From Candidatus Woesearchaeota archaeon (GTDB taxonomy: Archaea > Nanobdellota > Nanobdellia > SCGC-AAA011-G17 > PNOQ01): a stretch of DNA of 64,000 nt. The notes under the pieces were generated by a model that saw nothing but the letters and a program-made list of their open reading frames with translations, did not search any database and was not told the origin of the DNA. Shown here piece by piece: positions 1 to 64,000 of the stretch. How positions within the stretch are numbered: the first letter of the stretch is position 1; the number at the start of each line of letters is the position of its first letter. The stretch is from positions 11,292 through 75,291 of the forward strand of contig CAZRTL010000002.1 in assembly GCA_964603065.1 (NCBI GenBank), in the 5' to 3' direction. The translations under genes and the position numbers were made by a program.

Positions 1-181
1 AAGATGATCCACTAGGTTTGTAATCTTCTTCTAGTTTCATATCTAAATATGCTTGAAAGAGGTCAACAGTTTTCTGAACTTTATCAGCATCATAGGGTCC
101 AACCGAAAGAATACATTCAACTGGCCAATCATCAGTTAAAACAATAGTTCTTCCCACATATTTCTTGTCATCTAATGCCAT
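1..181 (-). CDS. Hypothetical protein, 5' part only (runs off window edge)
   Basis: Manual translation from ATG at 181: MALDDKKYVGRTIVLTDDWPVECILSVGPYDADKVQKTVDLFQAYLDMKLEEDYKPSGSS..., open to position 1. Confidence 0.6.
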   Translation of the reverse strand, partial: MALDDKKYVGRTIVLTDDWPVECILSVGPYDADKVQKTVDLFQAYLDMKLEEDYKPSGSS

Positions 182-213
182 ATGTATTGCTATCTATACA
201 TTCTTTTTAAAAC

Positions 214-1125
214 TTACTTTTTCTTTATTTTAGCAACGAAAAATCCATCAGTGTCATTATCCTGTGGCCAAATTCTCAAACATTTCTTAACTTCTTTATT
301 AAATTCTTTACCTTCAAACTCTAAAATAGGTTTAGAGGAGTTTATACCAACATTTATCTTTTCCAGTTTAGCATCAGAAAATTCCTCCAATAAGTAAGAA
401 ATAATACCTTCATTTTCTTCAGGCTCCAAAGTACAAGTAGAATAAACCAAAGTTCCCCCCACTTTTAAATTATTGAACGCAGTTTTAATTAATTGTTTTT
501 GAACTCCCGCAACCCGCTTAGCAATATTTGGATACCATTCTTTTATTGTATTTGGGCTTTTTCTTAAGGTACCAGTTCCAGAACAAGGAGCATCTAACAA
601 AATTTTATCAAATTCAAACTTAGAAAAAAATCTACCCTCCATCAAACTGATTATAGTATTTGTAACTCCACTTCTTTGCAGATTCATAGTTAGTGCTCTT
701 AATCTAGTATAACTGCTATCATTAGCAACAATCATTCCTTTATTTCCCATTTTAGCCGCCATTTGAGTTGTTTTAGATCCGGGAGCCGCTGCCATATCTA
801 AAATAAATTCATTTTTAGGAGTTAAAGCTTCAACTGGAACCATAGAACTTGCTTCCTGGACATAAAAATAACCCATACTATGGCCAAATAAATTTCCCAA
901 ATCAGTCCTAGAAGAATTAATAAAAAATCCTTCCTTGCACCAAGGAATTTGTTTCAATTTTAAATTAGAAAACTCTTTTTTAAATTTTTCAACAGAAATT
1001 TTCAGAGTATTTACTCGTATACTTTTCCTATTTTGTTTTAATGAGTATTCTTTAAACTTTTCAAAGTCAGTTAATTGAGAATATCTCTCTACAAACTTTT
1101 CTTTAAATGCGGGAATTTTTTTCAT
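214..1125 (-). CDS. RsmB/NOP2 (NOL1/NOP2/Sun) family RNA m5C methyltransferase
   Basis: Motifs DMAAAPGSKT, LLDAPCSGTG, YSTCT, TDGFFVAKI; start moved to MKKIPAF (1125) to avoid overlap with upstream gene. Confidence 0.93.
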   Translation of the reverse strand: MKKIPAFKEKFVERYSQLTDFEKFKEYSLKQNRKSIRVNTLKISVEKFKKEFSNLKLKQIPWCKEGFFINSSRTDLGNLFGHSMGYFYVQEASSMVPVEALTPKNEFILDMAAAPGSKTTQMAAKMGNKGMIVANDSSYTRLRALTMNLQRSGVTNTIISLMEGRFFSKFEFDKILLDAPCSGTGTLRKSPNTIKEWYPNIAKRVAGVQKQLIKTAFNNLKVGGTLVYSTCTLEPEENEGIISYLLEEFSDAKLEKINVGINSSKPILEFEGKEFNKEVKKCLRIWPQDNDTDGFFVAKIKKK

Positions 1126-1133
1126 TTTATTAG

Positions 1134-1601
1134 TTAAGAACATGCATTTAATTCAACATCAATGATAACTAAATCACAAGTGAAGGTTTCATTATCAACT
1201 CTCAAATATTTAATATAACCCAATCTTTCCGTTTCACCACCCAACCCAGTAACATTAAGAATACCATGTCCGTATTTACTTATACTTTTATTCAACTCAT
1301 AGGTTTGTACTGAGCTATTTCCAGAAAAAAAAGTGAAATCAATCTTTTCTATAGGGTAAGCTCCTTCATTTTCAATGTCTATTTGAGAGATGGGATTTGG
1401 AGAGGGAATAAAACAAGATCTACCAAAATTTAATTTAGTTTTTTTAATACATAAATCCGCTATAAAAGCCTTATCTTCAATTCTCTCAGTCTCCTTACTA
1501 GAAAATTCTGCAAAAAAATTAGCCAATACAACTCCCACAATCACAACCATCCCTATTATCAAAATAGTTGCTATAAGTGGGGCTACTCCTCTTTTTTTCA
1601 T
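1134..1601 (-). CDS. Type IV pilin-like protein with class III signal peptide
   Basis: N-terminus MKKRG/VAPLIATILIIGMVVIVGVVL matches archaeal prepilin/archaellin leader. Confidence 0.8.
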   Translation of the reverse strand: MKKRGVAPLIATILIIGMVVIVGVVLANFFAEFSSKETERIEDKAFIADLCIKKTKLNFGRSCFIPSPNPISQIDIENEGAYPIEKIDFTFFSGNSSVQTYELNKSISKYGHGILNVTGLGGETERLGYIKYLRVDNETFTCDLVIIDVELNACS

Positions 1602-1682
1602 AATCTAGAACTAAAATAACAATTTAAATAGTTTTTTGTTTGAAAAACGAGATTTTATATACAACAATATTCAAAATGTATT

Positions 1683-2255
1683 ATGCTTACATTATTTGAA
1701 GCAAGAAGAAAAGTAGTCCATATATTGTCAGGGATATTTCTGATTATATTACTAAACTACAATATACTTGAAAGATTTCATTTTTTAATTATTTTAATCG
1801 TTGGGATTGTGATATCTTTTGTTTCTACAAAAACAAAAATTCCTATGATCTCTTTCTTATTAAAAAAATTTGATAGAAAGAAAGCATTCTTGCCGGGATG
1901 GGGAGCAATAACAGCTTTAGCCGGAATGTTAATAGCACTTTATATATTTCCGCAAGATATCGCTTTTGCTTCAATTTTAATTCTCTCTATAGGGGACGGA
2001 TTTGCAGCCCTTATAGGAAAAATGGGGAAAACTAAGACTCCATTTAGCAAGAAAAAAACATGGGAAGGAACATTATCAGGAATACTAACTGCCACAATAG
2101 CGGCTAGTTTTTTTGTTCCATTTTACATTGCTTTTATATCTTCAATAGTTGCAATGTTTGTAGAACTAGTTGACTTTAAATTCAAAGGAGTAATTGATGA
2201 CAATCTTCTAATACCAATTATCTCAGGAATAGTTATTAGTCTGTTACTTTTGTGA
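1683..2255 (+). CDS. Dolichol/phytol kinase-like (SEC59/CTP_transf) membrane protein
   Basis: RRKVVHI, SIGDGFAALIG, KKTWEG, IDDNLLIP motifs; multi-TM. Confidence 0.85.
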   Translation: MLTLFEARRKVVHILSGIFLIILLNYNILERFHFLIILIVGIVISFVSTKTKIPMISFLLKKFDRKKAFLPGWGAITALAGMLIALYIFPQDIAFASILILSIGDGFAALIGKMGKTKTPFSKKKTWEGTLSGILTATIAASFFVPFYIAFISSIVAMFVELVDFKFKGVIDDNLLIPIISGIVISLLLL

Positions 2256-2258
2256 TTA

Positions 2259-2330
2259 TGCACCAGCTGGGGCTCGAACCCAGATCTCAAGATTGGCAAC
2301 CTTGAATACTAACCATTATACTACTGGTGC
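2259..2330 (-). tRNA. tRNA-Gly(GCC), intronless, CCA not encoded
   Basis: GCACCAG/CTGGTGC acceptor stem, CAAGG-TTGCCAA-TCTTG anticodon arm, GGTTCGAGCC T-arm. Confidence 0.95.
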
Positions 2331-2361
2331 ACACATAAAAAACTAAATTAAACTACTATTT

Positions 2362-2859
2362 TTATAACTTTTGATTGCTCCACTTGCCCTTATATTTGGC
2401 TTCACCTTCGACCCTCTCCAAAATAATTTGGCCTATCCTAGTTCCAGCTTTCAAAACCAATGGAATATTTGACATATTCGAAATTTCAAAAATTTGTTTA
2501 TTATTGATTCCAGGTTGTATAAACGAAGCCGTAGAGTGTACAATCAAACCAAATCTTGCAAATCTACTCCTTCCATATATCCAACCACAAATATTTCCAG
2601 GAAGTTTTATTTTTTCTTTACTTATTCCTAAAAGGAACTGTCCCGGCATAACAACTATTTCATTTTTTCTAACTAATTTTGAATATTTTTTATAATCAAC
2701 TTTTTCACTTAAAACAACTTTTCTATTATCAAATACTCTAAATTTATTATCCAATGTGATATCTAAAGATGCCGCTCCAATATTTTTCTTAACAAACGGA
2801 TTTACCTTTATTTTCTTTTTCTTTATTTCTTCTAAAATCACATCTTTGGTTAATATCAT
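2362..2859 (-). CDS. dcd: dCTP deaminase
   Basis: ASLDITL, GRSRFARFGL, FIQPG, RIGQI motifs; start moved to MILTKD. Confidence 0.88.
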   Translation of the reverse strand: MILTKDVILEEIKKKKIKVNPFVKKNIGAASLDITLDNKFRVFDNRKVVLSEKVDYKKYSKLVRKNEIVVMPGQFLLGISKEKIKLPGNICGWIYGRSRFARFGLIVHSTASFIQPGINNKQIFEISNMSNIPLVLKAGTRIGQIILERVEGEAKYKGKWSNQKL

Positions 2860-2909
2860 AAACTTCAAAAACAAAAAGCCATTTAAATAGTTTACCATAA
2901 AATAAAAAT

Positions 2910-3365
2910 ATGAATTATTATGATGAAATTTCAGAAGGATATAACGAATTGCATAAGGAAGAGCAACTAAAAAAAGTAAAAATAATCATAAAAGAATTAA
3001 ACATAACAAATGAAAAAGTTCTTGATGTTGGTTGCGGAACCGCTTTCTGTTCAAACTTATTTCAAAATTATACAGGAATAGATCCGAGTAAAAGAATGCT
3101 AGAACAAAGCAAGGCCAACGTTATTCAAGCAGAAGCAGAAAACCTACCTTTCAAGGATAAGGAATTCGACATAGTAATTTCAGTAACAGCCATACAAAAC
3201 TTCAAAGACATAAAAAAAGCAATGGGGGAAATAAGAAGAGTTTCAAAAGGTAAAATAGCCATTTCAATTTTAAAGAGATCAAAAAAACTTAAAGAAGTGA
3301 AACTCTTATTAAAGGACTTCAAAAAAATCGAAGAGGACAAAGATATTATATTTATTCTTTCCTAA
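2910..3365 (+). CDS. Class I SAM-dependent methyltransferase
   Basis: VLDVGCGT, GIDPSKRML, AENLPFKDKEFD. Confidence 0.88.
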   Translation: MNYYDEISEGYNELHKEEQLKKVKIIIKELNITNEKVLDVGCGTAFCSNLFQNYTGIDPSKRMLEQSKANVIQAEAENLPFKDKEFDIVISVTAIQNFKDIKKAMGEIRRVSKGKIAISILKRSKKLKEVKLLLKDFKKIEEDKDIIFILS

Positions 3366-5001
3366 GTGGTTTATCAAAAGAAAATCTTTTTGGTTTTTCA
3401 CCTTTAGGGTATTCTTTAGGTAATGGAAAAAATGGTTGAACATTGAATGGCTTACTATCTTCTTTTTTGTCTTCTTTAACTTTAGCCTTTTCAATATCTT
3501 TCAAAATTCTCGTTTTAAAATCCTCAATTTCGGCTTCTTCTTGGGCTTTTTTATTTAATTTTGGCTCACCATTTTTAGTCTTAAATTTTCCAACAGGTTT
3601 TTCTTTTTTTCTTTTTTTTAAAATTGGACCTTTATTAAAGAAGAAAGCCGAAAATATTATTACCAATAAAATAATTATCCCAAAACTATAACTGGCCGCA
3701 TTACCATTTTTACTTCCAGTAGAATGTATTGCTTGCCCCGTTACAGATTTGAGAAAATCTCCGGTTTTATCAATAAACCCTCTGTCATCATAAATTTCAA
3801 CATTAAAAACTTCCTCCGTATTTAAAACAGTAATTTCATAATCCAAATCTTTCAAAATTCGGTAAAGATCAATGGTCAAATTGTCTCCCGGTTTAAGACC
3901 AGTTCTAAACTCAAATGTTTCATTATGTTCTTCATTGAAAGCAATAACTTTCAAAGTCTCTTCATATTTAATATTTCCAGAATTTCTCACCCTTAATGTT
4001 TGAGCTATTAGTTCTATATCTAAAGTTTCAGAAACTAAAACCTCAAAAAATCTTTCAGTTTCTATCTTCTCTGACTCGACTCTAACTTTCCATTCTCCAG
4101 GCAAGGCATTTTCGGGTAAAATATATATTGCAGAGGAACTTGTCGATAATTCCTCATCTAAAACTTTCTTGTCCTTCGGATTATAAACTTTAAACACAAC
4201 ATCATCTATCATTTCAATATTTGCCTGGTCATAAATAGCTGCGAATACATAAACTTCATCCCCTGGAAAAAAAGTCTTTTTCTCTAAAATGATCTCCAAT
4301 GATTCTTGTTGTGGAATTGCATAAAAACTAAGTACAATCTCTCCAACATTCCCAAAACTATCATCAACTTTTAACTTAACATCATGGTACCCAGAAGTTA
4401 TATCTTCTCCCAAAATAAGTTCATAATCCACATTCCCATTTCTTACCTCAGTACTGTGTTCCATTCCATCTAGTTCAACCGTAACATCCCCTAAAGGAAT
4501 TTCTTTATTATCTAAATTTCTTTTAACAAGACCAACTATCTGCAAACTCTCTCCAGGGTTTAGCTGCTCGGCCTCCAAATGTAAATCTAAAATTAACTTA
4601 TTATCAACAAATAAGCTTTGTAAATCTTCAAAGTAATGTAATGTGTTTCCATCCAAATCAACCAGTTCAACAGAAATTACATAATTACCAGTACCCAAAT
4701 CCCTTAATCTTGGAGAAAGAGAAAAGGTACCATCAAATATAGACAAATATACTTCATTTTGATCTCCTTCAGAAGTAAAGTAAAATTTTATATTAACTTG
4801 TTCTTCAAACAATTCATTATTTTCATAAACTCTTCCAGTAATTAAAATATTATCTCCTAATTGAATTCTAGTTTTATCCATATTGAACTCAATAGTATAG
4901 AAATTTTCCTCTTCAGTCTCATTACCCTCCGCATTAATAAGGGGCAAACAAACCAAAAATACGAATATTAACAAATATAACCTTTTTTTCATACTATTCA
5001 A
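3352..5001 (-). CDS. Membrane-anchored surface protein with Ig-like beta domains
   Basis: N-terminal signal peptide, beta-rich repeats, TM near C-terminus, basic cytoplasmic tail; start may be 4992. Confidence 0.7.
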   Translation of the reverse strand: MNSMKKRLYLLIFVFLVCLPLINAEGNETEEENFYTIEFNMDKTRIQLGDNILITGRVYENNELFEEQVNIKFYFTSEGDQNEVYLSIFDGTFSLSPRLRDLGTGNYVISVELVDLDGNTLHYFEDLQSLFVDNKLILDLHLEAEQLNPGESLQIVGLVKRNLDNKEIPLGDVTVELDGMEHSTEVRNGNVDYELILGEDITSGYHDVKLKVDDSFGNVGEIVLSFYAIPQQESLEIILEKKTFFPGDEVYVFAAIYDQANIEMIDDVVFKVYNPKDKKVLDEELSTSSSAIYILPENALPGEWKVRVESEKIETERFFEVLVSETLDIELIAQTLRVRNSGNIKYEETLKVIAFNEEHNETFEFRTGLKPGDNLTIDLYRILKDLDYEITVLNTEEVFNVEIYDDRGFIDKTGDFLKSVTGQAIHSTGSKNGNAASYSFGIIILLVIIFSAFFFNKGPILKKRKKEKPVGKFKTKNGEPKLNKKAQEEAEIEDFKTRILKDIEKAKVKEDKKEDSKPFNVQPFFPLPKEYPKGEKPKRFSFDKPLRKE

Positions 5002-5086
5002 TATCTCTGTACTTATTTATAAAGTTTTTTACACGACCAGAAAATAAAAGATAAATTTAAATACTATTTAAAAAGAATTAACTCTA

Positions 5087-6790
5087 ATGGAAAAAGAGTT
5101 AGAAAAATTAAGGCATTCGGCTTCTCACGTCCTAGCACAGGCAGTTTTAGAACTTTTTCCAAAAACTAAGCTAGCTATAGGCCCAGCAATAGAAAATGGG
5201 TTCTATTATGACTTTGACAAAAAGACTGGATTCACTCCAGAAGACATAAAAAAAATAGAAAAGCGTTCTCTAGAAATAATAAAAAGGGATTTACCAATAA
5301 AAAAATCTCTAAAAACAAAAGCAGAAGCCAAAAAAATACTTAAAGATCAACCATACAAGTTAGAGCTCTTAGAAGAATTAAAAATAAAACCCTCTTTCTA
5401 TCAACAAGGAGATTTTATAGATTTATGTGCGGGGCCACATGTAAAATCAACTGGCGAGGTTAAAGCTTTCAAAATCCTATCCACAGCAGGAGCATATTGG
5501 AGAGGAGATTCAAAAAACAAAATGCTTCAAAGAATCTACGGAACAGCATTTTATGATAAAAAAGATCTAAAAAAATATTTATTCATGTTAGAGGAAGCCA
5601 AAAAAAGAGATCATAAAAAATTAGGAGAAGAACTAGATTTATTCTCATTTCATGAAGAAGGTCCGGGGTTTCCATTCTTCCATCCAAAAGGAGTTATTGT
5701 ATATAATGAATTAGTTGAATTTTGGAAAAAAATACATAGGGAATGGAATTATCAAGAAATAAAGACTCCTATGATATTAAATAAAGAACTTTGGCTAAGA
5801 TCTGGGCATTGGGACAATTACAAAGAAAACATGTATTTTACAAAAATTGACAAAAAAGATTATGCTGTTAAACCAATGAACTGCCCCGGAGGAATATTAG
5901 TTTACAAAGATAATTTACATTCATACAAAGAGTTCCCTCTAAGGTTAGGAGAACTTGGACTAGTACACAGACACGAACTTTCTGGAGTATTAAATGGTTT
6001 ATTTAGAGTGAGAGTTTTCACTCAAGATGATGCTCATATATATTGTACCGAAGAACAATTACAAGAAGAAATAATGGGAGTAATAAAACTCTCCCAAGAA
6101 ATATATAAAGCATTTGGCTTAGATTATGAACTGGAATTATCAACAAGGCCAGAAAAAGCAATAGGTTCCAAAAAAATGTGGGATAATGCAGAAAAATCGT
6201 TAGAATCAGCATTAAAAAAATTAAAATTAGATTATAAATTAAATCCTGGCGATGGGGCTTTCTACGGTCCAAAAATAGATTTTCATATCAAAGATTCTTT
6301 AGGTAGAAAATGGCAATGTGGAACAGTTCAAGTAGATTTCTCAATGCCAGAAAAATTTGAACTAGAGTATGATGCTAAGGATGGAAAAAAACATAGGCCA
6401 GTCATGGTACATAGAGCAATCCTTGGTAGTTTGGAAAGATTCTTGGGGATACTAATAGAACATTATGCAGGAAAATTTCCATTATGGTTATCTCCGACCC
6501 AAATAAAAATCCTAACAGTAACAGATAGATCTAATAAATTTGCCGAAGAATTAAAGCAAAAACTAGAAGAAAATAATCTCAGAGTAGAACTTGATATTAG
6601 ACATGAATCAATATCAAAAAAAGTTAGAGATTCACAAAAAGAAAAAGTCAATTACATGGTTACAATTGGAGATAAAGAAATTAAATCTAAAAAACTGGCA
6701 ATTAGAACAAGAGAAGGTAAAGTGTCTTTCAATATTTCCATAGATAAATTTATTAAGGATATGATAAAAGAAATCCAAGATAAAAAATGA
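5087..6790 (+). CDS. thrS: Threonyl-tRNA synthetase, bacterial-type (N2 editing domain, no TGS domain)
   Basis: RHSASHVLAQAV, DLCAGPHV, KPMNCPG, HRHELSG, FYGPKIDF, HRAILGSLERF. Confidence 0.97.
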   Translation: MEKELEKLRHSASHVLAQAVLELFPKTKLAIGPAIENGFYYDFDKKTGFTPEDIKKIEKRSLEIIKRDLPIKKSLKTKAEAKKILKDQPYKLELLEELKIKPSFYQQGDFIDLCAGPHVKSTGEVKAFKILSTAGAYWRGDSKNKMLQRIYGTAFYDKKDLKKYLFMLEEAKKRDHKKLGEELDLFSFHEEGPGFPFFHPKGVIVYNELVEFWKKIHREWNYQEIKTPMILNKELWLRSGHWDNYKENMYFTKIDKKDYAVKPMNCPGGILVYKDNLHSYKEFPLRLGELGLVHRHELSGVLNGLFRVRVFTQDDAHIYCTEEQLQEEIMGVIKLSQEIYKAFGLDYELELSTRPEKAIGSKKMWDNAEKSLESALKKLKLDYKLNPGDGAFYGPKIDFHIKDSLGRKWQCGTVQVDFSMPEKFELEYDAKDGKKHRPVMVHRAILGSLERFLGILIEHYAGKFPLWLSPTQIKILTVTDRSNKFAEELKQKLEENNLRVELDIRHESISKKVRDSQKEKVNYMVTIGDKEIKSKKLAIRTREGKVSFNISIDKFIKDMIKEIQDKK

Positions 6791-7239
6791 ATTTACAAGA
6801 AGAATTTTCTAAAATAATAGAATCAGAAGATTATAAAGAATTTAAAAAAGAAAATCCAGATTCTTTTCTAGCAAATGTTTTTCTAGATAAAGACGGCTGG
6901 CAATTTAATTTCTCTTACGACAAAAAAATGATAAGTTTTTATCTGCAAGAAGACGTAATAAAAACCGAAGAGTCAGAAGTATATGAAAAGAATTCTCAAT
7001 TAGAAGAATTAAAACTAAAAGAAATAAAAATAGATTTAGAGAAGGCGGAGAATCTAATAAAGGCAGAGGAAGAAATAACAAAGAAAATAATCATTTTACA
7101 ACAAAAAGAGGTTCCACTCTGGAATATTACTTATATAACCTCTTCAATGGATGTAATCAACGTAAGAATAAATGCCATCTCTGGAGAAATAATAAAACAA
7201 AATACAGAAAATATTTTGAATTTTAAAGCAACTCAATAG
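6787..7239 (+). CDS. Hypothetical protein with PepSY-like C-terminus
   Basis: WNITY...VRINAISGEII pattern; ATGA-coupled to thrS. Confidence 0.6.
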   Translation: MNLQEEFSKIIESEDYKEFKKENPDSFLANVFLDKDGWQFNFSYDKKMISFYLQEDVIKTEESEVYEKNSQLEELKLKEIKIDLEKAENLIKAEEEITKKIIILQQKEVPLWNITYITSSMDVINVRINAISGEIIKQNTENILNFKATQ

Positions 7240-7432
7240 TTTTCCTATTTGATTTAAAACCAGAAGTAATTTTTACTTTCTTCTTGAAATGTTTACTCAA
7301 AAATTTTTCAATTTCCCTATTAGCTTCACCCTCTTTTGGTTTAGCCTTTATATTCACCCTATATACTTTATAATTTTCGTCAAAACCCAAAACTTCATTT
7401 TTACTAGAATTTGCCTTAACAATTATCTTCAC
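7223..7432 (-). CDS. DUF167/YggU family protein
   Basis: VKANSSK, AKPKEGEANREI, ITSGFKSNRK. Confidence 0.85.
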   Translation of the reverse strand: MKIIVKANSSKNEVLGFDENYKVYRVNIKAKPKEGEANREIEKFLSKHFKKKVKITSGFKSNRKTIELL

Positions 7433-8166
7433 TTTCTAAACCTGTTAATTGCCTCTTCCTCAATGAAATGCAATTCTTTTCCAGGGATAATTAAACTCTG
7501 AGGATACTGATCAAAACTTTCCTTCTTTAACTCTTCTAAAGTTCTAGTTTTTATTTCTGATCCCCTAGAACCCAAATGACTACATCCAATAGCTAGAATG
7601 TCTTTAGGAACACCATTCTTAATTAAATATTCTGCCGCCTCATTAACATTCAAAAATTTATTTCCCAAAGGATCTAAATCCAATAAAAATAAAGTATGCA
7701 TATCATTTTCATAGTTTTTCTTAAAAAGATCCACTGGGCCTCTGACATTTTCATTCTCAAAAGGAATGCTTGTTGTTTTTCCATATTTATACAATTCTAA
7801 TCCTATGGCTCCCACAACGGTCAAAACTGAAGCATTGAAAACATAATAAACTTTAATTTTTGATTTTTGAGCTCTCAAAACTAAATCCATATGAGTTGTA
7901 GCTCCAAATATATCTCCTTTAACTAACAAAGCAACTTCATGGTTTTTGGATTTTTCTAAAATTTCATTGTTTTCACTTTCAACCATATTTCGGTCCGCTA
8001 CAATTACTTTTTTTCCATATAATTCTTCTAATTTTTCTAAAGAGGAATCAATCAAAGAAGTATATATTTCCAAATAAACATGATCACATTTCTTTATAAT
8101 TTCTAAACCTTTTAGCGTGATATCTTTTTCATCATGCATTCCTAGTCCAATTAAGTGTAATCCCAT
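7429..8166 (-). CDS. dph5: Diphthine synthase
   Basis: LHLIGLGM, VYLEIYTS, GDIFGATTH, LELYKYGKTTSIP, HTLFLLD. Confidence 0.95.
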   Translation of the reverse strand: MGLHLIGLGMHDEKDITLKGLEIIKKCDHVYLEIYTSLIDSSLEKLEELYGKKVIVADRNMVESENNEILEKSKNHEVALLVKGDIFGATTHMDLVLRAQKSKIKVYYVFNASVLTVVGAIGLELYKYGKTTSIPFENENVRGPVDLFKKNYENDMHTLFLLDLDPLGNKFLNVNEAAEYLIKNGVPKDILAIGCSHLGSRGSEIKTRTLEELKKESFDQYPQSLIIPGKELHFIEEEAINRFRK

Positions 8167-8189
8167 AGAATTTAGGCAAAATTAGTTAT

Positions 8190-8711
8190 TTATAAATCTA
8201 ACTTTTTGACAAATTCCATAAAAATAGCGCCCGAAAGGAAGGCAAAAACTACATTATCAATAGAAGAGATAAAACTTTCAAAATAAATCATCAAAAATGG
8301 AATCGCAAAAAATACTAAAGATAAAATAACTCTTTTCCTTATATTTTTGCATTTAGAAAAAGAATCTACTAACAGTCCCCCTCTCAATAAACCAACAATA
8401 AAAATAAGGGTAGCCACAATATCAAAAAATAGTCCCCCTCTCCAAAAACTTAAGACAAATAACCCCCCTAAATAAAAATATAAGTTCTTCAATCCAAAAC
8501 TAAACAAAATTCCTGCAATAAAGGCTATAAAAAAAAGTAATATATTAGAATACCATGCAAAATACAAACTGACCAAAAATAAAATAAAAATCAATAATTT
8601 ATACGCAAATAAAAAATAAGTTTTTCCACCTCTAATCTCATCTTTAGTATATTTACCTATAACCAAGCCTACAATCAAACCTAAAAATGCCAATAGAGCA
8701 ATCCAAAACAT
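8190..8711 (-). CDS. Hypothetical multi-pass membrane protein
   Basis: Hydrophobic 173-aa ORF. Confidence 0.65.
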   Translation of the reverse strand: MFWIALLAFLGLIVGLVIGKYTKDEIRGGKTYFLFAYKLLIFILFLVSLYFAWYSNILLFFIAFIAGILFSFGLKNLYFYLGGLFVLSFWRGGLFFDIVATLIFIVGLLRGGLLVDSFSKCKNIRKRVILSLVFFAIPFLMIYFESFISSIDNVVFAFLSGAIFMEFVKKLDL

Positions 8712-8742
8712 AATATTAGAAATTACTTCTCATATAAAAAAT

Positions 8743-9039
8743 TTACCCCATATTGCAACCATCAATATACATAGCATTACCAACTAAATCAAACCAATAT
8801 TTTTTAGCATTAGCCTTTATCTTCTCTTTTAACTCATCTAACCACTCATCACCTTGACACATGGCCTCGAGTGTCGATATATACAAATCAAATTTCTCAG
8901 GAACTTTTTCTCCGATTAATTTTTTTAGTTTATAATCCGTTCGAATTAAGTCTGAAGTACTATGTTCTCTCTCGAACCTTAAAGTATCATATAAGTTAGG
9001 GATTTTCCCTCCAAGAGTAAAGTCTACAATATCTGCCAT
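8743..9039 (-). CDS. Hypothetical protein (ORFan) preceded by conserved upstream element
   Basis: 98-aa ORF with AGGA-type SD. Confidence 0.65.
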   Translation of the reverse strand: MADIVDFTLGGKIPNLYDTLRFEREHSTSDLIRTDYKLKKLIGEKVPEKFDLYISTLEAMCQGDEWLDELKEKIKANAKKYWFDLVGNAMYIDGCNMG

Positions 9040-9077
9040 TTTTTATGATTATCCTTTAAATTGTATAGTAAGGCATC

Positions 9078-9120
9078 TTTTATAAGCTTTTCTATATGTA
9101 ACTACTTAAAAGAAGTTAAT
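9078..9120 (-). promoter_or_regulatory. Conserved upstream element plus BRE/TATA, copy 1 (left half-site degenerate)
   Basis: Sense strand ATTAACTTCTTTTAAGTAGTTACATATAGAAAAGCTTATAAAA. Confidence 0.65.
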
Positions 9121-9123
9121 AAA

Positions 9124-9238
9124 CGCCGGGACTGGGATTTGAACCCAGACGCCCCGAAGGGCCTGGATTAGCAATTTCACCTTGAGAAACAATTATGTTA
9201 ACTCAATCCAGTGCAATACCAGATTATGCGATCCCGGC
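9124..9238 (-). tRNA. tRNA-Ser(GCT) with 32-nt non-canonical intron (9176..9207, position 30/31)
   Basis: Splicing restores CTGGA-TTGCTAA-TCCAG; long variable arm; G73; BHB-like central helix CACT:GGTG with GG|A and AA|A bulges, intron stem TTGAG:CTCAA. Confidence 0.9.
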
Positions 9239-9448
9239 ATATTAAGATTAATCTGGTAAACTAATCCATTACATTTTTCCAATCATTAAGCTTTTTTAAG
9301 AATTTCGGATTTTTAGGATTAATCTCTTTTTCCCATTTTAACAGTTTTTTCTCGCCAGCCAACATAAGCAATGATATCTTTTACAACTTCAAGAATAAGA
9401 TTTAAACTCAACATTAATTTAGAAATCTAGTTACAAATGGTTTATGCT

Positions 9449-9480
9449 CGTGCATGACAAGCTGTCAAGAACTAACTTTT
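9449..9480. repeat. Dispersed ~30-bp repeat with TGACA-AGC-TGTCA palindrome, copy A (copy B 44043..44072)
   Basis: CGTGCATGACAAGCTGTCAAGAACTAACTTTT vs CGTGTGTGACAAGCTGACAAGAAAACTTTT. Confidence 0.6.
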
Positions 9481-9525
9481 AAAATAAGTCATGTATTCTA
9501 AAGAATTTTCCATTTAACTAAAGCA

Positions 9526-9798
9526 TTACTCCAAATCTTCAAGTTTTACAGCAGGACCATGTAAAGCAACATTAATTCTTGCAGCCAAATTATCACTTAA
9601 GTGCATAATCGCTTCTGGGTCATTTTTAGTCAAATAAACTGTTACAGCTTTAGTATACAAACCTTCAAGTTCTTCAAATCTCTTATATTCTTCACTTCCA
9701 ACAGGGTATTCCTCTCTGTTTCTCCTAATATCAGATAAACAGGAAGCTCCCATTGCCATGATTTGTTCATTTGTGAATTCCATTTTTCTAGATATCAT
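9526..9798 (-). CDS. Hypothetical protein (ORFan) preceded by conserved upstream element
   Basis: 90-aa ORF. Confidence 0.65.
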   Translation of the reverse strand: MISRKMEFTNEQIMAMGASCLSDIRRNREEYPVGSEEYKRFEELEGLYTKAVTVYLTKNDPEAIMHLSDNLAARINVALHGPAVKLEDLE

Positions 9799-9811
9799 CT
9801 ATATATTCTAG

Positions 9812-9872
9812 TATATAAATCTTTCTATTATGTCACTACTCTAAAGAAATAACAAATAGAAAGCTTTATAAA
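9812..9872. promoter_or_regulatory. Conserved element copy 2, forming a symmetric bidirectional promoter
   Basis: TATA(rc)-BRE(rc)-TGTCA-N14-TAACA-AATAGAAAGC-TTTATAAA between divergent genes 9798(-) and 9903(+). Confidence 0.72.
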
Positions 9873-9902
9873 TATCAAAATTAAGGTATTTACTACTTTA
9901 AG

Positions 9903-10376
9903 ATGAAAAAGATAATAATTTTACAGGTCATAATTTTAATTTTACTAGCTGGTAATTTAGTGTATAGTTTTGATTTCAGCAATCCTTCTAATTTATTCAG
10001 GTCTAGTGAAGTTATTTCGCCAAAAGATAGGATAAATGAAGATCAAATTCACATATATGAAGATAAAATAGTAATTGATATTTCTGGAGCGACTTATGCT
10101 AAATATGCAAATACAAATTCAATGGATCCATTCTTAGATATGGAAGCGAATGGGATTGAAATAGTTCCTTCCTCAGAAGAAGAAGTCCAAATAGGAGATG
10201 TTATAACATATCAACCAGAATGGAGTGAAAACCTAGTAGTTCATAGAATAATCCAAACTGGAGAGGATGAACAAGGTTGGTATGCATATACCAAAGGAGA
10301 TAATTCATCTGTGATTGATCCTGGAAAAATTAGATTTGAACAAGTGAAGTACATACTAATAGGAGTGTTATATTAA
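9903..10376 (+). CDS. Signal peptidase I-like protein (S26, archaeal/Sec11 Ser-His type)
   Basis: TNSMDP, GDVITY, VHRII, TKGDN..D; N-terminal TM. Confidence 0.82.
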   Translation: MKKIIILQVIILILLAGNLVYSFDFSNPSNLFRSSEVISPKDRINEDQIHIYEDKIVIDISGATYAKYANTNSMDPFLDMEANGIEIVPSSEEEVQIGDVITYQPEWSENLVVHRIIQTGEDEQGWYAYTKGDNSSVIDPGKIRFEQVKYILIGVLY

Positions 10377-10637
10377 ATGAAAAAATTCAATCCAAAAACA
10401 ATGTACCGAGCTCCAATAGCTTCAAAAAGAGAGTATAGACCAATAGGAGAAATTCAAGTTAAATCATTAACTTTTGAAGCCCCTCCATATCAAAGAACTA
10501 CACCTCGTCCCAAAACAAAAAATACAATTATATTTCCAAAAACTTCAAGTCTTGATGAAGTAAGTTTTGATAAAGTAAATCTTGATGAATTAATAGGACA
10601 GATAAAAGAACAAATAAAAGGAGAAATTCTAAAATGA
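10377..10637 (+). CDS. Hypothetical protein
   Basis: 86-aa ORF abutting upstream stop. Confidence 0.6.
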   Translation: MKKFNPKTMYRAPIASKREYRPIGEIQVKSLTFEAPPYQRTTPRPKTKNTIIFPKTSSLDEVSFDKVNLDELIGQIKEQIKGEILK

Positions 10638-10741
10638 CCGAAGCTATATGTGAAAATTGTGGAGCAAGATACACTTTAAATGGAAAAGCACCAAACTTTA
10701 AATGTGTCTGTCAAAGCAAAACTTTCAAAATAAAAAAATGA
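10634..10741 (+). CDS. 35-aa Cys-rich (zinc-ribbon-like) microprotein missed by ORF track
   Basis: MTEAICENCGARYTLNGKAPNFKCVCQSKTFKIKK; ATGA overlap at both ends. Confidence 0.75.
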   Translation: MTEAICENCGARYTLNGKAPNFKCVCQSKTFKIKK

Positions 10742-11223
10742 ATCAATTAGAAGAGAGTTTTCAAAGGGCGAGAGAAAACCCTAAATATAGACAAGAATTT
10801 GTAGATGGACTAAAACTAGACAACCTTCCAATTAAAAAAATTAGGTATGTTCCTAAGCTAGGACTATTTAGTAGGAGAAGAAGTTTGATGACTACTTCCA
10901 GTGGGATTAATAGAGAATTAGAAGTAAAAGGGGGAAAATCAACCATAACAATTTATTCAAGTGCTTTTGATCATGCTTCAAACCTTGATGATTTCATGAG
11001 TATTTTGGAAGATCACGAAGGAATGCATGCAGAAGATAATCTACATTTCTATGAACATAGAACAGAAAAACGAGAACTTTTAGCCTACTATAATCAACTT
11101 AGACGTTTTGATGAAAGAGAGTGTTCACCCATAGTCATGAGGGTAATGGAAGAAAGATTCGAAGAACTTGGAGGGTTTGAAACACTAAGAGAACTTAATC
11201 ACCCATTTCCAGAATTAAATTAA
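10738..11223 (+). CDS. Putative zincin metallopeptidase (HExxH)
   Basis: DHEGMHAE plus downstream RELLAY; start moved to MNQLEE (ATGA overlap). Confidence 0.55.
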   Translation: MNQLEESFQRARENPKYRQEFVDGLKLDNLPIKKIRYVPKLGLFSRRRSLMTTSSGINRELEVKGGKSTITIYSSAFDHASNLDDFMSILEDHEGMHAEDNLHFYEHRTEKRELLAYYNQLRRFDERECSPIVMRVMEERFEELGGFETLRELNHPFPELN

Positions 11224-12003
11224 ATAACTAACTAACAATCCTAAAAAACATCCTGTCGATAAGTAAGGCATTGCAGGATAAAACTTATTCTTTTTACTTA
11301 AAAGCAACAATAAAAATAAAGCTATTGTAGTAAATAGAGAAACAATCAAAGCTTTGTAAAATCCTAAACTAACTAAAACAATCCCTGAAAATAATAAAGT
11401 AAATCCAATATCCCCTCCGCCAAGTATGGCAGTCTTTTTACCCTTGTTATAAGGAATTACCAAACCAGCAAACATCTTTGCCTTAGCTTGAAATTTAGCC
11501 ATCTTAACCATATGTTTAGTTTTCCAAACAGCAATCATATCATATATAGATATTAAAATCAATAATATCGAACCAGATAAAATACTCATTACAGGAGCAA
11601 ATACTGCCGCAATTCCACTATACACAAACATCTCCACAAAATTATGTATAATTACATTGGGTCTAAAAAATTTCAATATACCAAATATTAAAGCCAAACC
11701 TAATGCCCACATCTGAGTCATAAAAGATGAAAAGGCTATTCCTAACAAATAAACGGTTGCAAAAATAAACCAAATCTTCCATAACTTCATAGCACCAAAC
11801 TTCATTAATAATAAAACTAATCCGGTGGCAAATAAAATGGCGATTATCAAAGGAATATAGCTAACACTTTCATTCAATTCAGGTCTTTCAATTCCATAGG
11901 GTAATTCTTCGGAAATATATTGCTGAGTAATAAACAATCCCACAAAATGGGCCAAAAAAAATAAGACGGCTATAACGATAGTAACTCCTAATGTGTGTTT
12001 CAT
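11215..12003 (-). CDS. Presenilin/SPP-family intramembrane aspartyl protease
   Basis: ISIYDM (YD), LGGGDIG (GxGD), YPAMPYL (PAL-like); multi-TM. Confidence 0.92.
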   Translation of the reverse strand: MKHTLGVTIVIAVLFFLAHFVGLFITQQYISEELPYGIERPELNESVSYIPLIIAILFATGLVLLLMKFGAMKLWKIWFIFATVYLLGIAFSSFMTQMWALGLALIFGILKFFRPNVIIHNFVEMFVYSGIAAVFAPVMSILSGSILLILISIYDMIAVWKTKHMVKMAKFQAKAKMFAGLVIPYNKGKKTAILGGGDIGFTLLFSGIVLVSLGFYKALIVSLFTTIALFLLLLLSKKNKFYPAMPYLSTGCFLGLLVSYLI

Positions 12004-12054
12004 AATTTTAAATAAAGAAAAACATTTAAATAATTAACTATCTCCAATAAAAAA

Positions 12055-12792
12055 ATGTCAATACTATTATATATAATGTTGAGTGTATTAATCGTAAGCT
12101 TAATCTCTTTAATAGGGATAATAACATTAAGCTTTTCAAATAAATTACTAAAAAAATCACTACTTTTCTTAGTAAGTTTCGCAGCTGGAGCCTTACTAGG
12201 AGATGTCTTCATCCACCTACTTCCAGAAATAGTTGAAGAATTAGGTTTTAATTTAAGCATAACATTTGGAATATTAATTGGAATATTATTATTTTTTATA
12301 TTAGAAAAAGTATTACATTGGCACCACTGCCATGATCAAGATTGTTTAGTACACAATAAACCTTTGGCTGCGATAAATTTAATTGGAGATGCATTTCACA
12401 ATTTTTTAGATGGAATTTTAATAGCAGGGTCATATTTGGTTAGCATACCCTTAGGAATAGCAACAACAATTGCAGTTCTTTTCCACGAAATACCACAAGA
12501 AATAGGAGATTTCGGAATTTTACTACATACCGGTTTCTCAAAAGCAAAAGCATTATTCTATAATTTTTTAATTTCACTAACAGCTCTTGCCGGAGCAGTT
12601 CTAACTTTTTTTATAGGACCTTTAATAGAGAATTTTACACATTATATAATTCCAATAACAGCAGGAGGGTTCATATATATTGCTGCTTCAGACCTAATTC
12701 CAGAATTGCATAAAGAAACAACTCTCTCAAAAAGTATATTATCAATAGTAGGAATAATTTTAGGAATATTTGTTATGTTCTTACTTAGATGA
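12055..12792 (+). CDS. ZIP family divalent metal transporter
   Basis: HLLPE, HWHHCH, DAFHNFLDG, FHEIPQEIGDF, DLIPELH. Confidence 0.95.
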   Translation: MSILLYIMLSVLIVSLISLIGIITLSFSNKLLKKSLLFLVSFAAGALLGDVFIHLLPEIVEELGFNLSITFGILIGILLFFILEKVLHWHHCHDQDCLVHNKPLAAINLIGDAFHNFLDGILIAGSYLVSIPLGIATTIAVLFHEIPQEIGDFGILLHTGFSKAKALFYNFLISLTALAGAVLTFFIGPLIENFTHYIIPITAGGFIYIAASDLIPELHKETTLSKSILSIVGIILGIFVMFLLR

Positions 12793-13098
12793 TCTATTGT
12801 GTAACTCTTCTAAGAAATGCTTATCATAAAATTTTAAATTTTCTCCATAACGTGACATAAACTCTTCACCTTCATCAATCAAATAACTGGGGATATTTTT
12901 ATACCTTTTCTTACATTCAAGCATCAATTCATCAAATTTCTTTATAGGATGTTCATCATCTTCAATATCGGTTATTTTTATAATTTTCCACTCAAGAGCC
13001 CAAGCCCGATCCACCAGATTTTGAAGTTCATCAACTTTCGATTCTGGTATACTTTCCTTAAAATTAATAAAATCCAATATGTCTTGTTTAAATCCCAT
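12781..13098 (-). CDS. Hypothetical protein
   Basis: 105-aa ORF with its own TATA-like promoter near 13125. Confidence 0.6.
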   Translation of the reverse strand: MGFKQDILDFINFKESIPESKVDELQNLVDRAWALEWKIIKITDIEDDEHPIKKFDELMLECKKRYKNIPSYLIDEGEEFMSRYGENLKFYDKHFLEELHNRSSK

Positions 13099-13189
13099 AT
13101 TTCTAAAGTTGGGTATACTTCCCCTTTATAAATATTTAGTATTCTGCTTTACAGTTAAATTTAAAAAAATCAATGCACTCCCTTTCTTC

Positions 13190-13474
13190 ATGGTAGAATA
13201 TTTCACTATCAATTACATCCTTACTTTTTTAGCCGGGATTTCAATAGGATTCGCTATAGGTGTCTCTATAGCCCTAGCTAAAGAAAAATCTCAAAGAAAA
13301 TTACTAAATTATTTATTGGATGTATATGCAGATAAAGAAGAGGAAAAACTTCCAGATCCGAGAAAATCTGGTTTAGATGATGAAGAGAAAGCTAAATATC
13401 TAAGGGCAGTTCTAAAAAGCATCGAAGAAGAAGATAAAAAAATCAAGAAAAGGAAAGGAAAACCTAAAGAATAA
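13190..13474 (+). CDS. Hypothetical single-TM protein
   Basis: Start moved to MVEYFT; N-terminal TM, charged tail. Confidence 0.6.
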   Translation: MVEYFTINYILTFLAGISIGFAIGVSIALAKEKSQRKLLNYLLDVYADKEEEKLPDPRKSGLDDEEKAKYLRAVLKSIEEEDKKIKKRKGKPKE

Positions 13475-13508
13475 ATACTTTTTTAAATAGATTAATTCTC
13501 GCCAAATC

Positions 13509-13697
13509 ATGGCAAATTTGTTAGATAAACTAGTTATAAGAACGTGTGAGAAGCTTCCCCTCGATATAACTCTCTTTGAGTCAGAAGGAGCCTGTACAAA
13601 ACCCTCAGATATTTGTGAATATTGTAAATTTGACGGCCAAGACTATCATTGCACTAAGATTTCTTATACTGCGGAATTTCAGTTACATCCGGAATAA
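13509..13697 (+). CDS. Small Cys-rich hypothetical protein
   Basis: 62 aa, five Cys including CEYC. Confidence 0.6.
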   Translation: MANLLDKLVIRTCEKLPLDITLFESEGACTKPSDICEYCKFDGQDYHCTKISYTAEFQLHPE

Positions 13698-13781
13698 TCC
13701 TTTTACTACTTACCAATTACACCAAACCAAAAGCTTTATAAATAACTTAAATATCCTACTAATCCATAAGGAGAATGAAAA

Positions 13782-14555
13782 ATGATATTAAATCAACAAT
13801 TCCTAAAAAAGTTAAGGTCAGCGTTCAATTTGAACGAGTATGAAGTTAAAATATGGACGGCTTTACTAAGCAAAGGTTCAGCATCAGCTGGAGAACTGTC
13901 CGATATTGGTAATGTACCAAGATCAAGAGCATATGATATTCTAGAATCCTTAGAAAAGAAAGGATTTATCGTAATGAAATTGGATAAACCTATCAAATAT
14001 TTAGCCGTAGAGCCTAAGGAAATCATAAATAGAGTTAAAAAAGACGTACAAGAGAAAGCAAACCAGCAAATAGATATGATCTCAGAACTAAAAGGTACCG
14101 AAGTATTTAATGACCTAAGTAAGTTATTTACACAAGGTATTGATAACGTAGACCCTACGACAATAACAAGTTCAATTAAAGGTAGAAAAAATATCTACAA
14201 TCAAATTGAAACAATGCTAAGATCTGCTGAAAAAACTGTTGTTATTTCAACTACAAAAGAAGGATTTGAAAGAAAATTTGAAAGTTTCAAGTTTTTATTC
14301 AAAAAATTAAAAGACAAAGGAGTAAAAGTTAAGTTAATGACTCCTGAAAAAGTTGATGACAAAGATGCTAAAAATGTTTTACAAACAAAGGTCATGCCTG
14401 AAGTCAACTCAAGATTTATTTTGGTTGATAACAAAGAGCTTATGTTCATGTTAACAGATAATAGCGTTGAAGACAAATTAGATGTAGCTGTTTGGGTAAC
14501 AAGCCCTTATTTTGTAAACGCTATGAATAGTATGGTTAATTTAACTTTAAAATGA
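13782..14555 (+). CDS. TrmB family transcriptional regulator
   Basis: FNLNEYEVKIWTALL, VPRSRAYDILESLEKKGF, KYLAVEP wHTH; C-terminal PLD-like effector domain (SRFILVDNKE). Confidence 0.92.
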   Translation: MILNQQFLKKLRSAFNLNEYEVKIWTALLSKGSASAGELSDIGNVPRSRAYDILESLEKKGFIVMKLDKPIKYLAVEPKEIINRVKKDVQEKANQQIDMISELKGTEVFNDLSKLFTQGIDNVDPTTITSSIKGRKNIYNQIETMLRSAEKTVVISTTKEGFERKFESFKFLFKKLKDKGVKVKLMTPEKVDDKDAKNVLQTKVMPEVNSRFILVDNKELMFMLTDNSVEDKLDVAVWVTSPYFVNAMNSMVNLTLK

Positions 14556-14908
14556 AAACGGCAATAAAAATACTAACTTTAGCTGCAGGATTAAGCGCTT
14601 TAGTTTTAGCAGAAGGTTGTTCAAAATACAAAGAAGAAGAATTATTACGAAGGCAAACCCGAAAAGAATTAAAAATAGCTTTATCAAAAATAGCTGGAGA
14701 CGATTATATTCTTAGTCCACAAGAATCTGGAGATTTTCTAACAGATATGGGCTTCAATGTAACATTCAGAGAAGGAAGAGATAGGGGAGTTGAATATGCC
14801 CCCGGAATTGGAAAAGTACGCGTTTATATAGATCGACATAATGGCGGAAATCCTAAAATTGGAGAATTAACTTTAGAACAACTTAAGCAATATAATGCTT
14901 CTGATTAA
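14552..14908 (+). CDS. Hypothetical lipoprotein-like protein
   Basis: Hydrophobic leader ending LAEGC; ATGA-coupled to trmB. Confidence 0.55.
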   Translation: MKTAIKILTLAAGLSALVLAEGCSKYKEEELLRRQTRKELKIALSKIAGDDYILSPQESGDFLTDMGFNVTFREGRDRGVEYAPGIGKVRVYIDRHNGGNPKIGELTLEQLKQYNASD

Positions 14909-14910
14909 TA

Positions 14911-14954
14911 TTGTCATTTCTTTTAAGTAGTTACAAAACAAAAGCTTTATAAAT
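14911..14954 (+). promoter_or_regulatory. Conserved upstream element plus BRE/TATA, copy 3
   Basis: TTGTCATTTCTTTTAAGTAGTTACAAAACAAAAGCTTTATAAA. Confidence 0.72.
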
Positions 14955-14990
14955 TTGAAAAAACCTATAAAATTACCAAAATGGGTTAAA

Positions 14991-15968
14991 ATGACCGAAA
15001 TAAGAAGAACAAATGCAAACGGAATTTCTTATCATTTAAATAAAACTACAGATAATAGCAGGTATGAACTTCAATTAAAATTTGATACAAAAAGTCAGTC
15101 TTTAACAGAAATGGGAGAAGTTCTCGTTCTGACAAAAAAGTTAGAAGCAGAAGGGAAACACAAAGTTGAGATTTCAGCAACCCACACACATGATCAGAAT
15201 AAAATTACAATAAGATATGATACTTCAAACCTAAGAGGATCAAGAGAAAAAAGGAGTGCGACTGCAGTTCATTCTTTACTACATTTACTCGAGGAATTAG
15301 ACTGGTCAGGAAAAGTTGCAATGCCAAAAGTTTCTAATTTTAAGAGTCAGCTTTATGATTTAATAAACACTTACACTAAAAGAGAAGAAATTCTCGAAAA
15401 AGCTGAGAAAAAATTAGATGAAGAAGTAAGTAAACCTGCAACAACAGCATTAATAACTCCAGAATTAGCAGATGTTTATAGGAGAGGAAATCCAGTACAG
15501 GATTGGGAATTTAGATTTTTAAAACCAGAGCAACACTGGGGATTAACAAGAAGAACGCTATCTTGGAAAGATTTTCAAAGAAAATTAGATTCCGGATTAG
15601 AAAAACTAGCACCCGAAGATATATCGGAAGAAGAATTTAATAGACAGTTTACAGATTTCCAAAAACAAATGGAAACTCTAGGAAGTAATAGTTACTATAT
15701 GGCTCATATGTTGGGCTGGATTGTAGTATACAGCGAATATGCAGAAAGACGCGATAAAGCTCAAGAAGCTGGAAATGAAATTGAGGCCCAAGGACAAGAA
15801 GCACATTTAGACGTACTAAGTTTTCAAATGGAAGAATTAACTACGGCAGGTAAAAGGTACGCCGAAGATAAGTGGGAAGTTAAGTACCCTACAGATGAAA
15901 GGACTGGAGAAGAGCCAATAAGAAGACTTATAAGCAATATTCCAAAGACAAGAGAACTGAAAAAATGA
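14991..15968 (+). CDS. Hypothetical protein, probable distant paralogue of 16344..17225
   Basis: TTG at 14955 abuts the TATA box, so start moved to ATG 14991; WG-x7-WKxxQxKLD motif. Confidence 0.65.
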   Translation: MTEIRRTNANGISYHLNKTTDNSRYELQLKFDTKSQSLTEMGEVLVLTKKLEAEGKHKVEISATHTHDQNKITIRYDTSNLRGSREKRSATAVHSLLHLLEELDWSGKVAMPKVSNFKSQLYDLINTYTKREEILEKAEKKLDEEVSKPATTALITPELADVYRRGNPVQDWEFRFLKPEQHWGLTRRTLSWKDFQRKLDSGLEKLAPEDISEEEFNRQFTDFQKQMETLGSNSYYMAHMLGWIVVYSEYAERRDKAQEAGNEIEAQGQEAHLDVLSFQMEELTTAGKRYAEDKWEVKYPTDERTGEEPIRRLISNIPKTRELKK

Positions 15969-16303
15969 AACAAACTACATTGCTCCAAATTTTCGATGGG
16001 AAGGTAACTTTAAGAGAATTTATTGGAGATAAAGGATATATATTAGGATTAAAAACAAGTCCTTTAGAAAGATCTACACTATCTAAAAAAGAGTCCGCAA
16101 TTCTTATGTTAAGTTATAAAGAATTATTTGATGAAGCTCCAGAAAATGTAACCGAATTAAGAGATAAGGGGTTACAGTCAATAATTCGCCAATTGAAAGG
16201 AGTAAAATATCCCACTTTAGGTGAAAAAAGAGTAAAATCGGCATTAGCTGAATTAATAAATTCTAAAGATAATTATAGAAGCGAAATAGATCAATATTTA
16301 TAA
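15965..16303 (+). CDS. Hypothetical protein
   Basis: 112 aa, ATGA-coupled. Confidence 0.6.
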   Translation: MKQTTLLQIFDGKVTLREFIGDKGYILGLKTSPLERSTLSKKESAILMLSYKELFDEAPENVTELRDKGLQSIIRQLKGVKYPTLGEKRVKSALAELINSKDNYRSEIDQYL

Positions 16304-16343
16304 TTACATTAGTTTTAAATATTTTACTTAACATACTATTTTT

Positions 16344-17225
16344 ATGAAACAAGAATTTGAAACAATAGTAGATTTTTTCAGTCACACATCAAATTATAGG
16401 TTTGAATTTGATAAGGTTAAGGGAGATTATTTTCTAAGTTTAACTTTGAGAAGAAGTTCATTCTATTGCGGAATTTCATATGTTCTCTTTTACAATAGGT
16501 TTGAAATGCTAAAAAACAAATATCTTCCAGATGCAAAAATTGATTTATATGATTCTTTGCAAAGTCCAAGGTGGATAAGGATAAATTTATCGGGAAAAGT
16601 TCAATCACAAAATGAGTTAGTCTGCTTAACTGATTTATTAGAAGAAACAACCCCATTTTTATCAAATATTAGCAAAGATACTTTAGCAGGTCTGGCAGAA
16701 AAAATTAAAGAAAAATCCGAGTTAGAAGAACAACATAGCCCTGCCCAACTTTTAGAAGAACTAGAAGAACTTGCATTAAACACATTGGATTGGGGGGAAA
16801 TAAAACAATCTCAAAATTGGAAGATCATTCAAGAGAAATTAGATAGGGAAGAAGGAGCCTTTATTTGGTGGGATGAAGAAGATTATTGTCCAGAGTGTTA
16901 TGACAAATATTACCGAGATTATGAAGGTTTATTACTACCCAACATGTCAGTAGAAGAAAAATTAGAATTAGCAGAAAGAACAGGAAGTTGGAACAATTTT
17001 CAAGAACAGGTCGATGATGAAATACTAGACCTTCCTAGCTACATTGACTGGGATGAGGAAGACATATGCCAAGAGATATATTTTTCATATTTTTTGGACG
17101 AATTAGATGGATTAGCTAAAGAAAATAGTTTATTAGAATTTGCTATAAGATCAGGAAATAAAAAAATGTTTACGAGGGCAAAAGGTAGAATAGCAACCAT
17201 AAAAGAAAGAATACAAAGATATTAA
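16344..17225 (+). CDS. Hypothetical acidic protein with internal 60-aa repeat
   Basis: WDEEDYCPECY and WDEEDICQEIY 180 bp apart. Confidence 0.65.
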   Translation: MKQEFETIVDFFSHTSNYRFEFDKVKGDYFLSLTLRRSSFYCGISYVLFYNRFEMLKNKYLPDAKIDLYDSLQSPRWIRINLSGKVQSQNELVCLTDLLEETTPFLSNISKDTLAGLAEKIKEKSELEEQHSPAQLLEELEELALNTLDWGEIKQSQNWKIIQEKLDREEGAFIWWDEEDYCPECYDKYYRDYEGLLLPNMSVEEKLELAERTGSWNNFQEQVDDEILDLPSYIDWDEEDICQEIYFSYFLDELDGLAKENSLLEFAIRSGNKKMFTRAKGRIATIKERIQRY

Positions 17226-17265
17226 AAACTAAATCTTTTTAAATAACTTATTCTCTTAAACATCT

Positions 17266-18753
17266 ATGAACGTAGATACTCTAATTGAATCGTTACATCC
17301 TTTAGAAAGAAAAGTAATTCCCTACTTAAAAAATTCTAAAACACTTAAAGAATTAGAGAAAAATTCTGGCCTTTCAGAAATTGAAGCAATGAGGGCCTTA
17401 CAATGGTTAGAAAATAAAGATATAATAAAAGTAAAAAAAGTGGCTTCAGAATTATACTCACTGGATAAAAATGGAAAAATTTACATTGAGAGAAAACTTC
17501 CTGAAATACAATTTCTAAAAGCAATAGAAGAAAAAGAATTCAACTTAGGAGAAATAAAAGAACTTTCAGGATTATCAAACGAAGAAGCAAATATTTCAAT
17601 TGGAAAATTAAAAAAGAATTCGGCCATCCTGATAAAAGAAGGGATGAATATTTCCATAACCCCATCTGGAAAAAAATTCCTAACTTCAGAAAATCCAGAA
17701 CAAAAACTAATAAATAAATTAATCAAGTCTCAAACTAAATTATCAGAAGAAGAAAAGAAAATTTTCAAAGAATTACAAAAAAGAAAACAATTAGTCAAGG
17801 AAGATATAATTACAGAAAGACAAATTGAACTTACAACATTGGGAAAACAAATAATCGGCAGAAAAATAAGTTCTAATTTAATAGAAATTTTAACTCCCGC
17901 CATGTTAAAAAATAAATCATGGAAAAATAAAAAGTTTAGACGTTATGATATTAAAATTAATGTTCCAAAAATTAATTCTGGAAAAAGACATTTTGTAAAT
18001 CAAGCAAAACAACATGCTAAGCAAATCTGGCTTGACATGGGGTTTGAAGAAATGACTGGGTCTATAATTAATAGCTCTTTTTGGAACTTTGACGCTTTAT
18101 TCACAGCTCAAGATCACCCAGTTAGAGAAATGCAGGATACCTTCTTCTTAAAGGGAAATTCAAAATTGCCAAACAAAAATTTAGTAAACAAAGTAAAAAA
18201 ACAACACGAATCTTCCTGGAATTATGTGTGGGACGAAAGGGAATCAAAAAAACCCGTATTAAGAACCCACACAACTGTTCTATCTGCTCAAACAATTTCA
18301 AATCTAAAAGAATTTCCAAAAAAATATTTTGCCCTAGGGAGAAATTATAGAAATGAAGCTCTAGATTGGTCTCATTTATTTGAGTTCAATCAAACGGAGG
18401 GAATTGTAATAGACCCAAATGCAAACTTCAAACATCTACTAGGATATCTAAAACAATTCTTTCATAAAATGGGATATGAAAAAGTTAGATTTAGACCTGC
18501 CTATTTTCCATATACAGAACCCTCTGTAGAAATTGATGTTTATATTCCAGAGAAAAAAACTTGGATTGAGTTAGGTGGAGCAGGTATCTTTAGACCTGAA
18601 GTTGTAAAACCACTAATGGGAAAAGATATCCCGGTTCTTGCTTGGGGACCAGGATTTGACAGAATATTAATGAATTATTATCAAATAAAAGATATTAGAA
18701 ATTTATACAAAAATGACTTAAAACAATTAAAGGAGATTAAGGAGTGGATTTAA
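17266..18753 (+). CDS. pheS: Phenylalanyl-tRNA synthetase alpha subunit (archaeal type)
   Basis: FWNFDALFTAQDHPVREMQDTF, LRTHTT, HLFEFNQTEG, YFPYTEPS. Confidence 0.97.
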   Translation: MNVDTLIESLHPLERKVIPYLKNSKTLKELEKNSGLSEIEAMRALQWLENKDIIKVKKVASELYSLDKNGKIYIERKLPEIQFLKAIEEKEFNLGEIKELSGLSNEEANISIGKLKKNSAILIKEGMNISITPSGKKFLTSENPEQKLINKLIKSQTKLSEEEKKIFKELQKRKQLVKEDIITERQIELTTLGKQIIGRKISSNLIEILTPAMLKNKSWKNKKFRRYDIKINVPKINSGKRHFVNQAKQHAKQIWLDMGFEEMTGSIINSSFWNFDALFTAQDHPVREMQDTFFLKGNSKLPNKNLVNKVKKQHESSWNYVWDERESKKPVLRTHTTVLSAQTISNLKEFPKKYFALGRNYRNEALDWSHLFEFNQTEGIVIDPNANFKHLLGYLKQFFHKMGYEKVRFRPAYFPYTEPSVEIDVYIPEKKTWIELGGAGIFRPEVVKPLMGKDIPVLAWGPGFDRILMNYYQIKDIRNLYKNDLKQLKEIKEWI

Positions 18754-18754
18754 C

Positions 18755-20362
18755 ATGCCTACAATAACAATAGATAAAAAAGATCTGTTCAAGTTAATGG
18801 GAAAAACAATCCCAGATGAAACTCTCAAAGATAGAATCTCTATGCTAGGAACTGACTTAGAAAAAGTAACAAAAGATGAAATAGAAGTTGAAATCTTTCC
18901 AAACAGGCCAGACATGCTTTCAACGGAAGGCTTTGCAAGAGCGTTAGGATCATTTATAGGAATAAAAAAATCAAAAGAATATAAAGTTCATAAATCTTCA
19001 TACAAATCAAAAAAAGATGCAAAAGTAAAAAAAGTAAGACCTTATGCAGTAAATGCAGTTGTAAAAGGAATCAAATTAGACAACGCGACTATAAAATCTT
19101 TAATGCAAGTTCAAGAAAAACTCCATGCCTCTCATGGAAGAAATAGGAAAAAAGTTTCCATAGGAGTTTATGACTTAAATAAATTTGAATTTCCTTTAAC
19201 CTATACAACAAAACCAAAAGATTTTAAATTCACTCCATTAGAATTCAAAAAAGAATTAACAATTTCTCAAGTTCTAGAAAAACATCCAAAGGGGAGAGAT
19301 TATGCTTTTACTCTAGAAAAATTCAAAGAATGCCCAATTTGGTTAGACAAAAATAAGCAAGTTCTTGCCTTAGTTCCAATAATAAATTCAGAAGAAACAA
19401 AAGTAGACGCAAAGACAAAAGATCTATTCATAGATGTAACTGGGACAAGTTTGGGGGCATGCGAGCAAGCTCTAAACATCATAGTGACCTCTCTAGCAGA
19501 TCGGGGAGGACAAATATATGAAGTAAAAGTAGATAACATATCTTATCCAAATTTAAAACCTAAAAAAATCAAACTAAATAGATCTTATGTGAATAAAATT
19601 TTAGGTTTAAATTTATCTGAAGTAAGGATAAAAGAACTTCTTTCAAAAATGGAAATTTCCTATTCAAATGGTTCTGCTTTAATTCCTTCACACAGGGCAG
19701 ATATTCTATCAGAAATTGACTTAGTTGAGGATATTGCAATTGCTTATGGATATGAAAATTTCATTCCAGAAATTCCAAACGTTTCAACAATAGCAAAAGA
19801 AGATGAATTTGAAATATTTAGAAATAAAATTTGTAATATCTTACCTAACTTGGGACTAATTGAAACAAATACTTACAATCTAACAAATAAAAATTCCCAA
19901 GAAAATTTGATGAACTTAAAAAAATTAAATTTAGCTGAAATTACGAACGCATTGAATGAAGATTATGATGTTTTAAGAACATGGATGATTCCTTCTCTAC
20001 TTGAAGTTTTAAAAAACAATAAACATTATGATTATCCTCAAAAAATATTTGAAGCGGGAAGTGTTTTTGTAGGAGAAAAAGAAAAAACAAGATTAGGAGT
20101 TTTATTAGCTTACTCAAAAGTAACTTTCACAGACATAAAACAAATATTGGATGTAATATTTAATTCTTTAGATTTAACTTATGAAATAAAAGAAGCAGAA
20201 CATCCATCTTTTATTCCGGGGAGAGTAGGAAGAGTTTATTGTAAAGGAAAAGGTGTTGCATTCATTGGAGAAATGCACCCAATAGTTTTAGATAATTTCT
20301 CTCTAGAGACTCCAATAGCGGCATTAGAACTGAACTTAACAGATTTGTTTAAACTAAAATAA
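18755..20362 (+). CDS. pheT: Phenylalanyl-tRNA synthetase beta subunit (archaeal type)
   Basis: FPNRPDMLSTEG, GRNRKKVSIGVYDL, RADILSEIDLVEDIAIAYGY. Confidence 0.96.
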   Translation: MPTITIDKKDLFKLMGKTIPDETLKDRISMLGTDLEKVTKDEIEVEIFPNRPDMLSTEGFARALGSFIGIKKSKEYKVHKSSYKSKKDAKVKKVRPYAVNAVVKGIKLDNATIKSLMQVQEKLHASHGRNRKKVSIGVYDLNKFEFPLTYTTKPKDFKFTPLEFKKELTISQVLEKHPKGRDYAFTLEKFKECPIWLDKNKQVLALVPIINSEETKVDAKTKDLFIDVTGTSLGACEQALNIIVTSLADRGGQIYEVKVDNISYPNLKPKKIKLNRSYVNKILGLNLSEVRIKELLSKMEISYSNGSALIPSHRADILSEIDLVEDIAIAYGYENFIPEIPNVSTIAKEDEFEIFRNKICNILPNLGLIETNTYNLTNKNSQENLMNLKKLNLAEITNALNEDYDVLRTWMIPSLLEVLKNNKHYDYPQKIFEAGSVFVGEKEKTRLGVLLAYSKVTFTDIKQILDVIFNSLDLTYEIKEAEHPSFIPGRVGRVYCKGKGVAFIGEMHPIVLDNFSLETPIAALELNLTDLFKLK

Positions 20363-20372
20363 TAATTTTAAG

Positions 20373-21044
20373 ATGTTAGTCACAACAAAAAAAGAAAGAT
20401 TAAATAAAAAAGATATAATTTTGCTGATAGATTGTTGGATGGCACCTTCCCTTTTATACTTTAATTTGGACAGGTCTATACCGAAAAAATTTGGATATAT
20501 TCATTTTCATTATTCTGGAGATATTTTAACCAATGATCCAAAACTAACAAAGAAAAATTGTTTAAAATTTCAAAAAGAAATAGAAAAAAATGTTGAAAAG
20601 TTAAATAAAAAAAATTTATTTATATATGCCCAAAGTTTAGGAAGCATATTTGCATTTATGTTAACAAAAAAATACGATGTTAAGAAAGTCATATTAATTG
20701 TTCCTGGAGATAATTTAGCAGAGTCTTTTTGGAAGGGGAAGTTAACACAAAATCTCAAAAATTCTATGTCAAAAAAAGGAAATACTTTAAACGAATTAAA
20801 AAAACACTGGGAAACTATTTCACCAGATTATAACATCGTAAAAAATCAAAAAACAGAATATTTAATAGAGCTTTCAACTATTGATAAAGTAATACCTTAC
20901 AAGCAAGGAGAAAGATTGGTCTCATTATTGGAGGAAAACAACATAAAATATAAGGTATTAAAGGATAGAAAACATACCCATATTTTTAAAACAGTTTATG
21001 AAACTCTATTCCCAAAAAATATTTTCAAGTATTTCAAAAAATGA
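20373..21044 (+). CDS. Alpha/beta hydrolase fold protein
   Basis: Nucleophile elbow AQSLG, DKVIP, C-terminal His. Confidence 0.65.
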   Translation: MLVTTKKERLNKKDIILLIDCWMAPSLLYFNLDRSIPKKFGYIHFHYSGDILTNDPKLTKKNCLKFQKEIEKNVEKLNKKNLFIYAQSLGSIFAFMLTKKYDVKKVILIVPGDNLAESFWKGKLTQNLKNSMSKKGNTLNELKKHWETISPDYNIVKNQKTEYLIELSTIDKVIPYKQGERLVSLLEENNIKYKVLKDRKHTHIFKTVYETLFPKNIFKYFKK

Positions 21045-21107
21045 AAAAGTGCCCCAAATGTAAATTAAAAAACAAAAATTTATAAATAAACCTAGTTCCT
21101 TAAAAAT

Positions 21108-21362
21108 ATGAAAAAATCGACACTAATAATGATAGGAGCATATATAGTATCTTCAATAGCTACGGGTAGATTCATAGAAAATCGTTTGGAGCGTGTAGCG
21201 AACGATCAGACTATAGAAAAAGAAAACACAACCTCTTCTCTTGGATACGCCCCGGGGATGGGTTACTTATGCACATTTGGATTAGGAGGGTTCCCTTTGA
21301 TATTAGGATTTAAATTTAGAGAGATGTATGAACAACGTAGAGATGCCCATAGGAATCTCTAA
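21108..21362 (+). CDS. Hypothetical membrane protein
   Basis: 84 aa, two hydrophobic segments. Confidence 0.55.
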   Translation: MKKSTLIMIGAYIVSSIATGRFIENRLERVANDQTIEKENTTSSLGYAPGMGYLCTFGLGGFPLILGFKFREMYEQRRDAHRNL

Positions 21363-21658
21363 AACTTAAACAACTTCTTCTCAAAATCAACTATCTTCCC
21401 ATCAACAACAAAAACACCTTCTTCTTTTAACATTTTAATTTTATTTTTAGGACCAGAAGCAAAACCTCCAATCCCTCCATTAGAAGAAACAACTCTATGA
21501 CAGGGGACTTCAGGAGCATAAGGATTTTTATTCATAGCATTTCCAATGGCCCGATAAGCCTTACAATTCAAAGCATGAGCCAATTCTTTGTATGTGCTAA
21601 CTCTGCCTTTAGGAATTCTTCTACATACTTCATAAACTCTTTCATTAAAGCTTTTCAT
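21359..21658 (-). CDS. ogt: Methylated-DNA-protein-cysteine methyltransferase (MGMT), single-domain
   Basis: IPKGRVSTYKELA, RAIGNAM, VPCHRVV. Confidence 0.92.
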   Translation of the reverse strand: MKSFNERVYEVCRRIPKGRVSTYKELAHALNCKAYRAIGNAMNKNPYAPEVPCHRVVSSNGGIGGFASGPKNKIKMLKEEGVFVVDGKIVDFEKKLFKF

Positions 21659-23528
21659 TTTCAAAATTAAGATTTATTCTTCCAGTATTTCTCCTCTGTT
21701 CAGGGTGTTTGATATCATGAAATAGCCTAGCATAATGAGAAACAACTCTTTTTAGTTCATCTCTGTTAACCAAATGATCAATATATCCATTTTCATACAA
21801 CATATCTGTACAAACAACATTTCTATCAACTTCTAAGCCTGCTCCAGTAACTACTCTTGGACCTGCAAACTCAGCTAAACTCCCTCTTTCTCCAATCATG
21901 ATATCTCCCTGTGTAACATAACTAGCGTAAGCCCCTCCAGTAGTAGGTTCTGCAATAATAGAAATATAAGGAATACCCTTACTCTTCAAATCTAACAAAG
22001 CCATGTTAATTTTTGCCATTTGTGCTAATGACATAGGACCTTCCTGCATTCTAGCTCCTCCAGAAGAACAAACTGAAACCAAAGGTAACTCTTCTTTTAT
22101 TGCAACGTCCACTATTCTTTTGAACTTCTCGCCATAAATGGAGCCAAAACTTCCACTAATAAAATCAATATCTGAAATGGCAAAAGCAACACCTTTACCG
22201 TTTATTTGACCAGTTCCAATAACCAAACTATCCTTAGAAAATCCTCTTTTCTCTCCTTTTTCTAATTTTACTCTATAAGAATCTGTCAAATATCTTTCAT
22301 TCCCTACAAGGTTTTCCAAATTTAAATTATGCTCAACCTCTTCAAAAGTACCTTCATCACATAACTTAGCTAAATGTTCTTCTGCTCCAAGTAATTCGCC
22401 TTTCCCACATTCTGGACAAGCATGAAAATTATTTTCATAATCATCAAAAGATTTCATACCGCAGCCCCCAGCAACCCTAAATTTACCTTCCTGTTCATTC
22501 CATTCTTTCTCACATAAAACAACTTGTCGGTCTTTTATATTTCTGTTTTCTAAATGTTCTTTCCTTAATTGAGATATAAAACTATCACCTGTTTCAACAT
22601 CTATAACTTTTCCAGATACATCCTCTTTTCTTTTCCTCTTAAATTTACCTTTAACAATTCTCTTAAGAGTCTGCAAGGAATTTTCAAAGCTACCATAATT
22701 TAGAACTTTATCTCTTCTCTCTTTTACTAATCTATTCACAGTTTTATTTGTTATTCTTTTTTCATCTGTTTTCTTATCAACATTTACCCATTCATTCAAA
22801 GTTTCAACCAAGGTTTCCCTAATCATATTTATTGTATTTTCATAATTAGTATGTGCACCCTCATCTGGTTCAGAAAGAATTTCATCAACCATTCCGACTT
22901 CCATTAAATGTTCGGCTCCAGGTTGTAATACTTCTAAAGCACTCTCCACTAAATTTTCTAAATTTTCTCCTTCTTGTAATCTTTTATTAAAAATAATTCT
23001 TGCACAACTCTCTGGAGCAATTACAGAGTATAAAGCATTCTCAAACATAAAGGATTTATCCGCAACTTGCATAGCCAAGGCCCCTCCGCTACCCCCCTCA
23101 CCAATAACATAAGAAACAGTAGGAGTTTTTACTTCACAAAATCTTCTTATACAATCTGAAATATTAAAAGATTGACCTTCTATCTCAGATTTCATACTAG
23201 CATCTCCGCCAAATGTATCAATAAACGAAATAATTGGAATTTTATGCTCCTCGGCCTCTTTTAATATATCAAGAACATAATTATAACCCTCAGCAGTTAT
23301 CATTCCTGTTGCCTTACTATCTTTTCCTTCTCTTCTCTTCTCTTGGCCCAAAATTATGCACCTAATTCCGTCCATATAACCTTTAACCGCAACTAATGAA
23401 GGATCGGGAGATTCATAGTATATCGGGTTATCAACAATATTTTCAATAATATCCGAACTTCTTATTCTTGAAGGATGTCTTGTTAACTCATATCTCTCTT
23501 TTAAAGACTTAAGCTCTTTTTCTCCCAT
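21645..23528 (-). CDS. Bacterial-type acetyl-CoA carboxylase carboxyltransferase, AccA-AccD fusion
   Basis: N-half AccA (FIDTFG, GEGGSGGALA, YSVIAPES, GAH); C-half AccD (CPECG, GSFGSIYGEK, SSGGARMQEG, PTTGG, FAGPRV); start moved to MGEKEL. Confidence 0.9.
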   Translation of the reverse strand: MGEKELKSLKERYELTRHPSRIRSSDIIENIVDNPIYYESPDPSLVAVKGYMDGIRCIILGQEKRREGKDSKATGMITAEGYNYVLDILKEAEEHKIPIISFIDTFGGDASMKSEIEGQSFNISDCIRRFCEVKTPTVSYVIGEGGSGGALAMQVADKSFMFENALYSVIAPESCARIIFNKRLQEGENLENLVESALEVLQPGAEHLMEVGMVDEILSEPDEGAHTNYENTINMIRETLVETLNEWVNVDKKTDEKRITNKTVNRLVKERRDKVLNYGSFENSLQTLKRIVKGKFKRKRKEDVSGKVIDVETGDSFISQLRKEHLENRNIKDRQVVLCEKEWNEQEGKFRVAGGCGMKSFDDYENNFHACPECGKGELLGAEEHLAKLCDEGTFEEVEHNLNLENLVGNERYLTDSYRVKLEKGEKRGFSKDSLVIGTGQINGKGVAFAISDIDFISGSFGSIYGEKFKRIVDVAIKEELPLVSVCSSGGARMQEGPMSLAQMAKINMALLDLKSKGIPYISIIAEPTTGGAYASYVTQGDIMIGERGSLAEFAGPRVVTGAGLEVDRNVVCTDMLYENGYIDHLVNRDELKRVVSHYARLFHDIKHPEQRRNTGRINLNFENEKL

Positions 23529-23580
23529 CAAAATTAGAAGTAGGCAAACATTTAATAATCTTTTCAATCTAATTAAACTA

Positions 23581-23838
23581 ATGAAATACAATTTAGAAAT
23601 AGATGAATTAGCTGAGAAAATAAATAAAGACAAAGCTAAATTAGTATGCTTACAATTACCAGATGGATTAAAACCAGAAGCTACAAAGATAACCAAACAA
23701 CTAGAAAAATTGACTGAAGCAAAAATAGTTATCTGGTTAGGCTCATGCTGGGGAGCTTGCGATATTCCAACAAGTTTAAAAGATTTAAATTTCGACCTAG
23801 TAATACAGTATGGTCATTCTGCATGGCCATTTTACTAA
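23581..23838 (+). CDS. dph2: Stand-alone N-terminal domain of Dph2 (diphthamide synthesis), 85 aa
   Basis: VCLQLPDGLK, SCWGACD, IQYGHS; ends cleanly at TAA. Confidence 0.82.
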   Translation: MKYNLEIDELAEKINKDKAKLVCLQLPDGLKPEATKITKQLEKLTEAKIVIWLGSCWGACDIPTSLKDLNFDLVIQYGHSAWPFY

Positions 23839-23839
23839 A

Positions 23840-25468
23840 ATGAAAATAACAAAAAATGAGGTGATAGTAGCTATTCTTATAGTTCTAGTTTTAGCTTTAG
23901 TAATTTACTTCACCCCAAAACCACAATTAGCACCACCTATAGAATGTGGTAAGTGTACAGAATGGGTAGATCAAGAATGTGGAGCACATCTATGTGGAGA
24001 GTTAGAAATGTTCCAGACAAGAGAGTGTTTTATAGAGACAGATATAGAAGAAGTTGATATAAATGATAAAGATCAACCACTGAAAAGTCCACCGATCCAA
24101 TTTAGTCCAGGACCTTCTTGTGAAAAAAGATGTGTTCCTATACCAGAAATATGTAACACGCCGCCAGAAATAATTCTATTATCCCCACAAGATCAAGAAT
24201 CCAATGCCCCCGTAACTCAATCACTTTCATGGCAAGGTTCTGATACAAATAACCAAGATATAACTTATGATATTTACCTAGGTACAAATTCAACTCCAAC
24301 AATAATAGTTTCCCAAAACCAATCAGAAACAACATACACTCCAACAATCGATTTAGAGTATTTAACAACATATTATTGGAAAATCGTCGTAAAAGATGGA
24401 TATAATGAAACCTCTAGCAATACATGGCAGTTTACAACACAAAGTGTCCCAAATGTTCCACCAGACCAACCTTCTAATCCTCAGCCAGAAAATAATACTG
24501 AAAATATTTTATTAACTACTAATTTATCTTGGACAGCTTCAGACCAAGATGGGGATATCTTGCTTTATGATATTTACCTAGGTACAAATTCCACTCCAAC
24601 AATAATAGTTTCCCAAAACCAATCAGAAACAACATACACTCCAACAATCGATTTAGAGTATTTAACAACATATTATTGGAAAATCGTCGTAAAAGATTCC
24701 GAGTATCAAACATCCGGACCAATCTGGCAATTTACAACAGAACAGCAACCACAGCAACCTCAACAAAATGACGAAGAAGAAAGCCCCTCATCACCAATAG
24801 AATGTACTGGAAATGTATTGACCTGTTTAGGAGATTATTTAATGATGTGTAAAAGTGGACAGTGGGAAGCACTAGAAAATTGTGAGTATTCATGTGAAAA
24901 CGATAGGTGTCTTGAACCAGAAAAAGAACCCTTGTTTGATATTAAGGTATTTTTAGATGACGAGTCAAATGAAGTATTTGTAGAAGAAAAAGTAAAAGCG
25001 AATATAGTTTTATATAATTTCGGAACACTAAGACCAGTTGATGTTTTTTTAGAATGTTCCTTAGAGGATATGGAAAAAAATAAACTGGATTTGTTCACCG
25101 AAACTTTAGCTGTAGATTTACAAACTTCAATCAACAGAGAGTTACAATTTCCTCAAGGCACGGCACCAGGAACATATGTTATTAATTGTTATTTGACTTA
25201 TCCGGGTCAAGAAACAATAACTTCTTCAGAATTAGTCCAGTTATTACCAAGAGTTGAGCCTCATGAAGAAAAGCCAATGCCAATTATTCCAATAAATATA
25301 TTAATTTATAGTGCAGCAATACTAGTAATAATTACGCTAATAGTTATATTTATAAAGAAAATAAGGGAAACAAGAAAAGGAGGAAAAATTGGAAATCGAA
25401 AAAATAGAACTACCGAAACAGCTCATGGAAAACATAAGAAAAGTAGTGGAAGACACAAAAATGTTTGA
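23840..25468 (+). CDS. Surface protein with Cys-rich segments, two Fn3-like repeats and two TM anchors
   Basis: N- and C-terminal TM; YDIYLG...YYWKIVVKD repeats; start moved to MKITKN. Confidence 0.75.
   Translation: MKITKNEVIVAILIVLVLALVIYFTPKPQLAPPIECGKCTEWVDQECGAHLCGELEMFQTRECFIETDIEEVDINDKDQPLKSPPIQFSPGPSCEKRCVPIPEICNTPPEIILLSPQDQESNAPVTQSLSWQGSDTNNQDITYDIYLGTNSTPTIIVSQNQSETTYTPTIDLEYLTTYYWKIVVKDGYNETSSNTWQFTTQSVPNVPPDQPSNPQPENNTENILLTTNLSWTASDQDGDILLYDIYLGTNSTPTIIVSQNQSETTYTPTIDLEYLTTYYWKIVVKDSEYQTSGPIWQFTTEQQPQQPQQNDEEESPSSPIECTGNVLTCLGDYLMMCKSGQWEALENCEYSCENDRCLEPEKEPLFDIKVFLDDESNEVFVEEKVKANIVLYNFGTLRPVDVFLECSLEDMEKNKLDLFTETLAVDLQTSINRELQFPQGTAPGTYVINCYLTYPGQETITSSELVQLLPRVEPHEEKPMPIIPINILIYSAAILVIITLIVIFIKKIRETRKGGKIGNRKNRTTETAHGKHKKSSGRHKNV
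24265..24697 (+). repeat. 133-bp intragenic direct repeat (24265..24397 and 24565..24697)
   Basis: 132/133 identical, offset 300 bp; sole difference (24292 A vs 24592 C) is synonymous. Confidence 0.93.
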
Positions 25469-25529
25469 AGATGAGCAAGATTTTGTAAACCAGGCTATAA
25501 TAAAACAAATTTCCAAATTTAGACAATAA
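25389..25529 (+). CDS. 46-aa ribbon-helix-helix-like microprotein missed by ORF track
   Basis: GGAGG SD then TTG; MEIEKIELPKQLMENIRKVVEDTKMFEDEQDFVNQAIIKQISKFRQ. Confidence 0.7.
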   Translation: MEIEKIELPKQLMENIRKVVEDTKMFEDEQDFVNQAIIKQISKFRQ

Positions 25530-25532
25530 AAA

Positions 25533-25766
25533 ATGGCAAATGAAGAAGTAATCGGATACCACAAAGGAGCTTTGGCTACCCTAAGTAAAGAAAGGCAAGA
25601 ATTAGTAAAAATGGTCGGAGTAGTAGATCAATTCATTCAAATGCATCTTGAAGAATTAAAAAAATTAGGTGTAGATCTAGAAGCAGAAGCTCAGAAAGCT
25701 CAGAAAGAAATGGAAAAAGAACAAAAAAATAAACAAGATTTCAAAGATGAGTCTAGACTAGCCTAA
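25533..25766 (+). CDS. Small helical hypothetical protein
   Basis: 77 aa, IGYHKGALATLSKERQEL. Confidence 0.7.
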   Translation: MANEEVIGYHKGALATLSKERQELVKMVGVVDQFIQMHLEELKKLGVDLEAEAQKAQKEMEKEQKNKQDFKDESRLA

Positions 25767-26158
25767 ATAATTTTTTCTAATTTTTTGAAATCAGTATAAT
25801 TAGACTCCATAACATTAATCCAAGGGTTTAATAGATCTTTTGGGTTAGGATAAGAACCTAATTTTACGTCCCCAAAAGCATATTTTGCAGCATTTTCAAG
25901 CCATCCAAGAGTTCCTGCTATTCCTTTATCATCTATAACATAAACTTCAGCTTTATTCCTGCCATCTCTTAATTTTTTTAATAATAACAAATCCCCAGAA
26001 ATAACACAATAAAATGTTCCAATCCCTTCAAAATGTCTCTTTTCAACTACTGCTCCGATTTTTGGGTTTATTCTATCCAAAATAGAATCTTTATTATCTT
26101 CGTTTAAGGGTTTGGTTTTTGTCAAAACTCGATCCAATTCAATCTGTTCCAACCCCAT
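25763..26158 (-). CDS. Hypothetical protein
   Basis: 131-aa ORF. Confidence 0.55.
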   Translation of the reverse strand: MGLEQIELDRVLTKTKPLNEDNKDSILDRINPKIGAVVEKRHFEGIGTFYCVISGDLLLLKKLRDGRNKAEVYVIDDKGIAGTLGWLENAAKYAFGDVKLGSYPNPKDLLNPWINVMESNYTDFKKLEKII

Positions 26159-26227
26159 TTTTATAAAAAAGAGAATGATTATCTAGTATATAAAACTTTA
26201 TATACATACAACAAATTCTACAACGCA

Positions 26228-26962
26228 ATGGAAGATTATAAGAGAGATATACCTAAAATCATGGATGAACAAGAAAAAGAAGATGATAATCAATTTAGGC
26301 AAATAATTCCTTTATTATTAAAAAAAGGACTTGAAAATCTAGATTTAAGCATGTTTGACGAAGAAACAAAAACAAAACTTCTAACTGCGGCAGGCGATGA
26401 ATTCCTAAAAAGAGGGAAAATCCAAGATGCTTTAAAAATTTTTAAGTATATAAAAAATAAACAAAAAATAGTCGAAGTAGGAGATCAAAATTTTAGGTTA
26501 GGTTTATATAAAAATGCCATAGATGCCTATATTTTAGCTGAAGATTATACTAGATTAGAGAGGGCAGCAGATAAATGCCTACATGAAGGCCATTTGACTG
26601 AAGCCATTAAAGGTTTAATTGCTTTAAAGGATCCTGAAAAATTAAACAAAATAGGAGAATATTGCTTAGAGAGACAAAATTATGATCTGGCAATTGAAGT
26701 CTATTCTGCCATAAACAATACTGAAAAATTAATCAAAACTGGAGATATATGTAAAGAACATAATCTTCTAAATATTTCACTGAAAGCTTATGAAGCTGCA
26801 AATAATAAGACAAAAATCAATTTGATTGGTGATGAATTCTTAAGAAGAGGAATAATGAAAGATGCTTTGGAAGCATATAAGAAAGCAGATAATCAAGTTA
26901 TGATTAGGTTCTTCGAAGAAAATTTTAAAGACAAAACTATTGAAAAGAAAGATTATATCTAA
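26228..26962 (+). CDS. Alpha-solenoid protein with six 29-aa helical repeats
   Basis: Repeats such as KLNKIGEYCLERQNYDLAIEVYSAINNTE. Confidence 0.75.
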   Translation: MEDYKRDIPKIMDEQEKEDDNQFRQIIPLLLKKGLENLDLSMFDEETKTKLLTAAGDEFLKRGKIQDALKIFKYIKNKQKIVEVGDQNFRLGLYKNAIDAYILAEDYTRLERAADKCLHEGHLTEAIKGLIALKDPEKLNKIGEYCLERQNYDLAIEVYSAINNTEKLIKTGDICKEHNLLNISLKAYEAANNKTKINLIGDEFLRRGIMKDALEAYKKADNQVMIRFFEENFKDKTIEKKDYI

Positions 26963-27363
26963 AAAACAGGTTCAACTGCTTCTATATTCTTAGAGCATGC
27001 TGGACAAACCCTGGGCCAATGCTTCAACATATTATACTTAAACTTATATTCACAATTTTTACAAAGATAATTTACATGATATTTAGACCCATCAATTTTT
27101 TCAAACTCAACAGGTTTCTTTTCAACTTTTTTCTCCCTGCAAGCAACTTCTAAATAATCATCAATTTCATCCCAGCCAACAGGCTTTTTGTCTACCCCGT
27201 TTTCCTCAACAGCTTTTTTTATCTTTTCAACAGAAGGTTTTTTCTCACATCCAGGGCACACCATAGTTCCCTTTATATTATCCAATTTAAAATCATCTGC
27301 ATAAGCTTCACTATCACAATTCCTACATCTCACTTTAACTTGTTTAACTTTTAATAACGCCAT
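26959..27363 (-). CDS. Double zinc-ribbon protein
   Basis: CRNC, CPGC, CKNC, CPAC. Confidence 0.7.
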   Translation of the reverse strand: MALLKVKQVKVRCRNCDSEAYADDFKLDNIKGTMVCPGCEKKPSVEKIKKAVEENGVDKKPVGWDEIDDYLEVACREKKVEKKPVEFEKIDGSKYHVNYLCKNCEYKFKYNMLKHWPRVCPACSKNIEAVEPVF

Positions 27364-27364
27364 C

Positions 27365-27826
27365 TTATTTTTTCCCTATTTTTTTATATGCTACATAGAT
27401 AACAATCATCAGTTCAATCAGGAGGGCAATAGGTCTAATAAATCTATGCAAATCACCATAGGCTCTAATTGTTCCAATAAATAAAGTAAAAAATCCCCCT
27501 AGCATAAAACCAGAACCAATCCACTGATTCAAATCATCTTTATGACTTGGTAGATATAATCCAAAAACAATAGCTAATAATCCAAAAATTATAGATACAT
27601 AAAACACAACTAAATTATATTTTTCCCTGGCAGAGTCATATTGATCCTGACACTCGCTCCATGCCCCCTCATCAACTCTTTCTTCATCCAGAGGGTAAGG
27701 TTTTACAAATTCTTCACAATAATCATCATATTCAGGACCTGGATACACCGCTTCAATTAGCGCATTAACAAAAAACGCGAATAACGCACCGATAACCAAA
27801 ATAATAACTATTTTCCTTATATCCAT
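27365..27826 (-). CDS. Hypothetical membrane protein (4 TM)
   Basis: Hydrophobic segments with a short Cys-pair loop. Confidence 0.7.
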   Translation of the reverse strand: MDIRKIVIILVIGALFAFFVNALIEAVYPGPEYDDYCEEFVKPYPLDEERVDEGAWSECQDQYDSAREKYNLVVFYVSIIFGLLAIVFGLYLPSHKDDLNQWIGSGFMLGGFFTLFIGTIRAYGDLHRFIRPIALLIELMIVIYVAYKKIGKK

Positions 27827-27918
27827 TCTATTATCTACCTATTTTGAGTATAAAAACATTGTTATTCTAGAATACAAACAATTAAATATTTGTTAAACTA
27901 TATAAAAAAGAAGTTAAA

Positions 27919-28158
27919 ATGGCACCAGAAGAAGATTTTTCTTCTGAAGAATTCATTGAAGAGTTAAAAGAAAAAGAGATAAAAAAGCAAAAAGAAGAAG
28001 AAAGGAAAGAATTTTTCAAAAGAAATGCATATCTAAAGAACACACTTATTTCTGAAATTATAAAAAAAACGGCTCCAGAAGAAGAGAAGAAAGAATTCTC
28101 CTCAGAGGATTATTTTGAAAAGTTAAAAAATGAAAAAATAAAAGAAGACGAAGAATGA
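27919..28158 (+). CDS. Small Glu/Lys-rich hypothetical protein
   Basis: 79 aa, FSSE motif twice; ATGA-coupled to pcm. Confidence 0.5.
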   Translation: MAPEEDFSSEEFIEELKEKEIKKQKEEERKEFFKRNAYLKNTLISEIIKKTAPEEEKKEFSSEDYFEKLKNEKIKEDEE

Positions 28159-28781
28159 AAGACACCTTAGTAAAATATTGGAAAAGAAGCTATAATTTCG
28201 ATAGAAAAATGATGCAAGCTTTTAAGGATATTCCAAGAGAAAAATTCGTTCTCAAAAAACATAAAAATGAAGCCTATGCGGATATGGCCCTCCCAATATT
28301 AATGGGGCAAACTATTTCTCAACCAACAACAGTAATGATTATGCTAAACGCTTTAGAAGTAAAAAGAGGAGAACATATTTTGGAAATTGGAACTGGTTCT
28401 GGTTACCAAACCGCTTTATTATCAAGATTAGTCGGCCCAAAAGGAAAAGTAACTAGTCTAGAAATCCAACCGGAATTGATAGATTATGCCAAAAAGAATT
28501 TAAGAAAAATAAAGCTAGATAAGAACGTAAAGATAATTAGAACTGATGGTTCCAATGGTCATGAGAAACTCTCTCCTTATGACAAAATCATAGTTACCGC
28601 AGCATCCCCAAAATTAAATCATGCATTATTAGATCAGGTAAAAAGAGAAGGAATTATGGTCGTTCCAGTTGGACACCTTTATGAACAAAAATTATTAAAA
28701 ATAACTAGGAGCAGGGAACTCAGAATTGAAAATCTCGGTGAATTTTTATTTGTTCCCTTACGTGGAGAGCGTGGTTATTAA
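28155..28781 (+). CDS. pcm: Protein-L-isoaspartate O-methyltransferase
   Basis: [41 protein letters not shown]. Confidence 0.96.
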
Positions 28782-29617
28782 ACAATAGAATCAATAACTT
28801 TCCGCAACTTACTAACATTTAATTTTTTCTTAAACAGTGGCACTTTAGAATCTAAATTCTCTTCAAAAGTTTTTTTCTTATTAACATAAAATATCCCTAA
28901 AGGATATTTCTTAGTTTCAAGAGCTTTCTTAAAAGCCTTTTCTCTATTTGTTATATCATGCCCTTTCAAATAATAACTATTTTTTTTAAACCAATCAAAA
29001 GTATTCAATTTATTAAAAACTGGACAAGGTTGAAACACATCAATCAAAGCATATCCTTTATGGTTTATTGCCTTCTTCAAAATTTCTTTACTCTCTTTAA
29101 TATCTCCAGCATTAATTCTAGCTACAAAAGAAGCATCTAAAGCAATAGCAACAGATAAAGGGTTAAACGGCTCCATAACAACCCCAGAAATTTGAACAGG
29201 AGTTTTCATTCCTTTCAAGGAAGTAGGAGAAGCTTGCCCTTTGGTTAAACCATAAATAAGATTATTATGAACTAAATTAACAATATTAGGGTTTCTTCTA
29301 ATAGTATGTATAAAATGATTTCCTCCCTCCCCATAAATATCTCCATCACCTGAAGTTACAACTACAGTCAAATTAGTGTTACTAACTTTTATTCCGGTTG
29401 CAGGACTTAAAGCTCTTCCATGTAGCCCATTAAAAACATTTGTCTTCATATAATGGGGAGTTTTGGCAGCTTGCCCAATTCCAGAAACTAAAACTAAATT
29501 TTCCGGTCTTATTTTTAAATCGTAGATAGATTCTTTAACGATTTTCAAAATATTAAAATTACCACAGCCAGGGCACCAAGCCATATCAATATTTCCCATT
29601 TCTAAATGTTTTCTCAT
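28778..29617 (-). CDS. 2-oxoacid:ferredoxin oxidoreductase beta subunit
   Basis: [35 protein letters not shown]; substrate not assignable. Confidence 0.95.
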
Positions 29618-31293
29618 ATAACATCACCTAATTTCTTAGTCAATTCTTCAACCGAGAAAGGCAGACCGGAATATTTCAAAACATTAACAACATTTCTACC
29701 CGATTCCAATTTCAACAATTTACCAAACTGTCCAGTTGCATTATTCTCCACAACAATTATTTTCTTTGCCTTCTTCAAATATTCTTTAGTTTTATTATGT
29801 AAGGGCCAAACCTGTTTAAAATGTAAAAAAGACACACCTTTCTTATTCAATTCCTCTAAACTCTCTTTAACGACTCCTTTTGTGCTCCCCCAAGAAACAA
29901 CTAATGTTTTGTATTTTTCTTTTCCGATTAGTTCTGGCCCAATTTCATTTTTAATTGGGACTAATTTTTTCAATCTCTTCTCAACCATCCTATTTCTGAT
30001 ATTATGGTCTTCCGTAATATGCCCCTCTTCATCATGTTCATCGCTATCAACAGAAACTAAACCTTTTCCAAAAGAAGGAATTCCTCTGGGAGAAAAACCA
30101 GAATTTACTAATTTATATCTTTTATAATCTTTAGAAGTTTTAACAAAATAATGTTTAATCTTTTCTTTACTTACATTTAATTTAGGAATATTATTAAAAG
30201 AATCCACCAAAAACTGATCTGTCAAAATAATTACAGGAACTTGGTATTTATCTGCCAAATTAAAAGCCCTTTGAGTCAAATAAAAAGCTTCCTTAGCATC
30301 GCCAGGGGCCAAAATAACTCTTGGATACTCACCATGTCCACCATATAAAGCAAGTTCTAAATCTCCCTGTTCAGTTCTAGTTGGTAAACCTGTTGCCGGT
30401 CCAGGTCTTTGAGCAATATGTATGACAAACGGACTCTCTAACATTCCAGCCAAACTAAATCCCTCAGTCATCAAATCAAAACCCCCGCCAGAAGTTGTTA
30501 CAATGGATCTTCCTCCAGTATACCAAACTCCCAAAGCCATATTTATGGCAGCTATTTCATCTTCAGTCTGTTCTACTAAAATATCAAAATCTTTACTATA
30601 CTTGGCCAAATTATTCAAAACTCCAGTCGAAGGACTCATTGGATATGAAGAAATAAAATTACATCCTCCAGCTACTGCCCCCAAAGCAATGGCTTCACTA
30701 CCGTCGATATATAATTCTTTTTTGACCTTATTGTCTTTCTCTAATTTTATTTTAATGTGATGCGACAAACTCTTTCCATATCCATAGCCTTTTTTTGCTG
30801 CTAAAATATTACTCTTAAAATCTTTTCCTCTGCTTCCAAAATAATTTTTAATATAGTTACTAATTACACCAAACTTAATTCCAAATAATCCTAAAATGGC
30901 TCCCACAGCAACAGTATTTGAATATAATTCATTACCCAACTCTTTAGCTATTTTTGATAATGGAATATCGACGATTCCTTTTTCTAACTTTTCTTTTTCT
31001 CCAATAATTATGGTATTTTCATTAACTCTATGTTTATATCTGTTTAAAGAATCTAAATTCAAAGGTAAAAATATATCCATCCGATCCAAATAAGCCGAAA
31101 TTCTTTTCGAACAAATTCTTACTTGAGTAGAATTAACCCCTCCTCTAACTCTAGACATATATTCCTTCATTGCAAAAACATGATATCCCTCTAATTTCAA
31201 AATATGTGTTAACATGTGTTGAATCGTCTGAATACCTTGACCAGCAGCTCCTGCCAGAACAATAGAAATATCATCCAAAAACTCTCTTTTCAT
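29614..31293 (-). CDS. 2-oxoacid:ferredoxin oxidoreductase alpha(+gamma) subunit
   Basis: [38 protein letters not shown]. Confidence 0.95.
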
Positions 31294-31380
31294 TAGTTAA
31301 ATTTCAAATTAGAAGTTTAAAAAAGTTGTGATAGCTTAAATAAATAATTTTAAATATTAGTATAGGAGTAGTAAATAGAA

Positions 31381-31611
31381 ATGGAAGATAATAATTTAGA
31401 ATATCCAATAACAAATAACTCTGAAGAAATAAACACAGGTGAATACACTTGTCAGTCATCTATAAATATTGATAAATCAAAAGAACGAGAAGATCTGAAA
31501 AGAATTCTAGAAAAACAAATAAAAGAAAGAATGATAAGATCAAATCCAGATAGAACTAGGATTCCAGAACTAACTCGTGAAGAAAGAGAAAAATTCCTAA
31601 GAGAATTATAA
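31381..31611 (+). CDS. Hypothetical protein
   Basis: 76 aa, GGAG SD upstream. Confidence 0.5.
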   Translation: MEDNNLEYPITNNSEEINTGEYTCQSSINIDKSKEREDLKRILEKQIKERMIRSNPDRTRIPELTREEREKFLREL

Positions 31612-31615
31612 GTAT

Positions 31616-32326
31616 TTAAACGTCTGTATAACCACCATCAACAACAATCGTTTGTCCAGTGATATACTCGGAAGCATCAGATGCTAAAAAAGCTGCAGTT
31701 TCTGCAATATCTATCGGTTTACCCATTCTTTTTTCTGGAATAACTTGAACAAGTCCCGCCATAGTTTTCTTATCTAATCCTTTAACAACACCAGGAGTTT
31801 TTATTGCCCCTGGAGCAATTGCGTTAACATTAATATTATACTTAGCTAAATCTAAAGCAGCTCCTTTTGTAAATCCCATAACTCCTGCTTTTGTTGTACA
31901 ATAATGAACCAAATTTGGAAAACCCACTTCAACTCCTGCAATGGAAGCAATGCTTATTATCTTTCCATATTTTTTCTTAATCATATAAGGCAAAGCGGCA
32001 CTGGTAACATTAAAAATACCATCTAAATTAACAGACAAAACTGATTTCCATTGTTCATAAGTCATCTTATCAAATGGGACAAATGGATAAACTCCAGCAT
32101 TATTAACCAATATATCAATTTTTTTATATTTCTTAATTGTTTGTTCCACCAAATTTTTAGCTTCTTCAGGTTTAGAAACATCGCATTTAACAAAAAAATG
32201 TTTACTCTTGATTTTTTTTCTAGCGCAGATAACTACTTTTGCTCCCTGCTTAGACAATTTATCAGCTATCCCTTTTCCAATACCTAAAGTACCTCCAGTA
32301 ACAATAGCCACTTTTCCTTTTAACAT
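31616..32326 (-). CDS. FabG-like short-chain dehydrogenase/reductase
   Basis: [27 protein letters not shown]. Confidence 0.9.
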
Positions 32327-32360
32327 ATTTAATTTTAAGTTTTAAGTTTTATAAATTTTT

Positions 32361-34271
32361 CTAAATTGATTTTTTAATTTTTTCTAAAGAACCGGGGTTA
32401 GATAGAGTGCTAATATTCCCTAGTTTTTCCCCTGCAAGAAGATTTCGAAGCATCCTTCGGATTATTTTTCCACTTCTTGTTTTGGGAAGATCATCGACAA
32501 AATAAATTTTTTTAGGAGTAGCAATCGGGCCAATATCTCTCCTAACATCCTTAACTAATTTTTCCCCCAATGATTTACTTAATTTATGACCTTTTTTCAA
32601 AACAACAAAAGCAACTGGAACCTCTCCTTTAATCTTATCAGGAATTCCAACAACAGCACTCTCTGTAACAATATTATCTTCATTAATAGAATTTTCCATC
32701 TCTCCACTAGATAACCTATGTCCGGCCACTTTTATTACATCATCAACTCTTCCAGTTACCCTAATATTATTTTTATCATAATAAAAAGCTCCATCACTGG
32801 TGTCATATTTTCCCTTAAATCTACTCCAATAAGTCTCCCTATATCTTTTCTTGTCTCTAAAAACTCCATGTAACATACCAGGAGCAAAAGGACTTAACTG
32901 AACTAAATAACCTTTTTTTGATTTATTTCCTTTCTCATTAACAATTTCATGTTTAACTCCAGGAAAACTTCTACCAGCAACACCCGGAATAAACGGGCCG
33001 ACCCCAGGTAAAGCATTAATCATATTACTCCCAGTTTCGGTTTGCCACCAAGTATCAATTATAGGCAACCTATTTTTTCCAATGTTCTTAAAATACCACT
33101 TCCATGAGTCCTCATCAATTGGCTCACCCACAGTACCCAAAATTTTCAAAGAATCTAATTTATATTTTTTAACCCATTTATCCCCCAATTTCATAAACAT
33201 TCTAATTGCAGTTGGAGCCGTATAAAATACATTTACATTATTTTCTTCTATTATTTTCCACCATCTATCCGGCTTGGGAAAATTCAAAGCTCCTTCATAT
33301 AAAACAAAAGTACTCCCTAATGATAAAGGACCATAACAAGAATAAGTGTGTCCAGTAATCCAACCCACATCAGCAGTACACCAAATTACATCTTCTTCAT
33401 GTAAGTTAAAATTCCACTTGGTACTCCAATAAGCATGTGTTAAATACCCCCCAGAATCATGTACAATCCCCTTGGGCTTTCCTGTAGTTCCAGAAGTATA
33501 CAAAATAAATAAAGGATCCTCAGAATTCATAATAACCGGTTCACAATAATTTTCAGCTTTCTTCATCTCTTTCTCATAAGAAACAAATTTTTTATCTAAT
33601 TTTATTTTTTTGTTTAAACGATTGACAACTAAAATTTTTCTCACTTTAGTTCCTTCTATTCCTTTTATAACTTTTTTCAACAAATCTTCTCTCTTTCCCT
33701 TTCTGTAATATCCATCTGCAGTAATCAAAACCTTACTCTTTCCATCCTTTATTCTATCTTGTAATGATTTTTCAGAAAAAGCAGAAAATACAATCGAATG
33801 AACGGCTCCAATTCTCGCACAAGCTAACATAGAAACAATAACTTCAGGAATTAAAGGCAAATAAATAGTTACGACATCTCCCTTTCTCACTTTAAAGTTT
33901 TTTAGAACATTTGCAAATTTGTTTACTCTTCTATTTAATTCCTCATAATCAATCTTGATTGTTTTTTCTTTAGTAGGTTCAGGAACCCAAATTAAGGCAG
34001 GTTTCTTCCCCCTAATATTAATATGTCTGTCTAAACAATTATAAGAAACATTTAATTTTCCCCCTTTAAACCATTTAAAGTAAGGAAGTTTTTCTTCGTA
34101 AGTTTTGCTCCATAATTTATCCCAATATACACCTTGCTTAGCCAAATGATCCCAAAATTTAATAGGATCTTTAGAATCTTCGTAAACAGACTCAGAATTA
34201 ATCCAAGCTATTTTTTTCATTTCCTCACTTGGATAATACTTATTTCCTCTTTTTACAACATATTTAACCAA
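32361..34271 (-). CDS. acs: Acetyl-CoA synthetase (AMP-forming)
   Basis: YTSGTTGKPKG, DTWWQTETG, GRVDDV, PKTRSGK; TTG start. Confidence 0.95.
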   Translation of the reverse strand: MVKYVVKRGNKYYPSEEMKKIAWINSESVYEDSKDPIKFWDHLAKQGVYWDKLWSKTYEEKLPYFKWFKGGKLNVSYNCLDRHINIRGKKPALIWVPEPTKEKTIKIDYEELNRRVNKFANVLKNFKVRKGDVVTIYLPLIPEVIVSMLACARIGAVHSIVFSAFSEKSLQDRIKDGKSKVLITADGYYRKGKREDLLKKVIKGIEGTKVRKILVVNRLNKKIKLDKKFVSYEKEMKKAENYCEPVIMNSEDPLFILYTSGTTGKPKGIVHDSGGYLTHAYWSTKWNFNLHEEDVIWCTADVGWITGHTYSCYGPLSLGSTFVLYEGALNFPKPDRWWKIIEENNVNVFYTAPTAIRMFMKLGDKWVKKYKLDSLKILGTVGEPIDEDSWKWYFKNIGKNRLPIIDTWWQTETGSNMINALPGVGPFIPGVAGRSFPGVKHEIVNEKGNKSKKGYLVQLSPFAPGMLHGVFRDKKRYRETYWSRFKGKYDTSDGAFYYDKNNIRVTGRVDDVIKVAGHRLSSGEMENSINEDNIVTESAVVGIPDKIKGEVPVAFVVLKKGHKLSKSLGEKLVKDVRRDIGPIATPKKIYFVDDLPKTRSGKIIRRMLRNLLAGEKLGNISTLSNPGSLEKIKKSI

Positions 34272-34343
34272 GATAATAAAAATTTAAAATTAAAGTTTAT
34301 ATGTCTTTTGTTTGCAGAGGTTCAGAATTTTCTAAAATTTTTT

Positions 34344-34658
34344 CTAATTTTCGAATAAACTCTGTGTCAGCACGACATCCAGTTTTATGACTGTACTCAG
34401 AACCTTTTTTTCAACATAAAGTACATTAAGTGTATCTCCAGAAGATCTAGTTTGAACAGTTTGTACTTTTATCTTGTCTAGATTAGCACCCATAACAACA
34501 TTTCTTTCATCTTCATTAGGTTGAACAAAATGATATACAGTATAATGTTTCCACATTTCTGGAACATTAATAGTTATATTCTGATCAACTAGTTTAACTA
34601 AATAATGTTTACTCCCCATTTCATTACAATCATCAAATCTACATTCACCCATTCCCAT
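34344..34658 (-). CDS. Hypothetical protein, possible Cys2His2 metal site
   Basis: MGECRFDDC...PEMWKHYTVYH. Confidence 0.5.
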   Translation of the reverse strand: MGMGECRFDDCNEMGSKHYLVKLVDQNITINVPEMWKHYTVYHFVQPNEDERNVVMGANLDKIKVQTVQTRSSGDTLNVLYVEKKVLSTVIKLDVVLTQSLFEN

Positions 34659-34659
34659 T

Positions 34660-35124
34660 TTAAAGCCTCCTTAATTTTCTCTCTAATTCTTCATTGAAAT
34701 AAATTATTTTAAACTTGGGGTCAAAATCCCCAGGAAAATCTACCTCGCTAAAATTCCAACCATCTGTTTTTTTTATTCTTAAAGGATGAGGGTATTGTAC
34801 CAAACTAGCAAGACCTTTAATAGCCTTCTCAAAATCTCCATTTTCAGGAATTACCATTTTATAATACATACAATCTTCTCCAGCTACATCTTCCTTAATT
34901 TCAAAAGTACTTGGTAAATATAACCTTGTATGCTGCTCATGTTTTCTAGAATTTGTAGCAGTAAAACCAATTTGCATTTTACCTCCTTTACTATAAACGG
35001 AGGGTAAATCCACATTTACATCAAAGTAAACTTCACTAGCAGGAATATGATTAGTTTTTAAAAATCCATCTTCAAGAATAATAGTATCATTTTCTTCAAA
35101 CACTTGAAATAATAATTCTTCCAT
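34660..35124 (-). CDS. Hypothetical protein
   Basis: 154-aa ORF. Confidence 0.6.
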   Translation of the reverse strand: MEELLFQVFEENDTIILEDGFLKTNHIPASEVYFDVNVDLPSVYSKGGKMQIGFTATNSRKHEQHTRLYLPSTFEIKEDVAGEDCMYYKMVIPENGDFEKAIKGLASLVQYPHPLRIKKTDGWNFSEVDFPGDFDPKFKIIYFNEELERKLRRL

Positions 35125-35162
35125 AAAAAAGGAAAATCTATTTTACTTTTAAATCTTCCTCT

Positions 35163-35759
35163 TTACTTAAGTGATCTTTTCAAGAATTTCTTTTTATCCT
35201 TTGTTCCTTTATCCCAAAGCATTTTTGTGTATCCAGTATTATCAATTTTAATAGGATCTATTTTCAGTTCTTTCAAAACATTCATAATCTTCTTTCTTGC
35301 TCTCTTAACATTTCTTAGTTTAGACAAATACTCAATCTCCATAAAATAACCAAGATGTTTTACATGATTTATTTCAATATGAATTTTCTTATCTTTTTTA
35401 TAAACATAGGTTTCATTCCTTTTTATTTTTTTTATCCACTCAACAAAACCTAAATCTTCAAATAAAGCCAAAATAGATTTAACTTCATTCTTCCCCCTCA
35501 ATCTAAACTCAAATTCTTCCTTAACTACAATTTCTTTTGTCCAATATTTTCTAAGCCATCTCTTAAAATTAAATTCAAACTTATCATCTACAGCTCTTAT
35601 TCTAAAAGCTTTTTTTGGATATATTTTACTCTTCAGAGCAAAATAATCATCAGCCTTTTTCCCTCTTTTCTTAAATCTAGCAATCTTCTTTATTCTTCTT
35701 CTTAACTCGGGCACTTCAGAATTATCAAGTTTAACTTTTGTTTCAACTTCAAGCCACAT
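35163..35759 (-). CDS. CYTH domain protein (class IV adenylate cyclase/triphosphatase family)
   Basis: EVETK (ExExK), FRIR, KIKRNETY, GYFMEIE. Confidence 0.88.
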   Translation of the reverse strand: MWLEVETKVKLDNSEVPELRRRIKKIARFKKRGKKADDYFALKSKIYPKKAFRIRAVDDKFEFNFKRWLRKYWTKEIVVKEEFEFRLRGKNEVKSILALFEDLGFVEWIKKIKRNETYVYKKDKKIHIEINHVKHLGYFMEIEYLSKLRNVKRARKKIMNVLKELKIDPIKIDNTGYTKMLWDKGTKDKKKFLKRSLK

Positions 35760-35807
35760 AGTTTATTTTTTAAAATTTAAGTTTAAAAAAGTTACTAAAA
35801 AGATTGA

Positions 35808-35879
35808 AAGACGTTGTAGTGTCCTTTTTTCATCTCAATTGCCAAAGCAAAAAATCAAAAGGTGTTGGCCAAACGTCTT
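35808..35879. other. Nested stem-loop, possible small structured RNA
   Basis: AAGACGTT/AACGTCTT, CCTTTT/AAAAGG and TTGC/GCAA nested stems in an intergenic region. Confidence 0.35.
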
Positions 35880-36008
35880 AATAATATATTTCTTAACGTA
35901 CTTATAAAACTAACTAAATGTTTATTAATAACTAAAAATACGACTTCCCTATGGAAATCAAATCTTATTTTTTCATAATTTTTATCAAATCTTTGAACTA
36001 AATAAGAA

Positions 36009-36152
36009 CGCCGGGACTGGGATTTGAACCCAGATGCCCAAAAAGGGCCAGGCTAACTGGTATTTTTTCTGAAATATCAATTCCAGGCTTACACTCTGGG
36101 AAAATATGAATTTTCACCAAATCTGTGCAATACCAGATTATGCGATCCCGGC
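36009..36152 (-). tRNA. tRNA-Ser(GGA) with two introns: 34 nt at 29/30 (36089..36122) and 26 nt at 37/38 (36055..36080)
   Basis: Removing both gives CAGGC-CTGGAAA-GCCTG; BHB helices GCAC:GTGT and CTGG:CCAG with 3-nt bulges; long variable arm; G73. Confidence 0.9.
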
Positions 36153-36480
36153 ATAACAAAAGAACAACTTAAGGGCTTTTTAAACTTTTTTATATAACCA
36201 AAACTAGGCTTTGTTTAATAAGTAGCTTCTGTTTAAAAAGTTAATTAGTTTATGACTTATTAAACAAAGCCCCAAAACTAGAAAACTATATAAATTCCAA
36301 CCATTCTAAAAATACTATGTTACTAGAATCAATAAACAAATATTTTAAGATGATTCTAGTGCTAGCTAACTCTAACAATATTAAATATATTTGTTAGGAT
36401 CAATAAAAAGTCCTAACAAGTGTATGAATTTTTCTTTATAATTCTACATGGTTTGGGACTCTAAATAGGAGGTACAAAAA

Positions 36481-36795
36481 ATGGAAACTTGCAGCTTATG
36501 CGAATACGAGATAACTGATCCGAGGTGTATGAGCTGTCTAAAAAATAATGCCTTAGAGTTTCTAAGGAACCGGCCGCATTTGAACAAAGAAGTAGAGACC
36601 GCTATAGAAAAATTTGAAAAAGTAGAATCAAATGGAACAAGATGTATTTCTTGTAGTAATAAAGTAAAAGTATGTGATTATTGCTTTTATAGTTTTATTC
36701 AGAAACGATTAAAAGAGAAAAACATCACAGTTTCAGAAGAGTTTAATAAAATTTTTAGATTAAATATTATTCCTGTATTTCAATCTCTATGTTAA
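36481..36795 (+). CDS. Multi-CxxC (zinc-binding) hypothetical protein
   Basis: CSLC, CMSC, CISC, CDYC; GGAGG SD. Confidence 0.7.
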   Translation: METCSLCEYEITDPRCMSCLKNNALEFLRNRPHLNKEVETAIEKFEKVESNGTRCISCSNKVKVCDYCFYSFIQKRLKEKNITVSEEFNKIFRLNIIPVFQSLC

Positions 36796-37075
36796 CACCT
36801 TCGGGAATTGGTACTCTCATAATAAGTCTTAGAGCCCTTTCATCTAAACCTAACTCTATTAGTTTTTTATGAATTCTCATTTCATATCTTTCCCAAGAAG
36901 CTTTTCCCTCTCCATCAGGACTTTTCCTAGTAGTTAATTTCATCTTTTTAGTAGGTAAAGGGATTGGACCATGTACTTTAGTTTTAGTTTTTTTAGCAAT
37001 ATCAGTAATCGAATCACAGATAGCATTAAGCTTATCTATTTCCGCACACGCCAAGTTTATCTTCGCTTTTTGCAT
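36767..37075 (-). CDS. rpsJ: 30S ribosomal protein uS10
   Basis: HGPIPLPT, RKSPDGEG, YEMRIHKKLI; start moved to MQKAKI. Confidence 0.96.
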   Translation of the reverse strand: MQKAKINLACAEIDKLNAICDSITDIAKKTKTKVHGPIPLPTKKMKLTTRKSPDGEGKASWERYEMRIHKKLIELGLDERALRLIMRVPIPEGVNIEIEIQE

Positions 37076-37115
37076 TTTATATTTAGGCAAAATTATCTAT
37101 TTATAAAGCTTTTCT

Positions 37116-37499
37116 TTAGAAACTTTCATTATTATTTTCAGGAACAATTTTTGTTTCTCCCAAATCAGGAGTTTCATGAGGAAGCATTTTTAAAACATAC
37201 ATTTTTTCATTAAGATACTTAATACGTAACATTCTAAAAACTTCTTTTAATTTGGGAGCTTCAATTTCTCCATAAATACCATACATTGTTGACTCAAATA
37301 GTCTACCTATATCTCTTGTCCCGTACCCATTCACTAATGTTGTGTCTGATAATGTCAGACTAGCTTCAAATGCGCCAGTTTTAATATAGGCATCTGGCTC
37401 TGGAGCTCCTTGAACTGGGTTTCCTCTTATAACATAACCCCCAAAAGCACCAATAGCCAAAAGAAGTACTCCTACTAAGCCATTTTTTAATCTATCCAT
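37116..37499 (-). CDS. Hypothetical membrane-anchored protein
   Basis: N-terminal TM. Confidence 0.55.
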   Translation of the reverse strand: MDRLKNGLVGVLLLAIGAFGGYVIRGNPVQGAPEPDAYIKTGAFEASLTLSDTTLVNGYGTRDIGRLFESTMYGIYGEIEAPKLKEVFRMLRIKYLNEKMYVLKMLPHETPDLGETKIVPENNNESF

Positions 37500-37547
37500 A
37501 AAAAAGGGAACTTAACAAGATTTAAAAAACTAACTAAAAATAAAAAA

Positions 37548-38081
37548 TTAAAGGATACTAGCCTTAATTATTTTAACTTCCTCAATCGGTCGGTCCATAG
37601 AATCCTTATCAACTTTAGCTATCGAATCAACAACATCCATCCCTTCAATAACCTTGCCAAAAACTGGATGTTTTCCATCTAAGAAATTATTATTAACTAG
37701 ATTAATAAAAAACTGACTCCCCCCAGTATTAGGACCAGCATTAGCCATACTAATAGTCCCTCTATTATTCTTATCTAAGTCTCCATTAGTAAATTCATCC
37801 TCAATAGTATAACCCGGACCGCCCATTCCAGTACCTTCCGGATCTCCACCCTGAATCATAAAACCATCAATAACTCTATGAAAAATAACGCCATCATAAA
37901 AACTTTCAGAAACTAATTTCTTAAAATTTCCTGCAGTGATCGGCATTTCATCATATAATTCTATAACAATATCTCCTTTACTTGTCTCTAATTTAACTTT
38001 TGTATTTCCATTTCCCGAATTCATTATTAATATTCCTCCAATAATTAACACTAAAATTATGATTAAACTCTTTTTTTTCAT
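37548..38081 (-). CDS. Cyclophilin-type peptidyl-prolyl isomerase with N-terminal membrane anchor
   Basis: FHRVIDGFMIQGGD, SMANAGPNTGGSQFFI, HPVFGKV. Confidence 0.96.
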   Translation of the reverse strand: MKKKSLIIILVLIIGGILIMNSGNGNTKVKLETSKGDIVIELYDEMPITAGNFKKLVSESFYDGVIFHRVIDGFMIQGGDPEGTGMGGPGYTIEDEFTNGDLDKNNRGTISMANAGPNTGGSQFFINLVNNNFLDGKHPVFGKVIEGMDVVDSIAKVDKDSMDRPIEEVKIIKASIL

Positions 38082-38344
38082 CTTCAAACATTCCTATCTA
38101 AGATTTATAAAGTTTTTGTTAATATTTTTTAATTAATCCCGGCCAAACCTTACTACAATTTCTTGAGATTTATTTAATTCAATACTGGCCAAACACTCAT
38201 TAACCATTTGCCCAATTTCATCTTTAAGCAAAGGTCAATTACATACCATATTTCTCCCAAAACGTTTATACCACTTAACCTCAAAACCTTTATATTTAAA
38301 ATTATGAGGTTGTTCAAAGTTTACTAAAAAAGTTGTTTCAACTT

Positions 38345-38734
38345 TTATTCAAAAAGATTTTCTAAAATATGGAAAAATTTTTTTCCCTCTTTCTGAGAAA
38401 AGTTGTCATTCCATAATTTATCATAATATCTACATTTTTCTCCATCTAATGGAGGTTCAGAAGCAATACTTAAAACCATTACATAAGGTCTTGACAATTG
38501 TTTTAATGAAGGCCTTTTTGCACAATCTTCATCTTTTTTAGTACTATGATCTGGAGAGAAATGCCATTTTCCACAAAATAATAAAGCATAAGATCCATCT
38601 GACATAACAAAATTAGTAGAATATTCCGTAAAATAAGGGTTTTGTCCCTTATCCCAACTATTTTTTCTCACCTTATCTACTATTTTGAGACCAGATGTTA
38701 TATCCTCAATAGAATATTCAGAATTTTTTCCCAT
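38345..38734 (-). CDS. Hypothetical protein (ORFan) preceded by conserved upstream element
   Basis: ATG start at 38734 fits TATA spacing. Confidence 0.6.
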   Translation of the reverse strand: MGKNSEYSIEDITSGLKIVDKVRKNSWDKGQNPYFTEYSTNFVMSDGSYALLFCGKWHFSPDHSTKKDEDCAKRPSLKQLSRPYVMVLSIASEPPLDGEKCRYYDKLWNDNFSQKEGKKFFHILENLFE

Positions 38735-38762
38735 TTTTCCCACAATACAAAATCGATGCCCG

Positions 38763-38806
38763 TTTATAAATTTTTCTATATGTAACTACTAATCAAAAAT
38801 AACAAA
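38763..38806 (-). promoter_or_regulatory. Conserved upstream element plus BRE/TATA, copy 4
   Basis: Sense strand TTTTGTTATTTTTGATTAGTAGTTACATATAGAAAAATTTATAAA. Confidence 0.72.
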
Positions 38807-38826
38807 ATAAGAAAAAAAGAAAGGAA

Positions 38827-40110
38827 TTATTCCTTCTTAACTAAGTCAATACACATACCTGCTGCAACTGTCTGACCTGCATCTCTAATAGCAAATCTTG
38901 ACATTTGTGGTATTTCACCTTGTTTTTCAATAACTAAAGGTTTTGTAGGAACGATTTTTACAATTGCTGCATCTCCATTCTTTAGCATATCTGGATTCTC
39001 TTCAATAACTTCACCAGTTGCTGCGTTAATTTTCTTAACTAACTCAGTAATTTGGCAAGCTACTTGAGCTGTATGTATGTGGAATACCGGAGTATATCCA
39101 ACAGTCAGTACGCTAGGATGGTTTAATACAACAATTTGTGCTGTAAATTCCTTTGCTAAGGTTGGTACATTATCAGATTTTCCTAGAACATCTCCTCTAG
39201 CGATATCTTTCTTACCAATTCCCCTTACACCAAAACCTACATTATCTCCAGGAATTGCTTCTTGGATTTGTTCGTGGTGCATTTCAATAGTCTTACATTC
39301 TCCTGAAACACCTTTACCTTCTCTACCCGGTACAACAGTAACTTTGTCCCCTACCTTCATAGTTCCAGTTTCAACTCTTCCAACAGGTACAACTCCAATA
39401 CCAGCGATGTTATACACATCTTGAATTGGCAACCTTAATGGAAGTCCAGTTGGTTTTTCAGGTTCAGTAAATACGTCTAATTGTTCTAATAATGTTGGAC
39501 CAGTGTACCAAGCCATCTTTTCAGATTTCTTAGCGATATTATCTCCTTCTAGAGCACTTGCCGGAATAAAAGCAACTTGGTCAGGATTATATCCAACAGT
39601 TTTTAATAAGTTAGATACATCTTCCTTAACTTTATTATACTTATCTTCAGCAAAATCAACAGTATCCATTTTATTAACTAAAACAGATATTTGATTAACT
39701 CCAAGAGTTTTACACAAGAATACGTGTTCTTTAGTTTGTGCCATAACAGAATCTGTAGCAGCAACAACTAAAACACCTACATCAGCTTGACTTGCTCCTG
39801 TAATCATGTTCTTAATAAAATCTCTGTGTCCAGGTGCATCAATTATAGTATACTCAAACTTAGATGTGTTGAATTTCTTATGACTTAAATCAATAGTAAC
39901 TCCTCTTTCTCTTTCTTCTTTTAAGTTATCCATAACAAATGCGAACTCAAATCCACCTTTTCCAAGCTCTTCAGCTTTTTCTTTCAGTTTTCTCATTGTT
40001 TGTTCATCAATATTTCCAGAATCAAACATCAATCTACCTACAGAAGTGGACTTACCGTGGTCAACGTGACCAACGAATACAATGTTTACGTGTGGTTTTT
40101 CTTTAGCCAT
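38827..40110 (-). CDS. tuf: Translation elongation factor EF-1alpha
   Basis: [36 protein letters not shown]. Confidence 0.99.
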
Positions 40111-40183
40111 TATTATTCCTCCATAAATGAATATTAATTAGATATGAGAAAAATTACCCATTTATAAAGGTTTCTACTGAAAA

Positions 40184-40462
40184 TCAAACTCCGATCTTAA
40201 AGTGTTCCATAATATCTAAAATATGATTCAAGGTTTTATCAAATTTTCCAAAATCTCTTTCTTTAAATTCTTTAAATGTTTCATTTGGATATTTTCCATC
40301 TTTAATCATACTTATTCTCAGGACTAAACCTGTTCTTTTACTAGCTTTTCTATGTGCTAAGGCAGAACAAGGAGGCAATAATCTTAACTTAGTGTCAAAC
40401 TCTCTATACAAATTTAATGTATATCTATCCTTTATCCTACTATACAGTTCATTCTTATCCAT
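40184..40462 (-). CDS. Hypothetical protein
   Basis: 92-aa ORF between fusA and tuf. Confidence 0.55.
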   Translation of the reverse strand: MDKNELYSRIKDRYTLNLYREFDTKLRLLPPCSALAHRKASKRTGLVLRISMIKDGKYPNETFKEFKERDFGKFDKTLNHILDIMEHFKIGV

Positions 40463-40573
40463 TTTTCAAACAAAAAATCCCAAAAACATGGGTATCAAAA
40501 CGATCAATTACTATACTATAAGGGAAAAAAGTGAATTTAAAAGGCTTTCGAATATGCTAAAATATCATTCTAT

Positions 40574-40837
40574 CTATTCATTTTGAGGAAAATACTTCCA
40601 TTCACAAAAAATACACTTCTCTTTTCTACTACGGGCTCTACAATAACCTTCCCTGTCAGCAACTTCTGACCTAGGTGTAAAATAGTCGCACATGACTCCA
40701 AAAGGCTCTAAATCTGCATTAAATTTAACAAGCACTTCTAAAACTCCTTTATTTACATCTGATTCAGACACATTCTCATTCAATCTAGAACATTTTACAA
40801 CCTTTGTACTTTCTGATTCTTCCATTTTTCCCTCCAA
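40574..40837 (-). CDS. Small Cys-rich hypothetical protein
   Basis: 87 aa, five Cys including CIFC; GGAGGG SD. Confidence 0.6.
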   Translation of the reverse strand: MEGKMEESESTKVVKCSRLNENVSESDVNKGVLEVLVKFNADLEPFGVMCDYFTPRSEVADREGYCRARSRKEKCIFCEWKYFPQNE

Positions 40838-40873
40838 ATTACCTAAGAAAGAGAATAAAGTAAAATATTAAAA

Positions 40874-43039
40874 CTATTCGTTTTCGCCCAAACCTTTCCT
40901 AGTTCTAATCTTCTTAATAACTTCAGCTTTAAGATTGACAGGCAAAGTTTCGAACATTTGATCGACTAAATACTGGCTACCACGACCAGAAGTTACACTC
41001 CTAAGCTCAGAAGCAATTCCAAACATTTCAGCCACAGGAAGTTTAGCTTTGACAGAGATATGCTCTCCTTGTTGATCAACATTAATTAATTGTCCTCTCT
41101 TATTCTGAATCATAGTACTTAAATTACCTAAAAATTCAGATGGACTATCAAATTGCATAATTTGAATAGGTTCTAAAATACTTGCACCAGCCGACATCAT
41201 GCTATTTTTAATAGACTCCCTAATTGCAGGATAAACCTGAGCAGGACCTCTATGAATGGCATCTTCATGAAGTTTCATATCCATAATTCTAATTCTCATT
41301 TTAGCACAAGGTTCCCTTGCCAATGGACCAGCGTTTATAACTTGTTGAAACCCATCCATAATCATTTCAATAACCTCTCCAATATGAACAACTCCTCTGG
41401 TATCATCAACCATAACATTTCCTTTGTAAATATATCTATATCTTTGAGCAGACTTAGTATCCAAACCAAGTTCAACCAATTTACCAACAACCACTGGATC
41501 TTTTTTCTTTACTCTTCCTTCTGGTAATTCACCAGATTTAATAGCTTCATAAATATTATCTTCTAAAGGTTCAACAACAATATAGAACTTATTATGTTTA
41601 TTTGGACTTTTTCCTTCTTCTTCATTCCCGGTTTTTGTTGCAGTTTCTCTATAAACAACAATAGGAGGACTAGTTTTAACATCCAATCCTTTTTCTGATT
41701 TAATTCTATTCTCAATAATTTCTAAATGTAATTCACCCATTCCACTAATCAAGTTCTCCCCTGTCTCTTCATTAATTTCAACTTTAATACTTGGATCCTC
41801 TTTTCCAACCTGCCTTAAAACTTCAATTAATTTAGCTAAATCGGCTGCTTTATTAGCTTCAATAGATTTAGTAATAACTGGTTCAAATATATGTTTAATT
41901 TCTTCAAAGGGCATCATTGGAACTGTAGAAACAGTCTCTCCAGCAAAAGTATCTCTTAATCCCACTAAACCAACTATATTTCCACAAGGAATTTCATCCA
42001 TCATAGTTCTTTGTGAACCTTTGTAAATAGAAACTTGTTGTAATCTAACTTTTTTCTTAGCCATATTCAAGTAAATTTCGTCTCCTTGCCTAACAGTTCC
42101 AGAAAATAATCTTCCTGTTGCAACTTCACCAGCATGTTTATCCACAACAATTTTAGTAACAATCAAACCAACATTTCCCTTAGGATCACAATTAACCAAT
42201 GCTTTACCCTCAGAACTGTCAACATCCCCATGCCAAATTTTAGGAATTCTATATTTTTGAGCATCAACAGGATTAGGATGATGTTTAATACTCATATCTA
42301 AAACAACTTCATGAATTGGAGCTTTTTTTGCCAATTCTTTCTGAGTTTCGTTTTCATAAGCATCTATAATATCTTTAAATGTAATATTATTCTTTTGCAT
42401 GTAAGGTAAACTTATTCCCCAATTATGAAATGCAGAACCAAAAGCCACAGAACCATCTTGAATATTAACTTTCCACTTCTCTTTCAAATCTTCAGGAGCA
42501 ATTTGTTCTATGAACTTATTAATATGAGTAATGATATCAACAAATTTTTGCTGCATAGCTTCGGGAGTTAATTTAACTTCTTTGATTAATCTATCAACTT
42601 TATTAATAAATAAAACTGGTTTAACTCTTTCTCTTAAAGCTTGTTTCAAAACAGTTTCAGTCTGAGGCATAATACCTTCAACAGCACAACATAAAACTAC
42701 TGCACCATCAACAGCTCTCATAGCCCTAGTAACATCCCCTCCAAAATCAACATGACCAGGAGTATCAATCAAGTTAATTAGAAAATCTTTATCATCAACA
42801 GTGTGTAGCATAGAAACGGATGCAGAATCAATAGTAATTCCTCTTTCAGATTCATCAGCGTGGAAATCTAAAGCTCTTTGTTCACCTGCTAACTCTTCAG
42901 AAAGCATTCCAGCACCAGCTAATAAATTATCAGAAAATGTTGTTTTACCGTGATCAATATGCGCACTAATAGCGATATTCCTTATAAATTCTGGAGTATC
43001 CATGATTTTATGAATATTTTCAGTTATTTTATCTGCCAT
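40874..43039 (-). CDS. fusA: Translation elongation factor EF-2 (archaeal)
   Basis: AHIDHGKTT, ERGITI, DTPGHVDF, diphthamide loop HEDAIHRG. Confidence 0.99.
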   Translation of the reverse strand: MADKITENIHKIMDTPEFIRNIAISAHIDHGKTTFSDNLLAGAGMLSEELAGEQRALDFHADESERGITIDSASVSMLHTVDDKDFLINLIDTPGHVDFGGDVTRAMRAVDGAVVLCCAVEGIMPQTETVLKQALRERVKPVLFINKVDRLIKEVKLTPEAMQQKFVDIITHINKFIEQIAPEDLKEKWKVNIQDGSVAFGSAFHNWGISLPYMQKNNITFKDIIDAYENETQKELAKKAPIHEVVLDMSIKHHPNPVDAQKYRIPKIWHGDVDSSEGKALVNCDPKGNVGLIVTKIVVDKHAGEVATGRLFSGTVRQGDEIYLNMAKKKVRLQQVSIYKGSQRTMMDEIPCGNIVGLVGLRDTFAGETVSTVPMMPFEEIKHIFEPVITKSIEANKAADLAKLIEVLRQVGKEDPSIKVEINEETGENLISGMGELHLEIIENRIKSEKGLDVKTSPPIVVYRETATKTGNEEEGKSPNKHNKFYIVVEPLEDNIYEAIKSGELPEGRVKKKDPVVVGKLVELGLDTKSAQRYRYIYKGNVMVDDTRGVVHIGEVIEMIMDGFQQVINAGPLAREPCAKMRIRIMDMKLHEDAIHRGPAQVYPAIRESIKNSMMSAGASILEPIQIMQFDSPSEFLGNLSTMIQNKRGQLINVDQQGEHISVKAKLPVAEMFGIASELRSVTSGRGSQYLVDQMFETLPVNLKAEVIKKIRTRKGLGENE

Positions 43040-43088
43040 ATTTATTTAACCTTCATTAATATAGTCAAACTTGGATTGGACTCTCTTT

Positions 43089-44003
43089 TTAAAGTTTACG
43101 TTTTAATTTTCTCTTAAATAAATGATTTTTTAATCTACACCACTTTTCAGTATTTTTTTCAAATAAAATTAGTGATTTTTTCAAATCTCTCACTCTCATA
43201 GAAATTCTATGTCTCCCATATTTATCAGATTTTTTATTAATGTGAGGATCAAATCCTAATTCAACAAGCATCGAATATACTTCTTTGATAAATCTTCCAT
43301 TTTTTAACATCAAAGAAACATGGCCATTATCTCTAGCAACTGAACCATCAAACATAAAAATTCCTCTCAAAAAAGCAATTTTTATATTTTTACTTGAATT
43401 TTTTATATATTCGGGAATAATAAAAATCTCTGTTTTACGGCCAACCGGCATTTTTAAAATTTTGCTAAAAAATTCAAAAATAACTCTATTGCTAATATAA
43501 ACCTCATAATGATTTTTTCTATCCTTTGGTGTTATTCCATATTCAAAGCAATGATTAAACCAATCACAAAAAGATTCTACTGCTCTCTGATATTCTTCTC
43601 TTAATACTAACTCATATCTAATGCAATCCCTATTATGTCTTTTTGAATTTCTTGTTCTCAAATGACCATCGGCCAAATGTGCTCCAATAATTTTTGCCAA
43701 CCTTACATCTAGTTTTTTAGGGAATTTAATTAATTTCATATCCCAATAACTCTCAAAATAATTTATATCGCTTGAAAAATCAATATTATATTTCTCTTTT
43801 AGTATCTTAAAAAATTTTAAAGGTATAGATCTTCTCCTATTCAACCATCTCCACAAAGTTCCTGGAATTATTTTCATATCTTTAGAAATATCTTTCTTTT
43901 TAAATGGAGATATTGCTTCTATTATTTTTTTATTAAATTCTTCATTAACTAAAACTTTAACGGTATTATCATCTGGACACATATCATAAATATTAAATTC
44001 CAT
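43089..44003 (-). CDS. Free-standing LAGLIDADG endonuclease-like protein with N-terminal HTH
   Basis: Two motifs IIGAHLADGH and FLRGIFMFDGS; HTH-like KKDISKDMKIIPGTLWRW. Confidence 0.85.
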   Translation of the reverse strand: MEFNIYDMCPDDNTVKVLVNEEFNKKIIEAISPFKKKDISKDMKIIPGTLWRWLNRRRSIPLKFFKILKEKYNIDFSSDINYFESYWDMKLIKFPKKLDVRLAKIIGAHLADGHLRTRNSKRHNRDCIRYELVLREEYQRAVESFCDWFNHCFEYGITPKDRKNHYEVYISNRVIFEFFSKILKMPVGRKTEIFIIPEYIKNSSKNIKIAFLRGIFMFDGSVARDNGHVSLMLKNGRFIKEVYSMLVELGFDPHINKKSDKYGRHRISMRVRDLKKSLILFEKNTEKWCRLKNHLFKRKLKRKL

Positions 44004-44042
44004 AAGATAAAAATATAAAAATTAGTTTATAAACAATTTCCC

Positions 44043-44072
44043 CGTGTGTGACAAGCTGACAAGAAAACTTTT
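44043..44072. repeat. Dispersed ~30-bp repeat, copy B (copy A 9449..9480)
   Basis: CGTGTGTGACAAGCTGACAAGAAAACTTTT. Confidence 0.6.
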
Positions 44073-44074
44073 GC

Positions 44075-44404
44075 TTAATTGTATAAAGGTCTTCCTTCAA
44101 AATGAATCAGATAAACTAACTCTCTAACACGATCCCTTACTTTTGGTTGGTCTGCATCGGCATAACTTAAACCGTGATAGTTTAACCAGTGTTTATTATC
44201 AGAAAAATCTTTTATTTTACCTTCCAAAAATCTAGAATCTTCTTCGTTCAAAAAACCAATACCCCATCTTGCCCACTTACCTTCTTCTTTTTCTAAAACT
44301 CTCTTTCCAGTAAAGGGAATAACATCTGCAGGTTCTTTTCTAATTGGAATTATTTTTCTTTCTCCAAAACCCAGGATATCTTTAATATTAATTATTTCTG
44401 CCAT
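44075..44404 (-). CDS. Hypothetical protein (ORFan) preceded by conserved upstream element
   Basis: 109-aa ORF. Confidence 0.6.
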   Translation of the reverse strand: MAEIINIKDILGFGERKIIPIRKEPADVIPFTGKRVLEKEEGKWARWGIGFLNEEDSRFLEGKIKDFSDNKHWLNYHGLSYADADQPKVRDRVRELVYLIHFEGRPLYN

Positions 44405-44432
44405 CTTTCTTTAAATTATAATATATTATACC

Positions 44433-44477
44433 CTTTATAAATCTTTCTATTTGTAACTACTGAATAAAAACAACAAA
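44433..44477 (-). promoter_or_regulatory. Conserved upstream element plus BRE/TATA, copy 5
   Basis: Sense strand TTTTGTTGTTTTTATTCAGTAGTTACAAATAGAAAGATTTATAAAG. Confidence 0.72.
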
Positions 44478-44509
44478 ATATAGATAAATTAACTATAAAC
44501 AACTATTGT

Positions 44510-44977
44510 ATGAAAAAACTATTATTTTTACTGATATTAATCTTAATTTCTTCTTGCACATACACTGGTGAAACAACTTTAGAAAAACCACTAGAAGGAC
44601 CTTATCTAGTAACAGAAGTAATTGATGGAGATACAGCAGACATAATAATCAACGGAAAAATAGAAAGATTAAGATTCTCTGGAGTTAACACACCCGAAAC
44701 AGATGAATGTTATTATCAGGAAGCAAAAGATAAACTAAAAGAACTAATTCTAAATAAAGAAGTTTACATACAACAAGATAAAACAGATAGAGGAAAATAC
44801 GGGAGACTTCTAAGATATATTTACGTAGATGATTTACTAGTCAACCAATATTTAGTGGAAAACGGCTATGCAAAAACCTACCATAAATATAAAGACGACA
44901 CTTCCAAATATGAATTATTAGCAAGATCAGAGGCCGAAGCAATAAGATTAAATCTTGGACTTTGGAAGAACTGCTAA
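44510..44977 (+). CDS. Thermonuclease (staphylococcal nuclease-like) lipoprotein
   Basis: VIDGDT, RFSGVNTPE, DRGKYGRLLRY, GLW; leader ending ISSC. Confidence 0.93.
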   Translation: MKKLLFLLILILISSCTYTGETTLEKPLEGPYLVTEVIDGDTADIIINGKIERLRFSGVNTPETDECYYQEAKDKLKELILNKEVYIQQDKTDRGKYGRLLRYIYVDDLLVNQYLVENGYAKTYHKYKDDTSKYELLARSEAEAIRLNLGLWKNC

Positions 44978-45427
44978 ACTAATACCTATTTTTCTAGCAT
45001 ACTCTTCGGACATTCTCAAATATTCCTTCATCTCATAAGTTGTGTAAATATCAATCCCCATTTTTTTTAATTGTTTTCTTCTACTTCGAGATACAGAGCC
45101 TGTGTGATGAATTGTGCAATCTTCTAAACTTCCGTACATATTGACTAGGACATCAGAAAGTTTTCTATTTGCCAAAACATGGGTTAATGTTCCCAAACCT
45201 TTTTTTCTTGCCCCAGATATATTCCTTAAAGGGTAGAAGTCAGTCCACAACACTGATTTTCTATTCATAAAAACACAAGCAGATGCATCCCCCATATCAT
45301 GATTTCCTAAAGAAAACTGAAAATAATATTTTTCCCTATTATAAAAACAATTATCTCTAAAAAGATTACCTCTCAAAAAAATTAATGGATTTTCCTGAAT
45401 TTCCTTTTCTAAATTTTTAAATTTCAT
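44948..45427 (-). CDS. Hypothetical protein with possible GNAT acetyl-CoA-binding motif
   Basis: ARKKGLGT resembles motif A; ATGA-coupled to ABC permease. Confidence 0.4.
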   Translation of the reverse strand: MKFKNLEKEIQENPLIFLRGNLFRDNCFYNREKYYFQFSLGNHDMGDASACVFMNRKSVLWTDFYPLRNISGARKKGLGTLTHVLANRKLSDVLVNMYGSLEDCTIHHTGSVSRSRRKQLKKMGIDIYTTYEMKEYLRMSEEYARKIGISLAVLPKSKI

Positions 45428-46635
45428 TCATACCTCAAGCTTTCAACGGGCCTTAATTCAGAAGCCCTCTTAGCAGGGAAATAACCTGCAATAACTCCAA
45501 CCAAAGTTGCAAATAGCAAACATCCAAAAATTAAATACCATGGAAATATGGGTTGCAAGGCCGCAAAACCAGATTCAGCAGATATCTTACCTCCAACTGA
45601 GGATGTAATATAACCGAATATAACTCCAACTAAACCTCCAATAAAGCCCAAAACACCAGATTCAAATAAAAATATATTCATAATACTCGAATTTCTAGCA
45701 CCAATACTTTTCATAACTCCAATTTCTTTAGTTCTCTCTAAAACTGCAGTGTACATTGTATTCATAATATTCACAGTAGCAATAATCAAAGAAATAAAAG
45801 CTATTAAAAACAAAATTCCATTTAAAACATTAATTACATTCGAAAATGTAGCCAAGGCATCCTCAAAAGTTTGAACAAAAAAATCTTCCTTTCCCTCTTC
45901 TTGTCCCTTAAACTTTCTTAGCTTGTCTTCAACCTTATCGGCCAAGTCACCAGAATCAACTCCACTAGCTGAACTTAGCATAATATACCCATATTTATTT
46001 TCTTTTTCAGGAAATAACTCTTCAAAAGTTTCTTCAATAACATAAAGATTAGAATCATCTCCGGGATTTCCAATCTCCTCATAGAAACCAACTATCTTGA
46101 AAGTTTCGTCTTTAATTTCAACTTTATTCCCCAATGCTAAACCCTTGCTAAAAATTTTACCATCTATTTGATAATTATAACCCAAAACAATTTTCCTAGA
46201 ATCTCCCTCTTTTAAATTTCTACCTTCCTCTATCTCAGTTGCAAAACCTTCTAAAATAAAATCAATATCTTCCGGATCAAAAGCAGTCAAAAAAGCATAT
46301 TTAGTTTCTCCTTTAGATTTAATATCTGAAATTCCCATATACATTCCAGCAACTTCATCAACCCCATTTATTTTTTTAACAAAATCTATGTCTTCTCCAG
46401 TTAAAAAAAAGTTCGGGTCTGTTCCAGGCGCTCCAGTACTTTTTGCTTGAATAAAGATTTTATCAACTCCTGCCTCTTCAGCTATAGTATCAATATAATT
46501 TTGAACTCCTAGACCAAAAGAAATAATTGCAAAAATAGCAGTAATACCAATCAAAATAGACAAAATGCTCAAACTACTTCTGAGTCTTCTATTCTTCAAA
46601 CTTTGTAGTGAATATTTTATCTCATCTATTTTCAT
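45424..46635 (-). CDS. ABC transporter permease (MacB/FtsX family)
   Basis: RRLRSSLSILSILIG, NIMNTMYTAVLERTKEIGVMKSIGA. Confidence 0.95.
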   Translation of the reverse strand: MKIDEIKYSLQSLKNRRLRSSLSILSILIGITAIFAIISFGLGVQNYIDTIAEEAGVDKIFIQAKSTGAPGTDPNFFLTGEDIDFVKKINGVDEVAGMYMGISDIKSKGETKYAFLTAFDPEDIDFILEGFATEIEEGRNLKEGDSRKIVLGYNYQIDGKIFSKGLALGNKVEIKDETFKIVGFYEEIGNPGDDSNLYVIEETFEELFPEKENKYGYIMLSSASGVDSGDLADKVEDKLRKFKGQEEGKEDFFVQTFEDALATFSNVINVLNGILFLIAFISLIIATVNIMNTMYTAVLERTKEIGVMKSIGARNSSIMNIFLFESGVLGFIGGLVGVIFGYITSSVGGKISAESGFAALQPIFPWYLIFGCLLFATLVGVIAGYFPAKRASELRPVESLRYE

Positions 46636-47864
46636 TTTACACTCCTCAATGATTCAACGGGTTGTAATTTCGAAGCCTGAACAGCTGGCAACGTACCAAA
46701 TATAGTTCCCAAAATAAATGAAAACAACAAAGCCCCAATAATTAACTCTAACGAAACGCTAGCTTGAATTAAATCTCCACCGAGAGTCATACGGCCAACA
46801 AAAGCCAAACCATAAGCCATAATCAATCCTAAAATAACCCCAATCACACCTCCAACCAATCCTAAATATCCAGATTCAATAAAAAATAGTCCAAATATTG
46901 TTTTGTTCTTAGCTCCAATACTTTTCATAATTCCGATGTCTTTCTTCCTCTCCAAAACAGAGGTATACATCGTATTCATAATTCCAATTCCACCAACTAA
47001 TAATGAAATAACAGCAATAATTGTAACAAATAACTGAACTCCAAAAAGTATATCATTTAACTGATCTAAAGTTTGCTGAGGACTTTCAACAACAAAATCT
47101 TCTTCACCTAATTTTACTCTCCTTTCTTTACGAAGTAAGTTCTCAATATCTTCTTTAACCTTATCAATTTCGTTTACATCTTTAACTTTAACAGCAATAA
47201 CATCAACTTGATTATCTCTAGATCTCAACTCATCCAACATAATATCTTCATTAACAAAAACAGCATTGTCAAAAATAAAACTCCCTTTTTTCTCTAAAAT
47301 ACCAACTACTTCATATTTGTAGTCATTCAATAAAACTCTATCTCCAACATTTATTGCTTTTCCAAATCCAACTCCATCATCATAAAAATTAAAGCCTAAA
47401 ACTAATTTTCTCCCATCACCATCTTTCAACATTCTACCTTTAGCAGCTTTCAAATTAGCCATTTCTTCAAGAGATTTACGATCAGAACCGGAAGGGATTG
47501 ACATTGCCAAACCAATTCCCAATACATCATTAAACTCCAATGTACCACTCTCTAAATACCTATCTATAGCTACCTCAACCCCATTTATTTTTCCAATTTT
47601 ATCAGTTAATTCTGGATCTAAAGGAGTTACAACTGCACTTCCAGGGGGACCAGCAAAATCTAATCCTTCAGCTCTAACTGATAAAGTATCAGAACCTAAA
47701 AATCCGAATTGAGAAGTAATACCGACCCTCAATCCTTCACCTAAACCAATTAAAGAAACAACGGCGGCTATGCCTATGAATATTCCAATCATGGTTAACC
47801 ATGACCGCAATCTTCTATTCCTTAAATTTTTAATAGCAAAGGAGAGAGAATCTAGAAAATTCAT
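46632..47864 (-). CDS. ABC transporter permease (MacB/FtsX family), paralogue
   Basis: RRLRSWLTMIGIFIG, GIMNTMYTSVLERKKDIGIMKSIGA. Confidence 0.95.
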   Translation of the reverse strand: MNFLDSLSFAIKNLRNRRLRSWLTMIGIFIGIAAVVSLIGLGEGLRVGITSQFGFLGSDTLSVRAEGLDFAGPPGSAVVTPLDPELTDKIGKINGVEVAIDRYLESGTLEFNDVLGIGLAMSIPSGSDRKSLEEMANLKAAKGRMLKDGDGRKLVLGFNFYDDGVGFGKAINVGDRVLLNDYKYEVVGILEKKGSFIFDNAVFVNEDIMLDELRSRDNQVDVIAVKVKDVNEIDKVKEDIENLLRKERRVKLGEEDFVVESPQQTLDQLNDILFGVQLFVTIIAVISLLVGGIGIMNTMYTSVLERKKDIGIMKSIGAKNKTIFGLFFIESGYLGLVGGVIGVILGLIMAYGLAFVGRMTLGGDLIQASVSLELIIGALLFSFILGTIFGTLPAVQASKLQPVESLRSVK

Positions 47865-49033
47865 TCTTCTTCGATTCTTCTCTTTTTTCTTATTCTTCTA
47901 ATTACAAAAAATCCTACTACCACAATAAAAACTAATATTCCCCAAACTGCATTGTTATTATCATCAATTAAGCCCATTTCTTTGGCTTCCTTAGCAGTAT
48001 AACAAGTCATAGGAACACTAAACAAGTTTTTATATTCTACACTGGAATCATCTTCATACATAACATATAATTTTAAGTCAACATTTTCTTCGCCAACAAA
48101 AATTTCATATGTTAAAGTTTCGTAATCATCACTATCAACTTGACCAATGTAAAGTTTGTTTGTAGTTATTAGATTATATGTAATATCCTCATACAGATCA
48201 ACTTCCAAAAACTCTGCATCTCCCATTCCTTTATTGATTATTTTCAAATCAACTAAGTTTTTTTGGCCACAAATTAAATAATTTGTTTCAGGAATAATAT
48301 CTATTTCTGGAAGTGCTCCTACTCTAACACTAATGAAGGATGTTTTTTGATAATCTTTACCATTTTCATCTTCATATTCAATTCTAATAGGAATTTTGTA
48401 ATATCCAGATGAAGCTTCATCCAAAGCAACTATGCTAATACTGACTTCTTCCAAATCTCTTGCATCCAAACTTCCGAACTCTTTATAGCTAACTGAAGTA
48501 TATGGTGCTAAAGGCAACCCAAATAAATCCAATTCAACTTTAATATCTTCTAAATCAGTATCTCCATCGTTTTCCAAGATTATTTTCAATTCTGCCTTTT
48601 CACCTTTCTTCAAAACTTGTGGGTCTGAACTCACTGAAATAATTTGTAAACTTACTTCATTATCAATATCAATTAAAAAATCTTCAGTTATCCAATCATC
48701 AGTACCTTCTAATCTATATGCAAATCTGATTTCACTAGCCAATTCACTAGCATCGTCTTCTACATCTACTCTAAAAGTAACTTCTTCGTTATCATTTCCA
48801 CTAATTTCTAATGTTTGTAAACTTCCATGTTCTAAATAGAATGGATCTTCAACAAACAACTTTACTTCGTAAACTCCAGCGTTACCCATATTGTAAACCA
48901 TGAAGTCAACGAAAAATTTTTCACCCGGTTCAACCGGATTAGGATTAACATCCTCTAAATCTATGTTTAATTCAGCATTTACTGAAACTAAAGTTATCAT
49001 CAATGCTAACATTATTAATAATAGTTTTTTCAT
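47861..49033 (-). CDS. COG1361-type S-layer/Ig-like domain protein
   Basis: Signal peptide, PNPVEPGE, Ig-like repeats, C-terminal TM and RRIRKKRR. Confidence 0.8.
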   Translation of the reverse strand: MKKLLLIMLALMITLVSVNAELNIDLEDVNPNPVEPGEKFFVDFMVYNMGNAGVYEVKLFVEDPFYLEHGSLQTLEISGNDNEEVTFRVDVEDDASELASEIRFAYRLEGTDDWITEDFLIDIDNEVSLQIISVSSDPQVLKKGEKAELKIILENDGDTDLEDIKVELDLFGLPLAPYTSVSYKEFGSLDARDLEEVSISIVALDEASSGYYKIPIRIEYEDENGKDYQKTSFISVRVGALPEIDIIPETNYLICGQKNLVDLKIINKGMGDAEFLEVDLYEDITYNLITTNKLYIGQVDSDDYETLTYEIFVGEENVDLKLYVMYEDDSSVEYKNLFSVPMTCYTAKEAKEMGLIDDNNNAVWGILVFIVVVGFFVIRRIRKKRRIEEE

Positions 49034-49707
49034 TTTCTCCCTCCGTTGATTGCTATTTCACCATCTTTTATCATCACTTGTTTGTGAGCATGATTAGCTA
49101 CACTCATATCGTGTGTAACCATAATAATTGTTTTTCCTTGTTTATTCAAACTATTCAATAATTCCATAACTTTCTCGCCAGTTTTAGTATCCAAATTTCC
49201 AGTAGGTTCATCGGCCAAAATAACATCTGGATCATTTGCTAATGCTCTTGCAATAGCAACTCTCTGTTGTTCTCCACCAGACATTTCACTAGGTCTGTGT
49301 TTTAATCTATGTCCTAAATTAACGTACTCTAATAATTCCCTAGCTCTTTTTAATCTCTTATTCTTAGAAATTCCTTGAAAATTCATTGCCAAAGAAACAT
49401 TTTCTAAAGCAGATAAAGTTTGAATTAAATTAAATTGTTGAAAAATAAAACCTATTTTTTTACCTCTTAAAACAGCTAAATCGGATTCTGACATTTTAGC
49501 TATATCCTTATTCTCCAAATAAATTTCCCCTTTACTAGGAATATCTAAACATCCAACCATATTCATCATAGTACTTTTTCCAGAACCAGAAGGACCAATA
49601 ATAGCTACAAAATCACCAGTTTCTATCTTTAAATTAATATTTTTTAGAGCCTCAACTCTAGCATCTCCTCTACCATAGGTTTTAAAAACTTGATTCAAGG
49701 TTATCAT
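49030..49707 (-). CDS. ABC transporter ATP-binding protein (LolD/MacB type)
   Basis: GPSGSGKST, MSGGEQQRVAIARAL, LADEPTGNLD. Confidence 0.97.
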   Translation of the reverse strand: MITLNQVFKTYGRGDARVEALKNINLKIETGDFVAIIGPSGSGKSTMMNMVGCLDIPSKGEIYLENKDIAKMSESDLAVLRGKKIGFIFQQFNLIQTLSALENVSLAMNFQGISKNKRLKRARELLEYVNLGHRLKHRPSEMSGGEQQRVAIARALANDPDVILADEPTGNLDTKTGEKVMELLNSLNKQGKTIIMVTHDMSVANHAHKQVMIKDGEIAINGGRK

Positions 49708-49750
49708 TTTAACTACTGCTGGATAGTATAACCCTTTTTAAAGTTTATGG

Positions 49751-49882
49751 TTAAGAATTCAGAGGTTTCTCTTCTCTAAAGCCACATTCTTTGCAATACA
49801 CAACAAAATAAAAACCATCAGAAAATTTATGTTGACCCTTATGCAATTTACTTCCACAATCTGGACAACTATCGCCTACCAT
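49751..49882 (-). CDS. 43-aa zinc-ribbon microprotein missed by ORF track
   Basis: MVGDSCPDCGSKLHKGQHKFSDGFYFVVYCKECGFREEKPLNS; ATG 3 nt after upstream stop. Confidence 0.8.
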   Translation of the reverse strand: MVGDSCPDCGSKLHKGQHKFSDGFYFVVYCKECGFREEKPLNS

Positions 49883-49885
49883 TAT

Positions 49886-51463
49886 CTACCAAACAACCCC
49901 TCCCATATCCTCAGGGATTGGTTCTTCTTCTATTTTACACGCACTATATTCCCACCTATCTTGATCAAAAGTAATATCACATACTTCACAATATTTGGCA
50001 GGATTATGTTCCCCATCTAAATAACATTCATTTGAAATAAAACAAGAGCTATCATCAATAATATAATCACAACTCCCACCATTACAATACTCGAGAGTAC
50101 ATATAAAACCATCATCCACGCAATCATTATCTAAATAACATTCTGGATCTCCAGAACTAATTCCCCTAGAAACATAATCTAAATCAACATAAAAAAAATC
50201 TTTGACACTAAATCCTTCCGGGTTATCAATTAAAACACCTGAAGTAGGCCTATAACCTCTCCAGTGAGAATCCATTTCTGCCGCGTAATTTATGTGCTCA
50301 TTACCCCAAATATTGCAATATTGATCATCATTTATTCCACAGCAATTTCCACAAACACCATCCCTATAATTTCTCTCCGCGTTTAGAAAATCTCCAGTAA
50401 CTGTGTCTATAGCTACCGGGTTAACAGCAAAGAAAAAACTGTTTGGACTTCTATGCCCGCTTTCAGTTGTTGGAAATAAATCTTCATACATTGGTTCATC
50501 AAAAAGATGCCCTTCTTTATGCGAAGTCATATAAGTGGCCTCACTGATAAATAATCTTGTTTTGCCTCCAATCAAAGGGTGAGTAGCAAGAATAGCAACA
50601 TTACACAATCTTCCAGTATTATGTAAATCGCTAGGTTCTGTTACAGTTCCAAAATGATTTTTCATAGCTCCCGTAGCATAAGCGGTATGTCCTTTCATTA
50701 AATGCAAATTGATAAGGTGATTTGCCTCTGAAACAACTGTAGGAAGGTATTGTGTTTCAGCAGTTGAACATTCGTAATCTGAAAAAATAATTGGTGAACT
50801 ATAATCTAGGATGTGATCATTCGAATCAACAATTTCAACCCCTGTGTTATAAGATTCCCATATTACTCTCCACCAAGAAACCGAGTGAGTATGTATCTCT
50901 CTAGAAACATCATATATTTTTATATTATTTGAACTAAGACCCATATCATTTATCAAAGAATCAACTACAACATAAGGCATTTTCGGATCTTGGTTGGCGT
51001 AGAAATAATAACTGTTCATATTCATTTTTATAGCTATTTTATCATTTCCGGGGGCCTCTCCAAGTAATTCAACCCATGCATCAATAACATTATTGGTTTG
51101 AGTTAGTTCCATCAAACCTTCTCTAAAAGTTTTATTATATTCTTCCAAATCAGTATTATCCACAAAATGATTACCTTCACCATCTATATAATCCCAATTA
51201 TTCAAATCTGGGTTATAAATTCTAACGACTTTATTTTCTGGAATATTATCGGCTAAAGGGACATACAAATCCTTATCTTGAGAATATTTAACTGGCAGAA
51301 TATTTTCGAAAACTGGGTAATTAACTTTCAAGCCATATCCTTGTAAATTATCAAGAATTGTTATATTGTTACTCAAAACATTACCATATAAAAAACCTGC
51401 AAAAGCTAAAACAACAATAAAAATCATAAAATATTTTCTATGATACTTAACACCTCTTTGCAT
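49886..51463 (-). CDS. Secreted DUF362-type protein with Cys-rich C-terminus
   Basis: N-terminal TM; KIAIKMN, EANHLINLHLMKGH, AMKNHFG, AVNPVAIDT; CVDDGFICTLEYC repeat. Confidence 0.75.
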   Translation of the reverse strand: MQRGVKYHRKYFMIFIVVLAFAGFLYGNVLSNNITILDNLQGYGLKVNYPVFENILPVKYSQDKDLYVPLADNIPENKVVRIYNPDLNNWDYIDGEGNHFVDNTDLEEYNKTFREGLMELTQTNNVIDAWVELLGEAPGNDKIAIKMNMNSYYFYANQDPKMPYVVVDSLINDMGLSSNNIKIYDVSREIHTHSVSWWRVIWESYNTGVEIVDSNDHILDYSSPIIFSDYECSTAETQYLPTVVSEANHLINLHLMKGHTAYATGAMKNHFGTVTEPSDLHNTGRLCNVAILATHPLIGGKTRLFISEATYMTSHKEGHLFDEPMYEDLFPTTESGHRSPNSFFFAVNPVAIDTVTGDFLNAERNYRDGVCGNCCGINDDQYCNIWGNEHINYAAEMDSHWRGYRPTSGVLIDNPEGFSVKDFFYVDLDYVSRGISSGDPECYLDNDCVDDGFICTLEYCNGGSCDYIIDDSSCFISNECYLDGEHNPAKYCEVCDITFDQDRWEYSACKIEEEPIPEDMGGVVW

Positions 51464-51514
51464 ATTTAGATAAGGCTTTTGTTTAATATAAACTTTTCTA
51501 AAATTGGCCCATCA

Positions 51515-54500
51515 TCAAAATAAACCTTTAATGAAATTAATTAAAACATCCCACCAAAGAACTCCAGGAGGAGAATATACTCCTTCAGGAGCGACCCAAT
51601 AACCAACCCCCGGTATCAATTCTTGATCAGTAACATCAACGTAACTACCAGCAACATATTCCCATACAGTATATATCCCAACCCCGTAAATATCTGTAAT
51701 TAAACCTTGTCTCGTAACACCAACTAAATTCCAGTTATTTGCATCCAATAAATAATCATATCCCTCTGGCCCATAACCATTCAAAGTCACATTTCCTCCA
51801 AAAAGAGAATAAACAACATAACCTCTTCCCATTTCCAAAGCATTAATTTCATCCAATCCTCTTTGGTAATACAATAACCATTTCATTCCTATCAAATCAT
51901 AAGCTAAAATAGCCTGGGCATCCAATTGTTCTAGCGATGTGTTTGTTACATTAATCGGAACGCTAATAAAATTTAGGCCAGGATTCAAACTAATATCAAA
52001 GGAGACAGCACAATCTCCATCTTGATCATCAACAAAACCATCATTATCATTATCAAAAGTGTCAAAACAATCACTCTCATTAATATAATAAGAACACTGC
52101 GTTAAATTATCATTACAATACTGTCCACTTAAAGAACAATCAGTATATATAGAACTGTCAAATATATTTTCAGTACATGAAGGAATTCCACTATCATAAC
52201 AACTAAAAACATGGTCTAAAATATAAGGATCTACTAGGACATCTTCTTGACATTCAGGTTGAAGGGTATCTGTAGAATTATATTGAGAACAATCTTCAGT
52301 TTGAGAAGAGTTCAAATAAATATCACAACTTGTAACATCACATAAATAATTATTGGTAAGAACATTTTCCCCAACACAAGATAAAGTGCTATTTGACCAG
52401 CCATCACTACATTCAGCAGTACAACTATCCGCATAACAAGAATATGTACAAGTACCGGCAGGAACACAAGTTGAAACACCACCATAATCATTTGATTTAG
52501 GACCACTATCTCCTTCGCATCCTAAGCACCAATCACACAAAGGGTTAGGGCTACATTCACCCTCCAATAAACCAGTACAATCACTAGCATAAACGTCAAC
52601 ACTATCAGTTTGATCAATTCCAGATTGATAAGAACTTGTTTCATCAATGCCACAAGTAGCTATTCTGGTACCTGCACCAGCTCCAACATTACAAGTAAAC
52701 TGATAAGTTCCAAAACCATCATCTCCACCCCCAGTACAACTAGTACCATCCAAATCGGCAACTACGCTATTTAAGGAGTAGTCTTGAACATCAACAACAC
52801 ACTCAATATCAACATTTGAGTTCTCAACAACGGAACTTTGAACAACATTAGCGCTCAAAACACTAACTGAACAATCTCCATCTCCATGAGCCCCATCCTG
52901 ATTATCATAGTCACTTTCACTATCACAGTCATTATCGAAGGTATCCGAACAATCAAAGGCACCAGTTCCCTCATACATATCTCCACCATAGGTATTCCAA
53001 GACCAACTACCACCAGTCACATAACAAGTATACTCATTAACACCGCAATCTAAACTTCCAGTATTAATCTGACATTCATTAGCAGCATTACAGGTCAAAC
53101 TTTGCCCACAATTATAATTGCTAGCAATCACATCACAATGTGCCCCTCCAGTGTTATCGCAAGAGTATTGGTTTCCATACTGATTCAAGAAAACTGTGTT
53201 AACACTACACGTAAAATTATTATCATTACAAGTGTACTGGGCATCACAAGAAATAAAATCACTAACGTAATCATTACCACTACAATAATATTCCGTAATT
53301 GAATCTCCAATACAAGTATCGTCATACTGGACCGAAGGGCAACTTACATCTCCAAGGGTACATAAATCATTATCCATTACACTACCAAAAGTCAGATAAA
53401 TCTGGCCACCATCACTATCTACACAACTATCAGTACAAGATGGAGGAGTATTAAATTGACAATCAGAAATCTCATCACAAGTCTCCGCACCATTACACCA
53501 ATTACCATCATCGCAAATAGTATCATCAGGTAAATTATTACAAGAATCTGTAGTTTCATTACAACTATCAACAGTACATGAGACTGAGTCAACACAATCT
53601 GGAACATTCTGAACTTGGCAATCTAATGTTGCACTACAATAATCTTCTCCATTACACCATAAACCATCATCACATAAACCATCATTTGTTATGTGTAAAA
53701 TACTATCTGTACTTTCATCACAAGAATCATTCGTACATCCAACTCCATCATCTACTACTGGTGGGATTCCTACTTGACAACCAGAAAACCCCCCACAAGT
53801 TTCCGGTCCATCACAAAATAAACCATTATCACACAACAAATCACCTTCATCATCAACTAAAAGACTACAATCATTATCATAACCGTCACACATTTCAATA
53901 TTTCCAGGGTAACAATCTGCTCCACATTGTAAAGGATCATCATCACAATCCGCAGGGCCACAATCTCCTCCATCTACATTGAAACCGTCACCATCATCAT
54001 CAGTACAGCCCAAAACAAAATTTAATACTAACTCCGGAGTCTCTAGATTATTTGCCCACTCACTAACATAAACATTAAAATAATGGTTAGCCATAATAAC
54101 AAAACCATAATCTAAACCATACTGATCAATTAAAGGTTTTATATCAAATTCTTTCCAGCCTAAAGAATTATTTGTAGAGTAAGATACTCCCTCTGCCAAA
54201 TCAAAAGCAGTATTTATGTCTCCACCAATTTCATCCCAACTATTAGCTCCAGTGCCGGAATAATCATACTCATTCCAAGTTGCTCCACTAGGACCATCCT
54301 GATTTCCAATTCCTGTTCCTTCAGTCCAATACTTATTCAAGGGATATATTGTAACAATGGAAGGATCCCCTCCGTCCCAAAAATTATTAATTCTTAATAA
54401 AGCACTCTGCAAAGTTTGACCAGCATAAGGAGCTAAGTTCCATTTCATTAGGATAGAAGTAGAGCTGCTCATGTCTAATCTCCCTTTTGCTCCCCAATTA

Positions 54501-56869
54501 TAATCTGGAGACGTAGAGCTAACTTTAGAATCAACCAAATCATTAAAATCTAAAGTAATCGAACTAATGGGTTCACTAGTAGTAAAAATTCCGCTATCTG
54601 TATTACAATTTTCCCGATTATCACAAACAGTTAAATCATAACTATACTGAGTATTTGGCCCTAACCCTAAAACACTAGCTGTCCTATGAAACTGATCAAT
54701 GTTAACATCAAAACTATCAACAGATTCGTTAATACTTAAACTATAATTAGTATTTTCATCAGTCTCCCATTCAAAAGTAGCAGAATTAGAAGCAGGATAA
54801 ATGTTGACATCAACATAATTCCCATCAAAATCAACAAATACGGGAGGAGTTTGATCTTTATTAACATTTAAAATTGCAGATTGTCCATTAATTAAAGGGT
54901 CAGAAACTATTTCGGCAGATATTATATACTCCTCAACATCGGGAGTAGCATCATTGTCTAAAATCCACTCTGAATTCCACAAATAACTGACCTGATTCGA
55001 GGTTATATTTAAAATCGTACTTAAAGGCTGATAAACAGCTTCATCATCATTAACAGCCAAACTGACCTGTCCTCCCAAAGTACAACCCGAAGAGTTGACA
55101 ACTAAACCAACTTGGCTAGGTTCCTCAATATCTGTAATGATCATATTTATATCACTTGCACTTCCCCAATATACATCATTTATTACACAAGAAAAACAAT
55201 CAGAGTCAGAAGTATCGGTCAAAGCATCACAATCATTATCAAAAGTATCGGAACAAGAAAGTTCAATTCCATCTTCATAAGAAATATTATGACTTAAGTA
55301 AGTACTAACATCACACCCGGGCCAATTGCCACCAGCATCACAAGTTTCTTGCGAACCTAAACAAACACCATCTTGTAAAGGGCAGTTTCTTTGTTGTCCA
55401 GGAGTACACGTAGCAGTTTGATCAAGAATAACATAATCTATACCTATAAAACCTGCATTAGTAACATATTCGTCATAAGATTCATAAACTCCCAATCCGT
55501 ACATAGATTCTGCATCTGCCGCACAATCCATTCCAATACCCCCATCAGGATAATAATCACTAGTTCCACTACTAACATCTTCTTCCTCAGCAATGTAATT
55601 GGCAACACTATCTATAGCAACGGGATCCGTACCAACAAGAATCAAAGCAGGAGGTTCACCCGCACCAAATGAACTCCAACTACTAGGAATATCTGCAGGA
55701 CCAATAGTTGAAGTCGCACTATGTATCTGAGCGTATATTCCATCAATAATAACTAAATGAGTTTTATCCCTTAAATGAGTATTAGCATTAACAGCGGCAC
55801 ATAATTGGGCAGAGTGAAGATTTTGGCCACAACTCCCCCCATTTCTAGAATAACATCCATATCTACTTCCATCAATGATATTTAACTGAGGAGTACCCAA
55901 TCCCTGGTTCTTTAAAGAGAATGTCCCACTATCACTAATTGTAGATTTATGATTTTTTAATAATGCTAAATCAATTATATAATCTGATTCGCTAACAACT
56001 CTTGGCATATAATTAGGATTTGCCCCAAGATCGTCAAAAATATAGGCACCAACATCTGCCTGGCCTAAATCTGAATAAGCAGTTACGTAATTAATATAAT
56101 TATCATCTATCGGAGCAGAGGTCCCACCATAATCATTAAAATAATTATCGGCTCCTTGAAAAACACCAAAATAATAATTATGTTCAAAACGGTCATCTGC
56201 AGACAATTTTTTATATAATTCAACGGGCCTAGGATGAGACACATCATAGAAATAAATATCATTTAAATTAGCACCCAAATGTTGGTTTAACAAATCAGAT
56301 AGTGCATCTATCATAGCAGGATTGTTATCATAGATATTATTAAGCCCATTATTATAATCCAAGCCTGCACTCCCAGCATTATTATTAACTTTTATTGCAA
56401 TTTTCTTATTGCTTGTTGCATAATCTGGAAATAGTGTATTCCAAGCAGAACTAGGAGTCACCTCCCCCGATAATTCTATTACAGCATCATCCAACATTTG
56501 TTTTATAGTGGTCCTATCATAATAATGGTAATAGCAGTTTACATTACTTGTACAATAAGGTTTGCCTGGAGAAGTGATCCAATCTATTTGACCATCCCAA
56601 AAACTACCATCTCTTTTTGCAGAATCAGAATTTCTAACTAATACAACCTTATTTGATGGGAGGGGTGCATATAATATATTTTCTCTAGGTTCAAAAGAAA
56701 GTAACGTTCTTAAAGTAGGGTAATCAACTTCTAAACCATAGCTTTCTAGGGACCCGACAATAGTCATATCAGTACTAGTCAAATAGTTTCCATAGAAAAA
56801 TCCAGCAACTCCCAAAACTACAATAAAAACTATAAAATTCTTCCTAAAGTATCCTACCCCTTTTTGCAT
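51515..56869 (-). CDS. Giant (~1785 aa) surface protein: DUF362-type domain, Asp/Cys-rich Ca-binding repeats, Fn3-like and DNRLRE-like domains
   Basis: KIAIKVN, LLKNH, FSLKN, VGTDPVAIDS; DGYDNDC and DTFDNDCD repeats; CDDGLWCNG repeats; CVDSDGG; start MQKGV by analogy with paralogue (56878 possible). Confidence 0.78.
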   Translation of the reverse strand: MQKGVGYFRKNFIVFIVVLGVAGFFYGNYLTSTDMTIVGSLESYGLEVDYPTLRTLLSFEPRENILYAPLPSNKVVLVRNSDSAKRDGSFWDGQIDWITSPGKPYCTSNVNCYYHYYDRTTIKQMLDDAVIELSGEVTPSSAWNTLFPDYATSNKKIAIKVNNNAGSAGLDYNNGLNNIYDNNPAMIDALSDLLNQHLGANLNDIYFYDVSHPRPVELYKKLSADDRFEHNYYFGVFQGADNYFNDYGGTSAPIDDNYINYVTAYSDLGQADVGAYIFDDLGANPNYMPRVVSESDYIIDLALLKNHKSTISDSGTFSLKNQGLGTPQLNIIDGSRYGCYSRNGGSCGQNLHSAQLCAAVNANTHLRDKTHLVIIDGIYAQIHSATSTIGPADIPSSWSSFGAGEPPALILVGTDPVAIDSVANYIAEEEDVSSGTSDYYPDGGIGMDCAADAESMYGLGVYESYDEYVTNAGFIGIDYVILDQTATCTPGQQRNCPLQDGVCLGSQETCDAGGNWPGCDVSTYLSHNISYEDGIELSCSDTFDNDCDALTDTSDSDCFSCVINDVYWGSASDINMIITDIEEPSQVGLVVNSSGCTLGGQVSLAVNDDEAVYQPLSTILNITSNQVSYLWNSEWILDNDATPDVEEYIISAEIVSDPLINGQSAILNVNKDQTPPVFVDFDGNYVDVNIYPASNSATFEWETDENTNYSLSINESVDSFDVNIDQFHRTASVLGLGPNTQYSYDLTVCDNRENCNTDSGIFTTSEPISSITLDFNDLVDSKVSSTSPDYNWGAKGRLDMSSSTSILMKWNLAPYAGQTLQSALLRINNFWDGGDPSIVTIYPLNKYWTEGTGIGNQDGPSGATWNEYDYSGTGANSWDEIGGDINTAFDLAEGVSYSTNNSLGWKEFDIKPLIDQYGLDYGFVIMANHYFNVYVSEWANNLETPELVLNFVLGCTDDDGDGFNVDGGDCGPADCDDDPLQCGADCYPGNIEMCDGYDNDCSLLVDDEGDLLCDNGLFCDGPETCGGFSGCQVGIPPVVDDGVGCTNDSCDESTDSILHITNDGLCDDGLWCNGEDYCSATLDCQVQNVPDCVDSVSCTVDSCNETTDSCNNLPDDTICDDGNWCNGAETCDEISDCQFNTPPSCTDSCVDSDGGQIYLTFGSVMDNDLCTLGDVSCPSVQYDDTCIGDSITEYYCSGNDYVSDFISCDAQYTCNDNNFTCSVNTVFLNQYGNQYSCDNTGGAHCDVIASNYNCGQSLTCNAANECQINTGSLDCGVNEYTCYVTGGSWSWNTYGGDMYEGTGAFDCSDTFDNDCDSESDYDNQDGAHGDGDCSVSVLSANVVQSSVVENSNVDIECVVDVQDYSLNSVVADLDGTSCTGGGDDGFGTYQFTCNVGAGAGTRIATCGIDETSSYQSGIDQTDSVDVYASDCTGLLEGECSPNPLCDWCLGCEGDSGPKSNDYGGVSTCVPAGTCTYSCYADSCTAECSDGWSNSTLSCVGENVLTNNYLCDVTSCDIYLNSSQTEDCSQYNSTDTLQPECQEDVLVDPYILDHVFSCYDSGIPSCTENIFDSSIYTDCSLSGQYCNDNLTQCSYYINESDCFDTFDNDNDGFVDDQDGDCAVSFDISLNPGLNFISVPINVTNTSLEQLDAQAILAYDLIGMKWLLYYQRGLDEINALEMGRGYVVYSLFGGNVTLNGYGPEGYDYLLDANNWNLVGVTRQGLITDIYGVGIYTVWEYVAGSYVDVTDQELIPGVGYWVAPEGVYSPPGVLWWDVLINFIKGLF

Positions 56870-56904
56870 ATAATCCATACGACAACCATAAATTATAAAT
56901 CTTT

Positions 56905-57222
56905 CTATTGAAATAATCTAAATCCTTTTGCCCCAAATATTAAACCAACTATAAATAGCACCAAAATAATAACAAAACCCCAAAATAATTTAGAAAAAAT
57001 TATTTTTTTCCAAAAAATAACAAAAACATTTGTTGAGCTAGCAAAAAAAGTTTGAACACTAAGAACCATCTGGTTCAAAACAGTAACTTGGCAAGGATAC
57101 AAAAGTCTAGAAGGTCTAGCCCCCACTCTAAAAATAAACCAAAATATTAAAACAACTAAAATAAAAATTGGGGAGTGTCTAACTTTCTTTTTAATACCCT
57201 TTAGATTTATTTTTAATTTCAT
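56905..57222 (-). CDS. Small 2-TM protein with RPSRLLYPCQ motif
   Basis: WFIFRVGARPSRLLYPCQ between two hydrophobic segments. Confidence 0.7.
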   Translation of the reverse strand: MKLKINLKGIKKKVRHSPIFILVVLIFWFIFRVGARPSRLLYPCQVTVLNQMVLSVQTFFASSTNVFVIFWKKIIFSKLFWGFVIILVLFIVGLIFGAKGFRLFQ

Positions 57223-57262
57223 TACTAAACAAAACGCCCCCGGAATTTAAATTTCTATCTAT

Positions 57263-58504
57263 TTACACTTTTTCATAGTAGGGCCATGGGGTCTCACTAG
57301 GATTTGAAAATAAACTCAATCTAGTTCCCCCAGTATATGGAGTTGTTGCATAAGCAAGGGAAATTAAAACTTCATTTCCAACGCCAACAGCCCCATTAAT
57401 TGCGGCCATCCAATCGTTATAGCCATTATAATTATAACTATGCCCAGTATTCCCAACGTACCAATCTCCATACTCTCCATTTTGTCCATCCCCGGGATCC
57501 CCATCAATACCATATATCAAAATATTGTCATATTTGAAAACTTTTCTATAATACTTATAATTAGGGTCGCCAATTTCAGCAAATAAAGTATCAAAATTTA
57601 TATAATTCCTTGTGTCTATTGTTGGACCTTCGAAGGTTCTTCTTGTAATTTTATTTAGTGTTTCAGGATAATCAGAATTATTATAAAAATAAGGTTCCCT
57701 TTCGCCTTGCAAATTAGTTCTATATTTTCTTGCTCCACCATTAACAATTAAATCACTTTTACCATAATAATCAACAAATAAATTATGCAAATCATATTCA
57801 AATTGATTCATTCTAGGATACTGCTGATTGATCCACCAATCATCTTTTTCTTCTTGGGTATGTCCTCTCCCAGGCCATGCTAAATCCATTTCTTTCTCAG
57901 ACATCGAGTCATCCCAATAATTTGGAACATTAGCCCAATCATCCAAAAAAATTCCATGGATAGAAGTGCCATCTGTCCTCAATTCCGCCAAAAAATTATC
58001 AACCATAACTAACAAATCATCAAAGTACTCTTGAGTTTGAATAAAACAAAACGGAGAGCCACTACTCCTTTGATGAGAAGCAATATTTGGCATACCTTTC
58101 GGGAAATTAGCAGTAACAAAATTTAAAGGAACAGGAATTACATCTTCTACTCGGCTTAAGTTAGAAGATTTACCCCAAATATCAATATAAAGGAAGGTTT
58201 TATTTTTATTTTTATTATCAATATAATAAAAAGTTTGTTGACTAGTAACAACATAATCATACCATGAATAAATCTCATCTTCAGAATAACCAAGATTATG
58301 ATCAGAATCATGAATTGTATCACTATATGTAAAAAGAAGGGTAGAATAATTATTTACTTTAGGTAACGTTTCAGTAGGGATTTCAGGAGTAACATCGGGA
58401 GTAACTTCTTCTCTTAAAAAATCTTGAGAAACAAAAACAATCCCTAATAATAAAACTCCTATGAATAATATTAAATATCTATCCTCCTTTCTCAAATAAA
58501 ACAT
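57263..58504 (-). CDS. Putative secreted TIM-barrel glycoside hydrolase
   Basis: N-terminal TM; HGIFLDDW, LIVNGG, TFEG; family not assignable. Confidence 0.5.
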   Translation of the reverse strand: MFYLRKEDRYLILFIGVLLLGIVFVSQDFLREEVTPDVTPEIPTETLPKVNNYSTLLFTYSDTIHDSDHNLGYSEDEIYSWYDYVVTSQQTFYYIDNKNKNKTFLYIDIWGKSSNLSRVEDVIPVPLNFVTANFPKGMPNIASHQRSSGSPFCFIQTQEYFDDLLVMVDNFLAELRTDGTSIHGIFLDDWANVPNYWDDSMSEKEMDLAWPGRGHTQEEKDDWWINQQYPRMNQFEYDLHNLFVDYYGKSDLIVNGGARKYRTNLQGEREPYFYNNSDYPETLNKITRRTFEGPTIDTRNYINFDTLFAEIGDPNYKYYRKVFKYDNILIYGIDGDPGDGQNGEYGDWYVGNTGHSYNYNGYNDWMAAINGAVGVGNEVLISLAYATTPYTGGTRLSLFSNPSETPWPYYEKV

Positions 58505-58553
58505 AATTAAAATTAACAAAAGTTATTTAAATAGTTTACCTTAATGTAAAAAA

Positions 58554-59126
58554 ATGAAGTTTTCCAAAAAGGAAATAAATGATTTATTAAAATCATGGAT
58601 TGCAATTTCATTAGCTTTTGCCATAGTTTTTAATAGGGATTTATTTTCTTCGACTTTCTTATCGACTTTACTAATGTCTTCGATAGTCGTAGGAGGGGCA
58701 TTTTTACTTCACGAAATGGGTCATAAATTTATGGCTCAGAAATATAATTATTGGGCAGAATTTAGATCTTTTGATAAGATGTTGTTACTAGCAATATTAA
58801 TGAGTTTCTTAGGTTTCGTATTCGCAGCTCCTGGAGCAGTTATGATTCATGGTTACCACATAACGAAAGAGAAAAATGGAAAAATTTCGGCAGCAGGACC
58901 TTTAGTTAATTTTATTTTAGCATTATTCTTCATAATCCTTCTTTTATTAGGAATAAATCATGAAATAGTAACTTTTGGTATATGGGTAAATATTCTGATA
59001 GGATTATTCAATATGATTCCATTTGGAAATTTTGATGGTAAAAAAATATTATCATGGGACAAAAAAGTGTACTATTCTATGTTAGCTTCAGGTTTTGTCC
59101 TTTTGTTCATAAGAGGATTGGTCTAA
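58554..59126 (+). CDS. M50 family (site-2 protease-like) membrane metalloprotease
   Basis: LHEMGHK, ISAAGP, NMIPFGNFDG. Confidence 0.92.
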   Translation: MKFSKKEINDLLKSWIAISLAFAIVFNRDLFSSTFLSTLLMSSIVVGGAFLLHEMGHKFMAQKYNYWAEFRSFDKMLLLAILMSFLGFVFAAPGAVMIHGYHITKEKNGKISAAGPLVNFILALFFIILLLLGINHEIVTFGIWVNILIGLFNMIPFGNFDGKKILSWDKKVYYSMLASGFVLLFIRGLV

Positions 59127-59205
59127 AGAATCTTCTAAATTTAATTCTCTCATCAATAAAGACAAAAAGAATAGATTTATATAAATTTCATTTCTTCAAA
59201 AAAAG

Positions 59206-59361
59206 ATGTCACTTCAAAAAAGATGTCAAGAACTTGAAAGAGAAATTAAACAAGAATTCTCCCCACAAAGAGAGGTATCAAGTTTTAGAGAAGTATATCA
59301 AATTTATTCTTTAATTGAAGATTATGTACTAACAAAAATTTCAAAATTATTTTCTAAATAA
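59206..59361 (+). CDS. 51-aa hypothetical microprotein missed by ORF track
   Basis: MSLQKRCQELEREIKQEFSPQREVSSFREVYQIYSLIEDYVLTKISKLFSK; TATA (TTTATATA) ~25 nt upstream; stop abuts rps7 stop. Confidence 0.55.
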   Translation: MSLQKRCQELEREIKQEFSPQREVSSFREVYQIYSLIEDYVLTKISKLFSK

Positions 59362-59955
59362 TTATCTACTAGAATCAGCTTGTCTTTCTGATTCTAATTT
59401 CTTAGAAATTGCATTACTTGCTTGATCTATTTTATGAGCAGCCAAAATTTCATCAGCCAATGTTCTAGGTATTTTTTTCTTTGAATTAAACGATTTAGCA
59501 TAAGCACCTTGTACCATCCATCTAAGAACTAAATCAACTCTCCTCAAAGGAGATAAATCAACAGCTTTAGAATATCTTGCTCCACCATATTCAATACCAG
59601 TAACTTCTTCCCTTGGAGCTCCATTCTCTAATGCAGTAATAAAAACTTGAATAGGATTTTGTTTAGTTTCTTTCTCAAGAATCTCAAAAGTTTCTTTAAC
59701 AATTCTATAAACATTACCAGATTTTCCAGTACAATGATAAGAACTTAATTTATGTTTTTTACCTTTATGGCCTGGAACCATCAATTTATTCATTAATCTT
59801 TCAACAACATGATTCTTTTGAACCCAAATTCTCTGACCAGAAGCAGCTCTTCCACCAGTTCTAGGAATCAAAACAGGGTCGATATGAATGTAAGGAACTA
59901 ATGCCTTTTCCTTAACTTTAACAGTTTCAACATCCCAAATATTAAATAGCTTCAT
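59362..59955 (-). CDS. rpsG: 30S ribosomal protein uS7
   Basis: [37 protein letters not shown]. Confidence 0.97.
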
Positions 59956-60389
59956 CTTCTTCCCTTCTCTATCTTACCTTTAACTAAGGCTTTCAAACTT
60001 TGATCATTAACTTTGATAACTTGCCACCTGATTCCAGGAATATCTCCTTTAGCTCTTCCTTTAGTTCCACCAATACATTCAACAACAACTTCATCATGTT
60101 CATCTATTAATTTGATAGAATTTTCTAGTGGGGAGAAAGCAGTTATCTTCTTGCCATTCTTAACTAATTGACATTTAACACACTTTCTTAAAGCAGAGTT
60201 AGGTTGCTTAGCTTCCCTTTGAACTTTTTCTAAAACAATGGCCTTAGCCTGAGGGCTAGCGGATAAAGGATCTGATTTTTTCTTTAAACCAAGTGCTTTT
60301 TTCTTAAAATAAGGATTTTTCCATCTATTTATTTTCCTTTTCTTCTTAAGTTTTGCACCGGATTTTAATCCTCTTGATTTGTTTCCCAT
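59952..60389 (-). CDS. rpsL: 30S ribosomal protein uS12
   Basis: [26 protein letters not shown]. Confidence 0.97.
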
Positions 60390-60391
60390 TT

Positions 60392-60802
60392 TTATATTAT
60401 TTTAACATCATCTAGGTCAAAATACTTCTTGACCAGTTCCTTTAATATATTTAAATTTTTCCTATCTCTACCTATGAGAACACCCTTATCTCTTGTTGAA
60501 GAAACCTTAACATTCATTGTTTTTTCTTCAACATTTATGTCCTCAGCAACAATTGGTGAGATGAAACCCTTTATAAATTTAACTGGTTCTAAATTAAACT
60601 CAACTACCTTAATTTTCTTGTTTAGGAGCGTATTCAGCTGTTTTACGTTTTTACCCTGAGCACCAACAGCCTTTCCTCCTTGATTCTCTCCAACAATAAA
60701 AACCAACATTTCATTATAAAAAAAACAGTTTTTAACACTAGTGTGAGTTTTAGATTCAAACATATTAATAATTTGGATTGTTTTTAAGTCATACTTATTC
60801 AT
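60392..60802 (-). CDS. nusA: Archaeal NusA-like KH protein
   Basis: [27 protein letters not shown]; conserved position. Confidence 0.92.
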
Positions 60803-61059
60803 TTTATACTACAACATATATTTATAGAAAAAGGTTTTTTACAAGCTGCTCCCAATTCTTTACTATTCTCCTTTAATTTACTAACTGTGCATCCACCTAG
60901 GACACAATATTTTTCAATTTTTTCTAACAGTTCTTCTGGACAACTACTGGACACAAAAACTTCCTTTGCTTCCATTTTTTTCAAAGATTTCAAAGTTTCA
61001 TCAGCTCCAATTTTAAGTTTTCCTTCTTTTAGCACTTTCTTTAAATTATCTAAACTCAT
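60799..61059 (-). CDS. rpl30e: 50S ribosomal protein eL30 (L7Ae family)
   Basis: KIGADETLK, ELGAACKKPF; conserved position. Confidence 0.88.
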   Translation of the reverse strand: MSLDNLKKVLKEGKLKIGADETLKSLKKMEAKEVFVSSSCPEELLEKIEKYCVLGGCTVSKLKENSKELGAACKKPFSINICCSIK

Positions 61060-62210
61060 TTCTTCTTACCACCTTTTTTTATTTGTGCAACCAATCCAGG
61101 CAATCCAGTACCTACTGGAATTGGTTGGTTTATCATAACATTCTCGATAACACTTCTTATTTTATCGATTTCCCCAGTTAAACTCGCATCAACAATATGC
61201 TTAATAGGAGTTTCAAAACTGGCTCTAGCCAAAACGGATTCCTTTTCTCCAGAAATTCCCCCTCTTGTAATTCCTTTAACTCCTCCAGTATGAGTCATTA
61301 ACTCAGATAAAAACATAACGTGCCTTATATCAATATCCAGTCCTTGATTTCCCAAAACATCCAAGCACTCATTCATAATGACTTGCTTTGCTGCCTCAAT
61401 CCCCAAAACGGAACCAATTTCAAACAAATTATTTGATACAGTTAATTTTGGATCAATTTCTTTCAGTTTAAAAACTTCTTTCAAGTTTGAACCCGCACAC
61501 TGAATAATATACTTGCCATCTCTTTTAGTAGGTAAAACTTGTGTAACCCCGGAGATTCCTCTAATAATTATCTCTTTGGCTTTTTGTTTTAATTTATACA
61601 AGCCAGTTAGGTTACCTTCCTCTTGAGAAGTTTCAAAAATAAATCCCCTTGTAGTTTCTCTAACATTAATATCTTTTAATTTATCTTTTAGAACATTCAA
61701 AATCTCAGATTTCTTGAAACCATAATCCTTCACTTTTTTATCATCTAGCACAACTTCAACAGCAGACTTCATCATGTTTAATGAAAATTCAGAGCTGATT
61801 TCTTGTAAAGTCATTTGCTTAATAAAACTTGCAACTCTCCTTATTGTTTTTTCATCTTTAGTATAATCAGGTTTAAGATAAACGGTCATAGTTGGAGTAG
61901 AAGGTTCTTTTCTAGCATCAAAAATTTCAATTAATCTAGGTAAACCTCTCGTAACTTGAACTTCTGCAACTCCTGCCATGTGAAATACATTAAGAGTCAT
62001 CTGAGTTCCAGGTTCTCCAAAAGATTCTGCAGTAACTATTCCAACCGCTTCACCAGGAGTAATCAATGAATTAATATATTCATTTTTAACTTCATCCAAA
62101 ACTTTTTTGACATCTGAAGAGCTCAGCTTATTTTCTTCAGCTTGCTTCTTGACATCTTCTATAATTTTGCCAGGCAACTCTTCCTTGTATTTTGCGTATA
62201 TATCTGCCAT
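61056..62210 (-). CDS. rpoA2: DNA-directed RNA polymerase subunit A''
   Basis: PGEAVG, GEPGTQMTL, GLPRLIE, DIRHVM, RASFE. Confidence 0.98.
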   Translation of the reverse strand: MADIYAKYKEELPGKIIEDVKKQAEENKLSSSDVKKVLDEVKNEYINSLITPGEAVGIVTAESFGEPGTQMTLNVFHMAGVAEVQVTRGLPRLIEIFDARKEPSTPTMTVYLKPDYTKDEKTIRRVASFIKQMTLQEISSEFSLNMMKSAVEVVLDDKKVKDYGFKKSEILNVLKDKLKDINVRETTRGFIFETSQEEGNLTGLYKLKQKAKEIIIRGISGVTQVLPTKRDGKYIIQCAGSNLKEVFKLKEIDPKLTVSNNLFEIGSVLGIEAAKQVIMNECLDVLGNQGLDIDIRHVMFLSELMTHTGGVKGITRGGISGEKESVLARASFETPIKHIVDASLTGEIDKIRSVIENVMINQPIPVGTGLPGLVAQIKKGGKKK

Positions 62211-62212
62211 AT

Positions 62213-64000
62213 TTATTTACCTTTTATTTGAGCTATTATCTTTCTAATATTAACAGTTCCACCATCACTCTTAGCAACATCAATTCCATCATCACCATAT
62301 TTAAACTGAACTATTGTTTTTTCAGCATCTCTAACAGTACCGTCATATTCAACTCTAAGATCTTGTAGTGCACTTGCCAATCTCCTATATAAGTAACCCG
62401 ATTTAGGAGTTCTTAAAGCGGTATCCATAAGAGCATCTCTTCCAGTCATTGCACTAAAGAAATATTCCGTGGGTTTCATACCTTGTTTATATCCTTTCTC
62501 AACAAAACCTTTTGCTTCAGGTCCAATATCCCCTTGTTTGAATAATGATAATGTTCTTCCCCGATATCCACCTTTAATTCTGTTCCCCCCCATAGCCTGC
62601 TGACCAACACATGCAGCCATCATACTAAGGTTTAACATATTACCTCTAGCACCTGACTTTGCCATCACAATACTATGGTTTTCTTCTTCTGCAATCCCAG
62701 AACTAGCATTTTTTCCAACTTCATTTCTGACATTGTTTAAAACTTCAACAATTCTAAGTTCTAAAGTTTCTTCTACAGTATTTCCTGGAAGGGCTTCTAA
62801 TTTTCCAGCCTTATAGCTTTGAATAAATTTGTCAACTTTATCATAAGCATCATTAATTTCTTTTTGATTTTTTTCAGCCACTTTATCAGGCAAATCACTA
62901 TCTGAAATAGAGGTTGTGAAACCTAATTCCAATAATGTGGCAATACCTAATTTGAAAACATTACTCATAAAATTTATACCCACTTCATCTCCATGTCTAG
63001 AATAAATAGATCTGATTAAAGTTCCATTTTCTTCTCCAATAGAAACTTTATCAATAATTCCTTCTTTTAATAAACTATTTTTAATCATAACTGGTTCATC
63101 ATTTTTATTTTTACCAACAAAGTCAAAACCTTCTGGCAATAGTACACTAAAAATTTCTTTTCCAGTAACCATTTCTTTGAAACTTAAAAATTTCTCTCTA
63201 TCAAAAATCCCAATGGACATCAACAATTGAACAGCTTTACTCCTAGGAAACTTTGAATCTTTAGTCAACAAGTAAGTTCCAGAAATTGCATCCTCAACAG
63301 AGCCAATTATATTCATACCATTTTTAGGACTGATTATATGTTGTTGAACTATCATTAAAATTTCAGCTTCTGCCCTGGCCTCTTCAGATTGAGGAACGTG
63401 TAAGTTCATCTCATCTCCATCAAAGTCAGCATTATAGGGAGTACATACAGCAGGATTCAACCTAAAACTTCTTCCGGGCAAAATTCTAATTCTATGTGCC
63501 ATTATACTCATTCTATGCAAAGAAGGTTGTCTGTTGAAAATAGAAATATCTCCATCCATTAAATGCCTTTCAATAATATATCCTGGTTGCAATTCTTCTA
63601 ACAAAACTTCAACTATATCCTCTGTTATTTTTTTCTTCTTACCATCTGGCCTTATAACATAATTAGCGCCAGGATATTCTCCTGGACCTCTTTTGATAAA
63701 TTCTTTTAACCAATCTATATTCCATTCAGTTACTTTTTCTGGAATAGTCAATTCTCTAGCAACAGACTGAGGAATACCAACTTGGTTAAATTTAATTTTC
63801 GGATCTGGACTAATAACAGTTCTTGCAGAGAAATTAACTCTCTTACCTGCTAAATTATGTCTAAACCTACCTTCCTTACTTTTAATTCTCTCAGTCAATG
63901 TTTTCAATGGCTGTCCACTTCTGTGTCTAGCGACTGGCAACTGTGCAACAGCATTGTCGAAAAAAGTTGTAATATGATATTGTAGTAAATCCCACAAATC
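62213..64000 (-). CDS. rpoA1: DNA-directed RNA polymerase subunit A', C-terminal part (5' end outside window)
   Basis: Catalytic YNADFDGDEMN, GKRVNFSARTVI, TPKSGYLYRRL. Confidence 0.98.
   Translation of the reverse strand, partial: DLWDLLQYHITTFFDNAVAQLPVARHRSGQPLKTLTERIKSKEGRFRHNLAGKRVNFSARTVISPDPKIKFNQVGIPQSVARELTIPEKVTEWNIDWLKEFIKRGPGEYPGANYVIRPDGKKKKITEDIVEVLLEELQPGYIIERHLMDGDISIFNRQPSLHRMSIMAHRIRILPGRSFRLNPAVCTPYNADFDGDEMNLHVPQSEEARAEAEILMIVQQHIISPKNGMNIIGSVEDAISGTYLLTKDSKFPRSKAVQLLMSIGIFDREKFLSFKEMVTGKEIFSVLLPEGFDFVGKNKNDEPVMIKNSLLKEGIIDKVSIGEENGTLIRSIYSRHGDEVGINFMSNVFKLGIATLLELGFTTSISDSDLPDKVAEKNQKEINDAYDKVDKFIQSYKAGKLEALPGNTVEETLELRIVEVLNNVRNEVGKNASSGIAEEENHSIVMAKSGARGNMLNLSMMAACVGQQAMGGNRIKGGYRGRTLSLFKQGDIGPEAKGFVEKGYKQGMKPTEYFFSAMTGRDALMDTALRTPKSGYLYRRLASALQDLRVEYDGTVRDAEKTIVQFKYGDDGIDVAKSDGGTVNIRKIIAQIKGK

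Follow-up and report, generated by a model that had tools for sequence, protein, structure and literature searches.

A 24-bp palindromic operator joined to BRE/TATA promoters of Woese-, Pace- and Nanoarchaeota, most likely bound by a TrmBL2-like regulator

In the window, a 64-kb stretch of a 262-kb metagenomic contig from a DPANN archaeon of the class Nanoarchaeia (31% GC), five copies of a 24-bp palindromic operator are each joined to a BRE/TATA promoter. Our main reading, to which we assign a probability of roughly 60%, is that this operator is most likely bound by a TrmBL2-like regulator, which probably controls its own gene as well, and that it serves a regulon with a stable core and a part subject to turnover. 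Every link to TrmB is built on sequence comparison. The anatomy and spacing of the module, its class-wide conservation, its presence before related genes of other loci and the gain or loss of sites come directly from the sequences, and the identity of the regulator, the sign of regulation, the signal and the transcription start position are inferences.

The Woese-, Pace- and Nanoarchaeota are almost entirely uncultivated, and no function is known for most of their small genes. In the literature searched, we found no regulon described for these lineages, and papers on DPANN promoters, TrmB and regulons contained no description of the element, its 10-mer giving unrelated matches only. Given the class-wide conservation of the sites, this would be the first predicted regulon for Woese-, Pace- and Nanoarchaeota.

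Anatomy of the operator-promoter module

The first-pass annotation of this DNA had reported five copies of a module of about 44 bp, whose positions we confirmed to within 1 nt. The window contains exactly five copies and no degenerate ones. The exact 10-mer AGTAGTKACA was observed five times where 0.19 occurrences were expected, and in 100 dinucleotide shuffles the count always stayed below five. In a scan of the 64 kb with a 34-nt position weight matrix (PWM) derived from the five window copies, these scored at least 37 bits and the runner-up, copy 3 on the reverse strand, scored 13.6 bits; because of this gap, we regard the set as discrete, without a degenerate tail. Cores with one mismatch numbered six, which is the chance level, and were rejected as additional copies, being either within coding sequence or without a correctly spaced BRE/TATA, as at 12056-12065. 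No further site was found in the 10 kb beyond the window start. The Rfam scan of the window returned two tRNAs only, so the repeats are not explained by an RNA family.

All five copies are intergenic and have the same orientation to the BRE/TATA and the downstream ATG. The 44-bp module is a composite of a specific 24-bp imperfect palindrome and an ordinary archaeal BRE/TATA, with a pairwise identity among copies of 0.76 in the operator, 0.63 in the BRE/TATA and only 0.29-0.41 in the flanks. The operator consensus is TGTAACTACT-N4-AGTAGTTACA, a 10-N4-10 inverted repeat, of which the dyad TGTnr-N14-TkACA noticed earlier is real and forms the outer edge. Its half-sites are unequal: as a rule one is strong and its counterpart degenerate, the degenerate one in this genome being TTGTyrTTTyT, and the distal half of the window copies reads TTYT, not TACT. 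The gap from the operator end to the BRE is fixed at 3-4 nt.

The 3' 15-18 nt of the module are the generic BRE/TATA of this organism, with the BRE AGAAAG and the TATA box TTTATAAA, and in every copy this part matches RAAAnnnTTATAWA, a purine-rich BRE followed by TTTATAWA. The ordinary promoter consensus RAAARnTTTATAAA also precedes nine other window sites without the core; the specific part of the module is the upstream operator. The near-consensus BRE/TATA at the site-carrying promoters argues against a need for activation.

Such strict adjacency to a near-consensus BRE/TATA, together with class-wide conservation and heterogeneous downstream functions, would also be expected if the upstream part were an extension of the core promoter that the basal machinery recognises, for example through a TFB/TBP paralogue or TFE, and that marks a strong or leaderless promoter class instead of a regulon. 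However, the dyad symmetry and two-sided use of the operator fit a dimer, not an asymmetric basal factor, and the core is present at just 5 of the 14 consensus BRE/TATA sites in the window, so that a generic promoter is rejected. In other genomes no ribosomal family appears among the 25 families listed for 146 downstream proteins, and many of these genomes have the site at low density: 800 kb of loci contained about 9 additional cores, and the 14-21 kb surrounding the TrmB genes of the distant relatives L230-L233 contained few further sites or none. We consider a core-promoter element very improbable.

Genes served by the operator

Copy 1 (operator 9097-9120, minus strand) begins 4 nt past the 3' end of tRNA-Ser and consists of the distal half ATTAACTTCT, the spacer TTTA and the proximal half AGTAGTTACA; its BRE/TATA (9079-9096, minus strand, TATAGAAAAGCTTATAAA) belongs to a 98-aa ORFan at 8743-9039 on the minus strand. 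Copy 3 (14912-14935, plus strand, TGTCATTTCT-TTTA-AGTAGTTACA) is followed by the BRE/TATA AAACAAAAGCTTTATAAA (14936-14953, plus strand) and by a 325-aa ORFan (14991-15968, plus strand) that heads a gene block reaching 17225. Copy 4 (38781-38804, minus strand, TGTTATTTTT-GATT-AGTAGTTACA) lies directly past the EF-1alpha stop codon and a T-rich tract, with the BRE/TATA TATAGAAAAATTTATAAA at 38763-38780 (minus strand), and its 132-aa ORFan (38345-38743, minus strand) is placed between EF-1alpha and the PPIase/S10 genes. The distal end of copy 5 (44452-44475, minus strand, TGTTGTTTTT-ATTC-AGTAGTTACA) is 34 nt from the ATG of a divergent SNase gene (44510-44977), and its BRE/TATA (44434-44451, minus strand, AATAGAAAGATTTATAAA) precedes a 109-aa ORFan at 44075-44404 on the minus strand.

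Copy 2 is bidirectional. Its operator (9831-9854, minus strand, TGTTATTTCT-TTAG-AGTAGTGACA) is common to two divergent promoters and has a BRE/TATA at both ends: on the minus side TAATAGAAAGATTTATATA (9812-9830, minus strand), for a 90-aa ORFan at 9526-9798 (minus strand), and on the plus side AATAGAAAGCTTTATAAA (9855-9872, plus strand), which adjoins the other end of the operator, for the gene 9903-10376 (plus strand). The latter encodes a divergent archaeal signal peptidase I, which matches TIGR02228 with E 6.5e-11 and 42.3 bits, under the 51.85-bit cutoff. Relatives of this gene in seven other loci carry the operator on their right or left side, and their proteins are 35-77% identical to that of the window. 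The 9526-9798 product is fast-evolving, a remote homologue of the same-position gene in L219 (phmmer E 3.4e-5). The first-pass annotation had found only ORFans downstream of the element. All five copies do precede ORFans without a family, yet the description is inaccurate, since copy 2 faces the gene for signal peptidase I as well and the TrmB promoter contains a sixth site; copy 2 also contradicts the related statement that housekeeping genes lack the element.

None of the five ORFan targets in the window has a family match or is a sugar gene: searches of Pfam, NCBIfam, PHROGs and PADLOC produced no significant hit for them, AlphaFold2 models of ORFans were poor (pLDDT 53 and 41), and Foldseek against the PDB returned no match at E <= 0.001. 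The homologue search with the 8743-9039 ORFan found none, and locus L197 contains a 35%-identical relative. The 14991-15968 ORFan has no more than two relatives, both remote, in a set of 1.84 billion representative proteins. The 44075-44404 ORFan has a single homologue in 5.8 billion protein clusters, with 55% identity, which comes from a close relative and occupies the same place upstream of EF-2. The ORFans sit at insertion hot spots within the conserved S12-S7-EF2-EF1alpha-S10 and TrmB-pheS neighbourhoods.

Sites were gained or lost between close relatives. In L197 the counterpart of the copy 1 gene starts 41 nt after the tRNA, leaving no room for an operator, and the gene block of copy 3 is missing; the L234 relative of the 14991 ORFan (34% identity) is without the operator. 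These absences, the block headed by copy 3, the hot-spot placement of the ORFans and a pair of sites in L089, 1 kb apart with about 40 nt of common upstream flank and resembling a local duplication, would suit a promoter cassette that moves or is copied, either in the manner of a MITE or by duplication, and turns on genes that were newly acquired. Against such a cassette, similarity ends exactly at the functional module, the flanks being at the background level, and the N4 spacer varies between copies; apart from the operator's own dyad, no terminal repeats are present, nor are target duplications. Moreover, the site is kept at the same genes though the proteins are only about 35-60% identical across loci, which indicates selection on function, not recent copying. 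The earlier suggestion of a reused cassette, taken as a mobile element, is unsupported and in our judgement scarcely credible.

Conservation of the operator in other genomes

The operator with its BRE/TATA was found in at least 118 loci of species-representative genomes, of which 88 are labelled Woese-, Pace- or Nanoarchaeota, and the promoters lie to the right, to the left or on both sides of it. From other genomes, 116 sites were chosen solely on the core and BRE/TATA, so that the upstream positions were unselected. These positions showed T(-12), Y(-9), A(-7), Y(-6) and T(-5), resulting in the dyad consensus T..Y.AYT-N4-AGTA... with the inner part TACT-N4-AGTA; the consensus of the strong half is partly imposed by the search patterns (ascertainment). 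When the reverse-complemented upstream 10-mer was compared with the core, agreement was best at the 4-nt spacer, with 5.26 of 10 positions versus about 3 at other spacings. Of 44 AT-rich metagenomic sites retrieved with a pattern lacking the BRE/TATA, 20 had a BRE/TATA at the fixed spacing, either on a single side or on both; random positions have one in 0.25% of cases per side. A metagenome scan with the operator alone did not return the contig of the window. The ATG follows TTATA by 23-25 nt at most sites from other genomes; the operator would therefore lie at about -63 to -40, and leaderless mRNAs fit this arrangement.

The proteins downstream are diverse, and a family common to them is ruled out by the 133 clusters formed by 151 proteins. 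Sugar-related targets are few (GT2, GH15 and UDP-glucose dehydrogenase). SNase, ABC ATPase, NusA and S12 were rejected as conserved neighbours of the operator, their relatives in other genomes not being consistently adjacent to it.

The dimer-type palindrome, the fixed BRE/TATA spacing, the class-wide conservation and the retention of the site before signal peptidase I relatives together favour the regulon that the first-pass annotation had suggested as one of its two readings.

A TrmB-family protein as candidate regulator

A sixth, weaker operator (13701-13724, plus strand) has a strong distal half TTTTACTACT and a weak proximal half AATTACACCA, with a BRE/TATA at 13729-13742, and forms part of the promoter of a TrmB-family gene (13782-14555, plus strand). 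The encoded 257-aa protein matched Pfam TrmB (E 6.8e-19) and Regulator_TrmB; it also matched the NCBIfam models of TrmB and TrmBL2, well under the equivalog cutoffs. The best PDB match was TrmBL2 (5BPD, E 3.4e-16), aligned over TrmBL2 residues 6-184. Its architecture is TrmBL2-like, a winged helix-turn-helix plus the N-terminal part only of the effector-binding domain, without the C-terminal sugar-binding subdomain that distinguishes TrmB sensu stricto and TrmBL1/Tgr. Across the family the DNA-binding domain is nearly invariant and the rest of the protein variable.

We found an operator or half-site at the conserved BRE distance in 10 of 11 further loci with TrmB relatives (11 of 12 including the window), which suggests a TrmB-family regulator that controls its own gene. 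In four of these loci (L201, L207, L230 and L231) the TrmB promoter has a full or near-full operator. The window, L197, L176, L219, L079, L234 and, weakly, L232 have the distal half-site TTACTACY at 17-18 nt from the BRE, and the half-site of L233 is proximal instead; in close relatives, the TrmB promoter mostly has the half-site only. Among 180 promoters without the core on their own strand, 8 were of this half-site-only type, and 5 of the 8 were TrmB promoters. With a half-site PWM built from other genomes only, the TrmB promoter ranked sixth in the window, behind the five copies. Since shuffled windows reach maxima of 12.9 on average and 15.8 at most, similar to the 14.4-15.5 of the real copies, this PWM is weak, and only ranking and position count.

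These operators and half-sites in the TrmB promoters of other loci lend independent support to the earlier nomination of the TrmB gene as candidate regulator, and we regard the 13782-14555 protein as most likely the cognate regulator of the operator. Several observations weigh against the main reading: the distal half of the window's own copies departs from TACT, most close relatives have no more than a half-site in the TrmB promoter, few further sites or none surround the TrmB genes of L230-L233, and the sequence specificity of TrmBL2 is weak. A real operator could also belong to another dimeric factor, a second conserved small DNA-binding protein of the Nanoarchaeia, with the TrmB gene a mere target. 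The anatomy and conservation of the element hold whichever protein is the regulator, the site upstream of the TrmB gene places this gene in the regulon but does not show that its product controls it, and among the many family-less small ORFs of these genomes an unrecognised DNA-binding protein could exist. Nevertheless, TrmB is the sole recognisable transcription factor in the window, where no Lrp/AsnC gene was recognised, and the sole such family among the 25 downstream families, apart from apparently chance bacterial matches. Across genomes, the site is found more consistently at its promoter than at any other, and the TACT/AGTA half-sites correspond to the known preference of the TrmB family, whose winged helix-turn-helix is nearly invariant here. 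We hold a different factor to be unlikely, if still worth serious consideration.

With the TrmBL2-like protein as the predicted ligand, a mainly architectural role deserves attention, in which the protein would act at its sites as a roadblock, in the way that Thermococcus TrmBL2 positions SMC at tens of loci, or as an insulator between transcription units instead of as a classical activator or repressor. Besides TrmBL2 being the closest solved relative, TrmBL2 places Smc-ScpAB at discrete sites and sets a domain boundary in T. kodakarensis (PMC11840125). Copies 1, 3 and 4 lie directly behind co-directional genes or a tRNA, and could help to end upstream transcription because their distal half is T-rich. 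However, the rigid 3-4 nt spacing to the BRE/TATA, on whichever side the promoter lies, is predicted by an interplay with TFB/TBP and not by a boundary element, and no cluster of sites was seen near dif or another boundary-like locus. We consider a mainly architectural function improbable.

Proposed model and significance

In the model that we favour, a homodimeric winged-helix regulator would bind the 24-bp palindrome. The TrmBL2-like protein 13782-14555 would be this regulator, and the weaker site in its own promoter would place it under probable autoregulation. Bound immediately upstream of the BRE, with a promoter on one side of the dimer or on both, it would modulate the recruitment of TFB/TBP, presumably in response to some signal. 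The regulon core would consist of the regulator itself, the signal peptidase I gene and the small gene divergent from the latter, and the periphery of small lineage-restricted cytosolic proteins with fast turnover.

More broadly, the nearly invariant TrmBL2-like protein and its operator might be the main class-wide gene-specific circuit of the reduced Woese-, Pace- and Nanoarchaeota genomes, recruiting fast-evolving small proteins and signal peptidase I, or alternatively might also act as CTCF-like chromosome roadblocks; we think this extension quite unlikely. If it were true, the motif would be a genomic marker for a symbiosis or host-interaction programme of these uncultivated lineages.

Genome scans for the operator can group ORFans into one co-regulated set, and the prediction is open to cultivation-free testing with recombinant protein and existing metatranscriptomes. 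The system also offers a case study of a regulon with a small conserved core whose sites are gained and lost between close relatives. In addition, the TrmBL2-like branch, otherwise known for chromatin-like binding, would gain a predicted member that is promoter-coupled and sequence-specific.

Comparison with known systems

Ptr2, an Lrp-family protein of Methanocaldococcus, has its sites just upstream of the BRE and is presumed to act on TBP/TFB recruitment. The present operator shares this position and the presumed recruitment; in contrast, the site consists of one 24-bp dyad, and nothing here implicates a regulator of the Lrp family. Autoregulation, as predicted here for the TrmB-family gene, has been proposed for MalR.

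TrmBL2 of the Thermococcales is known chiefly as a chromatin protein and a repressor whose sequence specificity is weak. This protein of about 260 aa is the closest solved relative and has the same truncated effector domain, but a sharply defined, promoter-tied operator is inferred here, and TrmBL2 has been reported on both coding and intergenic DNA (PMC4158304).

The TrmB operators of P. furiosus and T. litoralis (TACT-N3-AGTA) and of H. salinarum (VNG1451C; TACT-N7-8-GAGTA) give activation when upstream of the BRE/TATA, and a single TACT half-site suffices at some promoters, such as mdxE (PMC4158304). The inner half-sites TACT...AGTA are alike, and our half-site-only promoters parallel mdxE. 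The element differs in its 4-nt spacer and 10-nt half-sites (TGTAACTACT), and the sugar-related targets and effector domain of those systems were not found here.

In Thermococcales, the TGM operator of Tgr/TrmBL1 (TATCAC-N5-GTGATA) likewise confers activation when located upstream of the BRE/TATA, and TrmBL1 is reported to be autoregulated (PMC4158304). By analogy with Tgr/TrmBL1 and Halobacterium TrmB sites upstream of the BRE/TATA, activation is weakly favoured as the sign of regulation for the present operator. Half-site sequence and spacing differ, being 10-N4-10 here, and the distance of 3-4 nt from the BRE is rigid and the use often bidirectional. The Tgr targets are glycolytic and gluconeogenic, whereas those found here are signal peptidase I, the regulator itself and ORFans, and the candidate regulator, from a DPANN host, is without the C-terminal sugar-binding subdomain. 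Both systems nevertheless have in common a palindrome for a TrmB-family dimer positioned relative to the BRE/TATA, autoregulation, which is predicted in our case, and a global regulon of tens of promoters.

Five operator-promoter modules in the window

All five sequences listed in the first-pass annotation were found in place, at 9078-9120, 9812-9856, 14911-14954, 38763-38806 and 44433-44477 (copies 1 to 5). The window has five exact matches to the core AGTAGTKACA, compared with a mean of 0.19 in dinucleotide shuffles, and none of the 100 shuffles reached five. A 34-nt position weight matrix (PWM) built from the five copies scored them at 37-39 bits, while the runner-up in 64 kb reached 13.6 bits and was merely copy 3 read on the reverse strand; the operators therefore form a discrete set. 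Each copy is intergenic, and all share one orientation toward the BRE/TATA, with the ATG 30-45 nt beyond. No additional operator site was found in the 10 kb beyond the window start. One site at 49708-49717 (-), AGTAGTTAAA, has a single mismatch to the core and lies directly 5' of the ATG of the ABC ATPase gene 49030-49707; since a BRE/TATA at the usual distance is absent, this match is probably due to chance. Copy 4 is separated from the EF-1alpha stop codon only by a long T-rich tract, TTCCTTTCTTTTTTTCTTATTTTGTTATTTTTG (38805-38830, -), and co-directional genes also precede copies 1 and 3. The operator's distal half is T-rich and may additionally help to terminate transcription of the gene upstream.

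The copies are most alike in the operator (pairwise identity 0.76) and less so in the BRE/TATA (0.63), and identity falls to 0.29-0.41 in the 40-nt flanks on each side. The first-pass annotation had also considered a portable promoter cassette, and a locus from another genome (L089, 4607-5682) speaks for such mobility, as it holds two operator-promoter units about 1 kb apart with about 40 nt of upstream flank in common and unrelated downstream proteins, a pattern suggestive of a locally duplicated promoter region. In the window, however, the cassette reading is contradicted by flanks at background level and by spacers that differ between copies, and we regard a mobile cassette as extremely improbable.

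A palindromic operator with fixed promoter spacing

The 3' 15-18 nt of the module (RAAARnTTTATAAA) represent the generic promoter of this organism; the consensus occurs at nine other window sites without the core, including the promoter of the TrmB-family gene. Scanning one genome per species with the core and BRE/TATA only, which left the upstream bases outside the pattern, returned at least 118 loci. Their unselected upstream bases (T at -12, Y at -9, A at -7, Y at -6 and T at -5) correspond to the reverse complement of the core, and the reverse-complemented upstream 10-mer agreed best with AGTAGTTACA at a 4-nt spacer (5.26 of 10 matches, about 3 at other spacings). Therefore, the element is a 24-bp imperfect palindrome, TGTAACTACT-N4-AGTAGTTACA, of which the previously noticed TGTnr-N14-TkACA dyad is the outer rim. 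The distance from TTATA to ATG in the other-genome sites is most often 23-25 nt, a geometry that would be that of leaderless mRNAs and would position the operator between about -63 and -40; its end is 3-4 nt short of the BRE.

For the coupling to promoters, a metagenome scan was conducted with an operator-only pattern and 44 unique sites on AT-rich contigs were evaluated. A BRE/TATA at fixed spacing accompanied 20 of them (7 on the right, 7 on the left, 6 on both sides), against 0.25% for the same BRE/TATA pattern at random positions. Copy 2 is such a bidirectional case: it provides the minus-strand promoter for the 90-aa ORF 9526-9798, and a plus-strand BRE/TATA (9855-9872) abuts its other end and serves the gene 9903-10376 (+). 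The element is a dimer-type operator with rigid BRE/TATA spacing, conserved across a class. That it is instead a basal promoter element is highly unlikely given the dyad, its use from either side and its presence at only a minority of promoters. An architectural role, as described for TrmBL2 (PMC11840125), is possible at a low probability, and it would leave the fixed spacing to the BRE unexplained. A core in the opposite arrangement was seen at another locus, L079 (4081-4090, +), where TGTAACTACT directly abuts the TATA box (TTATAAAT) of the gene 3603-4037 (-); there the site takes the BRE position, which would suggest repression.

A TrmB-like candidate regulator

The TrmB-family gene 13782-14555 (+) encodes the only recognisable transcription factor within the window. 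TrmBL2 is the nearest solved relative of its product, which lacks the sugar-binding subdomain. The family is very large, with more than 7,800 matches at E <= 1e-20, many of them 50-90% identical; its winged helix-turn-helix (residues 8-78) is nearly invariant and the C-terminal half is variable. An invariant VPRSRxYD helix may be what reads GTTAC/TACT. We inspected the promoters of 11 related TrmB genes in other loci. A full or near-full operator is present in four of them (L201, L207, L230 and L231), and the distal half-site TTACTACY lies 17-18 nt from the BRE in the window and in L197, L176, L219, L079 and L234; L232 has a weak version of it, and in L233 the half-site stands at the proximal position. 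Among 180 promoter-like sites without an own-strand core, 29 have ACTACY at that distance, 21 of which are the other face of known operators, and five of the remaining eight half-site-only promoters are TrmB promoters. A weak half-site PWM, derived solely from distal halves in other genomes, places the five copies at the top of the window, followed by the TrmB promoter site (13701-13724); its absolute scores do not exceed the best ones from shuffled sequence.

Published TrmB-family operators include TACT-N3-AGTA, TACT-N7-8-GAGTA and TATCAC-N5-GTGATA, a lone TACT half-site suffices at one promoter, and operators located upstream of BRE/TATA confer activation (PMC4158304). In the present palindrome, the inner part reads TACT-N4-AGTA. 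On this combined evidence, the TrmB-like protein, already named in the first-pass annotation, is the best candidate regulator and is probably autoregulated; that a different factor reads the same operator is rather unlikely.

Genes downstream of the operator

The five downstream genes in the window (8743, 9526, 14991, 38345 and 44075, by start coordinate) had been described as lacking a recognisable family, and indeed nothing was matched in Pfam or NCBIfam; in PHROGs and PADLOC the matches were single and borderline (E about 0.01). Their distribution is narrow. The search of 5.8 billion protein clusters returned one homologue of 44075 (55% identity), and that of 1.84 billion representative proteins returned two relatives of 14991 (34% and 27% identity). 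Gene 8743 has a relative in L197 (35% identical), and 9526 a remote one in L219 at the same position (phmmer E 3.4e-5). Over all genomes, 151 downstream proteins fell into 133 clusters, and 146 of these proteins gave matches to only 48 Pfam families. The sole large cluster is the family of 9903-10376. This protein matches TIGR02228 (E 6.5e-11, below the curated cutoff) and is a divergent signal peptidase I of the archaeal type. The operator lies in the promoter region of this gene in the window and in seven other loci, so the earlier claim that no housekeeping gene carries the element is incorrect. Operator footprints occur elsewhere before both related regulator and signal peptidase genes. 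Another strong half-site, ATTTACTACT, is located at 9888-9897 (+), 6 nt 5' of the signal peptidase ATG and about the expected transcription start; it could be a second, repressive position, and a similar half-site is not obvious in the L045, L079 and L099 relatives.

Spread and turnover among relatives

The window DNA has 31% GC and contains archaeal genes for RNA polymerase A subunit, an L7Ae-type protein, NusA, S12, S7, EF-2, EF-1alpha and S10, together with PheRS, ThrRS and many small ORFs without family. Its proteins and the motif have relatives that carry the labels Woesearchaeota, Pacearchaeota, Nanoarchaeota or Nanoarchaeia. L197 (TrmB 89% identical) retains the bidirectional operator at the signal peptidase gene; the entire 14552-17225 block is missing, copy 3 with it, and its relative of 8743 begins 41 nt past tRNA-Ser, leaving no space for copy 1. 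In L234, the relative of 14991 stands at the same position, preceded by a TATA box only. The closest relative (TrmB 91% identical; gene map only) has other small genes at all four places of the window's operator-ORFan units. Operator sites are sparse in the more distant relatives: in L230-L233 no clear intergenic site was seen outside the TrmB promoter, except for one more operator-like site in L231. The predicted regulon thus combines a small core that is conserved with a periphery specific to the lineage, and in the genome of the window this periphery is comparatively large. Another locus, L201, holds three operators in 13 kb.

Five contigs of about 50% GC (L130, L145, L153, L213 and L216) carry an operator-like palindrome, TGTAGTTTCT-CATC-AGTAGTTACA, adjoining a reversed BRE/TATA, and encode a relative of the window ORF 21359-21664 (62-64% identical); the element may reach beyond AT-rich Nanoarchaeia. 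A canonical archaeal operator with BRE/TATA was also seen in L057, L069 and L071, filed as Omnitrophota, Nomurabacteria and Peribacteria MAGs, and, among the matches listed, in 17 loci titled 'uncultured Methanosarcinales', some of which (L108, L115) have ribosomal and RNA polymerase proteins with 50-70% identity to those of the window. Such contigs are probably mis-binned, or the MAGs mislabelled.

Other features of the window

An intron-containing class II tRNA at 9124-9238 (-) was found with Rfam (44.2 bits) and missed by ARAGORN; by eye it reads as tRNA-Ser(GCT), interrupted at a non-canonical anticodon-loop position by an intron of about 31 nt, and the related tRNA-Ser(GCT) genes of L197 and L219 are 85 nt long and intronless. 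A free-standing LAGLIDADG endonuclease-like ORF of 304 aa (43089-44003, -) lies directly upstream of EF-2 and best matches the endonuclease portions of proteins that contain inteins. This ORF is absent from the closest relative, and the EF-2 gene of L233 itself has an intein. The normally contiguous S12-S7-EF2-EF1alpha-S10 cluster is split in the window (44500-59360): the S7-EF-2 gap of about 15 kb includes genes for a 1787-aa protein, a 525-aa protein with a weak DUF362 match and an ABC/FtsX-type transporter, and three genes lie between EF-1alpha and S10.

Proposed mechanism and comparison with known systems

We propose that the operator would be occupied by a TrmB-like dimer which, just upstream of the BRE, would act on TFB/TBP recruitment at one or two divergent promoters. 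Activation is weakly favoured by analogy with Tgr/TrmBL1 and Halobacterium TrmB; repression or a roadblock is possible because the BRE/TATA is near consensus and TrmBL2 has a repressor/chromatin role. The system belongs to DPANN archaea, for which a literature search found no described regulon. The system is of a known kind, a TrmB-family operator upstream of BRE/TATA. Compared with known TrmB-family systems, it differs in that the 10-N4-10 site is fused to the promoter and often bidirectional, the presumed regulator is TrmBL2-like, and the predicted regulon comprises a secretion enzyme, the regulator and ORFans.

Follow-up and report, generated by a model that had tools for sequence, protein, structure and literature searches.

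The carboxyltransferase (CT) of the heteromeric bacterial acetyl-CoA carboxylase is made of separate AccA (alpha) and AccD (beta) subunits, assembled as alpha2beta2 (2F9Y, 2F9I, 9M70). In the AccDA fusions of Actinomycetota, Clostridia and others (~560-650 aa), the same two subunit types form one chain in which the beta domain comes first. The PccB-type CTs (~510-550 aa), which are used by the characterised archaeal acyl-CoA carboxylases, and the eukaryotic single-chain CTs also carry two crotonase-fold halves in one chain, with the beta-like half first and no zinc ribbon. More distantly related is the MdcD/MdcE beta/alpha pair of malonate decarboxylase, two separate subunits of the same fold which act on a malonyl thioester and have neither a zinc ribbon nor biotin. 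DPANN archaea are generally without lipid synthesis and are thought to depend on their hosts for lipids.

In the window, by which we mean the whole 64-kb stretch of Woesearchaeota DNA that was analysed, one open reading frame codes for a protein of 627 aa, in which an AccA-like half is followed by an AccD-like half (Table 1). This is the reading given in a preliminary description of the locus, and it was confirmed by translation, Pfam and NCBIfam. Pfam places ACCA (PF03255) at aa 11-258 (5e-59) and Carboxyl_trans at aa 423-591, whereas NCBIfam places AccA_sub (NF041504) at aa 11-255 (1.2e-57) and accD (TIGR00515) at aa 333-598 (2.6e-59); the order alpha then beta follows from the positions of these matches. 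The scores lie under the NCBIfam equivalog cut-offs (accD, 200.9 vs 317.45; accA, 173.9 vs 319.3; AccA_sub, 195.3 vs 300). The mechanical reading frame extends upstream of the ATG to a TTG at 23696, which was rejected as the start codon because the N-termini of the homologues match the ATG and the public gene call likewise has 627 aa; the ATG was therefore taken as the start.

Table 1. Features of the CT gene and its neighbourhood, in positions of the window
Feature	Position	Strand	Residues	Basis and remarks
CDS, single-chain CT, AccA then AccD	21645..23528 (stop codon included)	minus	627 aa from ATG	Pfam and NCBIfam; public gene call
AccA-like (alpha) half	22683..23498	minus	aa 11-282	Pfam, NCBIfam, alignment to AccA
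GEGGSGGA motif, alpha half	23079..23102	minus	aa 143-150	AccA signature with glycine pair; invariant in alignment
Linker	22524..22682	minus	aa 283-335 (53 aa)	Basic, 15 K/R vs 8 D/E; poorly conserved
Predicted Cys4 zinc ribbon, beta half	22407..22514	minus	aa 339-374	C339-x16-C356 ... C371-x2-C374
AccD-like (beta) catalytic core	21714..22406	minus	aa 375-605	TIGR00515; E. coli AccD 2f9y_B, 6e-42
SGGARM motif, beta half	22047..22064	minus	aa 489-494	Invariant; aligned to E. coli AccD 'sggarmqe'
PTTGGA motif, beta half	21930..21947	minus	aa 528-533	Glycine pair of the acyl-CoA site; aligned to E. coli 'dptmgg'
Methylated-DNA-protein-cysteine methyltransferase (MGMT)	21359..21658	minus	99 aa	PCHRV site; downstream, co-directional
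2-oxoacid:acceptor oxidoreductase, beta	28778..29617	minus		NCBIfam, above curated cut-off; candidate acetyl-CoA source
2-oxoacid:acceptor oxidoreductase, alpha	29614..31293	minus		NCBIfam, above curated cut-off; candidate acetyl-CoA source
FabG-like short-chain dehydrogenase	31616..32326	minus	236 aa	Pfam; NF009466, 231.2 vs 222
AMP-forming acetate-CoA ligase (AcsA)	32361..34271	minus	636 aa	TIGR02188, 793 bits vs 725

The AccA half had been described as complete. It does reach the natural AccA C-terminus, with the motif RR.KVLNYG.F, of which R271, V275, L276, Y278 and G279 are invariant in an alignment of 20 family sequences. However, it has no counterpart to the first ~55 residues of proteobacterial AccA and starts where the short Firmicutes-type AccA (255 aa) does; compared with long AccA, it is also devoid of the canonical HGDR segment and contains two insertions. 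The GEGGSGGA motif presumably forms the oxyanion hole, an assignment which we take from the CT structures of E. coli and S. aureus. In the AlphaFold model of the protein (pLDDT 72.9, pTM 0.80), aa 281-310, at the start of the linker, have a mean pLDDT of 51-57, which increases to 75-78 thereafter. The predicted zinc ribbon is not matched by the Pfam model Zn_ribbon_ACC, and its first knuckle is expanded to C-x16-C, as noted earlier, whereas that of AccD is C-x2-C. All four cysteines are invariant in the 20-sequence alignment, and a stretched first knuckle, from C-x4 to C-x16 and mostly ending in GGCG, is frequent in other alpha-first fusions. Residues P528, T530, G531, G532 and A533 of the putative acyl-CoA site are likewise invariant. 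Overall, GEGGSGGA, SGGARM.EG, PTTGGA.AS and the four cysteines are conserved without exception in all 20 sequences of the alignment, whose identity goes down to 39%.

Both halves resemble the subunits of the heteromeric bacterial CT in sequence and in predicted fold. The closest solved relatives by sequence are the AccD and AccA chains of E. coli, S. aureus and Chloroflexus, which also give the best fold matches to the AlphaFold model. The glycine motifs are kept, as are four cysteines in front of the beta core which would form the zinc ribbon, but the archaeal protein is one polypeptide, with alpha first and a basic linker between the halves. The AccDA fusions, which rank directly behind the alpha-first group among the database matches, have the opposite domain order, and the canonical Zn_ribbon_ACC model (PF17848) fits most of them. 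The best whole-chain fold match to the model is the multidomain acetyl-CoA carboxylase (ACC) of S. oneidensis (9KKM), with a TM-score of 0.57 normalised to the query. The assignment to the bacterial AccA/AccD type rather than to the PccB type, proposed in the preliminary description, is borne out by the scores: the mmdA profile gives 97.9 bits (cut-off 998.8), PF01039 matches over positions 36-207 of its 493 only, and among solved structures the PccB chains reach ~1e-24, compared to 6e-42 for AccD. Domain identity, domain order and motif conservation show the predicted protein to be a CT of the bacterial AccA/AccD type.

Since the DNA is known from metagenomes only and the relatives outside the archaeal lineage are overwhelmingly bacterial, the fusion might be due to misassembly or a spurious frameshift, to bacterial contamination of an archaeal bin, or to a transferred gene decaying without function. 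However, the identical 627-aa protein recurs on six contigs, which belong to at least three assemblies. One of these contigs is 262 kb long and carries the gene between archaeal core genes, and the flanks on both sides encode the archaeal markers RpoA'/A'', aEF2, aEF1A and PheRS. Orthologues with 82% and 62% identity occupy the same gene neighbourhood (PheRS, MGMT, a Dph fragment, TrmB and the oxidoreductase) in two other Woesearchaeota, one of which is named so in its record. The MGMT gene, which shares 14 nt with the stop region of the CT gene, is kept as the neighbour in the 82% relative and is displaced by one gene in the 62% relative. The base composition is host-like (GC 0.338, GC3 0.207), the catalytic motifs are all intact and family-invariant residues are present in the junction region. 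An artefact at the fusion junction, which had been named as a possible objection, was thus not found, and the readings as artefact, contamination or pseudogene are effectively refuted, with a negligible probability left to them. We propose, as part of the best explanation, that the gene has been inherited vertically within a marine Woesearchaeota lineage after its transfer.

The same architecture is widespread outside the archaea. More than 100 full-length collinear protein clusters, which align with the archaeal CT over 98% of the length at 56-62% identity, were found in the Bacteroidota. Among the top 150 clusters at 50% identity, at least 28 show the alpha-first order; these span several bacterial phyla and include clusters from Vulcanimicrobiota, Desulfatiglans and another DPANN archaeon. 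The view of an independent, lineage-specific fusion, put forward in the preliminary description, had to be abandoned in the face of these numbers. Its statement that single-chain CTs are usually beta-first, and the archaeal protein the reverse, agrees with what was found: a beta-first order was scored for 109 of the best 150 clusters (a count which includes PccB-like proteins), and in a sample of GTDB species genomes the adjacent or fused accD/accA pairs run D to A with one exception, so that this order is commoner than A to D. This genome sample, gathered with the family alignment, is dominated by the generic AccA motif and by canonical accD-accA pairs. In the databases, members of the alpha-first family are labelled 'hypothetical' or 'carboxyl transferase domain-containing'. 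Versions extended by HEAT repeats also exist and hint that the family perhaps assembles in its own way or with its own partner.

In NJ trees the Woesearchaeota sequences form a clade with a bootstrap value of 100, the Bacteroidota sequences one with 99, and both together one with 100; the more distant alpha-first relatives include the bacterial lineages Vulcanimicrobiota and Desulfatiglans. The second DPANN sequence (P0133) is lone and divergent, and in a search seeded with it was not part of a large DPANN clade. The two sister clades point to an old inter-domain transfer. The proteins of both groups have in common the domain order, the C-x16-C knuckle ending in GGCG and the motif RR.KVLNYG at the start of the linker. 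They form a putative CT subfamily, which a marine Woesearchaeota lineage would share with the Bacteroidota through that transfer. The predicted alpha-first CTs are a large, uncharacterised and mainly bacterial family. The preliminary description had considered that such fusions might prove common and already described: common they are, but no description of an alpha-first CT fusion was found in the literature, including an archaeal fusion survey and work on assembly order and on biotin-carboxylase evolution. The alpha-first AccA-AccD architecture therefore appears to be undescribed. Similarly, no description of an ACC in Woesearchaeota was found in the literature, including a review of the Woesearchaeota.

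As predicted from its sequence, the protein most likely carries out the CT half-reaction in a biotin-dependent acetyl-CoA carboxylase; its activity, dimer assembly, partners and physiological direction we infer as follows. The N-terminal AccA-like half would bind the (carboxy)biotin of the carrier protein, and the C-terminal AccD-like half, with the zinc ribbon at its head, would bind acetyl-CoA or malonyl-CoA. Two chains would most likely pair, their alpha-like and beta-like halves making up both active sites of a classical alpha2beta2 enzyme, which would catalyse carboxybiotinyl-BCCP + acetyl-CoA <-> biotinyl-BCCP + malonyl-CoA. Acetyl-CoA may be provided by the acetate-CoA ligase and the 2-oxoacid oxidoreductase, whose genes lie 5-10 kb away. 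The malonyl-CoA produced would feed a bacterial-type fatty-acid pathway, and the BCCP and biotin carboxylase partners would be encoded elsewhere in the genome.

The pathway context, with AcsA, the oxidoreductase and a FabG-like short-chain dehydrogenase near the CT gene, favours a role in malonyl-CoA synthesis, as does a gene for a FabD-like acyltransferase adjoining another alpha-first CT gene. The oxidoreductase genes are also found near the CT gene in both the 82% and the 62% relatives, and the acetate-CoA ligase gene in the 62% relative as well; the FabG-like protein also exceeds the cut-off of a glucose 1-dehydrogenase subfamily. The presence of an ACC had been considered unexpected in this lineage. 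This claim is weakened by published Woesearchaeota MAGs from oxygen-deficient zones, which encode FabG, FabI, FabZ, a CFA synthase and biotin transporters (PMC10936187).

In the 64-kb window and the 10 kb past its left end, Pfam on unannotated ORFs of at least 110 aa and motif scans for the biotinyl-lysine site and for ACP revealed no BCCP, biotin carboxylase, BirA, ACP or ketosynthase. The earlier statement that neither BCCP nor biotin carboxylase is encoded in the window thus holds, and extends beyond it. The lack of both within these 74 kb speaks against a malonyl-CoA role and is a point in favour of the decarboxylase direction, in which the enzyme would release CO2 from malonyl-CoA or a related acyl-CoA, with acetyl-CoA as the net product. 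Such an enzyme could hand the CO2 to a biotin carrier, which would be decarboxylated in turn as in the Na+-pump type, or to free biotin, or it could work without biotin like MdcD-MdcE. None of 10 alpha-first family contexts examined had a biotin carboxylase or BCCP gene adjoining the CT gene, which is a further point against a malonyl-CoA role, but accA and accD genes without such neighbours are also normal in many bacteria.

Other observations would also suit a decarboxylase. One alpha-first CT gene lies beside those of a thiolase and a 3-hydroxyacyl-CoA dehydrogenase, and another beside those of an enoyl-CoA hydratase, a CoA-transferase and a thiolase, which could mean a catabolic or decarboxylating role. 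The hosts are fermentative anaerobes which make and use acetyl-CoA. The gamma and beta families of malonate decarboxylase give weak but real matches (5e-17 and 3e-14), and MdcD structures are matched too. However, the AccA/AccD models score three to four times as high as the Mdc models, which stay far below their cut-offs (TIGR03133, 52.8 vs 278; TIGR03134, 62.1 vs 237), and there is no variation in the GEGGSGGA motif on the biotin side or in the four cysteines of the predicted zinc ribbon. Moreover, no OadB/MmdB-type membrane subunit was found by Pfam on the ORFs of the 64-kb window, and there is no evident source of malonyl-CoA. We regard the decarboxylase direction as unlikely.

The same chemistry could also serve another acyl-CoA, or provide extender units for a secondary-metabolite or non-lipid pathway, rather than a housekeeping ACC. 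The sub-cut-off accA and accD scores and the missing HGDR segment, which together with the unmatched Pfam zinc ribbon and the general lack of lipid synthesis in DPANN archaea weigh against a malonyl-CoA role, fit this idea, as do the family-specific insertions and the HEAT-repeat-extended versions. In addition, one alpha-first CT gene is clustered with those of a FabD-like acyltransferase and a 4617-aa protein, and two Bacteroidales assemblies of the GTDB sample (L026 and L040) contain a beta-first fused CT. On the other hand, the nearest characterised relatives by sequence and fold are all CTs of acetyl-CoA carboxylases, and in three Bacteroidota genomes the alpha-first CT gene is a lone gene in housekeeping surroundings, an arrangement often seen for accA and accD. 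We therefore consider a different substrate or pathway to be quite improbable. On balance, we favour the explanation that the gene encodes a functional single-chain CT of the AccA/AccD type, acquired by an old transfer, which would supply malonyl-CoA to a fatty-acid pathway together with a BCCP and a biotin carboxylase encoded elsewhere.

A wider interpretation can be offered tentatively, and we hold it to be rather doubtful as a whole: marine Woesearchaeota, a DPANN lineage, would make malonyl-CoA through a permuted CT and run a fatty-acid pathway of the bacterial type, so that ultra-small archaea would have crossed the lipid divide and passed this on by inheritance, and the alpha-first family would be a distinct form of ACC, shared with the Bacteroidota and several further phyla, perhaps with its own mode of assembly or its own partner, the transfer having perhaps gone from archaea to bacteria. 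A conserved, vertically inherited CT of the AccA/AccD type would add the missing first committed step to the Fab genes reported in Woesearchaeota, and the two together make the question of whether some DPANN archaea make fatty acids directly testable. The alpha-first fusion would also represent a natural single-chain form of an enzyme which is both an antibiotic target and a bottleneck in metabolic engineering.

The gene for the fused carboxyltransferase (CT) is read as one unbroken frame (see table). Its longest mechanical ORF reaches a TTG at 23696, upstream of the ATG, but this start was ruled out because the N-termini of homologues align at the ATG and the public gene call is also 627 aa long. 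The placement of the Pfam and NCBIfam models means that the AccA-like (alpha) half precedes the AccD-like (beta) half, confirming the alpha-then-beta order in one chain given in the preliminary description, and a beta-first AccDA fusion was therefore rejected. Aligned with canonical AccA proteins, the alpha half starts level with the short (255-aa) Firmicutes-type AccA and extends as far as AccA naturally does at its C-terminus (L..R..K....G.F). The N-terminal extension of long AccA (~55 aa) and the 'HGDR' segment are missing from it, and there are insertions of 8 and 12 aa. The predicted zinc ribbon reads C339-EKEWNEQEGKFRVAGG-C356 ... C371-PE-C374, i.e. C-x16-C ... C-x2-C, so that the first Cys pair is indeed stretched as had been noticed earlier. 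In the pairwise alignment, the second Cys of E. coli AccD pairs with C356, its first Cys faces a non-Cys residue, and the aligned region begins downstream of C339. A stretched first zinc knuckle (C-x4 to C-x16, mostly ending GGCG) is frequent among the alpha-first proteins compared; the alpha-first protein of Desulfatiglans matches the Pfam Zn_ribbon_ACC model.

Coordinates of the CT gene, its domains and other features (window positions unless an amino-acid range or a locus outside the window is named)
Feature	Position	Strand	Remarks
CT gene	21645..23528	-	627 aa, N-terminus MGEKELKSL
ACCA (PF03255), alpha half	aa 11-258		Pfam, 5e-59
Three AccA models, alpha half	aa 11-261		NCBIfam, 1e-57 to 6e-51
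Linker after alpha half	aa 283-335		53 aa, basic, 15 K/R
accD (TIGR00515), beta half	aa 333-598		NCBIfam, 2.6e-59
Carboxyl_trans, beta half	aa 423-591		Pfam
tRNA	9124..9238	-	115 nt
Diphthamide_syn (PF01866) ORF	23581..23838	+	85 aa
Protein adjoining CT gene	23810..25468	+	552 aa
LAGLIDADG-domain ORF	43089..44003	-	304 aa, free-standing
ABC/MacB-FtsX transporter cluster	45424..49707
DUF362 pair	49886..56878	-	525 aa and 1787 aa
NUDIX hydrolase gene, 62% relative	L002 9851..10198
Dph6-like gene	L094 14555..16015		~14 kb past left end of window
Nanoarchaeota alpha-first CT	L092 3894..5912		672 aa
Acyl-CoA or polyketide-like cluster with an alpha-first CT gene	L095 8001..11915
Acyl-CoA or polyketide-like cluster with an alpha-first CT gene	L093 5516..11815

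Orthologues in two other Woesearchaeota, P0002 (82% identity) and P0003 (62%), lie on other contigs in a shared neighbourhood of PheRS, MGMT, Dph fragment, TrmB and 2-oxoacid oxidoreductase genes, and the P0003 cluster includes an NCBI protein named 'Candidatus Woesearchaeota archaeon'. An assembly artefact at the junction, raised in the preliminary description, was excluded by this synteny and because six contigs, drawn from three or more assemblies (a JGI contig of 262 kb, another JGI sample and a Logan assembly), encode the identical protein. Genes of the archaeal core found in the window are those for split RpoA'/A'', NusA-KH, aEF2, aEF1A, ribosomal proteins S12 and S7, PheRS alpha/beta of archaeal type, a fragment of diphthamide synthesis and a tRNA that probably has an intron. 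In base composition the CT gene (GC 0.338, GC3 0.207) is in line with the housekeeping genes of the host. These features and the synteny ruled out bacterial contamination; the host-like composition and the same neighbourhood around both orthologues likewise ruled out a recent transfer.

Several other features were recorded. The NUDIX gene lies between the CT and MGMT genes in the 62% relative and is absent from the window and the 82% relative. The ORF divergent from the CT gene has Diphthamide_syn as its sole match; its counterparts measure 85 aa (62% relative) and 107 aa (82% relative), and it represents a conserved mini-protein or, alternatively, a split Dph2. Hydrophobic segments close to either terminus and Cys-rich regions mark the 552-aa protein, whose relatives vary in length (441-542 aa); a 44-aa stretch that recurs exactly within it (YDIYLGTNSTPTIIVSQNQSETTYTPTIDLEYLTTYYWKIVVKD) suggests that part of the protein was duplicated recently. 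The tRNA, not reported by ARAGORN, matches the full 71-position Rfam model and, given its length, probably contains an intron. The LAGLIDADG ORF is directly downstream of the aEF2 gene, and the two adjacent large proteins with DUF362 as sole recognisable domain adjoin the transporter cluster.

Among 5.8 billion proteins searched, more than 100 clusters share this Pfam pair with the query (98% query coverage, 56-62% identity); they are from Bacteroidota in every case with a named organism (Bacteroidales, Saprospiraceae, unclassified Bacteroidota). A second tier of ~585 aa at 37-42% identity is from Vulcanimicrobiota/Xenobiia. HMMER was also run exhaustively against 1.84 billion representatives, and each half was used separately to classify the matches; of the top 150 clusters at 50% identity, 28 were alpha-first and 109 beta-first, the latter taking in PccB-like proteins. 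The alpha-first clusters take in the Desulfatiglans protein and versions of ~800 aa with C-terminal HEAT repeats, which were seen in CTs of ~730-850 aa from other metagenomes (P0134, P0135, P0139, P0140, P0144, P0154). They also take in a very divergent member, 37% identical to the window protein, from a second DPANN genome labelled 'Nanoarchaeota archaeon'; its gene context is archaeal, with eRF1 and Alba close by, and no close relative of it was found among the 5.8 billion proteins. Beta-first is nevertheless the norm, as had been stated: among 80 loci sampled across GTDB species genomes, all adjacent accD/accA pairs and all fusions except one showed this order. The earlier interpretation thus holds for a bacterial AccA/AccD-type enzyme in the order opposite to the norm, whereas an independent fusion in this lineage is contradicted by the Bacteroidota clusters and the 28 alpha-first clusters among the best 150. 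The window protein clearly belongs to an alpha-first fused CT family, many proteins of which stand in databases under non-committal names; no description of the family was found in a literature search of partial journal coverage. As an enzyme the CT belongs to an ordinary class, in a widespread architectural variant that is as yet undescribed.

Neighbour-joining trees (100 bootstraps, rooted on the Desulfatiglans protein), a rough guide only with such divergent sequences, placed the four archaeal clusters in one clade (bootstrap 100) and the Bacteroidota sequences in another without them (99), the two being joined at 100; outward followed the lone Nanoarchaeota sequence, then Vulcanimicrobiota-type and other alpha-first clusters. 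As the archaea are sister to the Bacteroidota and not nested in them, with a DPANN sequence next, transfer may have occurred in either direction. A bacterial origin of the family with transfer into DPANN is the economical reading, since the subunits are bacterial and the wider relatives largely so. The transfer is old, as shown by the ameliorated composition and by the synteny kept between orthologues that are only 62% identical.

Every motif expected of an active CT, namely GEGGSGGA (alpha half), SGGARM.EG and PTTGGA.AS (both beta half) and the four Cys, is invariant in the family, even among members with as little as 39% identity. These motifs contain the glycine pairs that in the CT structures of E. 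coli and S. aureus build the two oxyanion holes. Of proteins with solved structures, those closest in sequence are E. coli AccD (6e-42), S. aureus AccA (4e-33) and E. coli AccA (2e-30). PccB-type chains scored far lower, and a PccB-type CT was rejected on these scores and the domain models, as was MdcD/E on Pfam/NCBIfam and structure-sequence comparison. The AlphaFold model (pLDDT 72.9, pTM 0.80) matched the alpha and beta chains of the S. aureus, E. coli and Chloroflexus CTs with target-normalised TM of 0.72-0.87; its best whole-chain match was the multidomain acetyl-CoA carboxylase (ACC) of Shewanella oneidensis (query-normalised TM 0.57). Motifs, relatives and predicted fold make carboxybiotin:acetyl-CoA carboxyl transfer the most likely activity. 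The protein is predicted to work in the same way as the AccA/AccD CT, but it is one chain instead of two subunits, scores below the NCBIfam equivalog cut-offs and is not matched by the canonical zinc-ribbon model. A homodimer would re-create the alpha2beta2 arrangement.

The region 5-11 kb from the CT gene encodes a 2-oxoacid:acceptor oxidoreductase, an acetate-CoA ligase and a FabG-like SDR. Scores exceed equivalog cut-offs for the ligase and the beta subunit of the oxidoreductase, whereas its alpha subunit and the SDR pass only subfamily cut-offs. Both relatives also have the oxidoreductase near the CT gene, and the 62% one has the ligase there as well. This context supports a place at the acetyl-CoA node. 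Neither the window nor the adjoining 10 kb yielded a BCCP, biotin carboxylase (BC), ACP or ketosynthase, extending the earlier remark that the window lacks the first two, and neither BC nor BCCP adjoins the CT gene in any of ten family contexts examined. Two alpha-first CT genes belong to acyl-CoA or polyketide-like clusters: one has thiolase and 3-hydroxyacyl-CoA dehydrogenase genes after it and the other is preceded by genes for a 1099-aa FabD-like acyltransferase protein, a DHQ-synthase-like protein and a 4617-aa protein; one HEAT-repeat CT gene divergently adjoins enoyl-CoA hydratase, family III CoA-transferase and thiolase genes. Since no such partner was found within this range or next to the ten family genes, and since two contexts (the one with 3-hydroxyacyl-CoA dehydrogenase and that of the HEAT-repeat CT) look acyl-CoA catabolic, the enzyme may have a decarboxylating role or another acyl-CoA substrate instead of a simple ACC role. 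DPANN MAGs of oxygen-deficient zones, including Woesearchaeota, are reported in a survey to encode FabG, FabI, FabZ, cyclopropane-fatty-acid synthase and biotin transporters; a carboxylase goes unmentioned there (PMC10936187). The stable presence of such a CT gene in Woesearchaeota is mildly surprising and adds to the evidence for bacterial-type lipid genes in DPANN.

Follow-up and report, generated by a model that had tools for sequence, protein, structure and literature searches.

DUF362 (PF04015/COG2006) belongs to Pfam clan CL0471, as does the N-terminal domain of the LarA lactate racemase and LarA-like 2-hydroxyacid racemases and epimerases (DUF2088/Lar_N, nickel-pincer nucleotide) (PMC11770544). 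None of the papers searched assigns a function to DUF362, as had been assumed in a first reading of the present locus from its letters (the sequence-only reading). DUF362-CBM9-dockerin proteins were reported from gut enrichment metagenomes of beaver and moose (PMC5742341). Like the proteins described below, they join DUF362 to carbohydrate-binding and surface-targeting modules and have no assigned function, but they are bacterial and encoded by single genes, whereas the archaeal genes studied here are split. An N-terminal module is not described in that paper.

The closest known proteins are exported ones in which DUF362 is fused to an N-terminal membrane module with the characteristic signature W..R....P.R..YPCQ. 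A motif scan covering one genome per species gave at least 120 matches, and among the 120 matches listed 116 were genuine; in these the motif is close to the N-terminus, and most of the ORFs measure 470-1500 aa. DUF362 was found in 60 of the 65 module ORFs tested, all taken from the matches listed. Additional domains of these 65 ORFs were Dockerin_1 (13), T9SS sorting (9), PKD, and CBM9, and the CBM9/dockerin combinations of PMC5742341 are also present among them. Examples are a 1519-aa protein of a Candidatus Micrarchaeota MAG (L074 = P0033) and many proteins from Pirellulales, Phycisphaerae, Bacteroidales, and Bathyarchaeota MAGs. Many of the matches listed come from free-living organisms, among them Planctomycetota and Bacteroidota, and the family is therefore not specific to symbiosis. 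The 102 genes that flank fused members match 170 different families, and no neighbour is conserved, which fits the module and DUF362 being self-sufficient.

The locus analysed here lies in a 64-kb stretch of DNA (the window) from marine metagenomes, in which a surface-protein cassette of a small archaeon sits between ribosomal-protein and elongation-factor genes. The sequence-only reading had described 13 kb of this region as one system with a MacB-type exporter. Every ORF it named was present in the ORF list of the window, on the minus strand and at the position given; the giant protein was likewise in place, with 1787 aa according to the ORF call instead of ~1785 aa. We favor, with a probability of about 0.55, two adjacent units over one system: a DUF362 surface cassette and a separable MacB-type operon. 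Unit 1 (49751-58519) would comprise the genes for the 418-aa, 105-aa, 1787-aa, and 525-aa proteins and a 43-aa zinc ribbon, and unit 2 (45424-49707) the ABC exporter operon, which in some genomes would simply be a neighbour. In all related loci the island has a conserved left-hand boundary, formed by a divergently transcribed gene for an M50-family intramembrane metalloprotease of 190 aa (58554..59126, plus strand), identified by Pfam and synteny. Two metatranscriptome contigs, both tiny, mapped to the locus.

The 1787-aa giant surface protein (51515..56878, minus strand) and the 525-aa protein (49886..51463, minus strand) both exceeded the Pfam DUF362 gathering score of 24 bits, with 27.9 bits (E = 3e-6) and 32.9 bits (E = 8.4e-8), respectively. 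They are paralogues over ~440 N-terminal residues (BLASTP, 2e-28), and the extended leader attributed to them before, MQxGVxYxRKxF...YGLxVxYP...LYxPL, is visible in the alignment of both. In the 525-aa protein, which has an 83% identical orthologue (P0001), leader and DUF362 are followed by a short Cys-rich C-terminal domain. Comparison by hhalign of alignment A4, which represents DUF362 of the window lineage and includes both window paralogues, with the 65 fused members revealed the same DUF362 core (100% probability, E = 3.2e-41, 290 columns), located in columns 129-436 of the fused family. For the AF2 model of the 525-aa protein, which is of low confidence (pLDDT 55.7), a Foldseek search of the PDB placed LarA-type racemases in the top 11 positions (best E = 2.3e-4, TM-scores ~0.3), suggesting that these enzymes are its nearest structural neighbours. 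Taken together, the Pfam scores, the hhalign result, and the Foldseek neighbours confirm that the N-terminal domains are DUF362. Some fused family members also give weak sequence matches to LarA-type enzymes. Differences from LarA are that the window proteins have no Lar_N match in Pfam and are predicted to be exported, whereas LarA enzymes are cytoplasmic. Cofactor-synthesis genes of the LarA kind were not seen within the 64-kb window.

The DUF362 (LarA-fold) region of the giant protein (55424..56656, minus strand) is its most conserved part. It shares 92% amino acid identity with the orthologue in the related locus L001, with 65% identity at four-fold sites; the identities for S7, S12, and RpoA'' are 81%, 84%, and 73%. 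Identity above that of S7 and S12 indicates that this part is strongly constrained. As the most conserved region, DUF362 would be the likeliest working part of the giant protein, either catalytic or ligand-binding. Because the term "enzyme" is based on fold and conservation, we use it for DUF362 in a putative sense.

Within the N-terminal half of the giant protein, a signal-anchor helix and leader (residues 1-75) precede DUF362 with its insertions (~75-485). The remainder consists of a Cys-rich linker, Ig/FN3-like segments with weak resemblance to FN3, a CBM96-like segment, an acidic Cys-rich region, and a C-terminal domain. Orthologues are P0008 (77%) and P0009 (38%). The CBM96-like segment (residues 768-960; 53999..54577, minus strand), previously termed DNRLRE-like, had no Pfam match of its own. 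It is 30-38% identical to segments of three relatives, all of which match PF24517 CBM96 (3 of 4 aligned segments; best E = 9e-16), and it is solely through these relatives that the window segment can be considered a candidate CBM96 domain. The acidic, K/R-free region (residues 961-1620; 52019..53998, minus strand) was defined by composition and motifs. Residues 901-1700 contain 70 Cys and almost no K/R, and the motif C[SF]DTFDND occurs at residue 542 in the linker and at residues 1310 and 1604 in the acidic region. This region gave just weak, sub-threshold matches to MopE, acidic-disulfide-repeat, and EF-hand models, and the Ca-binding stalk proposed earlier was not substantiated by them. The C-terminal domain of ~150 aa (51518..51997, minus strand), with the pattern L-x-P-G-x-N-F-I-S-V-P ... 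G-Y-x-V-Y ... W-N-L-V-G-V ... G-Y-W-V, has no Pfam match. By BLASTP it corresponds to the C-terminus of the 585-aa L001 orthologue of the 418-aa protein (E = 1e-17) and to that of P0044, a distant fused DUF362 protein (E = 2e-7); in the related locus L131 it forms a separate 179-aa ORF. The signal-anchor helices, the Cys-rich and K/R-poor distal part, and the CBM96-like and weakly FN3-like segments agree with the extracellular-type architecture claimed before. Extracellular-type domains also follow DUF362 in the fused family, with CBM96 in P0037, Cys-rich repeats in P0033, and the window-type C-terminal domain in P0044.

Given its size, its acidic Cys-rich repeats, and its CBM96-like segment, the giant protein could also be chiefly an adhesin of an episymbiotic archaeon, with DUF362 as a binding module and an island that varies under host or virus pressure. 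In line with this, no other part of the giant protein varies as much between relatives as the acidic region, which is 72% identical to its counterpart in the orthologue and is interrupted by an indel block at residues 1001-1100. Island content also differs among relatives, with GH43 in one, a Pel9A-like beta-helix or laminin-G protein in others, and an integrase near the island in one relative. We nevertheless consider an adhesin unlikely, as the DUF362 part is better conserved than ribosomal proteins, the positions K, N, H, K, and D are nearly invariant across 65 distant members, and the family is common in free-living organisms among the matches listed. Moreover, this reading would depend on a putative symbiont status of the source archaeon.

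The best-supported new result concerns the 105-aa membrane protein (56905..57222, minus strand), which, judged by sequence comparison, is a free-standing copy of the module fused to DUF362 elsewhere. The DUF362 family was already known; what is new here is the membrane module as a separate gene. A phmmer search with the 105-aa protein against 1.84e9 representatives led to the N-termini of 10 long proteins, all of which carry DUF362 downstream, and hhalign aligned the module with the fused family at 97.7% probability (E = 2.3e-12, columns 18-56). The signature W28-x3-R32-x4-P37-x-R39-x2-Y42-P43-C44-Q45 (57088..57141, minus strand) lies at the end of the first helix and is invariant in 14 module sequences and also in 85 and 65 genome-derived ORFs. 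Its RPSRLLYPCQ motif occurs once in the window, compared with 0 expected from 100 shuffles. The idea that this two-TM ORF is a split leader thus proved correct insofar as it is a piece of the DUF362 protein family. In contrast to the fused proteins, the window module is encoded separately, the two DUF362 proteins each have their own signal-anchor helix and a lineage-specific leader, and one module gene serves a locus with two DUF362 genes.

No Pfam model covers the module, and the 105-aa ORF, short and hydrophobic, has no family annotation in Pfam or NCBIfam, as might be expected if it were the decaying, functionless relic of what was once a signal or anchor region. Such decay is very improbable in view of its conservation. 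All related archaeal loci that were recovered have the split form, none of the independent assemblies interrupts the reading frame, and the protein is 61-83% identical among relatives with all invariant signature residues kept. In relatives the gene is always immediately upstream of the giant gene, and its distance to the downstream DUF362 gene is 16-36 nt in every case. The split arrangement is also present in the more distant lineage L132, where the ORF is still intact although module identity falls to 45%.

Hydropathy analysis of the 105-aa protein indicated two strong hydrophobic helices (~residues 18-35 and 79-98) and a weaker middle segment (46-71). Since hydropathy gives only two strong helices, a three-pass topology of the module is our assumption; three passes are what export of the fused DUF362 proteins requires. 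A tentative TM duplication was considered on the basis of a short hydrophobic alignment, which hhalign failed to reproduce.

The 418-aa secreted or anchored protein (57263..58519 by ORF call, minus strand) probably starts at M6 (58504), which is the end coordinate of the sequence-only reading. It contains an N-terminal hydrophobic helix and an alternating beta/alpha core. Homologues are P0011-P0019, and the orthologues, of 406-800 aa, usually possess an extra C-terminal domain that was lost in the window copy, as seen in L001 (585 aa) and L004 (682 aa). No match was obtained in Pfam, NCBIfam, or PDB sequences. With the AF2 model, which is of low confidence (pLDDT 56, pTM 0.63), Foldseek found nothing at E ≤ 1e-3, and the weak top neighbours were TIM barrels, including GH14/GH20/GH5/GH18 and Cwp19. 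They are the sole support for its designation as a putative GH, which was not confirmed. The 43-aa zinc ribbon CPDC...CKEC (49751..49882, minus strand), also listed earlier, begins 3 nt past the 525-aa stop codon, and in both L001 and L131 a small ORF with 75-90% identity immediately follows the last DUF362 gene. The 159-aa ORF (44948..45427, minus strand) overlaps the end of the last permease gene. It had been called GNAT-like, a label we dropped, as it showed no Pfam, NCBIfam, or PDB match. Nor is it conserved: the 161-aa ORF that occupies this position in L001 is not homologous and gave no BLAST match.

MacB-type transporters are known as drivers of extracytoplasmic processes. The ABC/COG1361 operon (45424..49707, minus strand) has overlapping stop and start codons, and Pfam and NCBIfam confirmed its components: an ABC ATPase (49030-49707), a CARDB/COG1361-type surface protein with a signal peptide and a C-terminal TM (47861-49033), and two permeases (46632-47864 and 45424-46635). 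As in MacB/LolCDE-type (type VII) transporters, each permease combines MacB_PCD with FtsX; the best-scoring models for the ATPase are MacB, LolD, and FtsE. In contrast to these transporters, three separate polypeptides make up the ATPase and the two permeases, a gene for the surface protein belongs to the operon, and an adaptor or outer-membrane partner is missing in the window archaeon.

If the 13 kb formed one integrated system, the exporter and the COG1361 protein would export, assemble, or service the DUF362 proteins and the GH. The genes all share one strand, with little space between them, and cassette and operon are adjacent in the window, in L001, where the permeases are 90-92% and the COG1361 protein 51% identical, and in the P0001 contig. 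However, the operon is absent downstream of the cassette in L131 and JGI contig 1-qt6JRi at the same chromosomal site, and in L001 an HTH_10 gene and five small ORFs intervene. Of 120 distant module-DUF362 loci among the matches listed, 2 had a MacB-type permease nearby and none a COG1361 or 418-like protein. In addition, TATA-like elements precede individual genes of the region, and the GH assignment is unproven. A link between the MacB exporter and the DUF362 cassette is not supported, and one integrated system appears distinctly unlikely; the same-strand adjacency in three related genomes may reflect a lineage-specific functional link.

According to the preferred two-unit reading, the module gene would have been split from DUF362 in this archaeal lineage and kept under selection as a gene of its own. 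Each DUF362 protein would use its own N-terminal helix for insertion into the membrane and expose its DUF362 domain on the outside. The partner of this domain there may be the module; the invariant Arg/Pro/Tyr-Pro-Cys-Gln loop of the latter is predicted to lie at the external surface of the membrane. The CBM96-like module and acidic Cys-rich repeats of the giant protein, as well as the C-terminal domain common to it and the 418-aa orthologues, would direct the complex to glycan or the cell envelope. The fused proteins that end in T9SS or dockerin domains have to be released from the inner membrane; in these cases cleavage may remove the module, which could perhaps be just an unusual export signal. 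For the archaeon, the cassette would provide a membrane-associated, glycan-directed surface enzyme or binder.

All open reading frames (ORFs) named in the sequence-only reading of this locus exist and lie on the minus strand. The N-terminal domains of the 525-aa protein (49886-51463) and of the giant 1787-aa protein (51515-56878), which had been assigned to DUF362, scored 32.9 and 27.9 bits, respectively, against the Pfam gathering threshold of 24 bits (PF04015), and two orthologues of the giant protein, P0008 and P0009, scored 26.6 and 36.7 bits. The two window proteins are paralogous over ~440 residues (E = 2e-28) with the best match in the first 75 residues, in agreement with the shared extended leader described before. 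The proposed zinc ribbon was confirmed as a 43-aa ORF with the pattern CPDC...CKEC (49751-49882). The giant protein has an alternative start at MDYMQKGV (56870-56878, minus strand): its paralogue and the orthologue in L131, a related archaeal locus, begin with MQ(K/R)GV, and a TATA-like box is located ~22-36 nt upstream of the second ATG. The true start is probably M4, and the transcript possibly has little or no leader.

The cassette includes a 105-aa membrane protein, encoded by an ORF (56905-57222) upstream of the giant gene. With this query, phmmer was run over the complete set of 1.84 billion representative proteins and yielded 28 matches. Ten of them were long proteins (383-1519 aa) in which the match covered the first ~100 residues, and all ten contained DUF362 further downstream, while the other short matches were mostly N-terminal fragments of fused proteins cut at contig ends. 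The 105-aa protein carries the signature W-x3-R-x4-P-x-R-x2-Y-P-C-Q after a hydrophobic helix (residues 28-45), and this signature was invariant in three alignments of the module (A5, A6, and A7); the residues W, P, R, Y, P, C, and Q are invariant in the module alignment and one further R is nearly so. No model in Pfam or NCBIfam covers the module: a Pfam search with 14 module sequences gave scattered single matches to unrelated membrane families, and at E ≤ 10 Pfam returned nothing for the 105-aa, 418-aa, and 159-aa proteins of the locus.

The distribution of the module was determined with a hand-made degenerate DNA pattern for the signature, which was scanned over one genome per prokaryotic species. 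At least 116 genuine stretches were found (116 of the 120 matches listed). In the genuine matches listed, the motif was located at about residue 13-170 of ORFs that mostly encode 470-1500 aa, and the hosts belong to the Planctomycetota, Bacteroidota, Verrucomicrobiota, Bacillota, Chloroflexota, Bathyarchaeota, Thermoplasmatota, and Micrarchaeota. When 65 module-bearing ORFs from these matches were tested, DUF362 was present in 60 (best E = 1e-31), so that among the matches listed the module appears essentially exclusive to DUF362. The C-terminal domains of the 65 ORFs included Dockerin_1 (13 cases), type IX secretion (T9SS) sorting domains (9 cases), PKD, FlgD-Ig, and CBM9, which indicates that these fused proteins are exported.

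In an hhalign comparison with the fused family (65 members), the 105-aa family aligned to columns 18-56 (probability 97.7%, E = 2.3e-12), and the DUF362 alignment of the window lineage (A4, comprising the two window paralogues and their relatives) to columns 129-436 (100% probability, E = 3.2e-41, 290 columns). As the two proteins map to separate parts of the fused family, the split leader noted earlier was right in a stronger sense than claimed and represents the fission of a widespread two-part protein into two genes. Module and DUF362 are encoded separately, 26 nt apart in the window, and are also separate in the related loci L001, L004, and L131 and in the more distant lineage L132. In L001, L004, and L131 the 105-aa gene is intact, 61-83% identical to that of the window, and always directly upstream of the giant DUF362 gene. 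In L132, a 138-aa module gene (45% identical) is followed after 16 nt by a DUF362 gene with its own N-terminal hydrophobic helix. Judged from these sequences, the split is real and maintained. Short module-bearing ORFs were also seen in two bacterial metagenome-assembled genomes, L018 (3051-5668) and L037 (2669-4387), where the next ORF follows after 0 nt and 19 nt, respectively. A neighbor scan detected DUF362 in two flanking ORFs, probably those next to these module ORFs. Independent fissions are conceivable, but a frameshift or an assembly error is the more probable cause in both cases.

In the hydropathy profile of the module, two strong helices (residues ~18-35 and 79-98) flank a weaker middle segment. 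Export of DUF362 by the fused proteins would take three membrane passes with an inside K/R-rich N-terminus, and this topology would place the YPCQ loop on the outer face. In the alignment obtained with MAFFT, the last helix of the fused form seems to be present twice in the split arrangement, once at the end of the small protein and once at the N-termini of the giant and 525-aa proteins; this duplication was not reproduced by hhalign.

The DUF362 domain was modeled with AF2 using the N-terminal 440 residues of the 525-aa protein, which gave a low-confidence model (pLDDT 55.7). The 11 best PDB neighbors of this low-confidence model in Foldseek were all LarA-type nickel-pincer racemases (best E = 2.3e-4, TM-scores ~0.3), in agreement with the common membership of DUF362 and the LarA N-terminal domain in Pfam clan CL0471 (PMC11770544). 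The window proteins did not match the Lar_N or NPN-racemase models of Pfam and NCBIfam. Among the distant fused members, Lar_N was matched by 1 of 65 (5.6e-5), and malate racemase models were reached below threshold by two of the eight scanned against NCBIfam. Profile searches of the PDB with the DUF362 alignments did not retrieve LarA and therefore provided no residue-level alignment to it, and PDB sequence and profile searches with the 418-aa protein, the giant protein, the DUF362 alignments, and an alignment of the CBM96-like segment gave no usable relative. A literature search for DUF362, COG1361, CBM96, and YPCQ retrieved no study on the function of either DUF362 or the motif.

Between the window and L001, residues 81-490 of the giant protein, which form its DUF362 part, are 92% identical, compared to 81% for S7, 84% for S12, 73% for RpoA'', 60% for NusA, and 52% for L7Ae. 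The identity at four-fold degenerate sites was similar for the DUF362 part (65%) and the comparison genes (46-62%). High protein identity together with such a four-fold identity argues for purifying selection rather than very recent transfer.

Downstream of DUF362, the giant protein consists of a Cys-rich linker, Ig/FN3-like stretches (based on weak matches in an orthologue), a CBM96-like segment, an acidic region, and a C-terminal domain of ~150 aa. The DNRLRE-like (CBM96) domain proposed earlier was indicated by relatives: residues 768-960 are 30-38% identical to segments of P0009, the L131 giant, and the relative P0037, all of which match CBM96 (PF24517; best E = 9e-16), whereas the window's own segment gave no CBM96 match at E ≤ 1. 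The founding CBM96 binds alginate (PMC9971899). The acidic region comprises ~650 residues almost free of K and R, and the stretch of residues 901-1700 contains 70 Cys, most of those in the protein. Of the three C[SF]DTFDND motifs of the protein, two are located within the acidic region, for which calcium or other metal binding was indicated by sub-threshold matches only. The distal Cys-rich part is 72% identical between the window and L001 and contains a block of insertions and deletions. A 134-aa His-rich ORF on the plus strand (53578-53982), antisense within the giant gene, is most likely no gene but a side effect of the Asp- and Cys-rich coding on the opposite strand.

The L001 and L004 orthologues of the 418-aa protein terminate in the same ~150-aa C-terminal domain as the giant protein (E = 1e-17), as does the distant fused DUF362 protein P0044 (E = 2e-7), and in L131 the domain forms a separate 179-aa ORF. 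The window 418-aa gene (57263-58519) lacks the ~170-aa C-terminal domain of its L001 and L004 orthologues (window 57223-57262; L001 9100-9691; L131 9297-9836). As the domain is present, absent, or separate among orthologues, it has been gained, lost, or split within one gene family. Since one cassette can encode two products with this domain, it may serve both of them for docking or targeting.

The 418-aa protein had been labeled a glycoside hydrolase (GH), a label left unsupported by the searches: even at permissive thresholds no relevant relative was found in Pfam, NCBIfam, or the sequences of the PDB, where the best sequence or profile hit was an imine reductase (E = 0.33). Nine homologues share the invariant residues D193 (in GIFLDDW) and E297 (in R-x-FEGP), and TSP3 repeats were the only known domains carried by homologues; one of these, P0016 (800 aa), has such repeats and is found at another place that lacks DUF362. 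In the model of the protein (pLDDT 56, pTM 0.63) strands alternate with helices. Foldseek returned nothing at E ≤ 1e-3, and the weak top list consisted mostly of TIM barrels (beta-amylase, GH20, GH5, GH18, and Cwp19), together with sugar epimerases and aldolases. On the basis of this model, a GH-like TIM barrel is a reasonable guess and not a finding. The GNAT-like label given to the 159-aa ORF (44948-45427) likewise lacks a basis, since the ORF has no relative in Pfam or NCBIfam and its best PDB sequence (E = 0.15) is an unrelated enzyme. L001, the most closely related locus, has no counterpart and instead carries a different ORF of 161 aa at the same place.

The genes on the other side of the zinc ribbon were identified as described before. 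The ATPase (49030-49707) matched ABC_tran with 119 bits, its best NCBIfam models being MacB, LolD, and FtsE, and both permeases (46632-47864 and 45424-46635) matched MacB_PCD (76-89 bits) and FtsX (74-80 bits). With an N-terminal transmembrane segment, a MacB periplasmic core, a C-terminal FtsX domain, and a cognate ATPase, the predicted products fit a MacB-type ABC exporter. The COG1361 protein (47861-49033, minus strand) matched CARDB (37 bits, cut-off 22.7) and, weakly, the NCBIfam model for putative S-layer proteins; a signal peptide and a C-terminal transmembrane segment are readable in its sequence. At 51% identity to L001 it is the most divergent protein, compared to 90-92% for the permeases on one side of it and 83% for the ATPase on the other, a pattern that fits fast evolution of an exposed protein.

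The 13 kb had been regarded as a single system, which does not agree with the gene order in relatives. The L131 cassette comprises a 411-aa protein, the C-terminal domain as an ORF of its own, the module, a DUF362 giant of 1781 aa, and the zinc ribbon; a transglycosylase and the nuclease gene come directly after it, with no ABC operon. The related JGI contig 1-qt6JRi likewise has no ABC operon after the cassette; it carries genes of 318, 134, and 107 aa along with a 2358-aa giant with DUF362, CBM96, and Pel9A-like domains, and Nop10 comes next. In L001 the ABC operon is present but separated from the zinc ribbon by an HTH_10 gene and five small ORFs. In the neighborhoods of the 120 distant module-DUF362 genes listed, a MacB-type permease occurred in 2, and proteins of the 418-like, COG1361, zinc-ribbon, or C-terminal-domain type in none. 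The fused genes had no recurrent neighbor (102 flanking genes, 170 Pfam families) and no Lar genes among their neighbors. The zinc ribbon, in turn, is 75-90% identical and always located within a few bases after the last DUF362 gene. By sequence comparison, the conserved core consists of the 418-like protein, the module, one or two DUF362 proteins, and the zinc ribbon. As the ABC operon is absent from two relatives, set apart from the cassette in L001, and rare near the distant genes listed, the 13 kb do not form one system, and the operon is a separable neighbor. The single-system picture thus had to be corrected along with the GH and GNAT labels; the first observation was largely right and its interpretation partly right.

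The giant and 525-aa genes have TATA-like AAAG(A/T)TTATA(A/T)T elements 20-35 nt upstream, and similar AT-rich boxes precede the 418-aa, 105-aa, and ABC genes, which is weak evidence in a genome of 31% G+C. A sigma-70 promoter and terminator scan did not exceed shuffled sequences, the sigma-70 model not being applicable to archaea. Metatranscriptomes contained two contigs of ~180 nt, one within the COG1361 gene and one within the giant gene, which hints at expression of the locus and is too thin for conclusions on operon structure. A metagenome scan with the alignment of close sequences retrieved four loci, which were duplicates of L001 and L004, and DNA nearly identical to the window is present in marine and seawater metagenomes.

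The window (G+C ~31%) is of archaeal origin, as it contains the archaeal gene string RpoA''-L7Ae-NusA(KH)-S12-S7 ... EF-2-EF-1alpha. Between S7 (59362-59955) and EF-2 (40874-43039), ~16 kb of other genes, including the cassette, are located. An island breaks the string RpoB-RpoA'-RpoA''-L7Ae-NusA-S12-S7 ... EF-2-EF-1alpha (window 40874-59955) in L001, L004, and L131 as well, with different content in each related genome. Every related contig recovered has an island at this site, with a divergently transcribed M50 protease first and variable content thereafter. This content included GH43-containing or Pel9A-like giants, a laminin-G protein, and an HTH gene, depending on the relative, and a phage-type integrase in one contig. 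The S7/EF-2 island behaves like a hot-spot for surface-protein genes. At its right border, a staphylococcal-nuclease-family protein (44510-44977, plus strand) with a lipoprotein-signal-like N-terminus (…LILISSC) is conserved not only in the window but also in L001, L131, and the P0001 contig. A 304-aa free-standing ORF with a LAGLIDADG domain of the homing-endonuclease type (43089-44003, minus strand) is located directly upstream of EF-2, where relatives have other small ORFs. Elsewhere in the window, a candidate intron-containing archaeal tRNA (9124-9238, minus strand) was matched by Rfam over 115 nt with 44 bits; ARAGORN made no call.

The notable result of this analysis is that a conserved membrane module has been split off in an exported DUF362 family of very wide distribution, and that DUF362 is strongly constrained, more so than neighboring ribosomal proteins. 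The N-terminal membrane module of exported DUF362 proteins is sharply conserved and is in no domain library. In the most likely working model, the module and the DUF362 proteins would act together as a surface enzyme or binder that is associated with the membrane and directed to glycans or the envelope, with the MacB operon as an independent neighbor. A more far-reaching proposal, which we consider rather unlikely, is that they define a very widespread unrecognized class of extracytoplasmic LarA-fold enzymes acting on surface or environmental glycans, for example by epimerizing or oxidizing acidic sugars in polymers, and that the module, its lone invariant cysteine lying on the outer face of the membrane, is obligatory as a subunit or for maturation. 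If this were true, the archaeal gene fission would provide direct genetic evidence for the module working in trans. That one archaeal lineage has kept the module as a conserved gene of its own argues for more than a signal-peptide role. For DUF362, a large family that is often adjoined by carbohydrate-binding, dockerin, and type IX secretion modules, the combination of module and domain, with one invariant Cys and two invariant Arg residues, provides a concrete handle.
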